Part shown: piece after piece, positions 1-64,000 of the stretch | Layout of the letters: each line of letters starts with the position of its first letter | How positions within the stretch are numbered: the first letter of the stretch is position 1 | Assembly (NCBI GenBank): GCA_008632985.1 | Contig: QPGO01000038.1 | Location: 273,939-337,938 of the forward strand | Length of the DNA: 64,000 nt | Direction of reading: 5' to 3' | Source: Psammoneis japonica | Lineage: Eukaryota | Position numbers and translations under genes: made by a program | The notes under the pieces: generated by a model | Database searches by the model: none | What the model was told of the DNA's origin: nothing | The model's input: the letters and a program-made list of their open reading frames with translations, nothing else

Positions 1-3000
1 TGGGAGGCGCCAGAGCATGAGAAACAGAATGTCTGCAAACAACCTCTAATTTTGGCAGCAATGGGTGCACGATGGCCACAGAAACAAAATCACCTGTTGC
101 GCCAGAAACATTGACAAATGCATCAAGTGGCGATGCTTCAGGGGGATGTGATGGAGAGGAATCATTTGAAACCATCATGGTTGACTTTTGTGTTGGCTTG
201 TGCTGCTTTTCTCTTTTTGCAGAGAAGTGGCAAGTGCTGTGACCATTGATCATCCATCATTCTGTCATTGTCAGATTGTGGGCAATGAATCCTTGCAGGT
301 GGAAGCACGAGCGGCCCCTCGGACAGCAACCAAAAATGTGAAACTGCTTCAGCCTCCATTGCTTGACCTCCTTGTTGATGTTTTTGATGAACAACAAGCT
401 TGCTTTGTTGAGCACCTCATCCCATTGGATGGCACAACATTTGCTGTTTGCCCCCTCCCCCCCCCCGGCAGTTTGGTTTGCCAAGAAGAAGGGTCGTTGC
501 TCGCAGCAATGGAGGGGGAGGGGCTCTGGGTGCCACAGACTCTTCTGCTGTTTGCACCAATGCCCATCCAATCCTTGTTGTCCTGCATGCCAACACATTG
601 GAAATTTTTGAGTCACCGCTGTTGGTGCAATCTTCTCCATGATCATGGTGCCTCAAGAGTGGGTCCATTGCTGCCCAGCCTGTGCACAACCCCTGGGCTG
701 ATTTTGTGGCAGCAAAGGCATGCCCTTGGACTGGCGGGTGTCACTTGTCATTGCTGTCTGCCCGCCTTTTGTGACACCTGGGTTTTGTGTGATCCAATCT
801 GTTGTTCCTGACCCTGCTGCTTCACCAAATTCAGAGTGACCCCTTCATTGACTCACCTTGGTTGCAGCACTCTGCATGCTTCACAGCTCTGCTGTGCCAA
901 CGTTGTGCACCAGGGTGTCCCACAACACATGACAAGGTTTCACATGCCATTTGGTCTGAAGCCAATGAGTGCACTGCATTGTTGTGGCAGCTGGTCCATC
1001 ACAGCAGAGAGAGACCCCATCAAAGTGAGCATGCTCCGGAGGAGCTGATGCCAACATGAAGTTTTGCCTGTGCAAGTTGGACATGCCAAAATCCTGCACA
1101 GCACACAGTTGTTGGAAAACAACTCCACATTTAAAACATGAGTGGCTTCCTTGGGTCATTCCTCTCAGCTGCATGAGTTGGCAGGATGAGCCAGTGGCAG
1201 AAAAAGAGAGAGCACCATGCTCTTCAATTGAAGCTTTCTTCATGCCAAGCTTCTGCAAAATGTCAACATCTGAGTGCCCACATTGTGAGTTGTGAGTGTG
1301 GGAACACAGAGTTGGCATCATTGTCCTCTCCTTCTCCTGGCAGCATCATGACAGTGGATCCAGCCAGCTTCACAACATTGGGGTGGCATTGGAGCAGTGT
1401 GCTCACTCCTTTTCCAAACATTGCAAAAAAGAAGAGTTGCCACCTTTGTTGAGCTTGCTTGCCTGAGAGCTGTCTGCATGTGGTGTTGTTGTCATGCCAG
1501 TTGGAAGCAAGTGATGCTCATGCTGTTTCTGTTCTGCTGTGTCAAACTTGGGGCAAAGTGCAAAAGCTGTGATGTCCAGCTGCAGCACCAGAGTTCTCAA
1601 CATGCCTCTCCAAACTCAGGCTCAATGTTCTGTCATGCTTTCCTTTCAGATGGCACACAGCTTTGATGGTTTGACAGGTGTTTGGGTGTGAATGGGCATT
1701 GGCACCTTGCTGCATGAGCATGCAGCATTGTCATTGTCAGTGACAGTCAGCCATCGGCCAGTCAGCGGGCTCTTCTCTGATGCAACAAATGACTCAAACA
1801 CCTTGCCCTCAGCTCAGCTTGGTTTTGCCCATTTGGGGATTCCCCAAAATGGCCAGGGTGAGGGGGAGTTGCTGTGCCCGTTTGGGGAAAACCCGGGAAA
1901 TGAGGGCAATTTTGTGGGAAGGAACACCTGAAAGGGCTCAAGGGATGGAACACAAAATGAATGGAGTGCTGCAATGTGAGAAGCAATTGAAGTCAGGGCG
2001 GATGTGCTTTTGTTCCCATGATGACCAACGTCTCGATGCAACGACGTGATGCAAGACAACGACCAACACATCAACACACACATCAACACAAGCAGCTCCT
2101 TTTGGTGGAGCAAGGAAAGGACAAACTTTGCCATCATCAAATCAGCCATGTCAATGTTGCTCATGTGTGGCTCTGTTGTTTTTGCCTTGTCCTTTGCTCT
2201 GGAGCTCAAGAGAGCACCCGTGTGGAGCACTCTGACCTGTTGTCTGGCCCACAACAGCAGCAGTGTGATTCCACATGATGACATCACTCATGCACAGCAC
2301 GTGATGGTGTGATTTGCATGATCCACAATGCGAGCGCACAATCAATTGGCGCAATCCAAAATGCAAACGGACAGGAATTTGACGCGATTCCCCACTCGCA
2401 TGACTCCATTTCTCCACACATGAACTGGCTCATAATTTTCACAAACACACAGTTGAAACACATCTGCATTTTTGTTGCCTGTTGCATGCGTGAGGCAAAA
2501 CAACGACTGGCCATTCTTGCACTGGAGAAAGTGTGGCAGACAAAAGACTGTTGGCAATGCATTCCAGGCCCAGGTGGGAGCTCGCAGTGCTGACGTGTGA
2601 CACAATTGTTTTTCATCATCCGTTGCATGTTTTGCATGCACATTTCCATGTGTGACATTTCAAAAAATTGTTCCAGACTCGCTGTTTTGCAAAACCCCAG
2701 ATGTTTCATTTGACGAAATTGTGGGAACACAAACAGGCCAGGCGCATTCTTCAACGTCTGAAGAGTGCACCTGGCCAAGTGGAAAATGATGTGCTTCAAT
2801 CACACATGAGTTTGTGCATTGGCAAAATTGCCTCATTTTCTGTTGGCAATCATTGAAATGTCAACCACCTGACAGTTTCATTGCGGAGCTCGCACGTGGA
2901 ATTCTGCGGGCCCAATGTCACACGGATTCCCATCTGCATCTGGAACGCGTCTGGCTCCAATTGCTGACAACTCTGACATGTGAATGTGTGGTTCATTGTC

Positions 3001-6000
3001 TGCACATGTGTCGAAATCATGATGAGAGAAAAAGTGCAGCAAAATGAGCGTTCATCCCCACGTTCATTCCAGAATTGCTGAGGCACTTAAATGGGATTTT
3101 TATGGCGCCCATTTTTAAGTGCAAAAATTGTTGTTGTTGCACCCAATCACACACAAAAACAAGAACATCAAGCACCGTGATCAAAGCATGACACCAACGG
3201 CAATCTCAACATTCCTCCAAAATGCACTGGTCCGTCTGCAAACCTTTGGTGTGCATGTGACCTTTGATGCACAACAAACACAAAACAGACAGGAGTTGGC
3301 AGATGGACCACTTCCATCACAGACTTGTGGCTTGATGTTTTCACCATGGTGAAGCACAGTGAAATTCAGGACATGTCATGCAAATCATGAGCTGTTTGGC
3401 CAAATTTGAGCCAAAAAAGTGGCAAATGACCCCCCTCAATGGGGGCCCCCCACAAGTCTGTACGTTGCCCATCACAGCTGCTTCCGCTCTGTGACAGACA
3501 CGCTTCCATCACAAAAAAGCATGTCAACCATGAAGATTGCTGATGCTGCAATGCTTCCTGTCATCACATTTCCGGCCACCTTTGGAGGTGCATGGATGGA
3601 TCAGGACCTTGTTGTGAATGCACTAAAACATGGCAGCTTTCCAGGACTTCACAAGTCCAACATCTCATCTGTGCTGCAGGTGCCTCAAATTTGGCTGCCC
3701 TTCATGCAGACAACTGCCAAGGGATTTGCTTCTACAATGTTGCTCTAGTGGGTGAAGAACTCCAGCACAATCGCCATCAAGCACATGAGTCTGAAGGGTG
3801 GCTTCCTCAAAGGATTGGGAACAAATGTTTCCTCAGCAACTCAAGGGAAAAGGATGGCACTGCAGCACTGTGGAGGCATGTCGGAAGTGGTCCACTTGCA
3901 CAAGGAGAACAACGGCGATGCAAGTTCCAAAAGAAGTCTCGCAGACACAGAAGAATGCACTCGTGAAAACATCAAGCCACAAGTCAGTGACAAAGGTGGC
4001 CCATCTGCCAACTCTCATTTGTTTTGTGTTTGTTGTGCATCAAAGGTCACACACACATCAAATGTTTGTGGATGGACCACACTGCATTTTGGAGCTGTGC
4101 GGACATCACCGTCATCATTGTGCTTTGATTGCAGTGCCTGATGTTCTTGTTTTCATGTGCGATCGGGGGGTGAATGTAAATGATTTTTGCATTCAAAAAC
4201 AAGCACCACAAATGTCCTCATTCAAGTGCCACGGCAATTCCAGGATGAACACAGGGATGACCCCCCTTGACACGAGAAGGGTTGCACTCAACTCAAAAAA
4301 GTTGCTCCAGTGGATGGACGTGAAGACTTGCAGGGGGGTCCCCGTCAAGTTGTGTTGACTTGTGCACGCATGCAACAGTTGTCAAAAATTTGGAGTCCTG
4401 GCTGACGGTTGGTGCCCGGGTTCCGACACGGTGCTGCACTGCCACACACGGCAACGGAACATTTACATGGCAACATCATTTTTCACAGCACTGGCAGACT
4501 GGAGGCCCTCTGCTTCCTCAATGCACGCAGAGCATTGTCATGCTGTGCTGCACGGCACAGCACAATCACAGCACTGCATGACTGTTGCACTCTGTCCCAT
4601 GACGTTTAAACACGCCGTTGGGAATTTCGCGTCCACAGTGCCGCACTGCATTGTCACAATAGAATGACAGGCGCAAACTCCCCATCATGCGAGTGGCATT
4701 TTTTGTCAAAGGCAGCTGCACTCAAGGACAAGGAACAACATGCAAAGCAAAGTGCAACATGCAGACAAGGAGCTTGTGCAGAAACAAAGTGTCCAGCCAC
4801 ACCAGAGCACCAGTGGAGGAGTCCACAAGAGGAGGCAGAGCAACACAAAGAAGCAAGAAGAGAGAAGCCACCAGAGGGGACAAGAGCCTGCACAGAGGAT
4901 GGCGGCATGTGCTGTGCCTTGAAGAACCGGGTGGAAGGGGTGAACAAAATGCCAAAAAAGGGGGAAGTTGTGAGACTGTTTTGGGAGCAGAAAGCAAGAA
5001 GCAGTTGTGAGATGCTTTGCAGCATGACCCAGCAAAAGCTCGTTGCCGCCCCAGCAGGCCAGCCAAGAATGTCTGTGTGTTGTCCATGACCAAGCAGCAG
5101 CACCCTGAAAAGTGTTTTTAACACCACTTTGGGGTGTGACCCAGTTGTCATTGAGAGCTGTGCCTCACAAAAAACTGCTCCAGTGCTTGTCAGTGAATCT
5201 CCAGGCATGTGCGAAAGCACCAGAGCTTGCCAAAGATGTCTCTCTGCTGCTGTGCGCTGCTTCTGTCAAATGAGAGCACAAGCATGTGCTCCATGACCTC
5301 TTTGCAGAGCCAGGCAATCATCTTTGCAGCTTTGGTGTTTGGTGCAGAGTTCCCAGCACAGTGCTTTGCTGTGGCACCAACAAGGTCATGGGGGCAAGAG
5401 CAGCAGCGTCAGCAGCAAAAAGCAGCTCTGCTGTGTGTTGGAGCAGCAAGCAGCCAGAGCAACAACAACAAACAGAAAAGATGAAAAGAGCAGAAGTTTG
5501 CAGGCATGCAGCATCTGAGGTGGCCAGAAATGATCTCCAGTGTGTGCCAGCACAAGACAAGCAGTGGCAAAAGCAGGGTGAGAAAACAAAGGCTTGCTTT
5601 GATGAGGATGGCATGGGCAAAGTCAAGAAGCTCAGAGAGAAGTGAGCCAACTTGGTGCAGTCTTGGCACCAGGTGGTGGCTCAAGAGTGCATGTCATTGT
5701 GCACAGCCGCTGCTTGTGAGGCGCCAGCCAAGAGCAGCAGCAGTGCTGGCCAGCTCCCAGGAGCTGCCAGAGCTTGGCCGGCCTCTTGCATTGCCAGCTC
5801 AGAACACTTTGTGGAAGAGTTGAAAAGCAAAATGCTTTGATCCTTGTGTGTGGCATGGCGGCAGGAAGGAAGTGGGTGAGACAAGCTTGAAGTGCTGGGT
5901 GAGACAAGCTTGCTCTCTTCCACTGCAAAAGAAGAAACAACAACAACAGAGAGACACGGGGCAAGCAACAGCTGACAACAGCAATTCTTTCTGCTTGGAA

Positions 6001-6335
6001 TGCCATCACATTTTCTTTGTTCACTGTCCCAGTTGCTTGTGTTAGACTGGCGACATTTGTGCCACAAGATCCGTCTTCTCTGTGCGCTCTGCCGCATGAT
6101 GGCGGTTTGAAGCTGTCTTTGACTGACTGCTTGATTAAAATGACAAAGGGCAATGTGTGATGACTCAAAAAAAAGCACCCCGTTGAGCAAGCAAAAATTC
6201 GCCTTCATGTGCGGCATGACCTTGTCACGTCCTCTGCCTCATGCACGGTGCAAATTGTGTGCCGCGCACAAAGCACAATTGCTTGAAGAAGGATGACCTT
6301 CCATGTCAGCATTGTCGTCATGTGCGGTGTCCCAC
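1..6335. mobile_element. Heavily mutated (TpA/CpG-depleted) repeat/pseudogene debris; the first ~1.5 kb may be a non-LTR retroelement remnant on the - strand
   Basis: TA nearly absent; only spurious Cys/His/Gln-rich ORFs. The - strand peptide 'ILQKLGM...GVVFQQLCAVQDFGMSNLHRQ' only weakly resembles the post-RT region of non-LTR elements. Confidence 0.4.
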
Positions 6336-9300
6336 CACGGTGCTAATCTCAGCGACATGGCATCGTAGAAATGTGTTCTTTGCGCCAGAGGCACACATTT
6401 GTGAATGATGTGTTTCGCTGGCAGCGCTGCCGACAGATTTCCCTTTTTTCCACACTTCACCGTGACAAAAAAAAAATGGTGAGTTGCCGTTGCTTTCGAC
6501 GATGTCGTTTGCCAGAAGTGATGAGTGCGAGTGTCATGTTTTGACAAACTGTTGCCAATCACCATCGATGCTGATGACATTGCCAAAAACATCACAATCA
6601 CACTCATCAGGAGACCGTTTTTGGACGATGCCACTGTTGGCACCGCTGCAAAGCAAAATGGTGCGTGCCGCTGCTGTTGATCATGTGGTTTGCCAAAAAC
6701 AACACACACGAGGACTGTGTTTTGATGCAACATTGGCATTCAATGTCAACACCAACTGCACATGTAAAAACACATTGCTCTCGCATTCATCAGGAGACTG
6801 TTTTGTGATGACCCTGCTGTCTGCTGTTGTCGCCGCGACACAAGTTTCAGAATGTTCCCTCGGCGAGTTAAAAGTCAGGGGTGCTCATTGCTTGTTCACT
6901 TTGGCTCTTGCAGCCAGCTCTCACAATGTCTCACAGATGCACAGGAATGGAAAAATGGTGTTCACGAAGTGCGTTGCCATTTGGTGGTGGCTTTGACGCA
7001 CCCAGACCAGTCCATCTTGTCATTTTTCAGCATGTCCACTCCACCAAGTCAACAGTTGAGAGTGCGCATTGCGCTTTCACTTTGGCCCTTCTGGTCATCT
7101 CTCATGTCATCTTGCAGACACATGTGAGTGCAAAAACAGTGTTCAGGGAACACATTTGGAGGCCCTCTGATGGTTTGTCCCATCTCTTCCATTTGCCGTC
7201 GGCAGTTTTTGGAAGGTTCGCTGCTTCAGTGCATCATTCCAGTTGCTCTCTTTGCACCCAATTGGCTTGACATTTGCTGCAAATGACACATCAACAATCT
7301 GCAAAAAACAACTGTGTTGCACTGGGTTTAGAAGTTCTTCAGATGGCAGGAGTGACTGACCACCCCCTGACCTTGACGACCAAGTGTGCCCAAAAATGCC
7401 AAGTTCCGGCCTCTCCTTGTGCCACCAAGGTTGCAAATTGTAGTGAGTCAAACATGCATCTCGTCACAACAATCCAAAACAATGTTGGATGCTCTGTTGC
7501 AACATTCTGCGCTGTTCCTGGCCCCACAAGCGACCGGCAACTGCCGACTGAGGACCAAAGCTTGAAACAAAAATGCTGTGTTCCGGCCTCTTGTTGCACC
7601 ACCAAGACCGCATGCTGCAATGACTCAAGCACACATCTTGTCATGATGACCCAAAGCAACACTGGATGCCCTGTCGCAGGTTTCTAAATTGTTTCTGGCC
7701 CCACAAGCAACCAGCAACTGGTGACCGGAGAAAATGAAAAGCCGCGCCATGTCCATCAAAATGCCAAGAAACACAAAACCTTTAGAAGATGCCAACAAAA
7801 CAACAACACCATCACACTCTGCACACTTGAATTGCCTTGTGACAATGCTGTTGACGCCAGAATGTTGTCCCAATGATGGCCGATTTGTGAACAGAGACAA
7901 GTTGCAGAGAAAACAAAAAACCACCCTGTCCATCTAAATGCCAAAGAAACACAAAACCTTCAGAAGACAACAACAAAAAACCAGCACAATCATGCTCATC
8001 ATGTTCGAATTGCCTTGAATCAATGCTCTTGACCCTGTGACATTTTCCCAGTGACGGTGCATTCATTGACGCCATGCCACCATGGCTGTTTCATTCTCAC
8101 CTTTTTCATGAGAGTCCAGACAGTTGTTGAGGTTGTGGGCCCAAACCACACTGCGTCACTTCATGCACAGAAAAAATGCACTGCACCACACTGTTTGATG
8201 ACCTGCCAACAATGCGGTCTTGGCGCGCCAAGAGGCTGGAACACAGCATTTTTGTTTCAAGCTTTGGTCCTTGGTCGGCAGTTGCAGCTCACTTGTGGGG
8301 CCAGGAATGGTGCAGAACATTGTGACAGTGCACCCAACATTGTTTTGGATTGTCATGACGAGATGCATGTTTGACTCATTCATCACAATTTGTGACCTTG
8401 GTGGCACAAGGAGAGGCCGGAACTTGGCATTTTTGGGCACACCATTTTTCCATTCCTGTGTGTCTGTGAGACATTGTGAGAGCCAACTGTGAGATCCAAA
8501 GTGAACAAGCAACAAGCACTCCTGACGTTCGACTCACCGAGGGAACATGCTGAGACTTGTGTCACGGTGACAACAGCAGACAGCAGGGTCATCACAAAAC
8601 GGTCTCCTGATGAATGCGAGAGAGCAATGTTTTTGCATGTGCAGTTGGTGTTGACATTGAACGCCAATGTTGCATCAAAACACAGTCCTCTTGCATGTTG
8701 TTTTCGGCAAACTGTGTGATCAACAGCAGCGGCACGCACCACCTTGCTTTGCAGCAGTGCCAACAGTGGCATCGTCCAAAAACGGTCTCCTGATGAGTGC
8801 GAGTGTGATGTTTTTAGCAGTGTCATCAGCATTGACAGTGATTGGCAACAATTTGTCAAAACATCACACTCGCACTCATCACTTCAGGCAAATGACATCA
8901 TCGAAAGCAACGGCGACTCACCATTTTTTTCATCACGGTGAAGTGTGGAAAAAAGGGAAATCTGTCGGCAGCGCTGCCAGCGAAACACATCATTCACAAA
9001 TGTGCGCCTCTGGCGCAAAGAACACATTTCTACGATGCCATGTCACTGAGATTGCTGCACCACACCGACAGTCTGTCAATGGTTGAGAAGTCTTTTTTCC
9101 GGATGACCTCGCAGACCCCATGACCCATGCTGTGTCGATCGAAAGCTCGCGACGAGCTGGACAAGGTCAAACGCATGTTGCATCGGTTGGAGTGAGCGGA
9201 AAGCGAATGTTTGTCGTTGAAAGTTTGGTTTTTGTTTGAGCAAAAATGACTGTTACAATCGCCTTTTTCCAATTGATTTTTGCTTTTATGTGCAATCCTT

Positions 9301-10851
9301 GCTCACATCATGAATGTGACATTTGATCCGGGGTTCGGGAATCTTGCACAGGTTTGTGTGCTGAAGCACATGAGTTGCTTGTGGGACACCTTGTTTCCAC
9401 ACTTTGCTCTTGTTCTGGAGCTTTCACAATGGACGACATCAAAAATCAGCTTTCGTCACTCGCTGGAACTGGGTGTTTTTTAGCGAGTGACGAAAGCCGA
9501 TTTTCGACACGCCGCATGTTTTCCATCCGCCAATTTACAGCCGAAATTATCAGCAAATTGCAACGACAGGTGTCAGTCGTCGTAAATTCTCTCCCGTGGG
9601 TGTAATTTTCACGGCAAATTCGGCGTTTTGGGAGCTCGAACGTGCCACGTCACACAAGCCGCCCATTTTTTTTCTTTCTCTGCTCCGATCGCACAACAAC
9701 CATGATGGCTGCTGCCATGAACGGACCCGTTCATGCACGAACGACCGTCCTGTCTACGAAGGCAAGAATGCAGAGACAGGTCAATGAGACTGCGCTCGAT
9801 GCGATCAAGCTGTCACAATTTTGATTTTTTGTTGTTGTCATGGCTCATGACGACCGTGTCGACTGATGGCATTTTTGATGTCTTCGTTTCTCTTGTTCAG
9901 ATTTCGCATTGGGATTCTTCACAAACCACACGTCTGCAGACTTGAGGCTGAATCCTCGCAGCAATGTGTTGTGATCTGATGTCACACTGAGGTGGTTCTT
10001 TGGTGTGTGCTCAAGGTTGCTTGATTGATGGTCAAGAGTCAAGAATGCAACATTTTGGTCACTTCAACAACAACAGGAAGGCTTGTTGTGATGGAATGTG
10101 ACTGTGAAGAAGGCTGTGTGCACTCATTTCATCAATCTTGTCGGAAGTTGGGACAATGATGCCAGTGGGGGTCAATGTTTTGCACAACATCGTCGGCATT
10201 GTGCCTCACAGTGCCTTGCTCTGCTGTCTGGAGGCCTTCTCTGCGACTTGCTCTTTGTTGCTTTGCTCTTTGTCACTTTGCTCTTTGAAGTGGATTTGGG
10301 CCAATGGCAAACCGCAAGAGTCAACAATGGCGCCTTTTGGTGCCTCACATTCTGCAGAAACTACATTCAGCAGTTTTGCATGCTGCAGCCTCACTGCACG
10401 CCATTGTTTCGTGCGTCTTTCTGATCTCTCTGCAACTCTTGCCAGTGGATTGAATGTTGGACATGTTTCTTCTGACCTTCGCTGGTGTCATCCTGAGTCG
10501 TGGGTCACCGCAGAGCAATCGCAAAATGGACAACGATTGTCGCTGACAATGTTGTGGTGTCTCTCTAGCTAGCAGCTCTAGCCAGTGCTGCAGCAGCAGT
10601 GCAAACAGTGCTGTGGCGTGCAGCGTCCTCACCGAGCTCGACATGAGATTTTGATCTTTTTTACCGATCGAATTCGTTCCCAGCCTGACGCCCGTAAATG
10701 CGTAAATTTGGCCAAATTGTGTTCATTTTACGGCCGAAATTATCAGGGTGGGAACGTGCCTGAGTGTTTTCGGTGTCGAGATTTTTTGAACAGCAAAAAA
10801 AACAAAAAACTTCGCTGCCATTGACAGACCGTCGGTGCCGGCAGCACCGTG
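6336..10851. mobile_element. Non-autonomous TIR DNA element whose left TIR is interrupted by a foldback element
   Basis: Joining 6336-6344 (CACGGTGCT) to 9057-9082 (GCACCACACCGACAGTCTGTCAATGG) rebuilds an inverted match to 10818-10851 (CCATTGACAGACCGTCGGTGCCGGCAGCACCGTG). No transposase is recognisable. Confidence 0.65.
6345..9053. mobile_element. Foldback element with ~850-bp inverted arms and a 3-bp GCT target-site duplication
   Basis: 6345-6961 plus 7388-~7618 is the reverse complement of ~8207-9053 (mirror ORFs 6239..6739- and 8667..9086+). Termini are AATCTCAG...CTGAGATT, flanked by GCT at 6342-6344 and 9054-9056. Confidence 0.85.
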
Positions 10852-10899
10852 AATCACAAATCACAGCATGGGGGACGTCTTCGGAAGTGAGACTGTCGA

Positions 10900-11270
10900 A
10901 GAAAGTTACGTAGAATTTGTACTAAAACAGTCTGTCAATCAGTGCGATTGGGTATTTGGGACCTCTGGACAGATCCTACGTGTTTTCTTTTGCGTGCGCT
11001 GGGCTGCGCGTAAAACTGTTTGACCTGCCACCTCTTATTCTAAACCCAAAATTGGTCAAATTAAAAATTTGAGCACACCTTACATACCAAAATCGACCAT
11101 TTTCTTTCGATCTGTCGGCGGACCTAATGCGAAAAACGATCAGAAAGTCGATTTTTCGATGCAGAGGGTTTTCGAAAACTCAAAATAGACCCATTCTGCT
11201 GATTTTCGAGAATAGGTCCGCCGACAGTTCATTTCCTTATTGTTTTTAGTACAAATATGCGCAACTATCG
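10900..11270. repeat. Nested short inverted repeats in unmutated non-coding DNA (probable MITE or transposon end)
   Basis: ATTTGTACTAAAA (~10915) pairs with TTTTAGTACAAAT (~11244); perfect 15-bp IR CTGTCGGCGGACCTA 11112-11126 / TAGGTCCGCCGACAG 11213-11227; central palindrome GTTTTCGAAAAC 11168-11179. Confidence 0.55.
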
Positions 11271-12288
11271 ACCAAAAATTCCTTGTATTTGGTTTCGAAT
11301 AAGCACTTCCGTCTTATTTGCTTTCGCCCGTAGGAACCATACTGTCTCCTACTGACGGTGTCTCTGAACGCACGAAATGACCCCGTTATATACATCCTAA
11401 ATATCATATATAAATATATGTACACGTCATTTCATATGAATACCTACGTAAAATGTACATCCCTTCAACTTTGAACGTTTCTAGTTCACTCTAAACATCC
11501 ACCAGAGACCACAGTAAAGGCTGCGTTGGAAAGAGCAGATTCTCAGCTTTCCATCGATGTGCCGTTTGTTCCCCACGTACAATTTGTACTGGAGATACAG
11601 TCGTGGCAGTCCAAGCGGTTTTATGTCCAGCACAGCGTACAAATTGTACAGGGGTCACCGATCTAGTGTTTATTATTTATTATCCCGGACGATTACTTAT
11701 TCGTTAGACTTTATTGGCGAAGAAACGTGACAATTGCATTTAGGTAACTTTTATTCGAACATTTAGTGTGAGTTGAACTTACGTCAATGATGACGTCATA
11801 ACGGTCTTTCTGGGTAGGCGTGCGTCGGAACTGCCTGACACCGGCCTCGTTTGGCGTCGAAGGCTTAAATAAAATAGTAATAGATGATGTCATCAACTTA
11901 AGTAGGAAAATGTCCGACGTGTCTTCATGTCTTACGGATTTTATTTATGAAAATAATAAACACTGCATTTACGGTCAAATATAGAAATAAAATTATTTGG
12001 ATTCGTTAGCAATACAATGCTCGTGGAAATAATACGAAAAACAATAAACACTAGATGTGCGCGCTGCGCGATTTCGATTAGATCAGCGATGCCTGTACTG
12101 GGAAAACCCCAAACGCACTGGCGATCAGACCGCCTTCTACGATCTCACTTCCAAAGACGCCCCCCAAGCAGGTTGTTGTGGATGGATCGCTCGCAAGACT
12201 CCTCGCACTTCATTCAACGCGTCGAATGAGAGAGACGACGAAATTGTGAGCAAAAAAAGAAATCAACCCACAACAACAAACCAGGAAC

Positions 12289-14070
12289 ATGTCTTTCATC
12301 GCCAAGGGCAAGTCTTTCTGCTGTGCGCCTCTTCTCATGTTTCCTCCAGTTTGCCACAACTGTGACCATGTTCTCTTTCTGGTCTTTCACCGGCTCATTG
12401 ACAATCACATGCATTCAGCTCTCCAGACCCTTTCTCTCCTCGTAGTTTTGACCGAACCAACTCAGGCATGGGACTTCATGTCGACTCTCTTGGGTTCTTG
12501 TGAGGAAGAAGCGTGTGACCCATCCTTCCATGGAATGGTCCCTGTGCACATGGTCCACCATGGAACGGATGAAGCTTGTGAACAGAAGTGCGTTTGTGGC
12601 GTCAAACTTTATGAAAAAAAGGGACACACGTGTGGGCCGTGTGTTCCAAAGAGGTTTTGTTCATTCATTCCAGGCCAGTTTGAAATCGAGCCCTCTTTCG
12701 AACGAATTGAGACCATTGTCCAAGAGCTTGATGGAAATTTGCATGGCGACTTCGTCGAAAAGTCCAATCTTCTGAACCCAGATGAGTGCTTGGCTGTCAA
12801 GAGCTGCGCCGACGAAGTCTTTGGAAAGGCTCTCATCGAGGGTCCCTCCATTCAGTGTGGGAAGAACATCACCGAAGACTTTTGTTTTGTGCTCTGCACA
12901 GTTTGGCACATTGACCCTTCAACCACCAGGGGAGCAAATTGGAGATTTGCTCTGCTTGGAGATTTGTGATGTGTTGTGCACTTTTGCAATGATGTGATGA
13001 ACACAGCACAAAAGTGTCACATCGTGCACAATCTGCGCAAAGCACACCACGTGCGTTGCTTGTTGGGAGGAGCAAATCTCCGCCGGCGGAGATTTGTTTG
13101 CTCCAAGGGTGTGGCATCATTGCTCTGTTTGTGACAGCAATTCATGACAACCTCCATTGTCAAAGGTTGAGATCCAGTTCCTCTCTGAAAGTCGACATTG
13201 AACTTTCTAACTTGCAAAAAGGGTTCCCCCAGATTTTTGGCAAGTGCGCGTTCCAAAACAAAAACGCACAGACAAAACATTGTTCATGTCTGAAATTGCT
13301 TCATTTGCCACATTTGTGACACAAGCAAGCAAATCTCCACCCATGGAGATTTGCTCAAGTCCGGTGGTTGAAGGGTCAAACTCCTTCAAATTTGATTGTT
13401 TTGAAAATCGAAAGGTGAGTGTGAAAAAAAAAAGTTTCGTGCACACTCACCCGATTTGGGAGAAAATGATTTTGAAGGAGTTTGTTGTGCCATGTGCAAA
13501 AATGAGCCAGTGATGGGAATCAAACCTGTGGGTGTCACCTGGAGCTGGAGCAGGCCCATGGGCAAGCTTCTTGCATGGCATGCAGCCCACTCACTTTGTG
13601 GTGTGGTGACACATGCACCGCAGTCTTGGCTGCCCCAAAGTTCTCATTGCCACAAGGACGTGCTGTGTGAACTGCACTTGACCCAGCCAAATGCACTCAA
13701 TTCTGTGTGTTTGAGTGTGCGCTCTCCAACAGAGCTTGTGAAGACCTTCATTGCGAAGTTCGCGCTCACCCCCCACAAACTGGGCGGGGGCCATCTTCCA
13801 CCCGAGTTTTTGCCAAAAGAGGTGAGTGTGCATGGCAGAACAGCTGCATGGATGAGGTGAAAGATGCTGGAAGAATGACTCCAACATGTGGCTCAGTGTG
13901 GGGGCACATTTCATTGATTTTGGCAACACGTGTTGGGTGGGGGGGGGTGGGGGAATTTGCTCGAGCGCTGAGAAATGACCAGCAGCAAAGAAGAGAGCTT
14001 CCAGGTGTGGCTGTTTACGATGACATCGAACATGCAGAAAAAACTTCACAATTTGTTCTGGGTGCCTGAA
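12289..14070 (+). pseudogene. Degraded host gene (possibly secreted, Cys-rich N-terminus) interrupted by a MITE
   Basis: ORF 12289..12969 reads like protein (signal-like 'MHSALQTLSLLVVLTEPTQA', 'FEIEPSFERIETIVQELDGNL') up to the MITE. Coding-like sequence and a GTGAGT donor resume after 13379. The region is TA-depleted. Confidence 0.45.
12915..13375. mobile_element. piggyBac-like MITE (~460 bp)
   Basis: TIR CCCTTCAACCACC (12915-12927) / GGTGGTTGAAGGG (13363-13375). Flanks are TTGA (12911-14) and TCAA (13376-79), each one transition from TTAA. Internal palindromes are built on CAAATCTCC...GGAGATTTG. Confidence 0.75.
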
Positions 14071-14511
14071 ATGACAAGATGGCTTGATCATTGTTTTTGT
14101 TGCATCAGTCTGTTCTCAAGCACCGCTCACTCCGGCGCACAGAACACATGCCGCCACCGCCGCAAAGCCCTGGAAAACACTGATCGCCACAACATCTGTC
14201 GTCTCTGAATTTTTTTGCTGCCACCACATCACGTGGGCCTCTGAAATTTGTTCTAGTTGGTGATGCAGAAACAAAGACCTGCAGATTGTTCATTTTTCGT
14301 TTCTCTTGCTTCCTTCCTTTGCTCCACAGGTGGAGAGGATGCGACTGACGGACGATGGTCGAATCAATCGAGCGAGCGAGCGGCGACCGGAGCGATAGGC
14401 GAGGGATTCATTCCGCGGACCAACTTATTCTCGCCGCCGACGGACGAGATTGAAGATGGCGGGCAAAGATCTTGTCAAGCATTATTCAAGCTGAACTGTC
14501 GCTCGTTAGCC

Positions 14512-15230
14512 ATGTGGCGCTTCACATACTTTGAATCTAGTCTTGTTACATCTGTTAATTCCTTTGCTCCAACGAGGCACGTTCCGCTCAGGCATGCGCA
14601 CACTTTCTCGACACCGTTAAAGAGGACAACGTTATCTTCCATAAACAAGAAGATGAGAGACCACCCAAGCGTCGTTTTTTACCGTCGTTCAAGCCTCGAT
14701 TCGAAAAGTTGTTGACAGACTCTTTGAAAAATATGATACCAATAATGATGGCAGTATCGACTTTGGAGAAGCGTACGAGATGATACTCCACGTCTACGTC
14801 AAATTGAACCGGAAAGCTCCATTCCTCCTCCAAAACGGGAAAGCATGCGCAAGTTCTTTCGATCCGGCGACATTGATAAGACAATCTGATAAGCAGAGAT
14901 GAGTTTACGGCATTGGTCAGAAGACTTGGTCGTCGTGCCTTGACTCGACTTGTTGCACATAAAGTGGTGACATTGATTGGCGCGCCACTCTTGGCGACAC
15001 AATCATTCGGGTTCTTCGCAAGCAGCCGTATGTAAAGAGAAGATAATAGAGTATGCTGCCGCTGTCATTCCGATCCGTTAGAAGATGATATCCTGACTCC
15101 CACCTTTGCAAGGACTCTATTGATTGTTATCTTTGTGGCTACGTTGGGCAACATTACAATTGGAATTGTGAACTTTCTTCTTGATCTAGGTCTTCGAGAC
15201 GAGGATGACGAAGAGGACGAAGCTCTTTGA
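14512..15230 (+). CDS. EF-hand calcium-binding membrane protein (several apparent 1-bp frameshifts)
   Basis: Manual translation across frames gives 'VVDRLFEKYDTNNDGSIDFGEAYEM' and 'FFRSGDIDK.NLISRDEF' (two EF-hands), then hydrophobic 'TLLIVIFVATLGNITIGIVNFLL', with a stop at 15228-15230. The start is uncertain. Confidence 0.7.
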
Positions 15231-15903
15231 ACCGTCACTCCATCAAGCAGGTCATACAGCCAGTCTAATATTCATTTCCAGGCTAAAAGTAGTTACAATC
15301 GTTGTCCAGCTTCATCATACTCGTTTCGCATCCGATGCGTGATGACTGATGGCCTCGCCACGCCAAGAAAAGAGCATGCGAAAAAAACAAGCTCAACCTC
15401 CTTTCCTCAACGCTTGCTAGTTAACCTAGCTCTTATTTTTTTCTTGGAGATTTTCTCAAAAGTTGATGGGTCTCGGGTGTATACGATGCATGATTACGTT
15501 AGTTTGATAGCGGTTGGGATCACAGACACATCTAATCTAAAAAGTACCATTCATACTTATGTTGTTGCTTCTTGTTGAACCTAACACTCAAAGTTGAATA
15601 AAGCCCATTGGTAATGGCAAGCCGTTCACAACCCCCCTTCGCCGTCAGCAGATAAGTACGTGTAGTTTACGTTTTGCGCATTTCACAGGCAAAACAGAGC
15701 ATTTCGATTTCCAGGTCGCGGAAAAGAAAAAAATGTCGATTCGCCGAAATTGCGTCATCACACCCAACACGCGGTGTGGATGTCGACAATGATGCTGAGA
15801 TCTGCACGTTGTGCGTTTTTACACTCTTGTGGCTTTTAGAAAGGCAGACTGAGAACGTAGCTATATAGGCTACACGGGATTCCATTGGTCGTATCCACAT
15901 CGC

Positions 15904-16892
15904 ATGGACCTACGGCTCATTATACTTCTCGCCACGGCTGACAATGGCGCTGACCAGTTTTCATCGTGCTTCTTTGGCAGCCATAGTACTTATTTCTTTA
16001 CCGCGGTTGTTTTCTCAAAACGACCTTTATGCTTTAACTCGCTCATCAGATCGGAGGATCTCGGCAATAGAAGCAGCAAACTCGATTCTGATCATGAACG
16101 TTTGATACAACTGCATCAAATAGAGGAACGATCGTCAGCGAGACTTGAATTGCTTCATATTCCAAAAACTGGTGGGACCATGCTGGAAGTAATGGCAGCT
16201 AAGCACGGCGTCGTCTGGGGAGCGTGTCACTTTGACTTTGGGTGGAAAATGCTGCCAAGGAATGTACTCAAAGATTGTCCTCCCATCGATCACGACACTA
16301 GCGTCAAGATCACTGCCGAGATGGTGCTATGGCATTACCCCCTTCACGCGTGGCCAAATACAACGGCATATCACAGAGGGTATGATGCGCTTCTTGATAA
16401 AGAACTGGTGGGTAAAGAAAAGCACTTCTTTGTCGTAGTCCGAAATCCTTACGATAAGATCCTCAGTTTGTTCTACATGCGGGCTCCAGGGATATTCGCC
16501 GCGACCCGGCGGCCATGAACAAGTGGGTCACGGAACACATTCAACAAGAGATGGACAGTTTCTGCAGTAACGGATGTGCCATGACACCGCAGCATGATTT
16601 TGTATACGATGAATTAAACAACCGGACTCGAATGGTCCATCACATCCTAAGGTTTGAACACTTGAAAGATGACTTTAACGTGATCAAACACTGGTACAAC
16701 CTTTCTAAGTTGGAAATACCAACTGAGAAAGTTAACGGCCGACTCAGCAATGAGCGGTTTCCTGTACTGGACGAGACTCACTTTGACAATGAAACACTCA
16801 GAATGATTCACACTTTGTACAAAAAGGACTTTGAACTAGGAAGCGGCTATCCAAAACTGAAAGGAGGCCATCAAAGTGTCAATCAAGAGTGA
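15904..16892 (+). CDS. Sulfotransferase family protein (Golgi-type, Sulfotransfer_2-like); one frameshift near 16510
   Basis: 5'-PSB motif LLHIPKTGGT, 3'-PB motif VVRNPYDKILS, and C-terminal ILRFEHLKDDF and LYKKDFEL, split over ORFs 15904..16518 and 16515..16892. Confidence 0.85.
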
Positions 16893-17789
16893 AGGCTTGC
16901 GACTTCTGCTGTCACAAGACTCATTGGCAGAGCCTTTTTTATCGAGAGACCTAGCCTGAAGCTACGCATCATTGTTTTCACTCATTCTTGCCACGCCACT
17001 CAGTTCTTACGATTCCGCAGAAGCTTCTTGGAGGACCGCACGAAAAGCATCTGGCAGCCGTTCCAGTTTCTGAAATTTTCCGGAGCAAAATTCAAGTTGT
17101 CTGCGTCATTTGGAATGTATCCTGGCGAGACGTCAGAATAAGTAGAGACGGATGGCGGGCATGGTTCATAATCTCAAGCATGCAGCCAATGGGCAAGAGA
17201 CTCGCCGTCAAATCGAGTCGCTCCTAAATAGTAGGGAAAGAAGGTCCAGCATTGAAAGAGAGGCACTCTACGGTAGCTAGGATGTGCTCCCCTTTAGATT
17301 TCTGACGGATGAATCACGCCGTGACTTCACAATATACTATTGAGGATTCTTCGCGTCCAAAAATCGATTCCACTCCCTTTCCCACGAACACCTGCCACAT
17401 ACCAAGTAAGCGTTTATTGCGAGAGAGCTGTGGCCAAGTTCTCGTTGGAGAAAATCATTTGACGTTCCTCGATTCAGAAAAGCACAAGGATCATCTTATC
17501 CAATTCAAGGAACTTGAGACGAGAATGATGTGAACAGCGGAGGGTGCGATAAACGATCACACACACCCCACCAGCATGCAGCACATGGAGTCGTACAGAA
17601 TTGAAAATGTAGCTGCGTGCAGTCGTGCACAATGTCACGAAGAAGGATAGTGACATTGTAGAGCCCATTAGATTGTATCACTGTGCGGTTAATGTTGTGT
17701 TCACATTCGTGCTAGATTGAAAGCCTGAATGATCTTTGTTGATGATCTGATCATTTACCCTGTTGCCCTTTGGACAAAAGGATGCCACT

Positions 17790-18190
17790 CATCTTGCTCT
17801 GCTCACCACACAGCAAACACATGCTCTTAGAGCCGGGGCGTGTTTTACAGACTTTGAACTGAGCTGCAACATTGACAGCTCATGATCTGTGGCACTCATC
17901 CAAGATGCCACTCAACCTTTGAGATTGAAGCAAGCAGCAAGATGTGGCAACTGCTGATGAGCTCAAAAGGAAAGAAGCAAGTGGAGTTTGGAGATCTCAG
18001 CTCTCCTGAGTGGTGTGGGGTTGAACCAACCAAAGTGCTTCTCTGCAGTGCCCCCCTCTGCAAAGCTGAGAAAGACACAAAGAGAGTCCATCAATGTCAG
18101 AATTTTTTGCCTGAGAAAGTGTGCAACAAGCCCCTGGGGAACAAGCAGCACCTTGTTGCACTTTGCAGCATTTGCCACAATGCAGTGACA
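17790..18190 (+). pseudogene. Hypermutated partial paralog of the downstream FG-GAP/ASPIC gene
   Basis: 'MICGTHPRCHSTFEIEASSKMWQLLMSSKG..FGDLSSPEW..HQCQNFLPEKVC..HLVALCSI' aligns with 'VICGTRPGRHGIFELEASKTWRPLKNSKG..FGDLNSPEY..HRCKSFLPKNVC..HHVALCSI' at ~20680-21015. Confidence 0.85.
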
Positions 18191-19548
18191 GCATGCACAC
18201 CAACAGCATGCTGACTGTTTGAGCAGCTGCTTGCCCGCGGACACGCCAGTCTCAAGAGCGGCAGCTTTGTCTGTTGTGTGCCACTGGTCTCTGGTTTCAT
18301 GTGCACCTGCTTGGCCAAGCAGGGCCATCTTGTGGCTCTGCTCTGAGAGTGCTTGTCCAAAAGAACTCTTGGGGTGACCTCACAAAAGGGTGGTGCAAGA
18401 AGGGAGATCTGCAGAGAGAAAGTGAAATTTGGAGCCAGAGAAGCAAGACACTGCTGCCTTGTGGCTTTTGCCATCACAAACAAGCTCTTCAGCCACAGGC
18501 ACACTCATCTGCACCAAGCCTTGTGAGCAGATGCACATGTGATGCTCAGCCATGAGCAACCAACTTTTCACCCAACAAAGTGTGGGCACGCGGGCAAGCT
18601 GGGGCAGAGACACAATCTTGAGCACATGTTGAAGCTTGGCAACCTTGCAGCTCAGCTGCAAATGGAAGCCAGCAATCTCTTCTCACAAAGCAGGTGCACA
18701 CTTCAACCTGGTCCACAGAGAGGGAAAGAGCCGAGCAAGAAGTTAATGGCACCTGTCACACCACACTGGCACAAGCAATGGCAGCCAGCACCCCCTTGTC
18801 AGAGACAAAAGTGTGTTTCTTTCACAAGATGAGAGCATGTTTTTTGCTTTCCAGCAGCTGCTGCTTTGTGCAGGAGCAAGGATTTTTGGTTTTGCTCCGC
18901 CCTCCCTGTCTGCCACCCAGCTGATGTTCTCACCCGCACCTGGCCTTTGTGACAAGCTTTCCTCTCGCACAAACACTTGTTTTCTTTCACTTCTTCCATG
19001 CAACATGTCCATTTTCAAGGTTTGCACGCAAGGCTTGTGATTCAGAGACAGCAACCGACTGCAAGGCTGCCAAAATGGTGCGAGACAGAGACAGCAAACA
19101 ATGTGCACAACCAGATCATTGTTCGAACAGACAGCACAGCAAGGCACGACAAACAATCTGTGCACAGCAAACTCAGATGTCCCAAAGAAGGAAATTGGCA
19201 TCGTTGTGGCCTAAGACATTTGCATTATGCCAGCAACGTTAAATGTTCTTTAACATTTATGCATTCCACTATTCATGGTTTTGATCTGATCAAACATCAA
19301 ACTGAGTGCGGCCATGCCACTGACACCAGATGACTATCCACTATGTGCCCTAGGCTAGACTATCGAGAACCTCCGCCGTGGAAAGAGAAGAGTACTTCAT
19401 GGACCTACAGTCTGTATTATCCGAATTCTGACAAGATGAACGATCGGATTCACATTCTCGTATTGTACGCTGAGATGAGAGGCAGTAAAGATCAAACCCA
19501 CTGATCACAGGACTGATACGCTGATCGTTTATACCCTGCCGAAGCATC

Positions 19549-21515
19549 ATGTTCACGCTGTTTCCAGGATACAACGAAACTCCCATGACAGAGCTTGCTT
19601 TGCAGATTCCAAGCTTCAATTGGGGGTCAGCCTTTGCTCCAGATTTTAACAATGACGGTGTTCTCGATTTGTATCATCATAACCACTTGAGGTTTCACTA
19701 CGCAAAGCGGAGGTGGTCAGATCCTAGCATATCCGCAGTGGGACCCAAGGATGGGGGATGTATGGTAGATTGGGATGCAGTTCTCCGAAACGACACCAGC
19801 GGGGCCTACTATGCTGTCAACATGGCAAAGGCTTTATCGAAACATCAGATGAAAAAGTGAGGAAGTGTTTTGATTCTCATTCTTCTGCATTTCTTGACAT
19901 AGATGGCGATGGCATCAAAGATTTTTTCCAAGTAACAGGAGGTGGACGGGGTAGAGGAAACTCTACAATATATGATAACATACTCTATTGGGGAGAAACT
20001 GACAGTTCAGAACTTGGCTTTCGTCTTGTCGGTGGCCGAGATGCTGCTATTGAAGCAGGATTGCATGGTCGAAACAGTAACGGGAACCAACGGGGACGCC
20101 ATCAGTATTGGTTTGACGCCGATGGCGATGGGTTCCTGGATGTCGTGACATTGAACACAGAACGAAAAGATGGCAAAGTTTCCCCGGGTTTGTTTTATCG
20201 AAACATCGACGGGCGGCGATTCACTGTTACTAGAAGTCAGTCTCGTAATTTTGAGGAATTTGCAAGCATTGCACTGTTGACAGATGTAGACGGTGACGGA
20301 TTTGCTAAAGAACTCGTGGTACCATCGCTATGCAGTATGGGAGCTCCCACGAATCCTGTTTGTAAAAAGTCACCAAGGCAAAGTCTTTCCGTCTACAAAT
20401 TCGATCGGGGGGCGGACAACTTGCTGCGACGGACTCTAACTCAAAAACCTCCTCGGGGAGTGAAGGAGTATGAAATAGCCAGAGGAATCGCAAGTGTAGA
20501 CGTCGACTTGGATGGTAAGCTTGACGTGGCTGTCCTCTGGGACAAAAGGGTAGACTTCTTTTTTTCGTCCAATCGCAACGAAAGGTGCATGGCACTATCG
20601 GATGACAAAGCAAAGCAGCTTTGTCTTTTGCACATGGGAGAAGCAGACATGCAGTTTAATTTGACAACCTTGTGCGGTGAACACGCTCATGGAGCCGGGA
20701 TACGTTTTGCAGATTTTGACCTGAATGGCAACATTGATATGCTCGTGATATGTGGTACTCGTCCAGGACGCCACGGGATCTTTGAGCTTGAAGCAAGCAA
20801 GACATGGCGACCGCTGAAGAATTCTAAAGGCGAACGAATGAACTTTGGCGACCTCAACTCTCCCGAGTATGGGATTGGACCAAAAGGTTTCTGCAACGGC
20901 ATCCCTACGACTACGAAAGATACAAGGAAAAGCCATCGGTGTAAAAGTTTTTTGCCCAAAAATGTGTGCAGGCCTCTGAGGTATAAGCACCACGTTGCAC
21001 TTTGCAGCATTTTCAAACATCAACGATACACTGTTCGAGCCGTTGCTCCCACAGTTGCCGATCTCGACAACGACAGCTTTAGTGACATCATTGTTGGGTA
21101 TCGATATGGGACCATGGTAATGCTACGGAATATGCTTGGTGACAGTGGGAACCGGAATAGGTTCCTTGCCGTTAGTGTCGATAGGAGAGCCGGGGCCGCT
21201 GCATCCATTGGCGCCATCGTGCAACTCTCAGCAAGGAGAATGGGGCATTACAAGAATGAGACCACAACGCAACTGCGTGTCGTAGCTACACTGAGCCATG
21301 AAACGGATTCGGATGGAGGAAGTGAGGACCGCATCATATTTGGTCTTGGAGTGTCGGGAGTGCCAACTAGGCTACGTGTACAGTGGCCTCATTGTTGCCG
21401 TCCGACCGTGATATGGCGAAGGCAGCTAGAACCTAATCTGAACTCGATGGATTCTCCTTTCGAAGTACCCCCGCCAGGTAAAGACTGCGACACAAGCTGC
21501 TTTCAGAACAAATAA
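19549..21515 (+). CDS. FG-GAP/VCBS-repeat protein with C-terminal ASPIC/UnbV domain (CRTAC1-like); one frameshift near 19830
   Basis: Repeated DxDxDG motifs (DFNNDGVLD, DIDGDGIKD, DADGDGFLD, DVDLDGKLD, DFDLNGNID, DLDNDSFSD) and 'AASIGAIVQL...RIIFGLG...LRVQWP'. The true start may lie further upstream. Confidence 0.85.
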
Positions 21516-22673
21516 TAAACAATACGCACTTATTAGTGAATATTTGAAACAAAAGTGTACTTTGCTTTCTTACATGTCTGAGCAATTATATGTCTGACAA
21601 CTTTAAAGTAAAAGGTGGGACGCGACCACAATCACCAAAGATGTTTCTGAAGCCAAATGGAGAAGAGTGAGGTCAGGTTTAGCTTTATTACCGGACGACA
21701 GAGGGTTCTGTCGCAGAACAGAGCCGACAGTGGGCATTCCTCAATTTCTTCTGCGACGTACACAGCCGTTCTTTGAACTTGCTAGTGCGTTTCTAGAGCC
21801 AAGAGGCAAAAGCAACGTGGCAGTGTCACCTTTATCGTTTTCCATCCAGATAATTCTGCGTGGGCGAACACGCAACGAGGTGTACAGAAACTGATCTGTC
21901 TCGTGATAACTGCCTGGGGGTGTCCCTCTTGTCTTAACTCTGCTCAGAATTGCTTGGGACGAAGCCACCATAGCCGTTCTTCAGGTGATACTGCATAAGC
22001 GGAATAAGATACCATCATGCAGTAGGTATTGTTATTGAGAGTGAATTGACAACTTTTCGAATAGAGATGCAACATTCAACTCCCTCCTCCCTCGTCAACG
22101 CGTAATGCGCAATCCGCAACAAGTCGTATCTTCTGCGCGTCAGCTTTTCAAAGCTCCACATGTACCGGTCCTCTCCATAATTATTTCGTCTCCCAAGTGC
22201 TCAGATGCTACTGTAGTGTTCTGATGAGCCGTTGCATTAATCTGCTTTTTGTTTTGCTGACTGTCACCGACACAGCAGACTTAGGCTACACGTTCAGCGA
22301 CGACTGCTTGTAGTACTGCATCGACGGTTCTGTTTCCTATTCACCAATCCTTGTCGAACTTGCTGGCTACCATTCGGTGTTTAGGCCCTGTAATGTATCA
22401 TCGTTGACCGCCGGCAGCAAAAGCTAATACAAAGCAGATTTGCAGAGATTGAAGATCCATCAAGATCCTTTGACGTCATACGTAGGATTTGTACTGAATG
22501 ATACTGAACATTCGAATGAATCATTTGAGTCCCGCCTTGCGCTTTCGCTCGCGCGCGTCAGTGGTCGCATGCTCACTTTTTGGGCGACGGGCGATGACGG
22601 CGGGTTTTGAGTTTTGAGGGTGCTTTTGTTGTTGCTACCATCGCAGCGATACGAATACAAAGAGCGAACAACA

Positions 22674-24069
22674 ATGTCAACAAACCAAAGCACAAGTAAT
22701 TCCGGTAAAAATCTCCCTGTAATCATTGTGGGAGCAGGTGTATCTGGTTTATCCGCAGCCAGAACGCTCAAGAAGCAGGGAGTCCCAGTGATTATTCTCG
22801 AGGGACGTGAGCGCGTTGGAGGTCGCCTCCTCACCAAGACGGTTACTACAAAAGAAGGAGAGAAGAACGAAAATATAACTTCTACGTTTGATTTGGGTGG
22901 TGCCTGGATTGATGGCGTCCCCAACAATGCCGTGTACGCCTTTGCAAAGGACTCAGGATTGGCACTAAAGAAATGAATTACACCAGCATGTGGCGACTTA
23001 AAATCTATGATGCCAAAAAGAACGCTTCCTATCTTGGTTCCAGGCGATTTGGATTTTTGCCCGAACCATGCTTTGCTTGGCGCCCAAACTTGAAACCGTG
23101 GACGACACGCACGCTAATTATGGAGAAAGAGTAGATGAGCTCATAGAGTCGCACGGAAACAAGTCCGACTTTCGAAACCGCTATATGCGATACGTCATTG
23201 ACACCACAGAAGGATTGAGCTCGGCTACCCGTCTCGAGAATATTCACCGCAATATAGATTGTGAGGGGTACTTTGAAGTACAAGACTATGAAGAGGGATC
23301 CGAATATATGATCGTTGGTGGGTACAAGCTCTTCGTCAACAAATTGCGAGAGACCCTTTCAGATTGTGACATTTTATTCGATAAGAAGGTCAGCCAGATC
23401 AATCGTACGGATAACTCCACAGTCAAGGTTATGACCGCCGATAACGAGCTTTATGAAGGATCCCGTGTCATTGTAACTGTACCGATTGGCGTTTTGAAGG
23501 CCGGAACAATACACTTTGATCCACCTCTTTCGGAGAAAAAGATGGATATCATTGATCGATTTGGTTTGGGCAGTCTGGAGAAGATTGTTATGATCTTTTC
23601 CACTCCATTTTGGCGGTCCCATCCCAAGAAAACTCAAAACATTTTTTATATTTCCAATCCACTCTATCGCTTCCCCATGTTTTTTGACTTGACCGCCACA
23701 GCCGGATCGCCGACTCTGGCGATACTACTGGCGGGTGCCGTGGCGGAGGAGTTGATTGCAGATCCAGATGCAACTGTGCATTCAGTCAAACAAGCCCTCA
23801 AGTCCATGTTCAGCGACAAGTACCAAGATCCTATCCATACATGCACGACAAACTGGTCCACGGACCCGTTCTCCATGTGTAGCTATGGCAATTTGGGCGC
23901 CGACATGAAGCCAGGTGATATTGACGGTTTAGCGGAGCCCGAATGGCATGGGCGCTTGCTGTTTGCTGGAGAAGCAACAAGTCAATATTTAGGTTATGTG
24001 GAGGGGGCTTTGCTTTCGGGCCGACGAGAAGCGCAGCGAATTTTGGCAACTACTGGCACCAGAAAGTAG
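22674..24069 (+). CDS. Flavin-containing amine oxidase (polyamine oxidase/LSD-like); frameshifts at ~22970-23060
   Basis: IIVGAGVSGLSAA...LEGRERVGGR, FDLGGAWIDG, VIVTVPIGVLK, WSTDPFSMCSY, LLFAGEAT, GYVEGALLSGRREA. Confidence 0.9.
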
Positions 24070-24309
24070 TGTTACGTTCAACATGAAATTATAAACATGT
24101 AATATTAACTTGGCTACAGAATGGTAGCTCCTGTGATATGCAAAGTCAGCCCGGGCTACTGTAGAGAGGTTGCTTGGCTTAGTTGCGTAGCCTACTTCGT
24201 AGCTTCATGTGAGAAAACGTCAGTCCTATCGCTCCGAGTTGGAACGACCCGACTCACGGAGTCTCTGAACCCGACACCTCTGTTGCAGCGGTATGGTACT
24301 GAGAGACCA

Positions 24310-25900
24310 TCGCCTTGATTTTTGCAATCGTCACATAGTTGATAAGTTCAACAATATCGATCCCTTCCTCCTCACTCTCAATGTCTGTCACTGCAACAAG
24401 AGTCGCGCGTCCTCTTCCGTGAGACACGGCTCTCCGAGATATTCCAATGCGTCGTCAATCTCGCCGAATTCAATGAAGTCGTTCCCATCTGCATCAACAA
24501 AATCAAAGAACTTAGATATGCTCTTGAGAATTTCGACAAGCGCCCATGATACCATTGCAAATGCTACAAACTCCTTCTGTTCAATACTGTTCGATCTGTC
24601 AAAATCCATGAGACCAAAAACAAGGGTAGCGAAGCGTTGTCCCGTCCTATCGTTCAAGCCTGCGGCTTGCAAAGAAAACAAAAAATCGTCCTCATAGACA
24701 TGTCCTGTCTTTTCCACATCTAAAGCAAGAAATATCTCCGACCAGCACCCTGGACCCAAGCATTGCTTTCGTTCTTCTTCACGAAAGCACAAAAGCATTG
24801 TTTCCATCTCTTTTTAGCAGCTTGAAGCTTGCCTTATCCTGTTTGGGTGCCTCTTCGGTAAGAACAGCACTCGACAACTGCCTTGGATCTTTTCACTTCC
24901 TGCTGTAGGTTGGCTTGAAGATATGCGCATTCTCAGGGTATAGGGCTCCTCTGAGAAAGTTGAATCCGTCTCTCACCTTTCTGAGATGATCTTCCGCAAC
25001 AGTCATGGCACTCGAGGGAACGGCAACAACCAGAGAAGTTGTACCCTCAAGTATGATGAATGTAAAGCGACCACACAAAATGGCAGAGTCATGACTGGTA
25101 GGCCAAACGGCTAAAGAATTTGAAGGGGTTTGTTGACCAAAAACTGTCATGACTCCAGCTAAAGTGCCCATGATCAGTGTGCCATATGACGGATTGTAAA
25201 ATATGAGCATTGCTGTAAACAAGATACTGGAATTGAGACCATAGATGTCAGACTCGATCGCTTTGCCTGTAACCACGATTCCAAAAAAAAACAAGTACTC
25301 GACCCCTGCCAAGAAGTGTCTGAGCATTGCTCTTCACAGCCCCCACCAAAAGCAAATACAAGACAGTATAATCCTAACACGACTATAAAGAAGAGAGTCG
25401 ATAAAAGAAGTGTAAACAAAGAGACGAAAGGAATGAATAAACATCAAAATACGGGTCGGCATCAGTCACAAAATAACAGACAACATACACAAGACAGGGG
25501 ATGCTTTTCGTATCTATATTAAAGAGATACCAGCAATGGTACGCATCAGAGGAGGTGCAGGGAACGAAAAAACATCGGATTGTGGGTCGTGCAAAATCCC
25601 ATTTTGCGATCTTTCGTGTCAGTGTGATGGTGCAATATTTCTCGCCACAAAAACAAACACCAAGCCTACACAAGACAGGGGATACTTTTCTTGACTATGG
25701 TCAGTCGATACCAGCAAAGGTAGTCATCAGAGGAAGTGAAAGGGACGAATAAAGATCAAAGCATGGGTTTTGCCGCTCAAAAATGGCCAAAACAACAGCG
25801 AAAAGACCCATGTTTTGACATCCACACAACCGACCACAACTCCGTTTCTCGCCAAACCAAGGGACTCACCTAACAAGTCGACCTCCTAAAAAAGTAATAT
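24310..25900 (-). pseudogene. Fragmented urea-transporter (UT/SLC14-like) gene with C-terminal EF-hands
   Basis: 'IYGLNSSILFTAMLIFY' and 'FIILEGTTSLVVAVPSSAMTVAEDHL' resemble the UT C-terminal half. Downstream EF-hands are DVEKTGHVYEDDF, DFDRSNSIEQKEF and DADGNDFIEFGEI. Many stops and frameshifts. Confidence 0.5.
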
Positions 25901-26340
25901 CCGTGTCTTCAATGAACGAAAACGATGAAGAAAAGCTCAAGCAAGGCCGAGTGTGGGTCGGCTCGCAAAGCGTCATCTCTCAAAAAAAACAAAAAACATC
26001 ATCAGCAGGGATATGTAGGAGTAGATCACGCGAAAGCCAATAGTTCTTTTTTATTTATCAGAAAAAGCTCGTAAAATTTTCAATCGTGTGCACCTAATAC
26101 GGGAGAGACCGCGTCCGACCCGCCCGCGATGACGAACCCGCCGCTCCCATACGAATACCATATAGACCCTCCTCCTGCGATCGACTGACTCATCACTCAA
26201 TTTCACATCAAACGGTTGTCATGCACCGGAGGCAACACATTCTCCTTATTGCTCTGCTGTTCTAGTGTTTACCGGTACGGTATTTGCATTCTTTGATCTC
26301 TTGGAGAATACCAGGAAGAAGCTATTAAGACCATACGAAA

Positions 26341-27640
26341 ATGATCAAGAGTTCATTATTTGTTCACAGTACCATTGTCGCAATCCTCGTTCTCCCTTTC
26401 GTGGGAGTTGGGGCATTTTCATTTGGACCGCCATCTTCATTTTACAATGGACCAACATCCAGAATGTTTTCGCTTGGAGGTTTACATGCTGTACAAGGTG
26501 AAACAGAAGCGGACGTGGATTCAGAGCTGCTGGAGCAGATTCGGTCCATGCGCGTAAAGGAACTCAAGGTTGCGAGTTTCTACTGCCGATGTTTTTGAAA
26601 AGGATGAGCTGGTGAAGCGTCTTTATCAGGCCCGGAAAAAGAAAGGAAAGAGCTCTACAACGAATGCCAGCAGCAGTAGCAGACAGGATGACAGTAGTGT
26701 TGTCCGTGCGCCACTCTTCTTTGCCTCTGTGGATGTTGGTATGAATGTGGCGGCGGTAAACCGAGGTGGGCTGACAATTCAACCTGCAGCACAACCGTAT
26801 GCTGCCATACAAATTGAACTAAAAGGAGGCCTCTACAGTTTGACCTTGTTGTTAGACACGGCATGTTCTGGATTGGTGCTTAGACCATCAGTCGTGCGCT
26901 CGTACAACCTGCCAACAATGAAAACACCCGTTACAATGACGGCCGCCGGTGGTACCAATAGCAACACGGGTCTCACCCAAATCGATCGGTTTCTCTTTGG
27001 GAAAAATACGTTTGGCCCAGTCCCTGCGGCTGTCCAAGACATTGGCGCCCTCCCATCCTCTCTGGATGGAATCATGGGGCTCTCGTTTCTAAATCAGTTT
27101 GCATGTTTAGACTTGGATTTTCGAGATGGATCAGTTGCACTGTACAAGACAGAACGCCGACCATCCATCCCTGAAGGTCTTGATATTGTCGCAGAAGCGG
27201 AAATGAACCCCACTCGTCTTGCCGTTTACACTGTGGATGTCATGTTGGATGGTCGCGGACCCGTTAAGATGCTTGTGGATACCGGCGCATCATCATCCAT
27301 ACTGAACTGGAAGGGAGTTGCCGACCTTGGGTTGACAAGACAGTCACGTCAGGTTTCCAAGATAGACACGCCAATGGGAGCAATTGGCGTGGACAACGTT
27401 AGTATGGAACTCACACATCGATATGAAACAAAGCACTTTAACCTTGGTATATCATCCAGGCTACCTGGCTCTTCGATGAAAGGTGTAGGGCTACCTATCG
27501 ACATTGGCGATATCCCGGTGTTGGAGAATATGCGAGCTGATAATGTTGGAGGTATACTTGGAATTGATATGCTGATGCGTTTTGGGGTGGTGAGGATGGG
27601 GTTCAAAGGCCCGATTCCCAGGATTGTGCTATTAAATTAG
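26341..27640 (+). CDS. Plastid-targeted protein with two retropepsin-like aspartyl protease domains; frame break near 26570
   Basis: Signal peptide ending 'VGVGAF'; 'LLLDTACSG...DGIMGLSFL' and 'MLVDTGASSS...GGILGIDML'; 'MRVKELK' joins 'LRVSTADVFEKDELVKRL'. Confidence 0.85.
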
Positions 27641-27991
27641 AATACAAGTCCTACCAGAAAATGATTGATGCTCTATGCGGAGCAACAAGTTCACCGTCAC
27701 AGATTTGAACCTCTTGAAGACTGCAGTGAATCCTACGTCACGTCGGATCAGCCATTACCTTTCCTCCGTGTTGGTATTATATCTTGATTGACAATATAGT
27801 GCTGCATCTGAGAGCAAGATCACGTACGATGAGGGTCAGTATTGTGGCTGCTTACCGCGACGACGTGCTTGTTCTGATATTAAGGCTATACTTTTCTCGT
27901 TTCTCTCTACCTTGCATAGGTGCGATATACTCAACATTACTTTACAATATACAAAGTGGGTACCAACAAGAACTCATGATCGACTCCGACG

Positions 27992-28498
27992 TTACACTTC
28001 CTCGAGGGAAGCTACACAGTTGGACACGTTCCGAAAGTATTCGAAGGGCCCGGCCTTGAGAATGGTGCAGATGGTATGCGCCAATTCTGGAGCATCTAGC
28101 ATGTGGTTACGACCCTCATTTTCTCCGTCAAGACGTCGTCCTGGGCACAATCTGCATCTTCCAGCAATACGCGTCGCTCCACCATAACTACTTCCTGGTA
28201 AGAGACGATGGAACAATGGGTGGAGAGCACCACGAAGAAGGCTGCGACGACCGTTATTCTCCATGTCAGAGGTGTCAACTGCCTCAGCAAGGAAGTCTTC
28301 GTCGGCATAGACTTCGTTCCAGGCCTCGAGGATAGCCATGTTAAGGAACAGTTTTTCCATCTCGGATGGGGGAACGGCGACGGTGTTTTCAAAGCTAAAT
28401 TCTGCGTTGCGGACTGCGAAAGTCTCGGACTCGGCTGCTACAAGGCCTGGGAGATGTAGCAAGGCAAGAAGGGCACAGGCACAGGTAACGAACTTCAT
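27992..28498 (-). CDS. Secreted protein of unknown function
   Basis: Signal peptide MKFVTCACALLALLHLPGLVAA; RRSLLRG and RRL putative processing sites; CRLC motif; normal codon composition. Confidence 0.7.
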   Translation of the reverse strand: MKFVTCACALLALLHLPGLVAAESETFAVRNAEFSFENTVAVPPSEMEKLFLNMAILEAWNEVYADEDFLAEAVDTSDMENNGRRSLLRGALHPLFHRLLPGSSYGGATRIAGRCRLCPGRRLDGENEGRNHMLDAPELAHTICTILKAGPFEYFRNVSNCVASLEEV

Positions 28499-28631
28499 TT
28501 TGGATATCTCGGTGATTTTAACTTGAATGGATTCTAAAGAAAAAATTGTGAGACAAGGTGTGAACTTTGCACAGCTGCAATTTGCGGGTTGCAGATAGTG
28601 CATGATTCATTCTCCAGCTTGCAAGCTCGTG

Positions 28632-29006
28632 TGCATGCTTAGCTGCTGCACATTCTAGTACAGGCTTACCGAGTCATGCATTTTCCCTCGATACACGATG
28701 CGCAGACCAGCATGTACGGGCGTCAATCATGAAAGCGAGCTACTACAGGCTACATGCTCCTGTGCATGCTTGGCTGCTGCACATTCTCTACTAGTATAGG
28801 CCTACGGAGTCATGTATTTTCGCTCGACCCGGCATGTACGGGCGTCAATCATGAAAGCGAGCTACTACAGTTTACATGCTCCTGTGCATGCTTGGCTGCT
28901 GCACATTCTCTCTAGTACTCCGTATATGCCTACGGAGTCATGCCTTTTCGCTCGATTCATGATGCGCAGACCAGCATGTACGGGCGTCAGTCATGCAAGA
29001 AAGCTA
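28632..29006. repeat. Tandem repeat, ~3 units of ~120-130 bp
   Basis: GTGCATGCTT(A/G)GCTGCTGCACATTC...GAGTCATG...GCATGTACGGGCGTCA recurs three times. Confidence 0.9.
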
Positions 29007-31829
29007 CACTCTCTACTACCGTACAGATGGGCAATGAGGCAGATAGAGGAAGACAATCGAGCCACGACTGGGAGCCAAATAATTTTCATCGAGAATGTCA
29101 AAATTACAAATTATCTCTTTTCCACGTCTGATAGACCCCCCCTGATTCGTGGTTTCTACCGTACCGTATCTGTTCGGTCGCACGCAGATCTTGTGTCAGT
29201 CGTGTTGACGACGGCTAACGGACGGACGTGTTGTTCGCCGAACGATGCGTAAGCACGCAAGCCCAAGGGAAATAACAGAGGCCGATCAAAACGATGCTGC
29301 ACGCAGTTCACGCATGACCAAACATTTCTGTACACCATGATGACCTCACACCTCACCGCAGACACAAAAAACACAGAACCACTGCATGATTTTATCACCT
29401 CGACCTCCCTGTGACAACCGCATTCATGTCGGCTAGTGTACTGAACCGAAATATATATATATTTTCAAGTGGGACACTGTGTAGAGCAATGCGATGTTGA
29501 GAACTTTTCTGTTTCTAACTGCTGCTGCATGTGGTGGCTCGCACACATACCCTTCTTTCTCACTCTCAAATGTTGATTGACAAAGTAGTTCCGTGTCAGC
29601 GATGAACGGAGCACGGCTAGTATGTGACGGGCTCCATATTCACCTCTCCCGCGTTGACAAGCAACATGGGAATAAGTTGGACCCGCGGCATAGCAATCAT
29701 AATACATGATCCATGCTGGTTCAGCGCAGATGGGGACTAATGCCGCAATGAGTTTTGTGTTGGCCGAGCAAAGGTGTAGGAGGAGGAGAAAGTTTTCTTA
29801 GCAACTGGATTGTTGATACAAAAACTGGGGGGACGCGTCAGTACGTATTATGCTGCCATATATACGCCGAATACACCTAATTCGTATGGCTTGAAGAAGG
29901 AAACGCATGTTGTTCGATTAGAGCTGATTGACAAGTACGGATCGACGAATGGAGTCCACTTTGTGGCTGAAGACACGCTAGTTGTTTGGACGCCCGCGTA
30001 ATATCTCGCGAGAATGAGACCCAAGTTCGACCGATGGGTCAGATCCAAAAGACACAAATCTCAAGCCGTAGTCGAGGTGTTGCAGAATTGAACCATGAAC
30101 CAAATCCCTTGGCAACCAAAACATTCAAGCGGCCGAGTCTCCCATGAAAATCGTTGTCTGCTCGACACATTTTACCATCACTTGAGCAATATCTTGACGT
30201 ATCCACCAGAAATCGACCCATCGTATTACTGTGAACCTAGCACCCTTGGTCACCACCGCCATATACTCAGCGAGACATTGAATTTGGGAGGAGGAGTACA
30301 TTCAGTATTAAAAGTGTCGAGGAAAGAGCAAGTTAAAGAAAGCGGGTGTGTTGATCGTAAACGATACATCAATGAGTCTCGACGATCAGCCCCGCTATAG
30401 ATGGGGGGCTTGAAGCGAGTGTAGAATCCGGCACCGACACACTTTCAGAGTGTGCTGCTCTTTTGTCACTGTCCAGAAAGATTAAAACAACAAGCTGCAA
30501 TGAACCGATCCTGTAGATGCTGGCTCAATGATAATTCATGACTCACCAAAAGCACAAGAACACCGGCCTGGATCGGAGAAAATACTTCAACAAGTCACGA
30601 TGAGTGCCCCCTCGCCAGGAGACCCACAAGTGCGAAATTGAATGCAGCGGTTAGCCACGGATTGACCAGATTCAGTGGATCATCAACCGAAAGACTGTCA
30701 TGAATGACAATTGAATGAGCCAAGTCAGAGCAATGTCTCCTCCTATTTGCATGGCTTGCCCGTCGCGCAACTTCTTTTCGTCCTCTGTGTTCGCAAACAT
30801 AGTTCGCTTCACAGCTAAGTGCCTGCATGACTTCGCCTGACACAGGAAAGAAATTGCTTTCCCCTGAGCCTCCTCATATGGCTCGTCGGCGAGTCGCTCG
30901 TGGTCCAGAGCCAGGAGAAGCCAATATCTGTCACCTTCAAAAACCAATGTTGCAGCACCCTGTCATCTGATGCGACAAGCTCCATGCTCTGGTAGCTACA
31001 GAGCCTTACGGGAGGTACTAGCTACTGCTCTCTACTACTCCCAACTGGGAAATCTGACTCTCCAGCTACTCGATGCTGCCCTTACAAGGAACGTGAGTTG
31101 GCTAGCTAGTGTCCAGTCCCGAGCGAGTATCTTCTGCGTGATTGCGCCGTGATGTTGATCGACCGTTGATAGCACGTGGACAGAGTACAACTTTACATCT
31201 GCTGTCGCTGCTTTGGACAGCAGTGGGCGATGGCAAGGACGGCAACGACTCCCTATGTGCATCACTGTGATGCAGCTTCTGTCTGTGAGATATCACCCGT
31301 TGTGCTCCATACACCGATGGATGCACAAATGGTATCCTTTTTGCCTCTGTCTTTTTCTTTGGGATCGCACACTCTTTGGCTACCTGACCCACATTCGTGA
31401 CAATGTGGCTATCGGAGCCTATTATCTTCCATACAGTTGCTGTGTCTTTGGCTGCTTGTCCATAATCATAATTGCGCTCTCTTTCGATTTTGTAACTCTG
31501 GCAACGAGGGCGGCGATCTGAAGAGCGTTGGCGCTGTTGTGTTTACGGATCTTATGATTCTCCTTGCCTACATGGTACGCGAGCAGACTAGACAAGTTAT
31601 GTTTGCCCTATATCGATCTCATTGTGTTTCCTTTATTCTTTCTTCGTTAACCCAAAGGAAACTCTCGCCGCTGCTCGTTTCAGGACGACAATGTAAAAAC
31701 AACTCAAGCTAGCCTATAATTTTATCTGAATCAATGGGCTCGCAAGCTTGCTACAGACGGTCAAAAACGGATTGTCCACTCCAATCACAGCTTTGGCCTT
31801 TTTGAGTCAAAAGTGCGTCCGAGTCTCGC

Positions 31830-32920
31830 CAAGTCATCATCTTTCGACCGCCTCCCAGGTACTTATCGTATAACGAGCAAAAATCCATGTAATAAAGCCA
31901 GCTTTCGGACCGAAAGGGAGCCAAACTCGACTCAAAGAGCCCCCGGGGGTGTTGTGCTGCGTGTTGTAGTCGAAAGCGCTATTATATCCCTGAAAGCTGA
32001 AAGATGCGGAGTCGATTCTGATACAATCACTAAAGAATCCAGTGAACGCGCAATGATCAGATTGGCTGAAACTTTTCGGATCTGGCAAAACGTGCGAGCA
32101 ACGAAATCACGAGCGCTGATGATAAATGTTGTGTTTTATGTTGGACGTAGGAGCCTCGAGGGGTCTTTTGAAGGTGCAGGTCCTTGATGTGGCGCAGCCG
32201 TAGAGCTGTACCATGCAGAGGATGCCAAATCTCACAAGAAAGTAAGCGGCAGCTATGTTCTTCAACCCTAGCAGAGCGAGTCGTTTGGACGGTATCTTTT
32301 TTCCAACCGATGCGTTGCTAGCTATACCAGCGAGTACAAATGCTTTGGCTTGGATTTTCGGATAAAAGGACTCACGATGATAAAACCTGGAATGTGTGCT
32401 CGGCTCACATCCTACCAAGAAGCGCAATCTATGTCAACTACAACCGCTTCGAAGAACACGATCTCAGTCGGTAAGTTTCTTCGTAGCAAGGTTTGATGTT
32501 TGTCTGACATTGCACAAGGCCAGTTCTGCTGCTGTTGCCATGCTTTGTGGCTCATAAGGTTGTTACTCAAGGCGGTCTGCGTCTTGACGAAACTGTTCAA
32601 TGTCCTTTTTCACACGCGAGTTCGAGCGAGTGAAGGAAGTTTCGATTGTAACGGGCTCTGTCGGAGAATTGCTGAGTGCCATTGCATGAAGATCTGCTAC
32701 GCCACCTCTGTAATTTTTTTGGTAGAAGATCGAGGCGGATCGTCTGACGGGAGCTCCATAAGGTACGCACTTGGGGGCATTTCTCGATTCGAGGTTGACT
32801 GAAGGTGGATACGAGTCATCATTGGTGGCGTCTCCAAGGTTGTTTTCAGTGCTTTTCCTCGCGGCGCGTCTTGTTCCTTGTTGCTCCCACGTCAAGTACG
32901 ATATCTTGTTCCGGAGCATT
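31830..32920 (-). pseudogene. Probable fragmented gene of unknown family
   Basis: Consecutive protein-like - strand ORFs 32563..32919, 32107..32427 and 31837..32088; no motif recognised. Confidence 0.25.
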
Positions 32921-33269
32921 GCAGAATAGCGATAAGTAGATAATATTCATTACGAATGAAAACCAATGTCAGTCTCGGCCTCTGATTGTTTCTACCTACT
33001 AGAGCCTACGAGGAACCGAATGCAAACGTGCCGCAACATCCCGTCAAAACTTGAAAATCGTGACTGACTGTCGGCTTTTCTACGGGCTACTCCGGTACAG
33101 TTTCTATGCATTCACGAATGGGCCAGACGCAACAACGATAGCGACCGTCACGCTCACCACACAATTTCAAGTTTTGCTTGCATTGAAACAAACTCTTTTA
33201 TTACCAACTATCTTTATTGATACTATCACCCCCATTATGATTGCATAGATTGCACTACTCATTCTCTTT

Positions 33270-35252
33270 ATGAACCTCCTGCTACGCGTATTTCACGGTA
33301 AGCAGAACCACGGCCGAATCGTCAGCGGTTTTCTTTGGGAACTTTGGATATTCTCGAGCGTTGCAATGGATGGGATCCGCTGCATGATTGAAGACCTGGC
33401 GTCCTTCATTGTAGGAGTCTGTACAGCTCTCCTCGCTTTATATGCTGTGATACTCTTGTGTCGCTTGTTGAAGTTGATTGTTGTTCATGTCAATTTCTTG
33501 TACCGCCGAATTATGGAAATTGACGACCTGTCGACTCTTCTTTGGGATCGAGCGTGCAATGCGGTTGCGGCTTTTCTTGCGGTTGCATTGGTTGTATGGA
33601 CCGTGTATTATGCCATCTGTGTTCCCTTGCAGTTTATATCCCCATGGCTGCTGCTCTTGAAATGCAAACTATTTGGTAGCGGTCGGGTTAGATGGAGACC
33701 GGACCGAATGTTGTTTCGAGACGTTTACGATGGAGACGCTCCTCCCATTCCTACCGGCGTGACTGCTCCAAGAATTCTCCGAATCCCTCGCTACACCCGT
33801 ACGATACCCGTATTGGATGATCAGAGATTGGCTGCAGTGCTGGTTGGGTTTGACCGGAAACAAGACCGATACATTCGTGAGTATCATACGGATCCAAGGT
33901 ATGATCACTGGCGTGGCTGGGTGCGGACTCCAGCGGCCATTGGACCCGCTGAGGCTACGGACAATAACACCATTGCTGACGATGCCTCGGATATTTTGGA
34001 CATGGAACCGGCTGAGGCGACGGACAACAATCTAAATGCTGTGGAGGAAGTAGTTCCTGATATTGTTGAAGAGCCTCGGGAAGCCTTGAACGAGCCTGCT
34101 GTGACTGTCGACGACGCGCCAGATGATGCGGAGGTGGGCGTTCCCATTGCTGTAGTAGAGGAACCTGTGGCTGAAGCCTTGGATGATCCTGCAGTGGACA
34201 TGGAAGATGCCACAATTGGTGGAGAGGCAATCATTCCAGCTGCTGACGCCATGAACGATCCTGCAATTGCTGCGTACGACGAAGAGGAAGTCGTTCTTGG
34301 AGCTGCAGCCGAGGAGCCAGACGATGCGTTGGACGTCCTGGATATGGCTGCTGACGACAATCCAGTGGTGGAGGAGGCTCTAGCTGTTCCTGTAGAAAAG
34401 CATGTAAGATGGAAACCCAACCGAATGATGACTCAAGACTTTCACGTTGGTGACATTCCTCCAGTCCCAACCCGTGTGTCTGCCAAACGCGTTCTTCGAC
34501 GCGCACGTTACACCCGTGTGATACCCGTGTTGAATGATGAGCAGTTGGCTGTGGCGATGCTTGAATTTGATGCGGGTCAAGAAGAAAGCATTCATCACTG
34601 GGAATCTGATCCTTGGTGTGATCACTGGCGTGGCTGGGTACGGACTCCAGCGGCCATTGGACCCGCTGAGGCTACGGACAATAACACCATTGCTGACGAT
34701 GCCTCGGATATTTTGGATGTGGAACCGGCTGAGGTGACGGACAACAATCTAAATGCTGTGGAGGAAGTAGTTCCTGACATTGTTGAAGAGCCTCGGGAAG
34801 CCTTGAACGAGCCTGCTGTGACTGTCGACGACGCGCCAGATGACGCGGAGGTGGGCGTTCCTATTGCTGTACTAGAGGAACCTGTGGCTCAAGCCTTGGA
34901 CGATCCTGCAGTGGACATGGAAGATGCCACAATTGGTGGAGAGGCAATCATTCCTGCTGCTGACGCCATGAACGATCCTGCAATTGCTGCGTACGACGAA
35001 GAGGAAGTCGTTCTTGGAGCTGCAGCCGAGGAGCCAGACGATGCGTTAGACTTTCTGGATATGGCTGCTGACGACAACCTACTGGAGGAGGAGGATGTTG
35101 TTCCTGTTGTTGCGAGAAGCAAGGAGAAAGAAGCCCGTCCTATCCCATTGAGACGCTCACCTAGGCTCCGTCAAGCCACTGGCAGTGTCTTTGTTTCGTC
35201 TAATTCTGGGCGAGTCATGCGTAGATCCGCAAGGATCATGAGTCGCCGCTAG
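33270..35252 (+). CDS. Membrane-anchored acidic repeat protein with a 239-aa internal duplication and basic RRSxR C-terminus
   Basis: Open 660-aa ORF with N-terminal hydrophobic helices; a 717-bp period (GATCACTGGCG at 33903 and 34620); tail PLRRSPRLRQATGSVFV...RRSARIMSRR. The real start may be downstream of 33270. Confidence 0.8.
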   Translation: MNLLLRVFHGKQNHGRIVSGFLWELWIFSSVAMDGIRCMIEDLASFIVGVCTALLALYAVILLCRLLKLIVVHVNFLYRRIMEIDDLSTLLWDRACNAVAAFLAVALVVWTVYYAICVPLQFISPWLLLLKCKLFGSGRVRWRPDRMLFRDVYDGDAPPIPTGVTAPRILRIPRYTRTIPVLDDQRLAAVLVGFDRKQDRYIREYHTDPRYDHWRGWVRTPAAIGPAEATDNNTIADDASDILDMEPAEATDNNLNAVEEVVPDIVEEPREALNEPAVTVDDAPDDAEVGVPIAVVEEPVAEALDDPAVDMEDATIGGEAIIPAADAMNDPAIAAYDEEEVVLGAAAEEPDDALDVLDMAADDNPVVEEALAVPVEKHVRWKPNRMMTQDFHVGDIPPVPTRVSAKRVLRRARYTRVIPVLNDEQLAVAMLEFDAGQEESIHHWESDPWCDHWRGWVRTPAAIGPAEATDNNTIADDASDILDVEPAEVTDNNLNAVEEVVPDIVEEPREALNEPAVTVDDAPDDAEVGVPIAVLEEPVAQALDDPAVDMEDATIGGEAIIPAADAMNDPAIAAYDEEEVVLGAAAEEPDDALDFLDMAADDNLLEEEDVVPVVARSKEKEARPIPLRRSPRLRQATGSVFVSSNSGRVMRRSARIMSRR

Positions 35253-36668
35253 GCTCATAAGATGCTTGTTCTGTACCTGTGGAAGTCGAGAATGCATGGG
35301 GGCATTTCTGGATTCCAATTCCGGGTATCAACAAGCGTGTTTTCGCATCAAAGACTCACCAACATTGCACTAGTTCCTTGTGCAATTCAAAATACCATGG
35401 GGTGCATTCGTTGTGTTACGGTACATTCGTATGCACCCCCAATGTAAGTCCATTTCGTGTCTCCTCTCCATTTCATTCGAGACTTGTTTACTGACCTTCC
35501 TTTTTGTTTTCACTTCACATCATAGAAATACACCCTTTAACCGGTTCGATCACCCGACTTGAAACGATACGACAGTCTGTCTTTGTTGAAATACTAAGGT
35601 TCAAGTAACAGCGGCTCCCGCCCCGCGACTTACGTTCTTTGGAACAAAATGTGTACCAGGCATGATTGGGATTTCAACGACATAAAGACTCAGTTTGTAT
35701 CTGCTCAAGACCCGTGGAGATCAATGGACCAACCCCTTACTTTAATGTCGGACGCGGAGAATTAGAAATACACTGTAGAAAATGACAAAACAGATTCGGA
35801 CCACAAAGGATAGCGGCTTCAATGTGGTACGTATTCCGTGGCGTCTAGTAATTATTAGTAGGACCGGGGTTAACCGTCTAGCGGTACAGCAAGAAGTTGG
35901 TATTCTGATATTGCGTCGTCGGATTCTGTAAGCTAGCTTGTGAGAGCAAAAAGGATGCAACACGAACACGAGTAGATATTCCATTCAGACTCCGTGTCAA
36001 CTACCAATAGGATGGACCTGCTCCAGAATAGCGACGATTGCCACAACACCTCTGCCTTGAAAGAAAGCGAAGAAATGCCACCAGTGCCGCCCTTTCTCGG
36101 CCCCTCGGTGAGCGCTTCTTCCGACAACCTTTGGCGCCACTTTGAGGGGCGAATCTCTGTCGTGATGAAAACTCCTCTATTGTCCATTCTATCGACATTC
36201 GACGTTTCGCGATTCCAGATACGTTTCTCACATACTCATCCTTGAAACACAGAGCAGGTGCAATGAGCGACGAAACTCTTGCTGCACATATATATCGAGT
36301 TGTGTTGGTGCTTATGATACTACAATCATTGAGGTAGAGAAAGAAGGACTCGAAGCAAGACCTTTCACAGCTGCGACAACACGTGAGAGCGAAAAGGATG
36401 CATCACGAATAAAAATTCCATGCAGACGTCAACAAACAGCGGGATGGACCAGCTCTAGTAGTGTCGATTACCGCACAACACCTCCGGGGCAGAGTAAGGC
36501 CCACCGGCCGCGTCACCGCCCCCGCTCGGCCTTTCACTACCAAGTTTTGTATCATGTATCATATGGTAGCATCAAGGTACGCCTTATTCAGGCGTTGACT
36601 GACGAACTCGTCGAGCAGTATGGGAATCTGGAAAGCAATCGTCGAAGGCTTCTATGGAGTTTGAGGAA

Positions 36669-38098
36669 TCATGCTTTCGGTTCTGCCTCGGCCAGTAGGG
36701 GGTTATCCACATTGTCCAAAATGACCTTTCCTGTTGTCATGCCACGGCGTAGGGATTTCAATGCCTTCACAGCACCACTTGCAAAGTTGTATGCTTCGCC
36801 AATGTGTGGTGGTGTGACCGGCTCTAAATTACTCGGTTCTTGTCCGGCCCTGTCAGAACCACTGCCGCTGAGACATTCCACGCAATCTTTAAAGGCTTGC
36901 GATAGTAGCTCATTGTTTTCAGTTAGATAAATGAGATTGAATCCACCAACGCGTAAGTTGCGAGAGGACAATACACCGGGATCGATCCTTGGTCTCCGCA
37001 GATACCTCAACACCAATGGCAAGAGAGCTATTCTACTTCCTCTCCCTCTCCCATTATACGACGTGGACCCAAATGTCGCCAGTGTTCCTCCGGCATTAAT
37101 AATATCGAGCGAAGGTTGAAAATAAACCCCACTGTAGGATTCCATCACAATGTTTGCACCCCAACCAGCTTGAGCAACCATCGCGGGCGTCAGTTCAGCC
37201 CCACCTTGTAGGAAATCCGGAATACGTGAAGAACTTGCACCAGTTCGAGCCGTTATGGTTGCATTGCAAAGCCGTTTTTCAAACTCTTTAATACTGGAAG
37301 TCCTGACAATGCACTGTGCGGCAGAGCATAAAGGTCGAATCCGTTCTTCAAACACAGCCATCTTGTCTTTGTGTCCCACAATTCCAACAACAACGGCTCC
37401 AAGTCGAGCAGCAATTTCGCTCGCCCACAATCCGACCCCACCAGCTGCTGAATGGACCACAACTATGCAAGTAACATTTTCACTACTAGAGGCTTGTTTT
37501 CGCTGGATATGGGACAACAAGTCTGCCACATATACGAGCCCATACCAAGCGGTAAGCGCGTTCACGAGAAAAGCCGCAACTCTTGGTGAGACCACGTGTC
37601 TGGTAATTTTTGGAGGTTCTCGGGAGATGTTGTAACCATGTCAGAGTATGCACCAAATCGTGTAAAGCCAAACACTCGGTCTCCTTTACGGAGTAGTGGC
37701 GGAGAGTCGTCCAGGAGAATACCAGAGAACTCCAGGCCAGGGCAAAACGCCTCTTGCTTCGCGTCGCGTCGATTCTTTCTCACTGAATTCTCGCGCTTGC
37801 CTTCTTGACGCTGCAAATTAGCAGCCTTGTAATAACCCAAGATGGTAAAGACATCTGCAAAGTTCAGACCCACAGCCTTGGTTGCGACTCGAACATTCGT
37901 ACTGTTTTGGGGGAATGCACTACTTGTTTTCTCATGCTGACAAAGAACCAGTCGATTCAAGTCGCCAAATTTGACACCTCGAGGAATTATCCAGGAACGA
38001 TAGCCCGCTAAAGCTGCTGTTTGGATAGGGGTTAGCAACGAAAAGCAGAAAAGCAAGAAGCGAACGCATAGCAATGGCATAATCGTCTCAAACATCAT
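36669..38098 (-). CDS. Medium-chain dehydrogenase/reductase, quinone oxidoreductase/VAT-1-like; frameshift near 37580
   Basis: VGLNFADVF, PGLEFSG, GDRVFGFTRFGAYS, VHSAAGGVG, GMTTGKVIL; N-terminal signal peptide. Confidence 0.9.
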
Positions 38099-38389
38099 CC
38101 CATAACATCATCCTCATACCGTACTGCGTTTGCATTGCGAGCTGTGTGCGCTGATATGATGCCGCGGATGCTGTGGAATACTGTAATGTGACGAATGATA
38201 GGGTATCTTCACGAATATTCTTATAAGTTATGGTCTAGCCAAACATTATAGTGTATATAACTACTCAGGGATGAAGAGTTTCTCTCAGGGGTGTCTTCCC
38301 GCAGGTCCTGCAACATGAAATCAGTGCCAGACAGCCGATTCAAAAAGTTGTCGTGGAATCCCAGGTTATGAAATCGGTACGAAACACAA

Positions 38390-39130
38390 ATTTTGTGATG
38401 CTGAATGGCACTGAACTCTCATGCCAAGAGTTCCGTGATGTGCTCTTCTTGCGGTGGTGTGGCGGTGCTCCACAGGACCTCCGGGAGCACTGTGGTGGGT
38501 GTGGGCGCAAGTTCTCCATGAGCCACGCCCTTCAGTGCAAGAAGGGTGGCCCGGTCATCTCATGACATGATGAAGTGTGTGACAACCCAGTGACCCAATT
38601 GGCAAGGCTCACAAACCTTCCTGCACACACAACGAACCTCTCATCAAACCCACTGGGTCCCATCTTGGGAAGCCCAAACACCTCCAACAGAGTTCCCCAG
38701 GCAACACCAACTCCAACAAGTCCAAGGACAGCAATCATGGAGATCTTCTCGCATTGAGATTCTGGGATGAAAGGACAGACATGGTGATGGACATCAGAGC
38801 CCCTGACATGGATGCAAAGTCACACCTGTCCAAACACCACCAGAAGAAGTCCCCCAGAAAACCACGAACGTGAGAAAAAGCACAAGTGCACCTCAAGCCC
38901 TGTCTTGAACAATGCCATCATTTCACTCCATTTGTTGTGTTGTGTGATGGGCTGCTTGTTGGCAAAAAAGCCAAGGTGATGCTCCCCGCAAGATTGTGTC
39001 AAAACTGTCTGCTGACAAGTGGCAAAAGCCATGCTTGGAAGCATGTGGCAGCATCAATGTGAGAATGAGCATCACCACAGTTGGGGCAACCCATTGTTGC
39101 CTCAGGGGATCATGAATTCCCACATCCCAG
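38390..39130 (+). mobile_element. 3' fragment of a non-LTR retrotransposon with restriction-like endonuclease (CRE-like), hypermutated
   Basis: 'ELSCQEFRDVLFLR..CGGCGRKFSMSHALQCKKGG..HDEVCD', 'GDLL', 'DAKSHLSK', 'EREKKHKC', 'CHHFTPFVV', 'KWQKPC', 'RMSITTVGATHCCLRGS'. Confidence 0.85.
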
Positions 39131-39929
39131 ATCAGCTCCAGACATCCCCAGCAGGAGAATGGCACATTTCTGTTCCTTTGCAAACATCAAAGAAGGGCTG
39201 TTCTTTGGACGGACTGCGCTCATTTAGACAGAATGCTGACCTGCCATCTGCAGAGACTGCCAATGTGCTCCTGACAAGACAACGACAGCTCTTCCCAAAT
39301 CCCAACACACCAACTGTGGTGCCACCACAATCCACTCAAATTTCACACACAGATGGCAAAACTTGTGCATGAAAACTGCCCCTTTTGCTTGCATGATTGC
39401 ACCAACTGCGTGATGCCCACCACTTTTCAAATGAAAAAAGAGCGGCAAAATGTGAATCACAGGAAATTGCACATGTGCAATGTGCGCACAAAAATCATTC
39501 AGAGATGCTTCCACCACACTGTGAAAGAGAAACAATGACAACACAAGTTGACGAGGATGATCTTTCATTCCAACAAAACATTCAAGTTGATTTTTGGACA
39601 GGCACAATGGGTCAAGTCAAAGATTTTCTTTGCAAGATCTGTCTTCAAGGCTCGCAAAGTGCACAGTGCCTGTGGGCAGATGTGGACAGCACCACATCCC
39701 TCTGTCATGCACGCCCCTTGCTTGCATTGTTTCTTGCCTTCAATTCACAGCAAAATCAAGAGCAACCAAAGTCTGGTGGCCACATGGTCATTCTAATTGA
39801 GCTCTCCAAGCTCTTTCTCAGACAACTGGGCAAATGAAAGAGGCTGTGAAATGCAGCTTTTTTGCCCCCCACAAATGTTTTGCATCAGTGGAGTGCATCA
39901 CTGTGAGCCGACACTTCAGCTTGATTGAA

Positions 39930-40760
39930 TTGCCACATGAAGTGCGCTTGCTTGTTTGAGTGCATGCTCCTCATTGTGCAAGAATCTCATTTGTTTGCCT
40001 CCAGAAATTGGCCAATTGCAGCAACTTCATCTGCTGAAAGTTCTTTGTTGCACAAGTCTTGAGCAACTTCCTCTGTGGAGATTGGGCAGTTGCAAAGAAC
40101 TGGCACGCTTGAATTTGGAAGGTTGCGCATCCCTTGCACAGCTGGCAAGAGAGAAATGGGACATCTCCGTGGGTTGGTTTTGCTCAATCTGCCATCATTA
40201 TTTGGGATTGATTTGTTGTCTTGCCATTGAAATTATGGTCATTTGACCAACTTGCAAAAATTGTTCTTGAGTGGTGTGCATCTGGAAGAGTTGCCAAGTG
40301 CTGTTGGAAATCTGGCAAATCTTGTGTCTTTGTGTCCAAGCAGATGCTCTCCAGCATTGCAGAGCTGCCAATGGAAATTCAGGCATTGATGAATTTGCAA
40401 ATGCTGTTTCTTTGACAAATGCACTCAACTGACAAGAGATCCCAGAAGTCATGCTGCAGGCACTGGCAAACTTGAGAGTGCTTGCTTTGCAGCAATGCAG
40501 GAGATCCAGTGACAACACTGTAGGAAATTGGAGAGGCTTTGCATTGGTTGTGTCAAGGGTGGCTGCTCCATTCAATGCCATGCAACCTGAAATGAATTTC
40601 TGAGTGCTTGGCATGGAGCAGTGCCAGATGCTGTCTGCTCCACAAAGATGACATGTCGTTTGGTTTGTGGCCCAACATTTTGGCAAACTCAAGCAATGTT
40701 CCAACTGTGTTGTTCTTGTTGTTCTTGTCATTCTTGACAAACAACCCAGAGACATGGTGG
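39930..40760 (+). pseudogene. Leucine-rich-repeat gene remnant, hypermutated
   Basis: 'LICLPPEIGQLQQLHLLKVLCCTSLEQLP...LARLNLEGCASLAQL', 'IAELPMEIQALMNLQML'. Confidence 0.8.
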
Positions 40761-41892
40761 TGGGGTGCCACTGAGGAACACACAAGAGCAGAGATGAGTG
40801 ATCTCACACACAGCATGCGTGAACAATGCCACCGATGACTTGGGAAGCAACACAAATAAAAGCTCTTTTAATGCCAGCACCAGCAGTTTGCAGCTTCGAC
40901 AGCTCACTCCAGGGAGAGTGAAACTTCTGCAGTGCTTGCTTTTCGTTTTATGGCATTCCCTGCAGTTCAAAAACTGATGATGTTGTTTTGCATCGATTCC
41001 GAACAGCCGTGCTCATTGGAATGTCGCTCTCGGAGGAGCTCGAATCGCCCCAGTCGTCTTCATGTGATGGTGCACATGTCCAAAAACAATTCCTAGAAAG
41101 TCGAGAATCGGTGGGCCTGACCCTCCAATAAAAAAGGTCTGCAAAGAAAGAAATCAACGAGGCAATGAGATTCCGAAAATACGACAGGGCTCCAACGAAC
41201 GCAGTGTTGCGCCTTTGCTCTACAATCCAAAGTCACCAATTCACACTCACCTGCGCAAGAAAGGCCCACGGCAGTAACTCTGCTTTTAGTGTGAACATAT
41301 CGAACATGTTGATTTCCATTCCTTCAAAAAAGTCGGCTCTAGACATAATAAAGGTACTGCGTCAGGTTGTGTCCAAAAAAGACTGAACTCATACCGAGAC
41401 AGCCGTATCCGACCAACATGTCATATACGGTCGGTTGTGATGAAGTCGCTCCAAGGTACTCATGTACGTCCAGACAAAGTGATCTACTATAGAGAAGATT
41501 TTGTAAAAATAGTGTTGGGTTGAGGTTACCAAGAGTTGGTTCCACAGGGAAAGAGAGCATCTCCACACTCTTATCGGTAATGTAAGGCTACAAAGTCTTA
41601 GCACAAAGTAAGCAACTCTTTCATCGCCCATTCACATAGCTAGATGCCTTGGTTGTTGTCCCGTGAAGGTGAAACTACCCCAACGGTGTTGCCTTGGAGC
41701 TTGCCAGTGAAGCATTGCGATTGCAATCGCGAAAGATTAGAGATGCGAGCCTCCCCACAAACCCCGTTTGGGAATTTATACCATAGACATAAAAAAAGTG
41801 AAGGAAACTTCCGTTTTGAGCCAACTCGTTGATATCGCCACAAATCGAATTGGGTTTCGCCACGAGAAACTCAGAGAAGCAACGGACGAACA

Positions 41893-42987
41893 TTACAATG
41901 CAAAACTGACGCCCAAAAACGCAAGTAACCCCAGCTTGCCTCCGAACCCCGTCAAAATTCCCGTTTGTAGCAACAGAGACGACAATGAAGCAGCCAAAAG
42001 CATGGATCGCTTGGTGAATATAGGTAGGGTTGTCATGCCCATAAAGGCTCCCAAGTAAGCAGCAGGCTGCGTCGGTGCCACCATGCCAACCAGCGAAGCT
42101 GGCAACACGATGCCTCCAGGAGACTTGGAGACAAACAATCCCGCCCCAAACATGGTCAAGACGGATTGGACATAATTGATCAGCAACATGCCTTTGTTGC
42201 TGCTGTTCAATATAATCGGAATGGCCAAGGTTGCAAACAGTGTTGCCTTGACGATGAAATCATTGATGCTGGTATTTCCAGAGTGTTTCTTGAAGTCATA
42301 TGTTTTCGAAACCTGTCGGAAACAAAAGGTGGCTGCCATGACAGATGCCGCTACCGGACCTATTGCTTCAATGCCTTGGACAATACTTGTTGTCAGAATT
42401 TGCCGCCTGTGCTTGTTGAATAGTCCCAAATAGAGAGTATTTGCGAGAAACGCCAGAGTACCTAGTCGTCCGCCCTTTCCTGCCCAGGCTCCCGAGGCTA
42501 GATAGTAGACCAAGGAAGTAATCCCTCCCAAGCAAATACAGTCCGATAATGTCGTGGCATGTCCTGACATACCAGCAAAAGATCCACAAAAGGAGGCTAC
42601 CGCGTAGGCGGGGGACGAAGAAGAAAAGACGACGGAACCCACAAGTCCCTGAAGACCCGACGCTTGAATCACGGACAGGCCGCCGTGCCGAGCCAGCAAC
42701 CATGTGGAAACACACGAGAGTCCTGCCACTGATGATTTCTTCACAGAGTCCCAATTAACGACATTCAAACTGGGTCGTTGCTGCTGTTGTATTGGAGGAG
42801 GGACTGCAACGGTGTTGTTGTTACCGCTTGGTTGGAAGGAAGGAAACGCGGAACTCGAAACTTTGACAATTCGCTTGTTTGCGTCGATGCCATTCTTGAA
42901 CTTGCTGGTAGCAGCGGGATGAAGGAATGACTCGGATCCGACAAAAAAGAGAAGAAGAACTGTTAGAAGTTGAACGAGTTGCATCAT
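41893..42987 (-). CDS. Plastid-targeted multi-pass membrane protein with a two-fold internal repeat (uncharacterised family)
   Basis: Signal ending 'GSESF'; paired motifs ASFCGSFAGMS...GKGGRLGTLAF and AAYLGAFMGMT...GFGGKLGLLAF. Confidence 0.8.
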   Translation of the reverse strand: MMQLVQLLTVLLLFFVGSESFLHPAATSKFKNGIDANKRIVKVSSSAFPSFQPSGNNNTVAVPPPIQQQQRPSLNVVNWDSVKKSSVAGLSCVSTWLLARHGGLSVIQASGLQGLVGSVVFSSSSPAYAVASFCGSFAGMSGHATTLSDCICLGGITSLVYYLASGAWAGKGGRLGTLAFLANTLYLGLFNKHRRQILTTSIVQGIEAIGPVAASVMAATFCFRQVSKTYDFKKHSGNTSINDFIVKATLFATLAIPIILNSSNKGMLLINYVQSVLTMFGAGLFVSKSPGGIVLPASLVGMVAPTQPAAYLGAFMGMTTLPIFTKRSMLLAASLSSLLLQTGILTGFGGKLGLLAFLGVSFAL

Positions 42988-43099
42988 TGGAGGTTTAAGG
43001 AAAATGTGGAAGCGGGTTGACAATTTTTGGAACGAAAACAATGTGGCGGGAAGCATGAGCGATGACGTGGATTGCTGAGACGTCACATCCACGTCATGT

Positions 43100-46000
43100 G
43101 CTTTTCGTCTGTCCTGCATCGCATGCGATGGATCAACACCCGCGATTTCACAATGGCGGCGGCGGGTGAAGAAGTGGTGTGCAACTTACCTCTTCTCGCT
43201 AACCATCAGAGGCATTGGCCTAGACGACTTCGCTTGCATGCTTGCCTGTCGTGCTCACCCCGAAGCATGCACCGTGTTTTGAAAATCTCTCGTTTCACAA
43301 GCGCCATCTTCAACCTTTCCTGTGTGTGGCTTTGTGCGCTGCGAACGATTACAATGACAAGATGAGAGGGACTGAAGTTATCGATTGTGTGCTTTGGTGG
43401 CGTAGATGGAGAGAGGTTAGGGAATTTTTTGTTGGTGTGACTGGGGAGCACTCTGTGTGCCCACAGCACTGTGTCATGTGTGGGGAGTTGGGACGAATGA
43501 AGCCATTCGGAGTGGGAACGAGAGGAATGGTGGAAAAGGTGAAAAGGTTCAGCAGACACAGGAAAGAAATGCATGGTGATGCTGCCGTGTCTGTTCACTC
43601 TGCATGACATTTCCAACAACACATCTGTCGAGGCAGGTGTGTCGTCATGTTCTCCTCGTTTGCATTTTGGGTGCCGGAACGTTGCTGTTGTGCCTGAAAA
43701 AAAAATCGACTAGATCTGCCGACTTGTGACATGTGCCTCACCCAGACTACGAGAAAATTGGCACTCTATGAGTGACAACTTTGTGCATCCCAGTTGGAGC
43801 AACTTGCTGGGGAAACAACAATGACGCAGAGTTGTGGTGGATCACTTGTTGTTGCTGCTTGCTCTGTGCATCATTCAACAACAAGAAGACATTGTAAGGT
43901 GTTGCCGATCATGGTGGAGAAATGTAATTTCGAGTTCCAACTGTGACTTTCAGAGGCCACTGGTGGCACTGGCAAGACATGAAGGCTTGACATGAAGGCT
44001 TGCTCGGTCCAGAGCCAGGAGAGTGAACTCCTTTTGGCGATGGACAGTTGGAGACATGCGTGATGGATGTCCTCTGTTTGCAAGAGTTGCAATTTTGTGG
44101 ACAGACATTTCTTTGGCATTGTCTGCAGCCTCTCGCTTGCCAGGGTTAAAGGCCTCTCCCACCACACGCATTGGCTTTGTCGAGGCACAGAGGGCGATGG
44201 TCTGAAGCTTTGCGCCTCTGCAGTGAGTGTTGCAGCATGTGCGTTGAGCAACCGACCACAATGTTTCACGAGGAGCACATGGAAGACAAGTGCACATGAC
44301 AAGTGGATGCTCTTTGTGTTTCAACGCAGTGGACTTTTTGAGCCTTGGTGCAAAACAGAAACAGGAGGGGGGGTGTCTTTCTCCACGCAAACAATGCTTG
44401 AGATTGAGCAACATGCCAAACTTCAATGGAAAAGTTGCATTCAACTTGGTGTGGTGAGTTTGGGGAGCAACAAGTTTTTGCAACCACGACAGAAATGGCA
44501 GGTTTTGGGATGAAGAACTTCTTCAAACTGCACGCAGGTGCAACTCTTGACCATGGCACACGGTGGGTGCATGGCCTTCCCATCGCACAAGTTCGTGGAT
44601 GATCCTGAGTCAATTGCAGTGGTGTCAAAGACTCAACAGGGGCTTGATGAGATGATGGTGAGCAAGACTGGTGATGAGGAAGACTGCTTTCATCTGCAGT
44701 TGTGTGCATCTGACAATGTGTGTTCTTCTGAATGCACTTTGTTCTCTTCCTGTGACACTCTGATGTTTGCAATTCATGCACCCAAGGGGTTGCAGCTTCT
44801 CAAAACCAACCATTTCGGCAAGTGGCCCCAACATGGTGGATTGAGCATCAGTGAAGCCACACTGATGAATTCCAACTCACATCCGCTTGTTGTTCCATTT
44901 TCACAGTCATTGTCATTGCTGTCCTTTTTGCACTGCATGTGTGTCCTGAACTCTTGGATCCAAGTGTGAGTTGGCCATTGCTCAAGCCAAGCATTTGCAG
45001 TGCGCAACCCCACCACAATGGATTGTCAAAATTGTGCACGCATCAATCAGTCGAGTGGCTCACATCACTCTTCGTTGAATCCTCCTTTGCCATGGGAAAG
45101 TTGATCGTGTGCTGACCGGTGGTTTGCCATGGGGTGCAACAAAGCACAAGGGCAGAGAACTGGCATGTCCATCACCACATGGTGCTTGCAGCACAGGGGC
45201 GTGATTCTGAGGCTTTGTCATGCAAACACAGGTGATCGGAGCAATGTTGTGTTTTGCAATGTGAAGGAACCTCCTTGTGCTTTTCATTGTCCCTTGGATT
45301 CAACTTTCTTTCTCCGGTTGGCACGTTGGTCATTTTGCCGGGCATTCAATTTCTGCTGGCATTTTTTCTTGAGAGTCTCAAGTTGCTTCTTGAAGGCCTT
45401 GAACTTGGGATGCGCACATGGACTTCGACAATGCGCTCCCGTTCTGTCACTCACATCCATTGGACCACTGTGAAGCATCAAAGCAGGTGCATTCGATGGA
45501 CCAGCAAATGCTGCTGGCACAGGATGGCACTGGGTTTGTTGCTGGTTTGAATTGCAGATGCTGTCGAAGGGGGTGTTGATGTGCGTGTTTGCAGGGACCA
45601 ACCCAAGCACTTTCCATCTTGCCAGCCTTTCCCTTTTGTGCGTGTCGTTTTGATGCTTCAATGCTCGTTTCTTCTTGTTCTCTTGGGTCTGGGCCAACAT
45701 GGCAGATGAACAGGCTTTCTTTGGGTTGACTCTGTTGCCATTCTTGGTCACTCTTTTTTTTCTTTGAGCACGTTCAAGTTGGCCGCGATGGCAGCAGCAG
45801 CGGGGCAGATGGCGCATGATTGACAGCTTCTGCTGGAATGACCAGAGGTTTGTCTGAAGGACTCTTGATGTTGGATGGGGTGTCTCTTGGTTCTTCATTG
45901 GCATTTGTGGTCAAAGGAGGAACCAATCCCATGCGATCAATGACTTTTGTCAGAAGAACAACCGGTTGCAGGAAGGAAAAGAAGAGGGAGCCGGCGTCAC

Positions 46001-47450
46001 ATGATCTGACCTGACGTTGCTTGTTTCATCACCGCCTGGATCTGCAGACACGGTTGATGGTGGAATGGATGGACTTTGATCAATTGCTTGTGATGCAGCC
46101 ACTTCAGGTGCATCTGAAGTGGTTGCCAGAGTGTTGCTTGATTCATCTCCCGCCTGAGCAGCGTTTGTGGTCAAAGGAGAGGCATTGATGGAAGGCAAGC
46201 ATGATTTTCTTCTGGTGCCACAATTGGCATCTTCGCAAGGACCAACCCAAGCACTTTCCATCTCACCAGCATTTCCCTCTTGCATGTCTTGGATCAATGC
46301 TTCGTCGCTCGTTTTGTTTTGTTCTCTTTGATCCAGGCAAGCAACATGGATGAACATGCTTTCTTTGGGTTGAGTCTGCCTCCATTCGGGGTCACTTTGG
46401 TTTTCATTTTCTTTGAATGCTTCTGAGTGGCCCCAGTTGGCCCCGGCAACGAGAGCTGCACCAATGGATCATTGTCCAATGGGAAGGCAGCTGTTTTGTC
46501 ACCGTTCTGAGCTTCTGGCACCGCCTCGGGCTTGGCGTGAAGGTGTCGTGACAGGCTGCGTGCCGTCCAGGAAGTCTTGCATTGGAAAGTCAATCTCAAT
46601 GCAATGACAACCGAGAGAGTGCACAGCTTGGCATCATTCTCAAACACGACATTCACTTGGATGTCACCACTTTTTGTGAGGAGGCTTTTGAAAAATGTGG
46701 TCACGGTGGACTGGATCATGCAGACGTGCTTGGTTTTCAAAAACTTCTTGATTGTGAGCTCTGCGCCATCGACACGCGGGACCGATCAACATGGCGCATG
46801 GCTCGCAGTGCTGGTGATGACAGTGCTGTTGATTTCAGTGTCCAACTTGACAAACTTGTTGGCCACGATGTGGAAGTTCTCAAGGGCTTGAGCGAATGAG
46901 TCGTTCGTGAGCATCGAAAGCCTGACAACATGCTCTTTGCGGATTTTGGTGGCAAGGCGGCAGAGTTTCGAAATGCTCGATTTGTGCCATGCCTCTTGCG
47001 ACAAGAAGCACATGTGGTTGACTTCGTCAATCACAACCTGCGACAAGGGACGGGCTTGAATCGTGCCTGCTCTGGCGACATTGGAAAGCATGGAGTTTCG
47101 CTTCAACGCAACAAAAACGGAAAACATGGCCTTGACGGCACGCTTGCCAATCAAAGCGATCAAAGTCACGACATCCACAATGGCGGTGACAGAGAGAGCG
47201 ATGAGTGCGAGCGGGGAGACGTTCATGGTTGCTTTTGTGGGAAGGTGAATGGTCTGTGTTGTATGCCTCTCCGAGTTGGAAAAGTGACAGCGTCGTGTTC
47301 GATGTTCTCGATCTTCGCGTGGCAACGGCTCTCAGCATGGTTCTACGCAGCAGCACGCAGCGGCCAGAAACGAGGGTGAAACTTGTTTCAATCTTCGGCG
47401 AAAACTCACGATCGATTTCAAAATGCCGTGACGCTTGGTTTTGTCACCAT
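43100..47450 (-). mobile_element. TpA-depleted degenerate element or gene of unknown class, with two HMG-box-like repeats
   Basis: TA nearly absent. A direct repeat 45601-45755 / 46245-46400 encodes 'NPKKACSS..LA...ENK.KRA.KH...KRE.L.RWKVLG' on the - strand. Confidence 0.45.
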
Positions 47451-48019
47451 TCTCGCCAATGCCGGTTCCGAGAAATTCGGAGACTTGTCCAGCCACCAGT
47501 GATCTAGGAGAGCTAAATGCACCTCCATCCTCGTTAAGTTGGTCCCTGCGATGTCTACGGCCTGAGGGTGCCATAGGACAATGGCAAGGCTGGTTATGGA
47601 GGAGACTGCTTTCATCGTGTGGTTGCGCATCTAATGACATGCATTCTTTAAACATTTTTCTCTTTTGCTCTCGGTCATGCATCTGATGGTTTGCAATCAC
47701 TCGAAACCGATTATTTCGGTAAGTAGCTCCAACATAGAGTGGATTGGGCATCATGCGTCGTCTCGATACTGGATACGTGGCAGGAATATGTCATTCGATG
47801 AATTACGCTGGTGTTATTCTATTGCACTTTTCCAAGCGTTTTGCAAGAAGCGGAGAGATCGGCGTGGTGTGCATCGCTTGCATGTGTTCAGCTGATGTTG
47901 TGGTACGGAATTATTATAGATGAAGATCAGTGATTTCAAATATTTATATAGTTACTCTTGTTCTGTGAAAAGGGACCACTACAGAGTTGGAAGAAGACCA
48001 GAACGGCGCTCGTACCTGT

Positions 48020-48562
48020 TTATACAAGAGTGGGATCGTTATCAATTGCGTGCTCAATCTCGTCCAGAAGCGAATCATGCTTATGAGCTTCCTTGGACCT
48101 CCATGCTTCCACGTCTCTGTCGTGCTGCAAAGACTCAACAGCGTCAGCCTGAGCAGCAAGATAAGGGTCATTGTCGATAGACGCCTGGATTTCGTCCATC
48201 AACTCGTACTCTTGAGCCTGCTTCTTGGGTAGGCCCTTTGCAGAAGAATCACCGCTCCGGTCAGCGAGATACGGATCAGTGTCAATCGAGTGCTCAATCT
48301 CGTCCAGGAGCGAGTCATGCCTATGGGATTCCTTATCCCTCCATTCCTTCATTTCCCTCTCATGCTGTAACGAGTCGACCGTCTTTGCCTGAGCTGAAAG
48401 ATACGGATCTTTGTCAATCGAGGCTTCAATCGCGTCGTCGCTACCGGCTTCTCGGAGAAGAAGAGAAACGCTGCTACTCTTGGGAGGCAACACGACAAAA
48501 CCGCTGGCTTGCGTAAAGAAGAGGGAGGAAAGGAAGGCGGTCTTCATCATTGTAGTTTTCAT
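48020..48562 (-). CDS. Plastid-targeted small repeat protein
   Basis: Signal ending 'TQASGF'; four D(E/A)IxxxIDxDPxL repeats and two 'W R.KE.H.HDSLLDEIEH' blocks. Confidence 0.8.
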   Translation of the reverse strand: MKTTMMKTAFLSSLFFTQASGFVVLPPKSSSVSLLLREAGSDDAIEASIDKDPYLSAQAKTVDSLQHEREMKEWRDKESHRHDSLLDEIEHSIDTDPYLADRSGDSSAKGLPKKQAQEYELMDEIQASIDNDPYLAAQADAVESLQHDRDVEAWRSKEAHKHDSLLDEIEHAIDNDPTLV

Positions 48563-49090
48563 AGAGCAGGCAGTTGTTGTTGGCAGTTGGATACTGTACT
48601 GTATCTTCTTTCTGTTTCAGAGCTGTCCATCCTTTTTTGTGATGAAGAGAGATGAAAACATGTGACATCGTTCTGACACGAAGGGTTCGCAATTTCGGGG
48701 AAACATGAATCTGATTGGCTGTTCCTTATCCCTTGATGGAGCTCGTAAAAGGACTGAGATTTGTGTGTCCGTTGAGATTGACGAGCTCTCATCTTTTGGT
48801 CACAAGAAAGACGAAGGCCCAAAGTGTCAATTGCCTCTTTTTCGATTGAAATGACCTCAAAAATGACCGCGTTTCGAACAATTTGAAATTTGGGTCACGA
48901 CTCCTCACGACCAGACCTGCGGTGTTTCACAAATTCCTCACATCTTTCAAAGACCATCAGTGCCAAATCCGAACCATCACACTGTTCATTCATTCAACGC
49001 TCCCTTCTCACAACACATCGCGTTGTTCTATTCATCGCATTACTTCAACGACAACGCTCTGCGCAACTGGCTCGCTCATTCCTCAACAAA

Positions 49091-49252
49091 ATGAAGTGGC
49101 TTCTACTTCCCGTGTTTTCTACCGTCGCGAACCTGCTTATGTTTCTTGTGATACTTCAGCACAGCAAGTCTCATGCCAAAGCGTCATATTTCCAGATAGA
49201 TCCCCAAGCGCCCATCATGGAAACAAGTGACCAGAGCATCTCTCGGTTATGA
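49091..49252 (+). CDS. Putative 53-aa single-TM microprotein (paralog of 53417..53617)
   Basis: MKWLLLPVFSTVANLLMFLVILQHSK aligns with MNWLWLPLVSTLFNLLLFFLIQKNHK; shared upstream CAAATCCGAA motif. Confidence 0.55.
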   Translation: MKWLLLPVFSTVANLLMFLVILQHSKSHAKASYFQIDPQAPIMETSDQSISRL

Positions 49253-49754
49253 AAAGCAGGAGGCTTCGACAGGCACCAACACGAATAGCTGCATGTTGCA
49301 TATCATGCTCTCTTGACACACGAAGAAGATTCTGCTGTACAAGGGAGTTCTACATATCAAGAAAGGAGTCGAGTGAAAAGAGCTACCTTATTTTGTAACC
49401 AACAGATGGTTCCGAAATTTGCGCAGGCATCCGATGGATGAATTCTTTAGCACGCAAGTTCACAGTTCTTTTACAGAACGAGGACATAAAAAATATAGCC
49501 TTCACTTATGGTGCAACAGCTGTTTCTCCATCTCCCAATACTTGACTTTGTAGAGCATCGTACGAAATCCAAGCATGCATGAGTCCTCTTGATGCTGTTT
49601 CGTTGTTTCGTAGTTGGTTTCTGGCTTTGAGACTGTAATATTGCTTCAACGCAAGGCGCACAGACTTGTTTCCATTTTATCTTCCACGTGGCAAATCTTA
49701 CTTTCGCAATGTTTTCACTTTCGAACTTGTCGTACCACACGCTTCTCCTCGACC

Positions 49755-50802
49755 ATGGCCGCAGCACCGTCAAGCGGACCTTTCAGTCTACAACAAACAC
49801 AAGGCTTACTATCACGCATTACACAAGAAGAAAACGTACAGCTGCTAAACGCAAAAGACTTGTCGCAGAAAGAAGAGAAACGCCGCAGCAGTATGACGGA
49901 CTTGTTGTCGCTCGACGTAGAAACTCCGCCTCGCGCAACAACACTGGATCCCAAAATTCTGGAAGCATTCGAAAGACTGGACAAGTGGAAGAACTGTCCC
50001 AATGCCCCTGAACGACTCGTATACAAGCACAATCGATCACGTGCAGCTTCAACGGGATTTCCAACCATACTTCAATCCGGCCTCAAGCTCGGGCTGACAG
50101 AACACGAGGTGGCTGCGGTTTTCGGATGGACGACGGGCGACTACAAAATCGTTAATCCTATTGCGTAAGTGGTTTTTTGTTTTTATATTACCATTGTCGC
50201 TGACATAACTGGTATTCCTCAGCTTGCCTGACTCGAAACTGTTTATGCACAGGCGCGGAGAAAGCCGTGTTGAGTTTGAAGACTACCCCTTTCTACCCAA
50301 TTCAATGGCCAAGGTCACGTGCCAATTGAGTCGTAAGGATGTAATGCCATATGTGGATGTGTTGAGCTCGGCGCTGCATAAACTGCCAGCCATGAAGGCA
50401 ACACGACAGATTTTATGGCGTGGGCACAGAAGACCGTTAGGACAGACTACCGTCGGCACTACGTTGGTTTTGAAGGGATTCAGCAGCGTATCGCGAGACC
50501 GAGACAATGCCTTGGGCTTTGCCGAGAAGGCAAACGAAGGGCGATCCAACAAACGAGCTCTTTTGGCAGTTGTGGAGCATGCAAGTAGCCGATGCCTCGC
50601 CAAGCTTAGCGCAAGAAAGAATGAGGTGGAAGTACTCTTTCCACGGGACACAACCTTTGAAGTCATTGAAGCGCCACAGGACAGAATTGAACAAGATCGA
50701 TTGGCCGTCCAAGAAGCTACGGAACGTCTCCGGAAAGTCATGCCAGATGCGGAGATTGAGCTCATCTATCTCAGAGAAGTAACGAATGACGACTGGTCCT
50801 AA
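49755..50802 (+). CDS. NAD:arginine ADP-ribosyltransferase (ARTC/R-S-E class), two exons
   Basis: WTTGDY..VN helix, LSSALHKLP, LWRG (R), GFSSVS (S), NEVEVLF (ExE); in-frame GT-AG intron 50165-50252. The start may extend upstream. Confidence 0.85.
50165..50252 (+). other. Spliceosomal intron in the ART gene
   Basis: GTAAGT...CTGAC...GCACAG; splicing joins NPIA|RGES in frame. Confidence 0.8.
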
Positions 50803-52695
50803 TACTTGCGCTTGCGCACCTCATGAGAGATGCAAGAGGGAAGGCTGAAGGACGAAATGCAGGAGTTGTTGTAGCACCGCATTGAGCTCCATGAGATTGC
50901 GCTACCGCTATTCGCTCCGAGATGCACGCTGTTTTGAAATTGAATTCTTCTTTTATCTAAGATGAATGACGCCGTCGCCGTCGAATATATTTGCCTCACC
51001 TCATACCGGAACCGAAGCCCCTACACGGTAGCTGAGATAGCTAGTAAACTCCGAGTTATACTCTCTGCCAACGACAGCTGTGGTCAGTCGTATCGAGTTG
51101 CTGCTTGACTGGAGAGTCTTCTGGTTTCTTGGCACTTGCCTATGAGAAAAAATGCATGTCACGTCTAACATGAATTTCAGTGCCGAATCTTTTGGCTGGG
51201 TCTTTTGAAGACTACTGGCTACCAGGACATTGGTAACACGTGTTCTTGCTATCGGATAATAGCCGTCTATGGAAAACTTGCCTCCTAACGAATGACGACT
51301 GGTCCTTACTATTGCACTTACGCACCTTCATCCTCGAGGAGAAGCGCGAGAGAAGGCTAAGGACGAAGTGCAGCCAGTTGTGGTAGCACCGCAGTTAGCT
51401 CCATGAGATTGTGCTACCACAATTCGTTTCGAGATGCACGGTGTTGTGATGGATGAATGACGCCGTTGCCGTCGAATATATCTTGCCTTGCCGCTTACCG
51501 GATCTTAGAAGCCGCTGCACCCGGGTACGTATACTGGCCACTGAGATAGCCGAGAATCCCGAGATACACTATGTGCCAACGACAACTGTGGTCACTCGTA
51601 TCGAATTGCTGCCAGACTGGAGTGAGTCTTCTGTTGTCAAGGTTGGCACTTGCTAGCGAGGAAGAATGCATGTCACAATGCAACTACCATATCTTCCAGG
51701 ACTTTGGCATAACTTGTTCTTGGTATCGAATGATACCCGTCTATCGAAAAAATGACGACTGGTCCCGATAGTTGCGCTTCCGCACCTTCATCCTCATGAG
51801 AGATGCACGAGAGCAGGCTGAAGGACGAAATGCAGGCCGTGATGGTGGTAGCACCTCATTGAGTTCCATGCGATTATGCTACCGCTATTCGTTTCAAGAT
51901 GCACGGTGTTGTGATCTTGAATCCTTTTTTCTAGATGAATGACGCCGTCGCCGCCTAATAGTTTTGCCTTGCCGCATCCCGGAACTTAGAAGCCGCTGCA
52001 CCGGTACGTATACTGGCCGCTGAGATAGCCAGAGAATCCCGAGATACACTATGTGCCAACGACAACTGTGGTCACTCGTATCGAATTGTTGCCAGACTGG
52101 AGTGAGTCTTCTGTTGTCAAGGTTGGCACTTGCTAGCGAGGAAGAATGCATGTCACAATGCAACTACCATACCGTATCTTCCAGGACTTTGGCATAACTT
52201 GTTCTTGGTATCGAATGATACCCATCTATCGAAAAAATGACGACTGGTCCCGACAGTTGCGCTTCCGCACCTTCATCCTCATGAGAGATGCACGAGAGCA
52301 GGCTGAAGGACGAAATGCAGGCCGTGATGGTGGTAGCACCTCATTCAGTTCCATGCGATTATGCTACCGCTATTCGTTTCAAGATGCACGGTGTTGTGAT
52401 ATTGAATCCTTTTTTCTAGATGAATGCGCTGTCGCCGTTGAATGCTTTTCCTTGCCGCGTGCCGGAGCCGAAGCCCTGCACCCCGGTACGCACACTGGCA
52501 GCTGAGACAGCCAGCGAATCCCGAGGCATGCTCTGTGCCACGGACACCTGTGGTGAGTCGTATCGAATTGCTTCCCGGCTGGAGTGAGTCTTCTGGTGTC
52601 GAGGTTGGCACTTGCTTGCGAGAAAGGATGCATGTCCCCTCAAACATGAATTCAACTGCCGATTCTTTTGGCTGTTTCTTTGATGACTGCTGGCT
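50781..52695. repeat. Tandem array, four units of ~460-506 bp
   Basis: AATGACGACTGGTCC at 50785, 51291, 51751 and 52236; shared internal blocks (GAGATGCACG, GATGAATGACGCCG, CGTATCGAATTG, TTGGCACTTGC). Confidence 0.95.
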
Positions 52696-53416
52696 AAACG
52701 CGTTCTTGGTATTATAGATGATATCAATCAATCGAGAATCCCCCCCCCCCCCCCCCATAGTTCCCACCTTGCGCTTTTTTCTCGAATGAGCGGATTTATG
52801 ATCATTTATTTGTGTCTCTCGAATGACCAGTCGCAGCATGCATGATTCACGTGAATAATGCAGAGTGAAGTGAGACTGACAAACTGGAGAGTTGCCTCTA
52901 TTTTCCACGCTCGGTATGGTATTTTCTTATTACCACTGTTGCACCATCTGGGCACTTTTGTAAAACATTAAGGCTGTTGTTGGTGTCAGCTCTAGCTCTA
53001 GTGATTAAACTGATCATTGCCATCTTCTCATATTTCGATCTACATCGTTTCTCTCTACTTGTAGAGAGCGAGACAATTCAAACATGTGGGATAAATAGAA
53101 TGTAAGCCGATGCAAGTACTGGTACATTAACATAGATGCCAACGTCAATAAAAACTCGTAGGGGTAGAACGTCTTTGAGTCTGCACTCATGCGCTTTGGC
53201 GCGGGAGTGTAATTTTGAATAATTGGATCTATTATATTCATTCATTAGGATTCAGAAATATTAATCCCGCGGCGGTGACACCTCGCACTGCAAATCCGAA
53301 CATTTGAGGCAACAAATCCGAACTTCGCTCATGCATGCATTGTCTCGCTCGTGCTATCATCACAACCCAAACTTCTCTCGCAGCAACATCATCAGTGTCC
53401 TCAACGTTCCGTCATC

Positions 53417-53617
53417 ATGAACTGGCTTTGGCTCCCCCTCGTTTCGACCTTGTTTAATCTGCTTCTGTTCTTCCTCATTCAGAAGAACCACAAAGGACAA
53501 GTCAAGGCTCTGACCGCAATCCCGAAAATACCGGCATCACACAAGCGTGCCGTCACTGTGGAGACGAGTATGCATCAAGGATTTCCACGTCCAATTGACT
53601 TTGCGAATCTGCAGTGA
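53417..53617 (+). CDS. Putative 66-aa single-TM microprotein (paralog of 49091..49252)
   Basis: Similar N-terminus and an 'ETS' motif shared with the 49091 ORF; two upstream CAAATCCGAA copies (~53291, ~53313). Confidence 0.55.
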   Translation: MNWLWLPLVSTLFNLLLFFLIQKNHKGQVKALTAIPKIPASHKRAVTVETSMHQGFPRPIDFANLQ

Positions 53618-54164
53618 TTGGTCTCTATGGACATAGCCTGACCTTGTCGGATGGCTGCATCCTTGTTAATCAGGACAGGTCGGCTTATGAGCTCATCACG
53701 GCGCTGAGAACCTAGATTCGAGAGATTCGGTAGCTGTTCCCACCTCCGTGGCGAGCTTATGATTGACGGCGTGCATGACCCAATCGGCCATACGGGAGCA
53801 TCGAGGCCGCAGCTGTGCACGATCGCAATCAAAAGTATTAATAGCGCCGTGTGCTTTACGCTGGCGTCTTCTGTTTCATCCAACTTTTCATATTCTGCAT
53901 AAGGCTACATTCTGCATGCATGCATGCATACATACATACATACGAACAAGCATCATAGTAAAACATTTATAAGTCTAACTGATTAAATTGCTCTTGAAAG
54001 CCGCTACTTATTATGCTATTTCGTTCCAAATATGTACAAGTATAGGGTGAAATTGGTCACCGTCAATCCCGTGCCACTTGCCTTCCTCTCCACCCCAAAA
54101 AGCAAGTCCTGTAAAACCGCCTTTCTTCTAATCCCTCTCGTGATACAATCAGCAGTCACAGTAT

Positions 54165-56142
54165 CTAGTCGATGGCGGTAATGTCACGCCCAAAGAGACG
54201 CGACTTGACCCAGTCAATGGCCACCAGAGCGCGATTCCTCATGGACGCTTGTTTCATCAAATACACGCTTCTCCATAGACCAAATCCAACCGTTCCAGTA
54301 GCCTTGACGCGTGTCTTTTCGTCTGGTGTTACTTGAACCTGTGCAAGTGCTGAAAACCCACCCGTATATGCCAAAATGCCCATGTCAAGGAACTGGAACG
54401 GTACCATGTACTCGTCCGTCTGGACGGCAAAGGAAGCAATCGCATCCATTAAGCTATTGGATTTCTCCGGATCTCGTTTGGGTGGTAACATAACACCCTC
54501 CTCACTGTACTCTGTATCAAGGTTGGCCTTTGACAAGACGTGGGCAAGGAACTCTCCTTCTTGAGCAGCGACTTGGGCGGTGCTCGGCAAGCAAGCCATT
54601 TGCGTACAGGCGCAGTCACCCAATGCAAAGATGCGGCCCTTGCCATTCACGGCTCGAAGCCACGGATCTACCGCGAGCTTTCCGCGAGCCTTTTCTTGGG
54701 CTTCAACTTGTCTCCCACCAATAGCCTCAATGATATCTAGTGTAATGGGCAAAGGTCCGATACCGCCGGCCCATACCGCCAAGCCATACGGTATTTTTGA
54801 GCCATCAGCAAGGTCAATGGTATCGGCGGTCACCTCTTTGACAGACTTGTTGATAATAAGTTCAGTCAACCCATCTGGGAACAAACTTTTGAGGGCTGGG
54901 TCCTTGATGTTGGTACCGCGAGTAAGCACATTAATGGCTGTTTCTCGCAAGCTCTCGTCAAAGGGCCTCAGAATTACTGGCGTTGCTTCAATAACCTTGA
55001 TTTGAGCGTCTTTGAGTAAATGGGGATAATACTTTGGACCGTCTTCTTCGATGAAGTCTCGAAGCTCGGCTGCAAATTCAATACCCGTTGGACCAGCACC
55101 AATCACGGCAAAGGTCAACAGCTTGCGACGCTCTTGTTCCGATTGACCTGGAAAATTCGCTCTTTCAAACAAACTGACAATCTTGCGCCGAATGTGCCTT
55201 GCATCATTAATCTGCTTCAAAAAGAGGCAGTGCTCTTCGACACCGGGAATACCAAATGTGTTGGTTTTCGCTCCGACCGCCACCACAAGCCGATCATACT
55301 TGACTTCAATGTCTGTAATCTCGCATTCCTCATCGCATTGAACCCCTTGGCAAGTTACAATTCGAGCCTCGGTATCGATAGAGGATGCGGCTGCCTCCAA
55401 GTAGTTGGCTTGTCGATTGAACTGAGAAAGAGAAGGGCAAAACGAACGTATGAAGTGAGCGCATCAACATTCTGGAAAATGCACCGTTATTCTTCATACG
55501 AATCAACGTACCTCTCGAATCGGTTGAGTAATACTCCGAACGTCCACAGTACCTACGCTAGCACCTGCGAGCATGGGAGTGAACAAAAAGTAGTTCCGTG
55601 GACTGATAACCGTCACGTCGTAGTGATCATTGTCGATCTCGCTCAATAAGGCAGCAGCTCCCCAGCCAGTGCCCAAAATAACCAATTTCTCTTTTGTCTC
55701 CGTGATTGCGCTGTTGACGGCAACTTTCTTAATCAACGGACTTGGAACTAGGTCCCCCAATACCTTGGCTGCCTTTTCCATAAGGAAGAGAGGATATGCA
55801 CGAGGCTTGGTGAGACGTCCTAGCTTTGCTTGGAGCTTCTCGTCCTGTACTTGGCATGCGTAGCTACAGCAATCGCCAGGACTCTTGCTCGGCAAACCTT
55901 GCAATACCCCGTGATCCTGGGCTTTGGCATTGACTATGTCGCGTTGTCCTGCTGCCTCCTCCACAGCTATGCGGGTGGGCTTTTCGCCAATGTAATAGCG
56001 GCACGTCTCTTTGATGCGCTGGCTGGGTGGCGTCGTTCTCCCCAACAAAAGTTCTTGGGCCAATGCCGGTGAATGACGAAGTCTCTCTCACCATGCAAGA
56101 GACTAGTGCAACGAATCCGATAATTCGTGTTGTTAGCTTCAT
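54165..56142 (-). CDS. NDH2: Type II (alternative) NAD(P)H dehydrogenase, probably plastid-targeted; intron 55422-55511, one frameshift in the N-terminal region
   Basis: LVILGTGWGA, ISPRNYFLFTPML, YDRLVVAVGA, FAVIGAGPTGIEFAAEL, IFALGDCA, LPSTAQVAAQEGEFLA, LWRSVYL..Q.S.RNR..V..DW....FGRD; signal ending 'ETSSF'. Confidence 0.93.
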
Positions 56143-57455
56143 TTTTTCTCACTTTGTGTGTTTGTTTTGAGAACAAGCGGTGGAGCGATGAAAAGCCAGA
56201 CAGAGGGTTCGCATTCAAGAGGTTTCTCCGAAACACATTTCGCGCGAGCGAGGAAAGGCCTGCCATTTTCACCGAGTCGGCTCTTTTGCACGGGAGAACA
56301 CGCGAGAGTGGGCGGGCATGGTGATCTTCAAAAGGATCACCCAATTGTCATACTTTGACCACAACAAAAAGCAGAACATTGTTGTCGTCATGTGATTGCA
56401 AAGAGGGACAAGCAAGTCGACTCACTCTGAACTTCAAGTTTTCTTTCTAGACTGCAAAGTTCACAGAAATCCAAGCAGACCGACTTTGTCAGACTGGCGG
56501 GACATTGCTCAAGCTCCTCAGTGGGGTTTGTTTTTCGTTGCTTCTCTGTCAAGTAGTTCCTCGTGAAGACAATGGTGCAAAACGTCAGTCAGAAAGAAAC
56601 TGATGCACAATTGGGCGATTTTGAGCTACGATTTTTCTGTTTCATGCGATCGTCATGGTGTTGATCCCAGTCGAGGAGGCTGACAGTGTGTGTTTGCGGT
56701 CTCTGCGTGTTTCAAAAGACGTGCTTTCACACAAGGCACAGCACAATGGCATTCGAGAGAAACCAGCCAAAAATCGAGAAAGCATGTTGTCGCCCCTGGC
56801 ATGGCTCGTAACTTGGTGGCATTTTGCCATCCCCTTCAAACATGAGAGCAAACAAGCTTCGAAACGCACTGTGCCTCGTCTTGTCCACGGGTGTTCCCTG
56901 GATGCAATGCCCAAGCAGGTGGTTGTCCTTTGATCCAAATGTGACAGTGAAAAAGACAGCCACCTGAGGCAGCCAAAATGACGTGCCGACTGTCGCCATG
57001 TCCACCTCTTGTTTCAAGCCGAGGTTCAGGAGAGCAAAAGTCATCGAGTGTGAAAGGGCAGTCTTGAAAATGAGTGCATGAACCATGAGAATGTGAGCTT
57101 GAAAAAAAGTGTCATGTGGATGAATGGCGCTCTTGTGTAAATCCGCCAGTGCGATGCAGTCCTGATGGACAAGTGGAACAGTCTGAGGATGGACAGAATG
57201 TGTCTGGAGGTGCCGGCGTTCAAAGATTTCACCATCTTGACTGAAGCCAAGGTGTGCAGTGACTGTGTGGGGTGTGCAAGCACCAAGAACATGCGCAGAC
57301 AAAGGATCCCTTTGGGCTTCATTGTCAAAGGGTGTAAAAATGTGTCAGTCAAAAGCTGGCAGTGGCATTTCTGTCAACAGCATGGTCCACCCACGCGGAA
57401 ATGAGCCAGATGACAGCACAAGCTGGGGTGACAACAACCATCTAAAGCAGACACA

Positions 57456-57769
57456 TGTCAACAGCATCCACTGTCAAAGTGCTCATGATCATTGTGAAAG
57501 TCGAAATCTGCAAGAATGCTCATGATCATTGTGAAAGTCGAAATCTGCAAGAAGTGAGAGAGAAGAGAAGAGAGCCCCAAAAGCAACCCAAAAGATCTGA
57601 AGGGACCGAAGGTGTCACTTCAGCACTGAGTTCCACACATTTGATGGCAGATCAGACAAAGAAATGATGAATGACCTGAAAAAGCGATTCACAAGGAGGA
57701 TGTGCTCCCACACGTGACCAACCCATGTCATCAACTCAGAAACCAATGACTCAGAAAGTCAGCTCTCAT
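57456..57769 (-). repeat. Putative 3' LTR of the copia, containing a 37-bp tandem duplication
   Basis: Starts TG just after the PPT and ends ...TGTTGACA. TGCTCATGATCATTGTGAAAGTCGAAATCTGCAAGAA occurs twice (57480-57553). The 5' LTR is outside the window, so the boundary is unconfirmed. Confidence 0.55.
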
Positions 57770-60700
57770 CGCTCTCCCTCTCGAGAAGACGTCGACTGCA
57801 AGACATCAGATCGCCACTGAAAATTTAAAATGAAGTTCGCACCAAAAACACAACCCATCATGCAATGATGCGAAACCACATGCAGAGACACAACAACCCC
57901 AATTGCCATGCCTGATTGCCATTGCTCCATTTCACACATGACAAATGCATTTGAACCCAAACCAACATGCACACAAGTGCAAATGTCAACCGCCTGCCAC
58001 CCCATCAACTTCTTCGGCAAATGCTCAAACTTTTCTTGAACTGGACCCTTTGTGAAGACATCCGCCAACTGTTCCTTGCTGGCAATCTTTTGAATGTGAG
58101 TCAAATGGTCAGGTTGAGCAATGTGAGACTTGAAGAAATGATGCTTCACTGCGACATGCTTGGTCGCCAATGACAAAGCACTGTTGTTGTCCTCAAAAAC
58201 GGCAGAGTGGAACAAAATGTCATCATTCCCATCAACACTCATCAAAGAGGCAACCTCCTTGACAAGTCCTTTCATGGGTGGCAGGACTCTCATTGCCTGA
58301 GACAAGGCAACATGCTCTGCCTTGAGAGTGGACAACAATGCCATTTCGGTCTGCAACTTGGAAGCCCAAATCAAAGGGCTGTCACCAATGGTCAGTGCAT
58401 GACCAGAGTGACTCTTGACACAAACAGGATCTTGAGGATCTTCATGGTTCCAAAGTCTTGCAAAATCCACGTCACAGCAACAATCCAATCTCGAATTGTC
58501 AGACATGGTGAAAATCATGCCACGATCCGAAGTCTTCTGAAGATGATGGACGACATGCTTGACTGCTTCCTCATCATGACTCTTCTTGGGATTGTGGGTG
58601 AATCAAGCACAACCATGCACCACACATTGAATGTCAGGCCTTGTGTTGGAAGCCAAATGAAGCATTGTGCCAATGACACTTGCATGGCTCCACGACTCGA
58701 CCTGCTCCGGTCTGTCAGCATCCGCAGCCAATGGACCAGAGCTGGCTGGAGCAGCCTTGGCATTGCAGCCAACCATGTTGGTGGCCGCAATGATCTTCTG
58801 AACAAGTCCTTTCTGTGACAGATGGACAGCACCAGCCTCGTGGTCCTTTTCAACATTGACTCCAAGAAATCCATTTGCATCATCCTCAATGTAAAGCTTG
58901 CATCCATTTGCCTTGAGCTGATCAACAATTTTGTCAATCTTGGACAAATCCTTGGCAAAGAACAGACAGTTGTCAATGTGGACGAGACAAACAACATGAT
59001 GCTGGAACCAAGTCGTTGCAGCTTGACGCAATCTGCAGAGATTCTTGTTCAATTTCAAGACGTGGTCCCCGTCTGCACCCACTTCAAACAATTTGGGCAG
59101 CTCAACATGCACGTTTTCCCCGATGTCTGCTTGAGCAAATGCAAGAGCACAGTCAACTTGATGAGAAGCTGGACCGTGCAGATTCGACAAACTCATCAAA
59201 AGTCAAACCGTGCTTTGACTGACGACCGGAGCATGGGTCTTGAAGAATTCCATGCCCTCTTGTTGGTGCTGTCCTTGGACACAAAACCGTGCCTTGAACT
59301 TCTTGAGCCATCCATCAGGGTGTCTCTTGACCTTGAATGCCCAAGTGCCGGGCAATGTGTCAGTGTCAGCAGGCACCGAATCGCGCAAAACCGGAGCAAA
59401 CGAATTTCGACGCATCAAATCATTTGTCTCTGAGCACATGGCCTTCTTGAATTCTTCTGCGCAAGGACCTGCCATCGCTTCATGATGTGAAGGAGTGTCA
59501 GGGTCTCCAACCTTCTTGCCAGCAAAAGAGTCCAACAAATGGCTCGACAATGGACAGATGCCGTCCACTCCACATCTCCGTCCACGTCAGACATGAGAGC
59601 ATGTGTCTTCGCAAACTCCGCAGTCCGACAATCAGCACCAAACCACTTGGATGGATTAAAATAAAACCAGCAACCCCTTTGAGCACATGCCCATCACAAC
59701 CATGTTGATCCTTGCCTTCACAGCCATGACGATCTGGCGATCAAACAGTCTGTCCAGAATGCGTCCAGATCAGACTGCGAGCAGCCGGTTCTTTGGGATG
59801 AGGGTCATCGTTCTTGTCAATGGCCAAAGGTGCTTCTGGAGACATGGAACTCGTGAGTCTCCCTCTGGAGAGTGCTCTGCACCAAATGGAGTTAACGGAG
59901 ACTCGATGCCAGAAGGTGAGACATCATCATGTGTGCAATCAGGAGATGGAGGAGAATCTTGCAGAACACTGGGTTGTCTTGGAGTGTCAGACCTCCTGCG
60001 AAGAGAAGACTGACACAAAGAAGAGGTCCCAGCATCAACTCTTGAGTTCCTCTCCCTCTGTTCCACTGGAATCGAGTTCCCAGCCCAACGTTGCCTCCTG
60101 ATTTCTTCTCGCTGTTCGCGTCTTTCATGCAGCTCCGCTTCCGCAAGCCGGTTGTCCGATGACTGCGGTGGCACAGCCAGTGCCATCATCAGTGTCCACT
60201 GTGTGACGTGAAGTGGCAAGAAGATCACGCCAATTCCTTGGTGGCCTTTGCTCATCATCAGAGTGAACTGTCTCAAACCAGTTGTCGCAGACAACATGGA
60301 ATTGAGCGGACATGGAACCTGTCCTGAGATTCCTGATTAAACCAACAGCACTGGCATGCAATGGAGAGAAGCCCACAAACTGACCACGACAACTGCAGGC
60401 CTTCCAAAAAGGTGTCTTCTTCCCATCTTGCAAAGTGGGATCCAACACATGAGTCGGACATCCCCAAATGGGTGAATTTGTGAGTGTCAGAGTTGAAGAA
60501 AGTTTCACTCCCGCAAAGACTTCCTCCGGACACAATCCGTTGAAATCCAGTCATGGGGTCAGATTCCATGATTGAACAGAATGACTTTTGGCCATGGGCC
60601 ACAAGTCCATCTCTGCTGTGTCCGGCCATCAAACTGCAGCATGAAACATCATGGTTCGGGCACATTCAGCAACAGCATGTGTCGCTTGCTCCACAATTGT

Positions 60701-63088
60701 GTTGTGATGATGTGCCCCAACACCGCTGAGCTTCCTGCCCTGTCCAGCAGCCTCCAATTCCTTGACAAACTTGTCACTGACAAAGACTCCGTCATCCAAT
60801 TGGCACTTTTGAACAGCAATGCCTGCAGAAGCAGCCTCCCTCTCAAAGGCCACTTTGCTCTTGACAGTCTCGAAAGCACCTGATGAAACTTGGTGATGCA
60901 CAGAGACCTTGCCCAAAGCAATGTCAACAAAAACAGCACCACCACCACATTTGTCCCTGCCTCCTTCATCTTGCCACAGGATTGGAGTGGACGTCCTCAT
61001 GTTGAAGAGACACGCTGATCAGTGGCTGCCAGCTGTCCAGGATGAAGAATGTTTGCCTTCATGGCTTGATCCTGTTCCGGAACCTTGCCAGTCTTGGTCG
61101 CACCGGTGGAACAACGAGTCATTCCACCGCACTGACATGAAGCACATTTGGGATTTGGCACGGACGTAGAACCAACAATCCTTGCAGCATCTCCAAGGTG
61201 CCCTTGACAAGCCAACCATTTGACATGATCAAACCCAAGATGACCAAGACGAAAATGCCACTGCAATGGTCGCTTCTGCTTCGCAGACAAATTTTGGTTG
61301 AATTTGTTGGCAACACATGCGTGGATTTGCTTCTTCTGTGCAATGGTGGAGAAATTGTTTCTCCCAATCACCACTGGCAGGTCATTCGCCTTGTGATGAG
61401 GCATTGCAATCTTGCCGCCATCCCTCCATGAGAAGAATGCATGATCCTTGGAAGTGTTGATGTCGAGCAGACATCCCACCCCACTTCCTTCTTTGTCGTG
61501 ACCACAGTGCGTTGCACTCAACAATCACATGGGAGAGGAGAGAATGAAGAAACAACTTGTGCAAATGTGTCACTCTCATCCTGTGTCATCGAATGCCATC
61601 CATTCAACAATGCCAGTGCCCTTGACATCAACAGGTCCTCTGACTCTGAGTGAAGTTTTGGAGTCCGTGAACAACTCGAGGGTCCCTGGCACGAAATCAT
61701 CCACATCACAAGTGGAGGCAATGTTCACACCAGAATCGAAGAGCATTTCGAATTGCTTGTCATGGGGAGCCAAGAAAGTCATGGGCAAGTGATCTGTCTG
61801 CTCCTTCAAATCGACGTTCGCGAAGATTCGTGTGAGCGTGCATGAGATCAATTCCGAATTTGAAAATTTGAAATCTCCAGTCGTGTGAGCTGTTGGGACT
61901 CGACAGCCACAAGCACACTGCACTAAACCAGAATTCAAAGGGACAGAATCTGCATCTTGATGTTCCATGAGCTCTTAAATCGAATCGTCACAACAGGAAC
62001 CACAACACGAGAACTCAAAATCAGGCATCTTGTTGAGCAGACGATCAAGTTCTTGAGGTGTCATGAACCGTTTCTTGGAAGACTCAGGCTGCAGGGCTTG
62101 ATGAACCCCAATGAACATCAAAATGACAACCAACAAATGAATGAATCGGTGACAAAAAACTGAACCGAGTGCGCTTTGTTGGGTCTTGTGGAACAATTCT
62201 TGCTTGGATGACATTCCTGGATCGGGCGGCTCCTTGTTGTTGGGTGTCTCCACATCTCTGCAAATGAATCCAGGCATCCACAAGAAAGCCCATGGATGAC
62301 ACCCATAAATTGCAAAACGTGTCATGGCAAAAGCCCACACAGATGTCATGTGCACCGACAAAATGTTGAGGACTTCAGGGTGCATCTTGAGAGGAACTTG
62401 TCCTTGCTCTTGTTTGACATTGGTCTCCCTCTGACGATCAGTTTGGACAAGATTTGGGCCTTTCATGAACAGCAAACTGATGATGAAACTCATCCACTGG
62501 CCCACCAGTTTAACATCGTTCGTGCGAAGTGCAAGCCATGCAGATGCGATTGTTTGTTTGACTCACCACCGGAGCAGACAAATCTTGAGGTTGACCTTGA
62601 TCAGTGCCTTGAATGGAGGGATCCCAATTCACACGACATTCATTGGAATTTGCAGCACGGCCCTCTGACTGGTCTTGAGGCACAGCACTGTTCCCAGCAC
62701 TCGGATTCCGCACCGGATGACAGTTTGGGTTAGGACCCCCCTCTCAAGCAGCATGATTCGATGTCTCGTGAGTGGTCCAGCAAGCACATCTGCCACACCA
62801 ACACTCGGTGACACCGTTGGCCACATGAGCATGAGGCTCATCATGCCTGGGAGGAATCCTGCGAGGATCCCTTGGAGGTCCTCGACCACTGTCATTGTCT
62901 CCATGACCACCTCAACCACGTCCACGGCCTCCTCTGCCACCTCGGCCTCTTCCTTGACCTCAGCCACTGCGTCCACCACGTCCACCACACGGCCGCCTCC
63001 TTGAACAATCGGGTGAGGGCAATCAGGACAAACATGGCCCTTTTCGCCACAATTGCAGCAGGTGCAATCATCTTGACAGGTGAGAAAG

Positions 63089-63539
63089 TGCAGCATGCAT
63101 GCAGACAAAAGGTTGTTTTGTCATGCCCTTTGTGACATTTAAAGGCTGCAACACGTCGCCGTGACACATTGACTCTCACTGGCAGCTGTGTGTTGCACTC
63201 CTCCCCATGTGTCACGCGTCCATGTGGCTCTTTGCCAATGTGCGCTGACACTGCACGGTTTTGGCAGAACAGTGTGGGTGCGCACGAAGGAACACACAGA
63301 ACTGCACATAGTTTAACGCGTTCGACAGTGATCAACGTTGCTGCAGACAACTCCCACTCAGGGTTTCGAACCCCTGGCCTCCTGCCTGATGGTTATGATG
63401 AACCACTCCGCCATGAATTCACAATCACAACGCAGCATGCATGCAGACAAAAGGTCATTTTGTCACGCCCTTTGTGACATTTAAAGGCTGTAACACGTCG
63501 CCGTGACACATTGGCTCTTGTTGGCAGCTGTGCATTGCA
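63089..63539 (-). mobile_element. TRIM (miniature LTR element) inserted in the copia gag
   Basis: 109-bp direct repeats 63089-63197 and 63431-63539 with TG/CG...CA ends; 4-bp TSD AAAG (63085-88, 63540-43); PPT GGGGAGGAG on the - strand (63198-63206). Confidence 0.9.
63350..63420 (-). promoter_or_regulatory. tRNA-derived Pol III A/B-box segment inside the TRIM
   Basis: - strand TGGCGGAGTGG (A box) and GGTTCGAAACCC (B box/T-loop) at tRNA-like spacing; no clean cloverleaf. Confidence 0.6.
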
Positions 63540-64000
63540 AAAGGACGCAGCTCCAGAATCGCCTTGATTCAAAGGCGTCCACTTGTCACGATCAACCAAG
63601 CTTGTGCAAGCCTCTTGTTGGCACGCACAACAAGATCAGTGCACGCGTGCCTCATGGGATCAATGTCGACTTCATTGAAGACAATCAAGAGCTGAATCCT
63701 GAAGGTCTTGACAGCAGATGTCGCAAGTCCTTCACACATGATTGAAGAAGCATCTTCAGGCAACTTGTGACATCCTTCCAGCTTCCTGCAAATCTCCACA
63801 ATCTTTGCAGCACAATGCAGCTCATTCATGACCAGCTTGAAAATCACGGGTCCACACGCAGGACCACAGACACACTTTTTTGGACATCACCATGAAGAGC
63901 AACGCCAATGGAGTTGAGAAAGAACTTGGCGGACCAAAGCAAGTTCTGCTTGTCATGCTGGTCACCATTCAAGAGCAACTCTTGCACGTGGTCTTCAATC

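Follow-up and report, generated by a model that had tools for sequence, protein, structure and literature searches.

The 64,000-bp stretch of Psammoneis japonica DNA analysed here (the window) contains six sharply bounded blocks that are nearly devoid of TA dinucleotides and enriched in TG and CA. The blocks very probably consist of repeat-derived or other non-genic diatom DNA, which was driven near saturation by two context-specific transition processes acting on integrated DNA. The first would be the ordinary decay of CpG to TpG/CpA, as expected with methylated cytosines, and would have proceeded only in part. The second would convert TpA to TpG/CpA, an A:T to G:C change made only at 5′-TA-3′, and would be far more complete than the CpG decay, striking either strand at each TA site independently and halting at the domain edges. 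A second, TA-specific process acting on both strands beside CpG decay, within bounded domains, had been proposed in a preliminary description of the window, and is upheld by the Tyr codons of a retrotransposon, a gene/pseudogene pair and copies from metagenomes. The data establish the signature with its direction, its specificity for TA and its arrangement in domains, and show it in contigs built from the public run X1. The second process would be the same in kind as that seen directly in mutation-accumulation lines of the alga Bigelowiella natans.

Loss of TA and CG from six blocks

The block boundaries were obtained by a two-state segmentation (HMM) on TA positions. Together, the six blocks covered 29,667 bp (46% of the window) and contained 98 TA (3.3/kb), compared with 1,531 TA in the remaining 34,333 bp (44.6/kb), a 13.5-fold difference in density over the 64,000-bp window. 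In 1-kb sliding windows, the observed/expected ratio (o/e) of TA was 0.00-0.10 in the blocks, against 0.5-0.8 in the gene regions, in agreement with the preliminary description, which had the interleaved genes keeping normal TA. Its impression of a few dozen TA in the first 9 kb was equally sound, with 27 counted and about 400 expected at the density of the gene regions, and its coordinates for the six blocks agreed with the segmentation within about 100-500 bp, the left edge of block 5 falling at ~43000-43190, near the 43100 given earlier. The longest TA-free run (44147-47262, 3,115 bp, in block 5) has a probability of ~1e-60 at normal density. The block edges were sharp, and at most boundaries the normal spacing of TA continued up to the edge. 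These counts confirm that the TA depletion is real and extreme.

The losses and gains balanced each other. CG fell from 53.5/kb outside the blocks to 28.9/kb inside, and TG+CA rose from 146.9/kb to 212.8/kb; the loss of TA (41.3/kb) and the loss of CG (24.6/kb) together equal the gain of TG+CA (65.9/kb). AA, AG, AC, GA and the like were unchanged, the other A/T-containing dinucleotides shifted only as neighbours of TA, and the GC content was 0.49 in the blocks and 0.47 outside. Methylation of diatom TEs by DNMT5a is known from Phaeodactylum (PMC9998398), and decay of methylated CpG, the explanation given earlier for the change of CG to TG/CA, fits the CG o/e of 0.18-0.65 in the blocks, the accompanying gain of TG/CA, and the replacement of Arg codons CGN by TGN/CAN described below. 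However, it accounts for only 24.6 of the 65.9/kb of TG+CA gained and is unable to remove TA.

The blocks and their neighbouring genes

Block 6 (56135..64000), which extends past the right end of the window, contained 26 TA (TA o/e 0.051, CG o/e 0.53) and a degenerate Ty1/copia polyprotein on the minus strand (57988..61911), recognized by the Pfam families RVT_2 and gag_pre-integrs and by the tblastn footprints of 33 full-length homologues. Block 3 (17847..19211) contained a single TA (TA o/e 0.012, CG o/e 0.18), and its left part is a pseudogene fragment of an FG-GAP repeat gene. Block 4 (38379..41093) contained 8 TA (TA o/e 0.043, CG o/e 0.26); its left ~900 bp are a multi-copy repeat, with a summed word depth in X1 of 530-1045 versus ~54 in the flanks.

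Block 1 (1..10565) continues beyond the left end of the window and contained 37 TA, with o/e values of 0.053 for TA, 0.43 for CG, 1.80 for TG and 1.79 for CA. Inverted and tandem local repeats were found inside it, and the repeat pairs differed by TG<>CA double mismatches. In its sub-region 8500-10565, TA was gone and CG was near normal; the same combination of TA-free DNA with a normal CG level was found at 46500-47000, in block 5. Block 2 (12139..14395) contained 5 TA (TA o/e 0.034, CG o/e 0.61). Block 5 (43000..47504; HMM start at 42606) adjoins a conserved diatom gene on the minus strand (41893-42987) at the region of its start codon. The interval 42606-42987 carried 5 TA in about 380 bp (~13/kb) and encodes the poorly conserved N-terminus of this real gene; as a sign of leakage into the gene it is ambiguous.

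Among the block ORFs of at least 90 aa, 3 of 89 matched Pfam, and all three were copia pieces of block 6; blocks 3 and 4 were scanned for Pfam as ORFs only. Six-frame read-through returned 0 Pfam families for blocks 1 and 2 (stops as X, 12 frames) and for block 5 (6 frames), the longest ORF of which had no homologue. Domains free of TA lack TAA and TAG stops and therefore carry long false ORFs. The preliminary description had classed every identifiable block as a TE or a pseudogene, which stands for block 6 as Ty1/copia, for block 3 as partly a pseudogene and for block 4 as partly multi-copy DNA, but does not extend to blocks 1, 2 and 5, which match no Pfam family. A TE or pseudogene could be recognised in two to three of the six blocks, and blocks 1, 2 and 5 have no recognisable TE protein, so that repeats and TEs are a putative target class. 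No candidate deaminase gene was present among the Pfam-scanned ORFs of the window, as the earlier remark that the responsible enzyme is not evident there had it.

Direction of the change

The copia element retained recognisable gag-pre-integrase, integrase, RT and RNase H domains, together with stops and frameshifts. Among 381 conserved columns taken from 33 full-length copia homologues, Tyr was kept in 0 of 11, with 8 columns reading CAY (His) and 3 reading TGY (Cys), whereas 269 of the 348 columns conserved for residues other than Tyr and Arg still showed the conserved residue (Fisher p = 1.5e-7). The coding-strand bias in these Tyr losses, 8 His versus 3 Cys, had a p value of 0.23. Conserved Arg was kept in 10 of 22 columns and had mostly become TGN/CAN, the signature of CpG decay. 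The RT motif YVDD reads HIDN, and only one Tyr was present in 607 residues, compared with a median of 3.05% Tyr in 150 homologues. Active copies of such an element are not TA-free, since an active copia requires Tyr and hence TA, and the A→G/T→C changes were confined to TpA. No LTR pair of the element was found when it was searched for in the purine/pyrimidine alphabet.

Lys was kept in 13 of 15 conserved columns of the element and Asn in 7 of 8. Both counts weigh against error-prone repair of the Pol eta type, a candidate named in the preliminary description, in which A→G changes would be made at WA during the repair of heterochromatin lesions. A→G change at WA, a motif class that includes TA, is indeed the established product of Pol eta; but AA stood at 80.8/kb in the blocks versus 77.1/kb outside and so was not depleted, and AG stood at 60.2/kb versus 59.6/kb and so was not gained. 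We regard this explanation as very improbable indeed.

The pseudogene fragment (17760-18205, plus strand, ~450 bp) covers residues 300-442 of the neighbouring FG-GAP repeat gene (19728..21515, plus strand; Pfam FG-GAP_3 and FG-GAP; tblastn E = 7e-21), from which it lies 2.5 kb away. The gene keeps an open frame and normal TA (segment TA o/e 0.65) and was taken to represent the ancestral state. Against positions 20681-21012 of the gene, the fragment showed 72% nucleotide identity, rising to 87% in the purine/pyrimidine alphabet, and TAs of the parent read CA or TG in the pseudogene. The left edge of block 3 falls ~90 bp inside the fragment, which indicates that the limit of a domain can lie within an element rather than at its end.

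The pseudogene and the copia element also speak to whether the blocks could be DNA of foreign origin that had always avoided TA, by selection or restriction avoidance and without any mutation process, an explanation to which we give almost no credence. A Tyr-free copia polyprotein with an HIDN RT motif cannot be functional, and this one has stops and frameshifts as well; the substitutions are the exact one-step products of TAY, and a fragment of a host gene is in the same state. For blocks 3 and 6, native avoidance of TA is refuted by the pseudogene fragment and the Tyr-free copia, respectively.

Repeat pairs within the blocks, aligned over 986 bp, contained 45 TG<>CA double mismatches at adjacent positions, compared with 4 over 2,022 bp for repeats of normal regions (p = 4e-18), and their transition/transversion ratio was 2.33 versus 1.18. 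The TA conversion acted after the duplication of these local repeats. With the polarity given by the Tyr codons, the gene/pseudogene pair and the related metagenome copies, the direction of the change is A:T to G:C, and TA is the ancestral state.

The signature in X1 and in metagenomes

Contigs assembled independently from exact 31-letter words of X1, a run that may itself be the source data of the assembly, reproduced the TA-free DNA at a word depth of 50-65, the depth of the flanking genes, and lacked TA as well. These contigs bridged block edges; the contig at 41453-44691 joined normal DNA to the TA-free DNA of block 5 and differed from the window at 14 positions in 3,240 bp, and 5 and 4 differences were counted at 38900-40022 and 45617-46423. 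Among 26 differences examined in the main X1 contigs, 3 were TA<>TG and lay at or inside block 5 (42997, 43768 and 44036), and 10 were CpG<>TpG/CpA and lay within blocks 4 and 5. A further difference of CpG type was located at 37133 in normal DNA, and no TA<>TG difference occurred in the flanking normal DNA among the 40 listed of the 372 differences between the window and X1. TA<>TG and CpG-type differences are still segregating at or within the blocks; for a raised rate of new TA mutation, the three TA<>TG differences are a hint at most.

The signature was also present in three metagenome contigs (L001-L003) that carry a different, Tyr-free copia family, with o/e values of 0.02-0.09 for TA, 0.09-0.20 for CG and 1.65-1.82 for TG/CA; one alignment column reads TA, CA and TG in the three copies. 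Two Tyr-free copia homologues, P0138 and P0228, were found, and P0138 as query gave matches in the metagenome contigs, in which the window's own mutated RT as query found no relative.

A modified base miscalled at heterochromatic TpA during sequencing or assembly could mimic both the replacement of Tyr by His/Cys and the discordance of TG and CA, and the platform of X1 is unrecorded. Such an artefact is nevertheless highly implausible. The contigs that carry the TA-free sequence extend over kilobases at flanking-gene depth from exact words, whereas strand-dependent misreading would be expected to split each site into two word paths and break the contigs; the three metagenome assemblies, which are unrelated, carry this signature too, and the process in B. 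natans was seen in Illumina mutation-accumulation data (10.64898/2026.01.13.699255).

Flanking context, strand and chemistry

Survival of TA depended on the 3′ neighbour. With ancestral TA contexts taken from the gene regions rather than from the elements themselves, strand-symmetrised survival of TA-N was 0.168 for A, 0.082 for G, 0.044 for C and 0.020 for T (chi-square p = 1e-19). TTAA survived at 0.455, and survival was 0/134 for ATAT and 0/247 for ATAC. ATAY is thus extinct in the blocks, and about half of TTAA survives.

TG (2,862) and CA (2,845) were near-equal in number and intermixed in the blocks. No strand-coordinated tracts of TG versus CA were detected in the six blocks by a runs test (z from -1.9 to +1.8), which has low power here because background TG/CA dilute the signal, and the TG/CA heterogeneity among 500-bp bins was below that of the gene regions. 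These features bear on editing before integration, in which TE RNA would be edited by an ADAR-like enzyme, or cDNA deaminated, and the mutated copies then inserted. ADARs are not known outside the metazoans. Block 6 is a retroelement and the block edges are sharp, as such an origin would have it, and a 5′ U preference of ADAR is given in the Discussion of the B. natans preprint (10.64898/2026.01.13.699255). We nonetheless consider it very unlikely, since the pseudogene fragment close to its parent gene was also mutated, TG and CA form no strand tracts, TA<>TG variants of one and the same locus segregate between the window and X1, the 3′ preference is for Y and not G (survival is lowest at TAT/TAC, not TAG), and in B. 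natans it was DNA already integrated that mutated (10.64898/2026.01.13.699255).

For conversion of integrated DNA, we tentatively regard adenine deamination by a candidate deaminase of the TadA/ADAT2 type as the most likely chemistry, at a confidence that does not exceed an even chance. Adenine in 5′-T-A would be hydrolytically deaminated to hypoxanthine, with a predicted 3′-neighbour preference of T, C > G > A, and the inosine would then be fixed as G at replication. The natural substrate of TadA and ADAT2-ADAT3 is A34, which follows the invariant U33 and thus stands in a 5′-UA context. These enzymes and the TadA-derived adenine base editors share with the present case that a deaminated A reads as G; the likeness serves as a working model only, and no such gene is present in the window.

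TA is its own reverse complement, so that deamination of A and chemistry directed at T are inseparable by sequence. A TET/JBP-type oxidase could convert the T of TpA in heterochromatin to 5-hydroxymethyl- or 5-formyl-uracil, which would mispair with G at replication and give T→C. Thymine, once oxidised, promotes T→C mutation, and the 5hmU of dinoflagellates is located at TpA/TpC. Thymine oxidation is still unlikely, as near-complete conversion would demand very efficient mispairing, and the X1 contigs show TG or CA fixed on both strands at full depth. We infer that the process is an enzymatic activity serving genome defence and that it is directed at silenced DNA.

Comparison with known systems

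Mettrop et al. (bioRxiv 10.64898/2026.01.13.699255) counted 231 SNMs in two silent viral inserts of B. natans mutation-accumulation lines, of which 230 were A→G/T→C. According to the authors, all those changes were at TpA, the de novo rate was about 1000-fold above background, and clusters depleted in TpA and enriched in CpA and TpG carried an excess of RT/DDE domains; ADAT2 was proposed as the enzyme, with citation of DNA activity of ADAT2 homologues (10.64898/2026.01.13.699255). This 2026 preprint, which reports the same signature, supersedes the earlier remark that no described system of this sort was known. It was the only account of TpA hypermutation found in the literature, and nothing was found on diatoms; the kind of process has thus already been described, and no earlier report of the diatom case was found.

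Both cases share exclusive TpA→TpG/CpA change on both strands in discrete regions. In B. natans these regions are non-host DNA in an otherwise normal genome; in the window, where the DNA between the blocks is normal, an origin was recognised for block 6 (copia), part of block 3 (pseudogene) and part of block 4 (multi-copy). They differ in the host, a chlorarachniophyte (rhizarian) there and a diatom (stramenopile) here, and in the targets, which were NCLDV/virophage inserts in B. natans and are an LTR retrotransposon, a pseudogene fragment and unclassified repeats in the window. The NCLDV region had a TA o/e of 0.45, whereas the conversion here is essentially saturated (0.01-0.07), and the rate was measured there, whereas the diatom signature is known from sequence alone. 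The text of the preprint makes no mention of CpG, flanking context or diatoms. Saturated conversion, CpG decay in the same blocks and the flanking preference are new here relative to that account.

Repeat-induced point mutation (RIP) of ascomycete fungi resembles the present case in being a dinucleotide-specific transition hypermutation that inactivates repeats in sharp domains and leaves long degenerate TE stretches. The preliminary description rightly set it apart as the opposite pattern. RIP changes CpA to TpA by C→T and makes DNA AT-rich, whereas here TpA becomes CpA/TpG, TA is lost and CA gained, and GC is unchanged at ~0.49. RIP also hits both copies of a duplication, whereas here the parent FG-GAP gene is intact with normal TA. 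RIP was rejected on both grounds.

ADAR and APOBEC3 of animals likewise inactivate selfish retroelements by deamination and leave clustered transitions. ADAR is a metazoan enzyme of dsRNA that prefers G on the 3′ side, whereas the change here is made only at TA, favours a 3′ Y, occurs on both strands and includes a non-retro pseudogene. ADAR hyper-editing fixed by retrotransposition was rejected because strand asymmetry and 3′ G preference were lacking and a pseudogene was affected. APOBEC makes C→T on one strand, whereas the present change is A:T→G:C at TA on both strands.

Implications

It is possible, though on balance doubtful, that diatoms and chlorarachniophytes share an old enzymatic defence in which a natural DNA adenine deaminase is brought to silenced DNA and edits 5′-TA-3′ on both strands, best at ATAY and poorly at TTAA, until every TA, Tyr codon and TAA/TAG stop has been erased. 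Such a system would be the mirror image of fungal RIP and the natural counterpart of engineered adenine base editors.

Degraded TEs of this kind are missed by similarity searches, and recoding in purines and pyrimidines, which raised the pseudogene match from 72% to 87%, helps to recover them; silenced DNA in such genomes would be locatable by dinucleotide maps alone. The saturated end state gives a measure of the efficiency and specificity of the process, and the flanking preference, with ATAY extinct and TTAA resistant, is a fingerprint by which candidate enzymes can be judged. A natural TA-specific DNA adenine editor, if real, would be relevant to genome defence, to the evolution of mutation rates and to base editing. 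If the pattern holds genome-wide, diatoms, which are major primary producers of the ocean, would destroy their transposons by a process known from one preprint on an unrelated alga, and this process would span at least two SAR lineages.

TA depletion and dinucleotide balance

The base counts of the window were ordinary (A 16,758, C 15,438, G 15,389, T 16,415), and its TA content was bimodal, with observed/expected (o/e) ratios of 0.00-0.10 in six stretches versus 0.5-0.8 elsewhere in 1-kb windows. Two-state segmentation by TA placed the TA-poor blocks 1 to 6 at 1-10565, 12139-14395, 17847-19211, 38379-41093, 42606-47504, and 56135-64000. Together they contained 98 TA in 29,667 bp (3.3/kb), compared with 1,531 in the remaining 34,333 bp (44.6/kb), and the 3,115 bp of 44147-47262 contained none, an outcome with a chance probability of about 1e-60 at gene-region density. 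The block edges were sharp, with normal TA spacing reaching the boundary at 17846/18744, 38378/39225, 12138/12443, and 47344/47505. The coordinates in the preliminary description were essentially correct by both analyses; its few dozen TA in the first 9 kb were counted as 27, and the interleaved genes were indeed normal in TA ratio and density.

From normal DNA to the blocks, CG fell from 53.5 to 28.9/kb and TG+CA rose from 146.9 to 212.8/kb, a gain of 65.9/kb that equalled the loss of TA (41.3/kb) plus that of CG (24.6/kb). AA, AG, AC, GA, CC, and GG were the same in both, while AT and GC shifted slightly, as expected from conversion in the TAT/ATA and TAC/GTA contexts. The GC content was unchanged (0.49 in the blocks and 0.47 outside) because the TA and CG conversions cancel. 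The losses were thus limited to two self-complementary pyrimidine-purine steps, TA and CG, both converted to TG/CA. Depletion of TA was much more complete than that of CG (o/e 0.01-0.07 versus 0.18-0.65), and at 8500-10565 and 46500-47000 TA was depleted (o/e 0.03-0.13), yet CG was near normal (0.8-1.0). TA loss and CG loss therefore proceed with separate kinetics, and TA erasure can precede CpG decay by far or proceed without it.

Loss of TA could in principle be produced by sequencing or base calling, which we consider very unlikely. The stretch was found in public data of one study. Logan contigs of X1, a public sequencing run, covered the blocks at a word depth of 50-65, equal to that of the flanking genes, and single X1 contigs crossed the edges of the blocks at 38379, about 43100, and 47504. 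Differences from the window were few (14 in 3,240 bp at 41453-44691, 5 at 38900-40022, and 4 at 45617-46423). Full-depth kilobase contigs of exact 31-letter words require accurate reads, and a modified base whose reading depended on the strand would be expected to split every site. Accurate reads thus reproduced the TA-free DNA rather than intact TA, although the record of X1 names no platform and X1 may be the assembly's own source, so that the check is not fully independent. The signature was also shared by three metagenome assemblies, and the data showing TpA hypermutation in Bigelowiella natans are from Illumina sequencing.

Block contents and neighbouring genes

The ORFs between the blocks belonged to ordinary genes, among them FG-GAP, amine oxidase, and NDH2. 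The best matches of the NDH2 protein were from diatoms, with identities of 74% for a JGI protein and about 60% for Bacillariaceae sp., Seminavis robusta, and Fistulifera solaris, which identifies the host as a diatom and not B. natans. Pfam and alignment of 33 full-length homologues identified a nearly full-length, broken Ty1/copia polyprotein at 61911-57988 (minus strand) in block 6. At the start of block 3, 17760-18205 was a fragment of the neighbouring FG-GAP gene (residues 300-442). On its left side the TA-free domain of block 3 starts at 17847, about 90 bp inside this pseudogene fragment, and TAs persist at 17828 and 17846, so domain edges need not match those of duplicated segments. The left part of block 4 (38336-39269) had a summed word depth of 530-1045 in X1 versus about 54 in its flanks, which points to a family of roughly 10-20 copies at at least 85% identity; block 5 was near single-copy at the 85% threshold. 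The claim that all blocks are TEs or pseudogenes was accordingly borne out only in part: block 6 holds a copia element, part of block 3 is a pseudogene fragment, and part of block 4 is multi-copy. In blocks 1, 2, and 5 no Pfam family was matched in any frame, even with stops read as X. A homologue search with the longest ORF of block 5 found none.

Block 1 contained a large inverted repeat at 6345-9053 (6345-6961 versus 9053-8439, 91%; 7384-7613 versus 8442-8212, 88%) and several tandem units of about 165 bp (7391-8071, 6468-6821, 8579-8940), which were 73% identical in nucleotides and up to 95% in purine/pyrimidine class. The segment 42606-42987 adjoining block 5 had intermediate TA density (5 TA in about 380 bp). 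It encodes the N-terminus, itself poorly conserved, of a membrane protein that is otherwise conserved in diatoms (gene at 41893-42987, minus strand); the process may have spread here from the block into a live gene, or the density may be due to chance. The ORF at 26558-27640 lies in TA-normal DNA and encodes two aspartyl protease domains of retroviral type (Asp_protease_2, gag-asp_proteas); it is a gene of the host, or a domesticated one, spared by the process. TA content was also normal at 50209-52700, a tandem array of units of about 480 bp (50780-52636) that were 73-80% identical; its ORF at 50209-50802 weakly matched ADP-ribosyltransferase families (PF03496, E 7.8e-6; PF01129, E 3e-4). The 667-aa ORF at 33249-35252 had no Pfam family, with TG locally much commoner than CA, and contained a 700-bp tandem duplication (33687-34393 versus 34404-35107, 86.7% identity).

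Direction of change

Tyrosine cannot be encoded by a TA-free sequence. Among 381 conserved copia columns (at least 60% agreement among at least 10 homologues), tyrosine was kept in none of 11, and the replacements, eight CAT/CAC (His) and three TGC/TGT (Cys), were the exact one-step products of TAY; the 8:3 ratio was not significant. Columns other than Tyr and Arg were kept in 269 of 348 cases (Fisher p 1.5e-7), including Phe 18/21, Trp 12/14, Asp 24/28, Lys 13/15, and Asn 7/8, so A-to-G and T-to-C changes outside TpA did not occur at a comparable rate and the transitions were enriched at TpA. Arg was kept in 10 of 22, with replacements mostly to TGN/CAN codons, the signature of CpG decay. In block 6 the catalytic YVDD box had become HIDN. 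Across the 607 residues of the two translated copia pieces there was a single Tyr, whereas the median Tyr content of 150 homologues was 3.05%. Given these conserved tyrosines, an active copia cannot itself have been TA-free. The TAs of the parent FG-GAP gene were mostly CA or TG in the pseudogene, and identity between the two rose from 72% in nucleotides to 87% in purine/pyrimidine class.

The mass balance, the tyrosine codons, and the edges support the core proposal of the preliminary description, a TA-specific transition process that accompanies CpG decay in bounded domains; this probably holds for the window.

Tyrosine was absent in two of 150 RT homologues, P0138 (381 aa) and P0228 (161 aa). 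A search with P0138 recovered three metagenome contigs (L001-L003) of a different, Tyr-free copia family, with o/e of 0.02-0.09 for TA, 0.09-0.20 for CG, and 1.65-1.82 for TG/CA. In their conserved LYG codon column (TAC-G, CAT-G, TGC-A), one copy kept TA, the second had CA, and the third TG; the adjacent CG behaved likewise. The signature in these contigs and the two homologues indicates that the process is not restricted to this genome.

Changes after duplication and between assemblies

Repeat pairs within blocks showed 45 adjacent TG/CA double mismatches in 986 aligned bp, versus 4 in 2,022 bp of normal DNA (p 4e-18), and the transition/transversion ratio of local repeat pairs was 2.33 versus 1.18. 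Such doubles are produced when a TA (or CG) present in the ancestor becomes TG in one copy and CA in the other. Under a simple model, the 29 half-converted CG sites would account for only about 7 of the doubles, so most should derive from TA.

Of 372 differences between X1 and the window, 40 were listed, and the 26 of these that involved the main X1 contigs were examined. Ten were CpG versus TpG/CpA within blocks 4 and 5, one more CpG-type difference lay in normal DNA (37133), and three were TA versus TG at or within block 5 (42997, 43768, 44036); no TA-site difference was found in flanking normal DNA among the 40 listed. This incomplete list hints that, at fixed loci, the two processes acted recently or are still under way.

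Strand symmetry and flanking context

The block cores contained 2,862 TG and 2,845 CA, intermixed. Runs tests of low power (z -1.9 to +1.8) gave no sign of processive strand-coordinated tracts, and TG/CA heterogeneity among 500-bp bins was lower in blocks than in genes. Survival of TA-N, counted on both strands relative to gene regions, was 0.168 for TA-A, 0.082 for TA-G, 0.044 for TA-C, and 0.020 for TA-T (chi-square p 1e-19, with ancestral contexts borrowed from gene regions). TTAA survived at 0.455, and ATAT (0/134) and ATAC (0/247) were extinct. The two large blocks each showed this 3'-neighbour trend, which was weak in the metagenome loci. Whether the residual TAs survived or arose anew, their bias indicates slower conversion when A lies 3' of the A of TA.

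Strand symmetry, the mutated pseudogene, and the 3' preference contradict ADAR-type RNA editing. Pol eta, a candidate of the preliminary description, is disfavoured by the unaltered AA in the blocks. Fungal RIP has the opposite direction and mutates both copies of a duplication, and was not matched.

Comparison with known TpA hypermutation

Full-text literature searches turned up one description of TpA hypermutation (Mettrop et al., bioRxiv 10.64898/2026.01.13.699255), which outdated by a few months the earlier statement that no such system was described. According to the available text of this 2026 preprint, B. natans mutation-accumulation lines acquired 231 mutations in two viral regions integrated into the genome, of which 230 were A-to-G/T-to-C, all of these on TpA, at a rate estimated by the authors as about 1000-fold above background; 124 TpA-depleted, CpA+TpG-enriched clusters were enriched in RT/DDE domains, and an ADAT2 homologue was proposed as the enzyme. 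That text makes no mention of diatoms, CpG, or flanking context. Diatom TEs are CpG-methylated, and some diatoms have a RID-related DNMT4 of unknown function (PMC9998398); the available text of that paper describes no TpA process.

Adenine deamination is a plausible, tentatively held chemistry for the TA conversion. The blocks carry the same TpA signature as B. natans, and differ in that the host is a diatom and that conversion has become saturated; they are probably a case of B. natans-type TpA hypermutation, at saturation, in a new eukaryotic lineage.

Follow-up and report, generated by a model that had tools for sequence, protein, structure and literature searches.

A TA-erased, CpG-poor island beside an FG-GAP gene in the diatom Psammoneis japonica, and what it suggests about the choice of mutated DNA

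The FG-GAP gene and its neighbouring fragment

The locus lies in a 64-kb window (the whole stretch of DNA that was analysed, to whose positions all coordinates refer). In keeping with a diatom source, the named best hits of an NDH2 protein encoded in the window are diatoms without exception, among them Bacillariaceae sp., Seminavis robusta and Fistulifera solaris. The features of the locus are as follows:

17729..18275, plus strand: pseudogene fragment of the FG-GAP/CRTAC1-like gene next to it (blastn and alignment)
17757..19211, no strand: 1,455-base island, TA-erased and CpG-poor (dinucleotide counts)
18276..19211, no strand: remainder of the island, 936 bases past the homology (1 TA in 936 bases)
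19212..19548, no strand: TA-normal spacer from the island to the working gene, putative promoter (TA and CG counts; promoter from position only)
19549..21515, plus strand: FG-GAP (CRTAC1/ASPIC-like) gene, single exon, predicted functional, not hypermutated (Pfam, ortholog)
20500..21090, plus strand: part of the working gene with homology to the fragment (blastn and alignment)

The gene has Pfam matches to FG-GAP_3 (E 1.2e-15) and FG-GAP (E 2.8e-8) and 277 relatives at E ≤ 0.001 in a representative protein library. An ortholog, P0001, shares 49% identity with it across 94% of the query, and the N-terminus of P0001 matches the MFTLFPGY encoded at 19549. A C-terminal UnbV_ASPIC domain is not among the gene's Pfam matches at E ≤ 0.001; a relative, P0002, has a precomputed PF07593 assignment, which is also present in the nearest Atlas clusters (84-100% of members, score 0.96). 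The initial annotation described the gene as intact; as it stands in the window it has a 1-base frameshift after 19822, but this is not shared by the independent X1 contig, where an extra T restores the frame. The gene starts 338 bases past the right edge of the island, across a spacer with 21 TA (observed/expected, o/e, 0.79) and a CG o/e of 0.82, and the fragment is 1.3 kb from the gene.

When 17500-19400 was used as the blastn query, a single non-self match was found in the window, 17819-18173 versus 20681-21012 (71.6% identity over 356 columns, E 8.3e-41), so the homology first reported for this pair is sound. Aligned with MAFFT, the core of the pair (copy 17821-18260, gene 20683-21072) comprises 389 columns without gaps, 284 of them identical and 105 different (74 transitions and 31 transversions). 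The whole fragment, 17729-18275, is ~550 bases long and matches roughly residues 268-455 of the ORF at 19728-21512; its extension to 17729-17741 was made from a by-eye translation match (YPVALWTKG versus DVAVLWDKR) and a 5-residue tblastx hit. The copy is not a duplicate gene but a fragment with frameshifts. The family HMM covers only profile positions 315-407 in it, the N-terminal repeats and the C-terminal domain are absent, its translation requires two frame changes (near 17790 and near 17875), and a TGA at 18220 stands against the gene's CGA at 21036.

The TA-erased island and its edges

The island has a TA o/e of 0.03 and a CG o/e of 0.19, with CA and TG at 1.75 and 1.82, respectively. 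It contains three TA (17828, 17846 and 18744), whereas the o/e of the neighbouring DNA predicts 56 (Poisson 1e-20), and 18 CG against an expectation of 88 (1e-19). The fragment occupies its left edge, so about a third of the island is derived from a host gene, and the homologous and non-homologous parts are affected with like intensity (2 TA in 519 bases and 1 TA in 936 bases). The claim that only one copy is hit holds up: the part of the copy inside the island, 17757-18275, has a TA o/e of 0.06 and the gene has 78 TA (o/e 0.59) and a CG o/e of 0.90.

The last TA before the island is at 17756 and the first after it at 19212, and TA o/e in the flanks is 0.50 on the left and 0.79 on the right. 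The right edge is sharp, with 468 bases that lack TA followed by 6 TA within 59 bases from 19212. The left edge lies no more than 120 bases into the fragment and is graded, with TA at 17756, 17828 and 17846. The left ends of the homology and of the island coincide to within ~30-120 bases; a target defined by duplication would give the same result, against the regional reading preferred below.

Contigs of X1 span the island, which is thus not an artefact of this assembly. Their summed depth is 48-92 across the island and 55 over the gene. Two haplotype contigs are present there, with TA/CA differences at 18383, 18744 and 19108, and the change must therefore have occurred after integration. The ratio (CA+TG)/(2×TA) in the island is 54; for an island at or before equilibrium, this would mean that TpA is lost at least some 50 times as fast as back-mutation restores it, a bound that comes from composition.

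What is the 936-base remainder? Transition-tolerant Smith-Waterman comparison with the gene and with the whole window gave scores that did not improve on those of shuffles (best 39, shuffle maximum 36). Pfam searches of 17 ORFs at E ≤ 1 gave nothing below E 0.1. There was no Rfam family, no homology by tblastx or by the family HMM on six frames, and no transposon domain, terminal repeats or similarity to the window's other islands. These non-homologous bases are without a match, and the island is therefore not shown to be a transposon relic, which counts against the preferred reading. A flanking duplication was also considered, given a 35-base direct repeat (17632-17666 and 19177-19211, 74%) and a common TGATCTGATCA at similar spacing; the alignment between these is poor, and we treated the repeat as chance.

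Differences between copies here and elsewhere in the window

None of the 13 TA of the gene is kept in the copy: 6 face CA, 2 TG, 1 CG, 2 TC and 2 AA, so that 9 of the 13 face CA, TG or CG. Only 2 of its 23 CG are kept, with 7 facing TG and 8 facing CA (15 of 23 together). Other dinucleotides are kept at 197 of 341 places (Fisher p 1.9e-5 for TA and 3.1e-6 for CG). Eight gene/copy examples had been quoted in the initial annotation, and all are present in the alignment: GGTACT/GGCACT, AAGATACA/AAGACACA, TTGATA/TTGACA, CTCGTG/CTCATG, CTCGTC/CTCATC, GACGCC/GATGCC, GGCGA/GGCAA and CCGCTG/CTGCTG. Its reading was to be given up if TA loss did not exceed other transitions; loss at TA is in fact higher, though modestly, since transitions affect 10 of 26 A/T sites within TpA versus 31 of 174 other A/T sites (p 0.034). 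The corresponding values for C/G are 17 of 46 within CpG versus 16 of 143 elsewhere (p 0.0002). In absolute terms, A:T>G:C changes outside TpA (31) are more numerous than those inside it (10). Both strands are changed (7 TA>CA and 3 TA>TG), and by 5' neighbour A>G occurs at 9 of 25 sites after T, 14 of 60 after A and 12 of 49 after G in the pair alignment.

The fragment/gene pair is old and noisy, and the weakness of its signal, with A>G frequent after A and G too, counts against the reading preferred below. The TA/CG to CA/TG signature is carried by only 27 of the 105 differences; the 78 without it, which bear out an earlier caveat that the paralogs differ at many ordinary sites, fall about equally on the three codon positions (22/28/28). 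This makes the adjoining gene a poor guide to the "before" state. Of the proposal that the two sequences form a natural before/after pair, the contrast survives, but its use is limited by the three quarters of differences that are ordinary divergence. Seven of the 12 indels in the pair are multiples of three, which raised the possibility of an old functional paralogue; this was set aside, as the even codon positions of the signature-less differences fit neutral decay.

Changes could be polarised at the protein level only, with P0001 as outgroup, which among the 152 family proteins compared is the only one to span the homologous segment in full (E 2e-35). A nucleotide outgroup was sought twice among metagenome contigs; the first scan gave nothing and the second only 5 distant loci (22-38% identity). 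Forty-two shared derived states make copy and gene sisters relative to P0001, and amino-acid changes number 20 on the copy branch versus 5 on the gene branch. Four CpG changes (20703, 20808, 21059 and 21065) and two TpA changes (20701 and 20984) fall on the copy branch. One TA has the opposite polarity and counts against the preferred reading: at 21027, TAC in the gene stands against CAT in the copy and His in the outgroup (n = 1).

The island is not alone in the window, where 58 of 128 windows of 500 bases show TA o/e < 0.25, and one TA-poor block carries copia-type RVT_2 and gag-pre-integrase remnants (Pfam). We tallied the 13 blastn pairs of at least 150 bases within the window. Six are TA-normal in both partners, six, all inside islands, are TA-free in both, and one, the fragment/gene pair, is discordant. 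The TA-normal pairs represent four duplicated loci, 150-1,436 bases long and 73-87% identical, with neither partner touched (for example, one pair of 707 bases is 86.7% identical and another of 1,436 bases 79.8%). In the island pair 6345-6961 / 8439-9053 both partners are hit, and 32 of 50 differences are CA versus TG (8 dinucleotides, or 16 sites), CG versus TG/CA (14) or TA versus CA (2); a TA-normal pair, for comparison, has 46 transitions versus 45 transversions. Both arms of an inverted pair in the window have been mutated independently.

What selects the DNA that is mutated?

The untouched duplicates in TA-normal DNA, together with the pairs that are hit in both partners within islands, indicate that duplication is not the trigger. 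We therefore favour, with moderate confidence, a regional mutator that acts in sharply bounded islands, the fragment having been mutated by lying in an island and not by being a duplicate. By this account the island at 17757-19211 would hold a ~550-base relic of an old partial duplication of the adjoining FG-GAP gene; the mutator would turn TpA into CpA or TpG (A:T>G:C at TpA) together with CpG decay, perhaps by adenine deamination in DNA; its targeting would follow a chromatin or methylation state that CpG decay marks; and the working gene would lie outside the targeted domain. A point against it is that the untouched duplicates are probably coding and may be kept TA-normal by selection. The initial annotation had proposed that host-gene duplicates are targets, asymmetrically. 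A host-gene-derived sequence does carry the signature while its paralogue 1.3 kb away does not, but the idea that duplicates are targets as such is not supported: the island continues for 936 bases where the homology has ended, and the four duplicated loci are untouched.

RIP in Neurospora and other fungi converts CpA to TpA, is triggered by duplication and mutates both partners; it is premeiotic and RID-dependent. The process here resembles it in being a regional hypermutation with a dinucleotide context that ruins non-genic or repeated DNA and spares nearby genes, and in hitting both partners where both lie in islands. It differs in direction, as TpA is destroyed and not created, and in leaving one partner of the present pair, and the four other duplicated loci altogether, untouched. 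A contrast with RIP had been drawn from the asymmetry of the pair; the partners' fates do differ, but domain-restricted targeting explains this more simply than asymmetric duplicate sensing does. Could there nevertheless be RIP-like duplicate sensing, in which both FG-GAP partners were hit and purifying selection cleared the mutated alleles of the working gene? The only host-derived sequence identified in an island of the window is indeed a duplicate, the left ends of homology and island nearly coincide, and DNMT4, a protein of unknown function akin to the fungal enzyme RID, is found in many diatoms (PMC9998398). The gene's homologous segment (20530-21090, 561 bases) also has a slightly lower TA o/e than the rest of the gene (0.44 versus 0.66), a hint of a weak homology-linked effect, but 17 TA are retained there and the decrease falls short of significance (binomial p 0.17). 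With the island at full intensity 936 bases past the homology, both partners TA-normal at four duplicated loci of 73-87% identity, and a single-copy target in Bigelowiella natans (bioRxiv 10.64898/2026.01.13.699255), we consider duplicate sensing quite unlikely.

If instead the 936 bases were the true target, a transposon relic, mutation might have reached a few hundred bases beyond them and so have affected the adjacent, unselected fragment. The retroelement remnants in other islands of the window and the graded left edge beside a sharp right edge would suit such spill-over, but the remainder has neither transposon domain nor terminal repeats nor likeness to those islands, the X1 depth across the island does not suggest a multi-copy repeat, and the fragment is erased as fully as the remainder where spreading would give a gradient; we think this unlikely. 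An RNA copy that was A-to-I edited before integration, by an ADAR-like enzyme with a 5' U preference, would make the signature older than the DNA copy. The A>G frequency in the pair, highest at sites after a 5' T (9 of 25), agrees with this, as ADAR prefers U upstream of the edited A (discussion in bioRxiv 10.64898/2026.01.13.699255). On the other hand, both strands are changed, TA loss comes with CpG decay, the pattern recurs in 58 of 128 windows (including the independently hit arms of the inverted pair), TA/CA sites vary between the X1 haplotypes, and a copy 1.3 kb from its parent fits local duplication, all of which make an edited retrocopy extremely improbable.

The closest parallel to the regional mutator that we prefer is in integrated viral DNA of B. 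natans, where A:T>G:C changes are confined to TpA and give TpG or CpA, TpA becomes depleted and CpA+TpG enriched over the long term, and some host-like genes also lie in TpA-poor clusters (Mettrop et al., bioRxiv 10.64898/2026.01.13.699255). A full-text literature search found no description of TpA erasure in diatoms, and that preprint, whose supplements may hold relevant tables, was the only published analogue it found. The two cases share the TpA to TpG/CpA change (here, 9 of the gene's 13 TA face CA, TG or CG), the restriction to bounded regions with normal neighbouring genes, and a target that need not be repeated. They differ as follows: B. natans is a rhizarian alga and the present organism a diatom; direct measurement gave the rate in B. 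natans, whereas composition is the only basis for it here; TpA loss is partial in the viral region (Rho TpA 0.45) and near total here (o/e 0.03); a coupled CpG loss is seen here and none is described in the preprint's main account; and the targets there are viral insertions, whereas here they are a host pseudogene fragment and unmatched DNA, with retroelement remnants elsewhere in the window. Diatom transposons are CpG-methylated by DNMT5a (PMC9998398), and the island's low CG o/e, its TG and CA excess and the 15 of 23 gene CG that face TG or CA resemble the CpG decay of methylated transposons, but CpG decay alone cannot explain the removal of TA.

We see an even chance that this diatom has a DNA-level, TpA-specific A:T>G:C mutator, plausibly an adenine deaminase, whose targets are methylated or silenced domains and not repeats as such, with edges sharp to ~100 bases and at least about 50-fold faster than back-mutation, and that erodes any unselected DNA there, host relics included. 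This would be a second independent lineage (a stramenopile) with such a process, which has until now been reported from a rhizarian alga only, and here it is coupled to CpG decay. If the regional reading holds, the locus constrains how a TpA-erasing process picks its targets: duplication alone does not set it off, it ends 338 bases before a working gene's start codon, and a host-derived relic fares no differently from transposon DNA, which together would point to a chromatin or methylation cue.

DNA without TA has no TAA or TAG stops and so yields long spurious ORFs in all frames, a caution for annotation; 18 ORFs of at least 50 residues overlap in ~1 kb here.

The FG-GAP gene and the island beside it

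What is specific to this locus is not the general TpA-erasing process itself but the host-gene fragment that sits in a TA-erased island. The parts concerned are:

17757-19211: TA-erased, CpG-poor island of 1,455 bases, with three TA remaining (17828, 17846 and 18744)
About 17729-18275, plus strand: relic of an FG-GAP gene
19549-21515, plus strand: FG-GAP gene of the CRTAC1/ASPIC kind, single exon, observed/expected dinucleotide ratio (o/e) 0.59 for TA and 0.90 for CG

At the o/e of the adjacent TA-normal DNA the island should contain 56 TA and 88 CG, and it has 3 and 18, respectively (Poisson 1e-20 and 1e-19). Its right edge is very sharp (468 bases without TA are followed by six TA within 59 bases) and its left edge is slightly graded. 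Erasure is equal in the third that is homologous to the gene (two TA in 519 bases) and in the remaining 936 bases (one TA); this remainder has no match to the gene or elsewhere in the window, no Pfam or Rfam family and no look-alike in the sequence index searched. The island's low AT o/e (0.58) and high GC o/e (1.43) are, judging from composition, probably by-products of ATA>ACA, TAT>TGT, GTA>GCA and TAC>TGC changes. The ratio (CA+TG)/(2×TA) is 54, which suggests that TpA is lost at least roughly 50 times faster than it is restored by back-mutation, if the island has reached equilibrium or has yet to reach it.

The initial annotation described an intact gene and a neighbouring copy. In the window the gene carries a 1-base frameshift (19815-19830, AAC-AT-GGC versus Asn-Asp-Gly in its ortholog), but a 2,039-base contig from the public sequencing run X1 reads Asn-Ile-Gly in frame, owing to one additional T after 19822; a strain variant or an assembly (indel) error is therefore the likely cause of the shift, and the gene may be regarded as intact. 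Other short indels also separate X1 from the window, among them 7 bases after 19434 and 3 after 19529. Upstream of the gene, X1 contigs cease to match at 19302/19310, where they continue as different sequence, and match again from 19426, which suggests a structural difference there.

The copy is indeed homologous but is a gene fragment rather than a gene. Six-frame translations of 17300-19500 match the family profile at positions 315-407 alone; neither the N-terminal FG-GAP repeats nor the conserved C-terminal part is recognisable. Reading the fragment against the gene requires two frame changes (near 17790 and near 17875), its TGA at 18220 aligns with the gene's CGA at 21036 (a CpG>TpG change), and by eye it lacks about 90 gene bases that follow the match at 20530-20556 and precede the one at 20680.

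Substitutions between gene and fragment

With 17500-19400 as query, blastn gave a single non-self match in the window (17819-18173 versus 20681-21012, 71.6% over 356 columns, E 8.3e-41). In MAFFT alignment A1, which contains all eight of the sequence examples quoted initially, 284 of the 389 ungapped core columns agree; the other 105 hold 74 transitions and 31 transversions. Retention of TA and CG differs from that of the other dinucleotides with Fisher p values of 1.9e-5 and 3.1e-6, respectively.

Fates of gene dinucleotides in the fragment
TA: 13 in gene, 0 kept; 6 CA, 2 TG, 1 CG, 2 TC, 2 AA
CG: 23 in gene, 2 kept; mainly 7 TG and 8 CA
All others: 341 in gene, 197 kept

The refuting outcome set beforehand was TA loss no greater than that by other transitions; A or T within TpA underwent transition at 10 of 26 positions versus 31 of 174 for other A/T (p 0.034), so TA loss is the greater. 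For C/G the values are 17/46 inside CpG and 16/143 elsewhere (p 0.0002). The pairwise TpA signal is modest: A>G change occurred at 9/25 sites with a 5' T, 14/60 with a 5' A and 12/49 with a 5' G. The observation of a hypermutated copy holds as a whole and the signature (TA or CG to CA or TG) is present, but as a natural before/after pair the two are noisy, since just 27 of the 105 differences carry it.

The proposed outgroup alignment was made at the protein level with P0001, an ortholog 49% identical to the gene. The 129 codons fall into these classes:

Identical in all three: 24
Gene and fragment alike, outgroup different: 42
Changed on the fragment branch: 20
Changed on the gene branch: 5
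All three different: 36
Gapped: 2

The 42 agreements against P0001 and the 20 versus 5 branch changes indicate that gene and fragment are sisters, with the fragment evolving about four times faster. P0001 places four CpG changes (20703, 20808, 21059 and 21065) and two TpA changes (20701 and 20984) on the fragment branch; at 20982 TA was lost on that branch by transversion, and the TA at 21027 was apparently gained on the gene branch. The 78 non-signature differences are spread evenly over codon positions (22/28/28, chi-square p 0.62), in line with neutral decay. Of the 12 indels, seven have lengths that are multiples of three.

Duplication and location

The window has two composition classes. 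TA o/e is below 0.25 in 58 of its 128 500-base windows, where CA and TG are about 1.8 and CG is mostly depleted; elsewhere TA o/e is about 0.5-0.9 and CG is normal. Copia-type RVT_2 and gag-pre-integrase remnants lie within one TA-free block (56-64 kb). A 360-residue ORF at 26558-27637, in TA-normal surroundings, has retroviral-type aspartyl protease domains (Asp_protease_2, gag-asp_proteas); it is a DDI-like gene of the host or else an element that escaped mutation. TA-free blocks, the island included, have long ORFs in all six frames because TAA and TAG stops are absent (18 of at least 50 residues over about 1 kb at the island); such spurious ORFs could mislead gene finders.

It had been claimed that only one copy was hit, and this is borne out by the gene's TA and CG o/e (0.59 and 0.90); the gene segment homologous to the fragment has TA o/e 0.44 versus 0.66 in the rest of the gene, which is not significant (p 0.17). 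The further proposal, that host-gene duplicates are targeted asymmetrically, finds no support among the 13 self-blastn pairs of at least 150 bases. Six lie within TA-free blocks and have both partners TA-free, six, from four loci, have both partners normal in TA-normal surroundings, and the FG-GAP pair alone is discordant. Examples are:

33687-34393 / 34404-35107: TA-normal tandem duplication, 707 bases, 86.7%, in a 667-residue ORF without Pfam family
50780-52696: TA-normal tandem array, pairs up to 1,436 bases, 79.8%, units of about 480 bases, not hypermutated
6345-6961 / 8439-9053: inverted pair within a TA-free block, 615 bases, 91%

The 707-base pair differs by 46 transitions and 45 transversions (91 differences), and the array units are 73-80% identical by blastn, with one pair identical at 389/397 bases. 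The array lies just downstream of an ORF (50209-50799) with a weak ADP-ribosyltransferase domain match. Of the 50 differences between the inverted arms, 32 belong to the signature classes (8 dinucleotides CA versus TG, 14 sites CG versus TG/CA and 2 TA versus CA), which shows that each arm was mutated on its own once the duplication had occurred; the CA/TG dinucleotides fit a single ancestral TA or CG that the two arms lost separately. Outcome is set by sequence location, not by having a partner, although selection could be protecting the untouched duplicates, which are probably coding. The locus is better read as a dead gene fragment inside a sharply bounded TA-erased domain and, in spite of the noisy pair, usefully constrains how erasure picks targets.

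Related processes and haplotype differences

Compared with repeat-induced point mutation (RIP) of fungi as generally understood, the direction of change here is opposite and, by the self-blastn pairs, the duplication rule fails. The only published analogue found is a 2026 preprint on Bigelowiella natans (Mettrop et al., bioRxiv 10.64898/2026.01.13.699255), which reports that two integrated viral regions gained 231 mutations in mutation-accumulation lines, 230 of them A>G or T>C, that these fall on TpA, that the rate is about 1,000 times background and that one target is single-copy, and proposes an ADAT2-like adenine deaminase. The island shows what such a process leads to over the long term. 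Relative to that report, depletion here is far more complete (o/e 0.03 versus Rho 0.45) and is coupled to CpG decay, and the host belongs to a different supergroup lineage. Full-text literature searches found no description of TpA erasure in diatoms. The target could plausibly be defined by methylation or chromatin, since, according to PMC9998398, CpG methylation of diatom transposons runs through DNMT5a and many diatoms carry the RID-related DNMT4, whose function is not known.

X1 contigs span the island; X1 represents a single sample, from which the assembly itself may derive, and so is not independent support for the organism. Within the island it gives two contigs, each at about half depth (haplotypes), that differ at no fewer than 19 sites, with 13 more differences somewhere along the whole compared stretch. 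Among the 19 listed sites, three are TA versus CA (18383, 18744 and 19108), three or four are CG versus TG/CA (18538, 18592, 18898 and possibly 18437) and several are transversions. At least some TA/CA changes therefore postdate the haplotype split; the differences are too few for a rate.

The window also contains:

54168-55463, minus strand: NDH2-type protein gene (protein similarity search)

Its named best matches are all diatoms (Bacillariaceae sp., Seminavis robusta, Fistulifera solaris, Odontella aurita and Epithemia), at up to 61% identity; the best of the remaining matches has 74%. At the island, a 35-base direct repeat (74%) joins 17632-17666, about 90 bases left of it, to 19177-19211, which ends exactly at its right edge; TGATCTGATCA follows both units at similar spacing, and repeat and shared motif may be chance.

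Follow-up and report, generated by a model that had tools for sequence, protein, structure and literature searches.

To our knowledge, repeat-directed hypermutation has long been known solely as a C-to-T process, in fungal RIP and in APOBEC editing. RIP changes C to T at CpA (or CpG), which raises TpA and lowers GC, and APOBEC3 and ADAR edit one strand of the cDNA or RNA of retroelements and viruses in animals. A different specificity has been described in a preprint on the chlorarachniophyte Bigelowiella natans, in which de novo A-to-G and T-to-C mutations arise only at TpA in integrated viral DNA at ~6e-7 per site per generation, a measured rate ~1000-fold above background (bioRxiv 10.64898/2026.01.13.699255). 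The sequences hit there belong to integrated NCLDVs and virophages (Mettrop et al., bioRxiv 10.64898/2026.01.13.699255, 2026), and an ADAT2-like adenine deaminase is argued for because a candidate is present (bioRxiv 10.64898/2026.01.13.699255). TpA-erasing hypermutation has previously been reported for this one alga alone, which is unrelated to diatoms; the literature searched contained no report of it in diatoms.

The window, the whole 64-kb stretch (64,000 bases) of Psammoneis japonica DNA that was analysed, contains a copia element composed of the following pieces:

57766..63120, minus strand: degenerate Ty1/copia internal region (ORF listing, Pfam, tblastn with 150 relatives)
62629-63120 (ORF, ~63.0 kb), minus strand: gag zinc knuckle piece (ORF listing)
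61576-61974, minus strand: protease-like piece with DSG (ORF listing)
60997-61524, 60629-61018 and 60125-60550, minus strand: integrase pieces (ORF listing; Pfam gag_pre-integrs)
59203-59586 and 58603-59202, minus strand: RT pieces (Pfam RVT_2)
57766-58602, minus strand: RNase H piece (ORF listing)

In the ORF listing, these pieces are spread over different frames of the minus strand, on which they follow the order gag, protease, integrase, RT and RNase H, with integrase ahead of RT as Ty1/copia requires. Pfam recognised RVT_2 in 58603-59202 (E = 2.8e-17) and in 59203-59586 (E = 5.2e-6), relatives numbered 4,506 at E <= 0.001, and the 150 relatives compared with the window by tblastn matched solely the copia region within its 64 kb. 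The nearest named match, a small one, came from the diatom Ditylum brightwellii (33% identity), and the best matches of the NDH-2 ORF in the window were also diatom. The best match of an amine-oxidase ORF elsewhere in the window reached 41%. A repeat search found no LTR pair around the copia inside the window; a 5′ LTR would fall past base 64000. With its broken frames and its TGA stops derived from Arg codons, the element is a dead Ty1/copia retrotransposon.

The original prediction held that tyrosines conserved in copia proteins had become His or Cys in this element. All ten peptide motifs quoted for it were found in the minus-strand translation within 57990-61524, and the residue at issue in each is encoded by a CAY or TGY codon. 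That these positions are normally Tyr held for nine of the ten columns, where Tyr was the majority residue in 34/62 to 136/145 relatives, but not for the VKRHPDG column, in which 20 of 90 relatives carry F and 19 carry Y. Defining a conserved column as one in which at least half of at least ten aligned relatives agree (tblastn, 150 relatives against the window), we obtained 14 Tyr columns:

58143..60949, minus strand: span of the 14 former Tyr columns (relatives' alignment)
60949, 60805, 60451, 59235, 59109, 59037, 58980, minus strand: first bases of the Tyr-column codons (relatives' alignment)
58686, 58659, 58545, 58479, 58401, 58314, 58143, minus strand: first bases of the Tyr-column codons, continued (relatives' alignment)

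None of the 14 columns retained Tyr (ten are now His and four Cys), and the proposed tabulation against control residues set Tyr apart, with Phe kept in 23/28 columns, Asn in 8/9 and Lys in 20/24. All other conserved columns taken together were kept in 357/482 cases (Fisher p = 1.1e-8 versus Tyr). The prediction had further reasoned that the RT active site is destroyed because every Tyr codon holds TA, and the catalytic YxDD Tyr (codon first base 58980) is indeed His; two other relatives that lack Tyr have Cys there. Six TA dinucleotides remain in the 3,535 bases of 57990-61524, compared with ~142 expected at the background density of the window (1,581 TA in 39,428 bases), and TA loss is ~95% complete.

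The 150 relatives set the direction of these changes, and the claimed TA to CA or TG polarity was confirmed: former TAY codons are now CAY or TGY, and one rule covers the other changes as well. First-position A-to-G changes, which read as Ile, Met, Thr, Asn and Lys to Val, Val, Ala, Asp and Glu, respectively, were found in 11/11 cases after T, compared with 0/26 after C, 0/21 after G and 1/6 after A (1/53 after any non-T base). The products of second-position T-to-C changes were NCA codons in 11/11 cases, and 2/2 Ile-to-Met changes yielded ATG. Outside Tyr, T-to-C at the first position was seen in 1/76 columns and A-to-G at the second position in 1/116, giving 2/192 columns for these other classes. 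In total, 139/496 conserved columns had changed, 37 by the TA type and 30 by the CG type, and these two types made up 11/14 changes in columns with at least 90% consensus. Read on the sense strand, the 37 polarised TA-type events were T-to-C in 20 cases and A-to-G in 17. Regarding the flanks, RTAY was lost most completely, TTAA was retained most and a 3′ G was not favoured; the 37 events do not decide between the 3′ neighbour of A and the base 5′ of T as the one that matters. Taken together, these results demonstrate that A:T-to-G:C change is all but confined to TpA and affects both strands. The Tyr-to-His and Tyr-to-Cys changes are the protein-level trace of a DNA-level, domain-confined hypermutation, and the original reading survives as such a trace but not as a Tyr-specific process, the target being the TpA dinucleotide. 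Since TpA lies in every Tyr codon, in ATA, CTA, TTA and GTA codons and at NNT-ANN junctions, an exposed coding element quickly loses function.

The damage to the copia is real, but it is not special to the element, as the window contains at least six affected blocks:

1..10560, no strand: TpA-erased block with internal inverted repeats (TA counts, segment statistics)
12229..14275, no strand: TpA-erased block (TA counts, segment statistics)
17906..19089, no strand: TpA-erased block whose left part is a decayed paralogue fragment (segment statistics, repeat comparison)
17819-18173, no strand: decayed copy, paralogous to a portion of the intact ORF 19728-21515 (pairwise comparison)
38412..40798, no strand: TpA-erased block (TA counts, segment statistics)
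44045..47354, no strand: TpA-erased block (TA counts, segment statistics)
56140..64000, no strand: TpA-erased block with the copia, continuing past the window end (TA counts, segment statistics, TA positions)

Blocks were delimited by TA counts per 500 bases and segment statistics (13 strict segments), and over 24.6 kb they are TpA-poor and CpA/TpG-rich by the thresholds of the B. natans preprint. Their 24,572 bases have a TpA o/e of 0.03 (53 TAs), with 1.71 for CpA, 1.76 for TpG and 0.42 for CpG, compared with 0.58, 1.19, 1.26 and 0.93, respectively, in the remaining 39,428 bases, while GC is 0.49 versus 0.48. Block edges are sharp to ~100 bases, and the host genes beside the blocks retain normal TpA. 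The copia block reaches ~1.6 kb past the last pol piece, to ~56140, and its lower edge lies ~220-360 bases upstream of the putative NDH-2 start codon (55781). At 44045..47354, partial depletion begins at ~43300, and the right 850 bases are TpA-free with CpG not lowered. Block 1-10600 holds 1192 CA and 1185 TG, and no consistent strand bias was found among the blocks: two deviate in opposite directions (p = 0.004 and 0.011), and the other four show no deviation. Among the 209 ORFs of the five non-copia blocks (77 of at least 110 aa and 132 of 65-109 aa), Pfam identified no credible protein family and no reverse-transcriptase trace. One sub-threshold match, to CobU, was judged to be chance. As a separate observation, the TpA-erased DNA has almost no TAA or TAG stops.

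In animals, APOBEC3 and ADAR likewise inactivate retroelements by deamination-type transitions with a neighbour preference, but they act on one-strand cDNA or RNA before or during replication, whereas the diatom changes fall on either strand of resident DNA, non-retroelement DNA included. Editing before integration, by an ADAR- or ADAT-like enzyme on the retrotransposon RNA or by a deaminase on its cDNA with subsequent insertion, as in APOBEC3-edited retroelements, is very improbable: the strands are near-equal (20 versus 17 events), the TpA-poor DNA continues for ~1.6 kb past the final pol piece, five other blocks have no reverse-transcriptase trace and one of them contains part of a host-type gene that lies nearby. 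ADAR-type editing gives A-to-G on the sense strand within a transcript; here 20/37 events are T-to-C, and the blocks exceed the element and occur without it. A T (U) 5′ of the edited A does resemble ADAR and tRNA deaminases (bioRxiv 10.64898/2026.01.13.699255), but the ~95% loss and the flanks, with RTAY lost most and 3′ G not favoured, also speak against this route.

In the paralogue pair, which is 72% identical, the in-block copy kept 0/12 TAs of the intact copy (five are now CA and two TG) and 1/17 CGs, while CA was kept in 19/23 cases and TG in 22/26. Unpolarised A-to-G differences also occur in the pair after A (10/30) and after G (5/26), a point against the hypermutation reading. Double mismatches of CA versus TG between the inverted-repeat arms (9/13) were not taken to prove descent from TpA, since a CpG ancestor looks identical. 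Targeting of repeats or invaders is evident in the copia block, and the pseudogene fragment suggests the same for a second block. As in the RIP of Neurospora and other fungi, the transitions are dinucleotide-specific and locus-limited and riddle a transposon with missense and nonsense changes (PMC7296669). However, RIP runs in the opposite direction, from CpA to TpA, and in the diatom TpA is lost in favour of CpA and TpG; instead of C-to-T at CpA/CpG with TpA up and GC down, we found a TpA o/e of 0.03 and unchanged GC. In further contrast to RIP, the single paralogue pair seen here has just one copy affected.

CpG deamination had been excluded as the cause of the Tyr losses, and it cannot turn TAY into CAY or TGY; CpG decay nevertheless co-occurs, in 30/139 changed columns. 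In the copia it reads as Arg to Cys, His, Gln or stop, with CGN to TGN or CAN in 13/15 changed Arg columns, and 5/5 Val-to-Ile changes lie after C. Ordinary CpG decay (CpG to TpG or CpA) has hit most of the TpA-erased blocks too. Diatom transposons are CpG-methylated, and the Arg CGN losses, the Val-to-Ile changes after C and the block CpG o/e of 0.42 are like the decay of cytosine-methylated transposons. Such decay accounts solely for the CG-type changes, however, and does not yield CAY or TGY from TAY. At 46.5-47.35 kb and 9-10 kb TpA is gone without CpG loss, so the two processes are separable and the data do not establish a straightforward tie to CpG methylation.

The signature recurs in other public sequences. 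Two of the 150 relatives, which are public copia proteins, lack any Tyr and carry His or Cys at the same columns, and three metagenome contigs encoding relatives of one such Tyr-free protein have a TpA o/e of 0.02-0.09 and a CpG o/e of 0.09-0.20. A contig that a different pipeline had assembled from a public sequencing run, which may itself be the source of the assembly, showed 0 differences over 57775-63113; this exact match by a separately built contig disfavours an assembly quirk as the origin of the TA-poor copia. Contigs from public sequencing data also show paralogues, which differ at 548 places; 399 of these differences are transitions, divided evenly among the four transition types. 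A rival reading holds that no hypermutation took place and that the DNA comes from a foreign or specialised TA-avoiding lineage (through composition or selection against UpA/TATA) or reflects a sequencing artefact. Avoidance of UpA by selection is known from RNA viruses and mRNAs (PMC3829696), but a copia that works needs the catalytic tyrosine and the other conserved ones, the reading frames here are disrupted by breaks and by TGA stops that were once Arg codons, the 150 relatives fix the direction of change, and the same sequence appears in independently built contigs and the signature in three other assemblies, which leaves this reading scarcely credible.

Collectively, the composition of the blocks and the polarised changes argue that resident diatom DNA has very probably undergone targeted TpA to CpA/TpG hypermutation, whichever enzyme is responsible. 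The process would be confined to particular domains, converting TpA there to CpA or TpG, and would have run almost to completion in the dead copia, and likewise in five or more further blocks with sharp edges, while sparing the flanking host genes. As proposed for B. natans, adenine could well be deaminated to hypoxanthine in silenced repeat chromatin, although we favour this chemistry with some reserve; hypoxanthine would be read as G at the next replication, and the process may serve to disable invading DNA. TpA is self-complementary, so deamination of A on one strand appears as T-to-C on the other and the chemistry is unreadable from the sequence. Alteration of thymine in the same targeted process, by TET/JBP-type oxidation to 5-hydroxymethyl- or 5-formyl-uracil followed by mispairing with G or misrepair to give T-to-C, would thus leave an identical sequence; the 20 versus 17 strand counts fit both routes, and thymine is hypermodified at TpA in dinoflagellates. 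We consider the thymine route unlikely, since no such modification of diatom DNA was found in the literature searched and the sole account of the signature favours an adenine deaminase of the ADAT2 type (bioRxiv 10.64898/2026.01.13.699255). Decay of 6mA was set aside as a cause: eukaryotic 6mA is described as sitting at ApT in active chromatin, with ApT not depleted (PMC12695648).

The diatom blocks share with B. natans the exclusive change of TpA to TpG or CpA on both strands and the clustering in TpA-poor, CpA- and TpG-rich DNA. Reverse-transcriptase and transposase domains are enriched in the TpA-poor coding sequences described in the preprint, and the low-TpA gene set in it, at a TpA frequency of 0.0018, nearly matches the diatom blocks at 0.0022 (53 in 24,572). 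The two cases differ in host, a diatom (Stramenopila) versus a chlorarachniophyte (Rhizaria), and in the identified target, here an LTR retrotransposon, whereas the words 'retrotransposon' and 'diatom' are absent from the main text of the preprint. Saturation is near complete in the diatom blocks versus a Rho_TpA of 0.45 in the B. natans NCLDV region, and CpG decay accompanies TpA loss here. No counterpart of the diatom flank bias, with RTAY lost most completely and TTAA retained most, was found in the preprint text. De novo events were measured in B. natans, whereas the diatom case is read from end-state sequence.

These results identify a transposon as a target of TpA hypermutation, and its occurrence close to saturation in a diatom retrotransposon, and in environmental contigs as well, suggests that the process is not the curiosity of one species. 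In practice, the scarcity of TAA and TAG in TpA-erased DNA leads gene finders to call long false ORFs, homology searches fail on such DNA, and Tyr-free 'proteins' are already present in public databases. The question now lies in a group with genetic tools, which makes the enzyme hunt practical. Tentatively, diatoms and Bigelowiella may possess a 'reverse RIP', an editor that is directed to chromatin domains and strips TpA from resident DNA, most probably through adenine deamination in a duplex that is intact or transiently open, with a preference for RTAY and sparing of TTAA. If so, such an editor would be separable from cytosine methylation and would supply a naturally occurring DNA adenine deaminase whose target motif is defined; shared by the two, it would represent an ancient genome defence across the SAR supergroup.

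Conserved tyrosine positions were examined in a degenerate minus-strand Ty1/copia element (~57.8–63.1 kb of the window), the only place in the window where copia protein matches were found. It carries a gag knuckle, a protease-like piece, integrase, reverse transcriptase (RT) and RNase H in that order, spread over several frames; the RT pieces matched Pfam RVT_2 and one integrase piece matched gag_pre-integrs. All ten motifs named in the original prediction were recovered on the minus strand between 58132 and 60460, and the residues questioned were all encoded by CAY or TGY codons. The RT piece was searched against 1.84 billion representative proteins, which yielded 4,506 relatives at E ≤ 0.001 with best identities of ~42–48%; the best 150 were aligned to the window by tblastn, and a column was kept if 10 or more relatives covered it and half or more of these agreed (n = 496 conserved columns). 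The claim that the ten positions are normally tyrosine held for nine, at which tyrosine is the majority residue in relatives, but not for VKRHPDG, where the column is split (F 20, Y 19 of 90). Against these best 150 relatives, tyrosine was retained at 0/14 conserved columns, which now read 10 His and 4 Cys, while 357/482 other conserved columns were kept (Fisher p = 1.1e-8). The tabulation against control codons bore out the predicted excess, with Phe kept at 23/28, Asn at 8/9 and Lys at 20/24 columns. Across all 150 relatives, the 14 columns hold Y 1019 times, H or C 39 times and other residues 215 times.

A contig produced by another pipeline from a public run, possibly the run behind the assembly itself, matched 57775–63113 with 0 differences. 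This speaks weakly against an assembly artefact of the copia element and is not independent biology. Further contigs of the run, at 80–99% likeness, show that paralogues of the element exist. The stretch 62884–63735, within or just upstream of the gag region, is very high-copy (summed contig depth 29,000–64,500 versus ~35 in single-copy parts) and contains two 108-base direct repeats (63090–63197 and 63432–63539; 91% alike); a tandem array was looked for there and not found. Just downstream of the RNase H piece, 57471–57544 consists of two tandem 37-base units (89% alike), and one public-run contig omits 57463–57540 and carries 32 other letters instead.

The conserved columns give the direction of change, so the neighbouring context can be read, and the rule behind the tyrosine loss acts on a dinucleotide, not on tyrosine. 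First-position A-to-G changes (Ile/Met to Val, Thr to Ala, Asn to Asp and Lys to Glu) occurred in 11/11 codons preceded by T, 0/26 preceded by C, 0/21 preceded by G and 1/6 preceded by A. Second-position A-to-G was found at 4/14 Tyr columns and 1/116 His/Asn/Asp/Gln/Lys/Glu columns, and first-position T-to-C at 10/14 Tyr columns and 1/76 Phe/Ser/Cys/Trp columns. Second-position T-to-C gave an NCA codon in all 11 cases, and Ile-to-Met gave ATG in both. The sense strand carries 20 T-to-C and 17 A-to-G events; thus, both strands were affected. Ordinary CpG decay is a second signature: of the 15 changed Arg columns, 13 now read TGN or CAN, three of them as TGA stops; Val-to-Ile changes were preceded by C in 5/5 cases, and the change from Asp to Asn within the YxDD box also sits after a C. 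TA-type and CG-type changes account for 37 and 30 of the 139 changed conserved columns, and for 11/14 changes in columns with at least 90% consensus. Since changes of other kinds were found at only 3/134 of the most conserved columns, the TpA process is far faster than background decay.

The TpA observed/expected ratio of the entire window (0.38) is a mixture of two compositions, with either 0–5 or ~15–40 TAs per 500-base bin. Strict TpA-poor segments cover 24,572 bases (TpA 0.03, with 53 TAs; CpA 1.71, TpG 1.76, CpG 0.42, GC 0.49); the other 39,428 bases have TpA 0.58, CpA 1.19, TpG 1.26, CpG 0.93 and GC 0.48. Merging gave six blocks with edges sharp to ~100 bases.

Merged TpA-poor blocks in the window
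1–10.56 kb, block 1
12.2–14.3 kb, block 2
17.9–19.1 kb, block 3
38.4–40.8 kb, block 4
about 43.3/44.0–47.35 kb, block 5
56.14 kb to the window end, block 6, which holds the copia element

An adjoining NDH-2 gene (ORF 54165–55463, minus strand) has normal TA density, and the copia block starts ~220–360 bases upstream of its putative start codon. This ORF has 568 relatives at E ≤ 1e-60 (best match 74% identity); among the best 120, those named by organism are all diatoms at 55–62% identity, including Bacillariaceae sp., Seminavis robusta, Fistulifera solaris, Attheya, Odontella aurita and Epithemia. On these matches the host is taken as a diatom that has no close named relative among the proteins searched. 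No credible Pfam family was found among 209 ORFs in the five non-copia blocks, as expected if the same process scrambled them, and this says nothing on their original content. At 46.5–47.35 kb and 9–10 kb, TpA is nearly gone (0–5 per 500 bases) while CpG stands at background (25–39 per 500 bases); therefore, TpA erasure is separable from CpG loss and does not need it. Elsewhere, normal-composition DNA at 50780–52696 contains tandem units of ~480–500 bases (73–80% alike) overlapping ORFs, and an acidic, repeat-rich 667-codon ORF (33249–35252) contains a ~700-base internal duplication at 33687–35107 (87% alike). The window shows a transition process that is limited to TpA and has hit resident DNA, on both strands, in sharp-edged domains. 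Pre-integration editing of RNA or cDNA is an unlikely source, because both strands are affected, the TpA-poor block reaches past the copia element, no RT trace was found in the other blocks and nearly all TpA has been erased. The lost catalytic residues and broken frames rule out that the TpA poverty is compositional or selective in origin.

Within the window, 17819–18173 (356 bases, almost wholly in a TpA-poor block) is a 72%-identical paralogue of 20681–21012, part of an intact 595-codon ORF of normal composition (19728–21515) that lies 2.5 kb downstream of the decayed fragment. The block copy kept 0/12 TAs of the intact copy (5 became CA, 2 TG and 5 other) and 1/17 CGs (6 became TG and 5 CA), and retained CA at 19/23 and TG at 22/26 sites. 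A-to-G differences also occurred after A (10/30) and after G (5/26), and this old pair lacks an outgroup; the comparison thus supports TpA erasure but is not clean. Only the fragment was erased, so being duplicated is not enough to expose both copies, in contrast with repeat-induced point mutation (RIP). Block 1 also contains three inverted-repeat pairs, whose arms may belong to foldback or terminal-inverted-repeat elements.

Inverted-repeat pairs in block 1 (3052–9053)
8439–9053 with 6345–6961, 91% identity
8212–8442 with 7384–7613, 88% identity
3963–4260 with 3052–3344, 76% identity

The arms of the first pair are identical at 560/617 columns, and 9 of their 13 adjacent double mismatches are CA versus TG, which fits independent resolution of one ancestral dinucleotide, either TA or CG, in each arm.

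The 53 TAs left in the blocks do not sample flanking contexts at random. Counted on both strands, the base 3' of the A was A 54, G 26, C 18 and T 8 times, versus A 664, G 666, C 899 and T 933 in the background (chi-square p = 7e-14). Relative to background density, retention was 34% for TTAA, 20% for CTAA/TTAG, 6–7% for GTAA/TTAC and GTAG/CTAC, 4% for ATAA/TTAT, <1% for ATAC/GTAT and 0% for ATAT and GTAC, figures that presuppose blocks once at background composition and do not separate the acting flank on each strand. Erasure is most complete at purine-TA-pyrimidine and least at pyrimidine-TA-purine, TTAA above all.

The same signature was found in other sequences. Two of the 150 relatives, P0083 (381 aa) and P0173 (161 aa), contain 0 Tyr (median 3.0% among the 150) and have His/Cys in the same columns, with Cys in place of the YxDD tyrosine. 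Such Tyr-free copia "proteins" in public collections presumably stem from TpA-erased DNA, free of TAA/TAG stops, called as ORFs. Scanning metagenome contigs with P0083 gave three loci in three assemblies (92–96% protein identity), with TpA ratios of 0.04, 0.09 and 0.02, CpG of 0.20, 0.20 and 0.09, and CpA/TpG of 1.6–1.8. The 19 TAs that survive in these contigs show the same flank leaning as those in the blocks (A 14, G 12, C 11, T 1).

The TpA process would be enzymatic, with deamination of adenine to hypoxanthine, read as G, as the likeliest route, as proposed for Bigelowiella natans. A route acting on thymine would look identical in sequence, since TpA is self-complementary. For adenine deamination, the B. 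natans preprint names an ADAT2-like candidate from sequence and predicted structure only (bioRxiv 10.64898/2026.01.13.699255), and DNA A-deamination has been reported for amphioxus ADAT2 (PMC10354150). In that preprint, Mettrop et al. report that 230/231 de novo mutations within two viral regions integrated in B. natans were A-to-G or T-to-C, all on TpA; 124 clusters are poor in TpA and rich in CpA and TpG, and TpA-poor genes are enriched in reverse-transcriptase and DDE domains (bioRxiv 10.64898/2026.01.13.699255). Searchable full text, which leaves subscription papers outside, held no report of TpA hypermutation in diatoms, and this preprint was the only relevant report both there and on A-to-G genome defence in algae. 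Our case covers the end-state sequence of one window, in which one block, that of the copia element, has recognised content. The blocks share the B. natans signature and pass the cluster thresholds given in the preprint; therefore, the kind of process is already known. Set against the main text of the preprint, in which no flank preference was found, the Psammoneis japonica window differs in or adds near-saturation on an LTR retrotransposon, CpG decay that is coupled yet separable, and a hierarchy of flanks.

Follow-up and report, generated by a model that had tools for sequence, protein, structure and literature searches.

A 451-bp element with paired terminal repeats, at positions 63089–63539 of the window (the whole 64,000-nucleotide stretch that we analyzed), lies within a larger copia retroelement. 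Our main conclusion, to which we give a probability of roughly 0.7, is that this is a TRIM-like insertion in an older copia element and that its two LTRs have diverged since then mainly by chromosomal mutation of TpA to TpG or CpA, in a process that affects mobile or foreign DNA.

A TRIM-like element within a decayed copia element

In structure, the 451-bp unit resembles the non-autonomous LTR retroelements known as TRIMs (terminal-repeat retrotransposons in miniature). TRIMs have LTRs of about 100 bp, TG..CA ends, a small non-coding interior, a polypurine tract, a target-site duplication, and a high copy number. The 451-bp element shares these traits: its paired terminal repeats are about 100 bp long and have TG..CA ends, it has a 4-bp duplication as well as a polypurine tract, and it is less than 1 kb long, non-coding, and found as many dispersed copies. 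Unlike in a TRIM, its candidate primer-binding site is not adjacent to the LTR.

The terminal repeats were detected as a direct-repeat family of 108 nt (63090–63197 and 63432–63539, with 91% identity and a spacing of 342), which is the sole such family in 62000–64000. Adding one base to each copy (T63089 and C63431) gives 109-bp repeats at 63089–63197 and 63431–63539, which start with TG and CG, respectively, and which both end with CA. The polypurine tract implies that the element should be read on the minus strand, in which case the repeat at 63089–63197 (TGCAGC...TTGCA as shown on the plus strand) is the 3′ LTR and the repeat at 63431–63539 (CGCAGC...TTGCA) is the 5′ LTR. In that orientation, the layout is CTTT; the 5′ LTR (TGCAATG...GCTGCG); a 17-nt spacer; the TGG-initiated candidate primer-binding site TGGCGGAGTGG (63403–63413, minus strand); the remainder of the 233-bp non-coding internal region (63198–63430, minus strand), which ends with the polypurine tract GGGGAGGAG (63198–63206, minus-strand sequence) abutting the LTR; the 3′ LTR (TGCAACA...GCTGCA); and CTTT. 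On the plus strand, the two outermost tetranucleotides read AAAG (63085–63088 and 63540–63543) and are a putative target-site duplication. A match at these fixed positions would arise by chance 1 time in 256, and the duplication is just 4 bp.

The element has no ORF and no match in Pfam. We rejected the idea that its internal region is a tRNA-derived or structured RNA: ARAGORN found no tRNA genes in the whole window, a search of 62000–64000 against Rfam had 0 matches with E up to 1, and the internal region folds no better than its shuffles do (z = 0.27). Within the internal region, 63317–63386 has no family variants at ≥5% and includes a hairpin (CAGGGTTTCGAACCCCTG, 63359–63376), and some other copies lack 3 or 6 nt of the spacer between the LTR and the candidate primer-binding site. 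The 64-kb window contains no further copy of the element, which has no similarity to the surrounding copia.

The surrounding element (57766–64000, minus strand) is a decayed Ty1/copia element that is nearly free of TA (TA o/e of 0.01–0.10 per kb). On the minus strand, it retains an ORF with a gag CCHC knuckle (62632–63120), a gag_pre-integrs domain (61000–61524, Pfam 1e-07), and a reverse transcriptase (58606–59586, Pfam RVT_2, 2.8e-17), and the 451-bp element is located in the gag region. The copia has stop codons and possibly indels.

The 451-bp element belongs to a family of thousands of dispersed copies. We aligned public contigs from four runs (X1, X2, X3, and X5) to 62600–64000 at ≥80% likeness and took the state of the family from the summary tables of this contig alignment. 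In run X1, there were 1058 contigs, a total for the whole 1401-bp region rather than for the element alone. Depth, which here is the word depth of short contigs and not a copy count, was 30,000–160,000 within the element and about 35–40 in the unique flanks, or about 1000–4000 times higher in the element. Depth jumped from 34.9 to about 50,000 at the 63089 edge and also changed abruptly at 63539, and the LTR bins had about twice the depth of the internal bins. Six loose ends that continue past 63539 are mutually unlike (agreement of 0.46), that is, the flanks differ between copies, and a contig from a marine-sediment metagenome runs through the internal region, then the LTR, and then unrelated sequence. 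Searches with sequence patterns from the element gave 0 matches (two patterns against metagenome and genome contigs, and one against viral contigs).

The two LTRs differ by transitions at a few kinds of steps

In a pairwise alignment of the 109-bp repeats, 11 of the 109 positions differ, and all 11 of the differences are transitions. Along the left LTR, the first difference is T at 63089 versus C at 63431, which places a TG step opposite a CG step. This is followed by TG at 63114–63115 versus CA at 63456–63457 (a reciprocal doublet); T/C at 63124 (CATGCC versus CACGCC, i.e., TG versus CG); C/T at 63149 (GCTGCAAC versus GCTGTAAC, i.e., CA versus TA); A at 63172 versus G at 63514 (a non-signature site); CAC at 63177–63179 versus TGT at 63519–63521 (a CA/TG doublet and a separate T-to-C change at 63179); and TG at 63191–63192 versus CA at 63533–63534 (another reciprocal doublet). 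TA, CG, TG, and CA steps hold 9 of the 11 differences, with 63172 and 63179 as the exceptions. At 63179, the family base is T at 96%, and the left LTR carries C. These results bear out a first-pass annotation of the window, which had described LTRs that diverge almost only at such signature sites: the strings that it quoted all occur where it placed them, the alignment reproduces the CA versus TA difference at 63149/63491 and the TG versus CG difference of CATGCC/CACGCC, and its reciprocal TG/CA pairs are the three doublets at 63114–63115, 63177–63178, and 63191–63192.

The pattern of differences between the LTRs is real and beyond chance. When 11 random transitions were dropped on one LTR copy (200,000 trials), at least three TG/CA doublets, which is the number observed, arose with a frequency of 0.00089, and at least four adjacent pairs of differences arose with a frequency of 0.0086. 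Both products, TpG and CpA, are present within each LTR. Outside of TTAA, there are six presumptive ancestral TA sites, and three of these are discordant between the LTRs, two are concordant, and one is single, which fits independent decay of the two LTRs. In the LTR pair, TA was lost in 11 of 12 site-copies, as compared to 2 changes in about 170 ordinary site-copies; these small numbers suggest that the rate at TA sites is elevated on the order of 100-fold. The LTRs were presumably identical at integration, and if so, at least seven later hits occurred at TA-type sites, on both strands, within 109 bp.

The AAAG duplication, identical on the two sides, points to one intact insertion and speaks against a reading in which the repeats were never identical or did not change independently (because of gene conversion, recombination, a mosaic assembly, or an origin as a tandem 342-bp unit), so that the pair would be silent on timing. 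We consider this reading to be unlikely. Ectopic gene conversion would predict differences at sites that are polymorphic within the family, and the LTRs do differ at such sites, including the non-signature site 63172/63514 (polymorphic in the family at 22–50%), but the polymorphism of the family requires hits on both strands in different copies anyway. Also, the post-insertion reading comes from one LTR pair, and there is no private derived variant that the two LTRs have in common. As for a mosaic, the public contigs end within the repeat and none of them ties the middle of the element to unique sequence, but the outer edges of the LTRs are confirmed, with 0 differences, by contigs that are anchored in the unique flanks. 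On the left, a 5339-nt contig covers 62600–63113, and on the right, an 826-nt contig covers 63510–64000, including G63514, TGT63519–63521, and CA63533–63534; this anchored support is for the outer parts and excludes the distal variants of the LTR at 63089–63197 and the middle of the element. Furthermore, polishing with multi-mapped reads would probably make the LTRs more alike, not less.

TA-poor blocks and lost tyrosines

Across the whole window, the o/e ratios are 0.38 for TA, 0.73 for CG, 1.39 for CA, and 1.45 for TG. Values per kb are distributed bimodally: about 26 kb of the window is nearly TA-free and the remainder is normal. A 400-bp sliding count delimits seven TA-poor blocks with sharp edges (1–9348, 9737–10462, 12253–14307, 17891–19058, 38457–40929, 43949–47335, and 56305 to the end), which contain 68 TA in 26,135 bp, as compared to 1,566 TA in 37,865 bp of normal DNA. 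The affected blocks have 0–9 TA per kb (o/e of 0.00–0.13), CG o/e of 0.1–0.6, and TG/CA o/e of 1.5–2.1; outside of them, TA o/e is mostly 0.35–0.86 and CG o/e is mostly 0.6–1.4. GC content is unchanged in the affected blocks (0.47–0.52). When the poor blocks are compared to normal DNA, the losses per kb are 39.3 (TA) and 28.0 (CG), which balance the gains of 33.7 in NTG and 33.7 in NCA (67.4 in total). ORFs of at least 150 amino acids within the TA-poor blocks have 0.0–0.6% tyrosine.

Among the TA-poor blocks, the copia block is the only one that is proven to be mobile. The other TA-poor blocks have 76 ORFs of at least 100 amino acids, with no Pfam match below E = 0.01; a scan with E up to 0.05 gave nine weak matches for these blocks (E of 0.011–0.048), all of them under the curated cut-offs. 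Host genes are found in the normal DNA, with NDH2 and an amine oxidase among them. The NDH2 ORF (54168–55463, minus strand, 432 amino acids) has no match above 74% identity, and its named relatives at 55–63% identity are all from diatoms. In the ESM Atlas, NDH2 matched clusters from bacteria and fungi alike, which gives no guide to the host. Judging by this one gene, the host looks like a diatom or another ochrophyte and is probably not Bigelowiella natans, the chlorarachniophyte that is discussed below. We also considered whether the depletion of TA could reflect a dinoflagellate host and 5-hydroxymethyluracil. We rejected this because the spliced-leader motif had 0 matches with up to three mismatches and because NDH2 groups with diatoms.

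The protein sequence of the copia element gives the direction of change. We read its pol through its two stops (with X) and found 155 homologues at E ≤ 1e-5, with 33–49% identity. There were 14 conserved tyrosine columns (at least 60% tyrosine among up to 120 aligned homologues), and at these positions the copia has histidine 10 times (CAT or CAC), cysteine three times (TGC), phenylalanine once (TTC), and never tyrosine. A repeat with 60 homologues gave 12 such columns, with nine histidines, two cysteines, and one phenylalanine. As tyrosine codons are always TAY, the loss of tyrosine polarizes the changes as TA to CA and TA to TG. Other conserved residues were retained at 19 of 21 columns (phenylalanine), 16 of 19 (lysine), and 9 of 11 (histidine). 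Arginine was kept at 10 of 21 columns, and 9 of the 11 changes were to stop, histidine, cysteine, or glutamine, so there is a real component of CG to TG/CA as well.

Of the 120 metagenomic homologues of the copia, two (P0066 and P0110) have cysteine or histidine at most of the conserved tyrosine columns, which hints that other elements or organisms are affected as well.

Variation within the family and the ancestral step

In run X1, 31 of the 34 variant places in the family are transitions, and adjacent TG/CA alternations occur at 10 sites; at most of these sites, TG and CA are found at comparable depth. Subtracting the share of the second-base variant from that of the first-base variant gives, for each doublet site, the share of TA minus that of CG. 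This difference is zero or more at all 10 of the alternating sites in run X1 (+8.7, +1.6, +1.8, +29.4, +9.3, +15.8, +24.6, +3.7, 0.0, and +0.9 points). Of the three doublets that distinguish the LTRs, the family data gives direct support for TA as the ancestral state at one (63114–63115): at the corresponding position in the other LTR (63456–63457), T makes up 27% and G makes up 11% of the depth, so at least 16% is TA, and no excess of CG is seen. The support is weak at 63177–63178, where TA exceeds CG by 1.6 points, and absent at 63191–63192, where no third form is listed at ≥5%.

The family also has single-site polymorphisms of TA and TG, at 63234 (40% TA) and at 63315–63316 (about 45% TA and 48% TG), and the metagenome contig has TA at 63149 and at 63180–63181. 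In the rest of the element, ordinary CA and TG steps have no TA variant at ≥5%, which indicates that TA at the doublet sites is residual rather than new.

Methylated CpG decays, in high-copy repeats, to TG in some copies and to CA in others. The 451-bp family is alike in that a symmetric step has become TG in some copies and CA in others, and there are signs of CpG decay here: CG o/e in the TA-poor blocks is 0.1–0.6, versus about 1.0; the LTRs differ as CG versus TG at 63124 and at 63089; and the arginine changes of the copia fit. It is nevertheless quite improbable that the doublets are ordinary methylated-CpG decay, with CG deaminated on opposite strands and without any TA-directed process. 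First, CpG in this family is not a saturated class of sites, as three CpGs (those of CACGTCGCCGTG) are intact in both LTRs and have no variant in the family at ≥5%, and as the majority of the family has CG at 63225 (100%), 63239 (90%), and 63266 (89%), where the copy in the window has TG, TG, and CA. Second, under a homogeneous CpG-only model, in which the number of discordant pairs is b^2/8a (computed by hand from the pair counts), the LTR pair should have 0.04 discordant doublets, or 0.17 if the edge site is included, versus the 3 that we observed (Poisson p ~ 7e-4). Third, the third form at the doublets is TA, and CG is never in excess. Fourth, tyrosine codons contain no CpG, yet all 14 of the conserved tyrosines were lost, 13 of them to histidine or cysteine. 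Finally, TA o/e (0.00–0.13) is far below that of CG. Thus, relative to the known decay of methylated CpG, what differs here is that the ancestral step at the alternating sites appears to be TA, most CpGs of the family are intact, and the CpG component is minor.

The first-pass annotation had reasoned that a TG-versus-CA pair needs two hits, on opposite strands, to a symmetric ancestor (TA or CG), and the excess over the CpG-only model agrees with this. We also checked the contrary case, in which all of the reciprocal sites would derive from CG and TA sites would vary no more than the background, and found that TA, not CG, is the third form.

Other duplicated pairs can be compared with the LTRs. 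The CpG-only model predicts 2.0 TG/CA doublets between the inverted duplicate arms at 6345–9053, versus the 15 that were observed. Other duplicated pairs in the TA-poor blocks have transition shares of 0.58–0.86. TG/CA accounts for 6/6, 9/13, and 15/27 of the doublets in three pairs and from 4/9 to 7/16 in others; the exception is the pair 20681–21012/17819–18173, which is mostly normal DNA (TG/CA at 2/15). Tandem repeats in normal DNA have transition shares of 0.38–0.53 and no excess of TG/CA.

Sequence context of TA loss

The TA sites that survive in the poor blocks are in TTAA in 17 of 68 cases, versus 57 of 1,566 in normal DNA; 36 of the 68 have A on the 3′ side, and 31 have T on the 5′ side. 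The ratio of trinucleotide frequencies in poor relative to normal DNA is 0.02 for ATA, 0.04 for GTA, 0.07 for CTA, and 0.16 for TTA. So, loss is strongest after A, followed by G, C, and T, and TTAA is protected. This is a preference, not a law. It explains why the family has no variation at the TA of the TTTAAA in the LTR, and this invariance in turn implies that the process is context-dependent rather than general. The preference also explains why the tyrosine codons of the copia had different outcomes: TAT became CAT nine times and never TGT, while TAC became TGC three times and CAC once. Two of these 13 outcomes depart from a simple context rule.

Editing of the RNA or of the first-strand cDNA before integration (in the style of ADAR or APOBEC), with the edits inherited by new copies, is very improbable: the sense strand of the copia has 10 changes of tyrosine to histidine and three to cysteine, which could be read as strand bias and hence as evidence for the editing of cDNA, but we rejected this because the outcome follows codon context, which removes the apparent bias; also, edits made before integration would be shared by both LTRs, whereas the three doublets are discordant, the family has TG and CA at comparable depth at most doublets, and TA was lost from blocks without a recognizable retroelement gene as well. 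The discordant doublets, with both strands struck, thus sustain the earlier claim that these changes are due to neither strand-biased RNA editing nor reverse-transcriptase error.

A possible mechanism

We propose that a 451-bp TRIM-like copy entered an older copia element, within its gag region, and that chromosomal mobile or foreign DNA was then subject to mutation of TpA to TpG or CpA. The change would be an A:T to G:C transition on either strand of the palindromic TA step, at perhaps 100 times the ordinary rate, and a slower decay of CpG to TpG or CpA would run alongside it. A TG-versus-CA pair would then be the remnant of the same ancestral TA, struck on opposite strands in the two LTRs. 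The signs of action after integration are the discordant twin LTRs and the inverted duplicate arms with their 15 TG/CA doublets.

By analogy to B. natans, we infer that the agent may be an enzyme that deaminates adenine in DNA (or that modifies thymine) and that is aimed at silenced mobile DNA. Such an enzyme would act on the double-stranded or transiently single-stranded DNA of silenced elements and would convert the A in TpA to a base that is read as G. It would take either strand, favor a purine two bases upstream, and spare TTAA. Among the conceivable mechanisms, adenine deamination with these properties (either strand, the upstream purine preference, and the sparing of TTAA) seems the likeliest, with somewhat less than an even chance. 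Modification of thymine at TpA, so that it mispairs with G, or biased repair may be lesser options.

A second, CpG-directed process, or else a broader specificity of the enzyme, is present in the TA-poor blocks. Transposons in diatoms have CpG methylation. The CpG component is most simply explained as methylation-driven decay of the same silenced DNA, but the deaminase may instead take C in CpG as well.

Comparison to known systems

The closest precedent is from B. natans, in which integrated viral DNA undergoes hypermutation of TpA to TpG or CpA (Mettrop et al., bioRxiv 10.64898/2026.01.13.699255). In mutation-accumulation lines of B. natans, 231 of 302 nuclear point mutations were in two integrated viral regions, and 230 of these 231 were A-to-G or T-to-C changes, all at TpA. 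The rate was about 6e-7 per site per generation, or about 1000 times background, and only some lines were affected. The preprint also reports that TpA-depleted coding sequences are enriched for RT and DDE domains, that there are 124 clusters of 1-kb windows that are poor in TpA and rich in CpA and TpG, and that the proposed agent is an ADAT2-like adenine deaminase (10.64898/2026.01.13.699255). The main text of the preprint makes no mention of LTRs, retrotransposons, flanks, context, or CpG; its supplements may hold data on flanking bases.

As described in that text, the process in B. natans resembles the one that we propose in several ways. In both, TpA becomes TpG or CpA by transitions that can strike either strand; these changes are confined to foreign or mobile DNA (in our window, host genes in normal DNA were spared); and the trace that is left is a depletion of TpA with a gain in CpA and TpG. 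Also, the inferred action on the DNA of the 451-bp element, after integration, agrees with the experiment with integrated DNA in B. natans. There are differences as well. Here, the A:T to G:C change is known as a long-term trace and not as de novo events. The host is diatom-like instead of a chlorarachniophyte, and the targets that we identified are LTR retroelements. TA o/e is 0.00–0.13 here, while Rho is 0.45 in the NCLDV region of B. natans. And CpG is co-depleted here (that is, G:C to A:T change is found too), which is not part of the B. natans signature as the preprint gives it. In the literature, searches for such hypermutation or for RIP in diatoms gave no relevant result, and searches for a TpA signature in other organisms found the B. 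natans preprint alone. Overall, the process is known in kind from this 2026 preprint, and what differs here is the host, which is probably a diatom, the LTR elements as targets, and the near completion of the process. The discordant doublets, TA as the third form, and the match to B. natans together support, with the caveats given above, the original suggestion from the sequence that the mutation acts on chromosomal DNA, after insertion and on both strands.

Another well-known system is the repeat-induced point mutation (RIP) of fungi, which changes C to T at CpA, creates TpA, and is linked to sexual reproduction and to duplicated sequence. Like RIP, the process here resembles a genome defense and involves dinucleotide-specific transitions on both strands in repeated or mobile DNA, with sharp aberrant blocks and ruined coding. 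In contrast to RIP, TpA is destroyed and CpA and TpG are created, which is the opposite direction. Fungal RIP gives repeats that are TpA-rich and GC-poor, whereas here TA is nearly absent and GC content is unchanged at 0.47–0.52. (Fungal RIP is also described in PMC2621366.) Hypermutation of LTR retroelements by deaminases of the APOBEC or ADAR type, before integration, is described in PMC4866542. Such edits are strand-biased and are the same in both LTRs, whereas here the changes are discordant between the LTRs and affect both strands.

Implications

Our results may amount to a RIP-like defense in a diatom-like stramenopile, in which TpA is edited on both strands, about 94% of TA is gone, a context rule applies, and CpG decays as well. 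We hold this broader view tentatively.

The process would have consequences for how such genomes are read. TA-free blocks, which lack the stop codons TAA and TAG, mimic long ORFs in six frames, and tyrosine-free "proteins" in metagenomes may be edited transposons. Also, in genomes of this kind, insertion ages that are estimated from LTR divergence would be far off if TA and CG sites were left unmasked.

The 2026 chlorarachniophyte preprint is so far the single report of targeted A:T to G:C hypermutation of foreign DNA at TpA. Our findings would widen the phenomenon to a major algal lineage, in which it is near completion, affects LTR retrotransposons, and comes with a preference for flanking bases and a CpG component, both of which constrain the mechanism. 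If this is true, then TpA-directed editing would be a wider, and perhaps ancient, system of SAR protists, and the enzyme could be hunted through its motif.

Seven blocks are depleted of TA and enriched in TG and CA

TA dinucleotides are nearly absent from seven sharp-edged blocks of the window (1-9348, 9737-10462, 12253-14307, 17891-19058, 38457-40929, 43949-47335, and 56305-64000). We counted 68 TA in these 26,135 bp versus 1,566 in the other 37,865 bp. CG is about half depleted as well. Per kb, the blocks have lost 39.3 TA and 28.0 CG and have gained 33.7 NTG and 33.7 NCA, so that the increase in TG and CA matches the combined deficit of TA and CG.

The loss of TA appears to depend on its sequence context. 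The ratio of trinucleotide frequencies between the TA-poor blocks and the normal DNA is 0.02 for ATA, 0.04 for GTA, 0.07 for CTA, and 0.16 for TTA. These ratios suggest that editing of an A is influenced by which nucleotide lies two positions 5' to it. Also, TTAA is enriched among the remaining TA steps (17 of 68 in the TA-poor blocks versus 57 of 1,566 in normal DNA).

Duplicated sequences

The first TA-poor block contains a large inverted duplication (6345-9053), which may be a foldback element or the result of two insertions. Its arms pair 6345-6961 with 8439-9053 (91% identity) and 7384-7613 with 8212-8442 (88% identity). The arms differ at 15 doublets, with TG in one copy and CA in the other, and they share 20 CpGs and just one TA. 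We also considered three tandem repeats in normal, TA-containing DNA (50780-52696, 33687-35107, and 28612-29007). The TG/CA excess is absent from all three, and the share of transitions is only about 0.4-0.5. (The repeat at 33687-35107 lies within a 667-amino-acid ORF, and the array at 50780-52696 adjoins an ADP-ribosyltransferase-like ORF at 50209-50799; PF03496, E = 7.8e-06.)

Tyrosine codons of the copia element

In the pol region of the decayed copia element (57769-61524, minus strand), all 14 of the conserved tyrosine codons have been lost, with 10 becoming His, three Cys, and one Phe. TAT became CAT nine times and never TGT, while TAC became TGC three times and CAC once. Arginine is retained in just 10 of 21 conserved columns. 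Of the 120 RT homologues of copia that come from public metagenomes, two (P0066 and P0110, both from ENA metagenome assemblies) contain 0.2% tyrosine, and their conserved tyrosine columns are mainly Cys or His. Judging from these two sequences, the same signature is apparently present in other elements or organisms.

The TRIM-like element

A marine sediment metagenome (run X5) contains a related copy of the TRIM-like element (63089-63539), on a contig that matches 63089-63198 and 63317-63421. Both at 63149 and at 63180-1 the step is TA in this copy, whereas family members of run X1 have CA or TG/CA there. Within the internal region, the 70 nt at 63317-63386 show no family variants at 5% or above. 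They include a tRNA-T-arm-like hairpin, CAGGGTTTCGAACCCCTG, which is not called by ARAGORN or Rfam. On the minus strand, the spacer that separates the candidate primer site from the LTR (63419-63431) consists of a TTGTGA dimer, with 3- and 6-nt deletions among other family copies.

Identity and coding appearance of the blocks

The last block (56305-64000) is the only one that is proven to be a transposon (copia). Across the six other blocks, 76 scanned ORFs gave no Pfam match at E < 0.01; there were nine weaker matches, all below the curated cut-offs. ORFs of 100-200 amino acids overlap on both strands of the TA-poor blocks (for example, at 4610-5265 and 44064-44966), and their tyrosine content is 0.0-0.6%. 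Edited DNA resembles coding sequence because the TAA and TAG stops have been lost. Gene callers can be misled by such ORF-like DNA.
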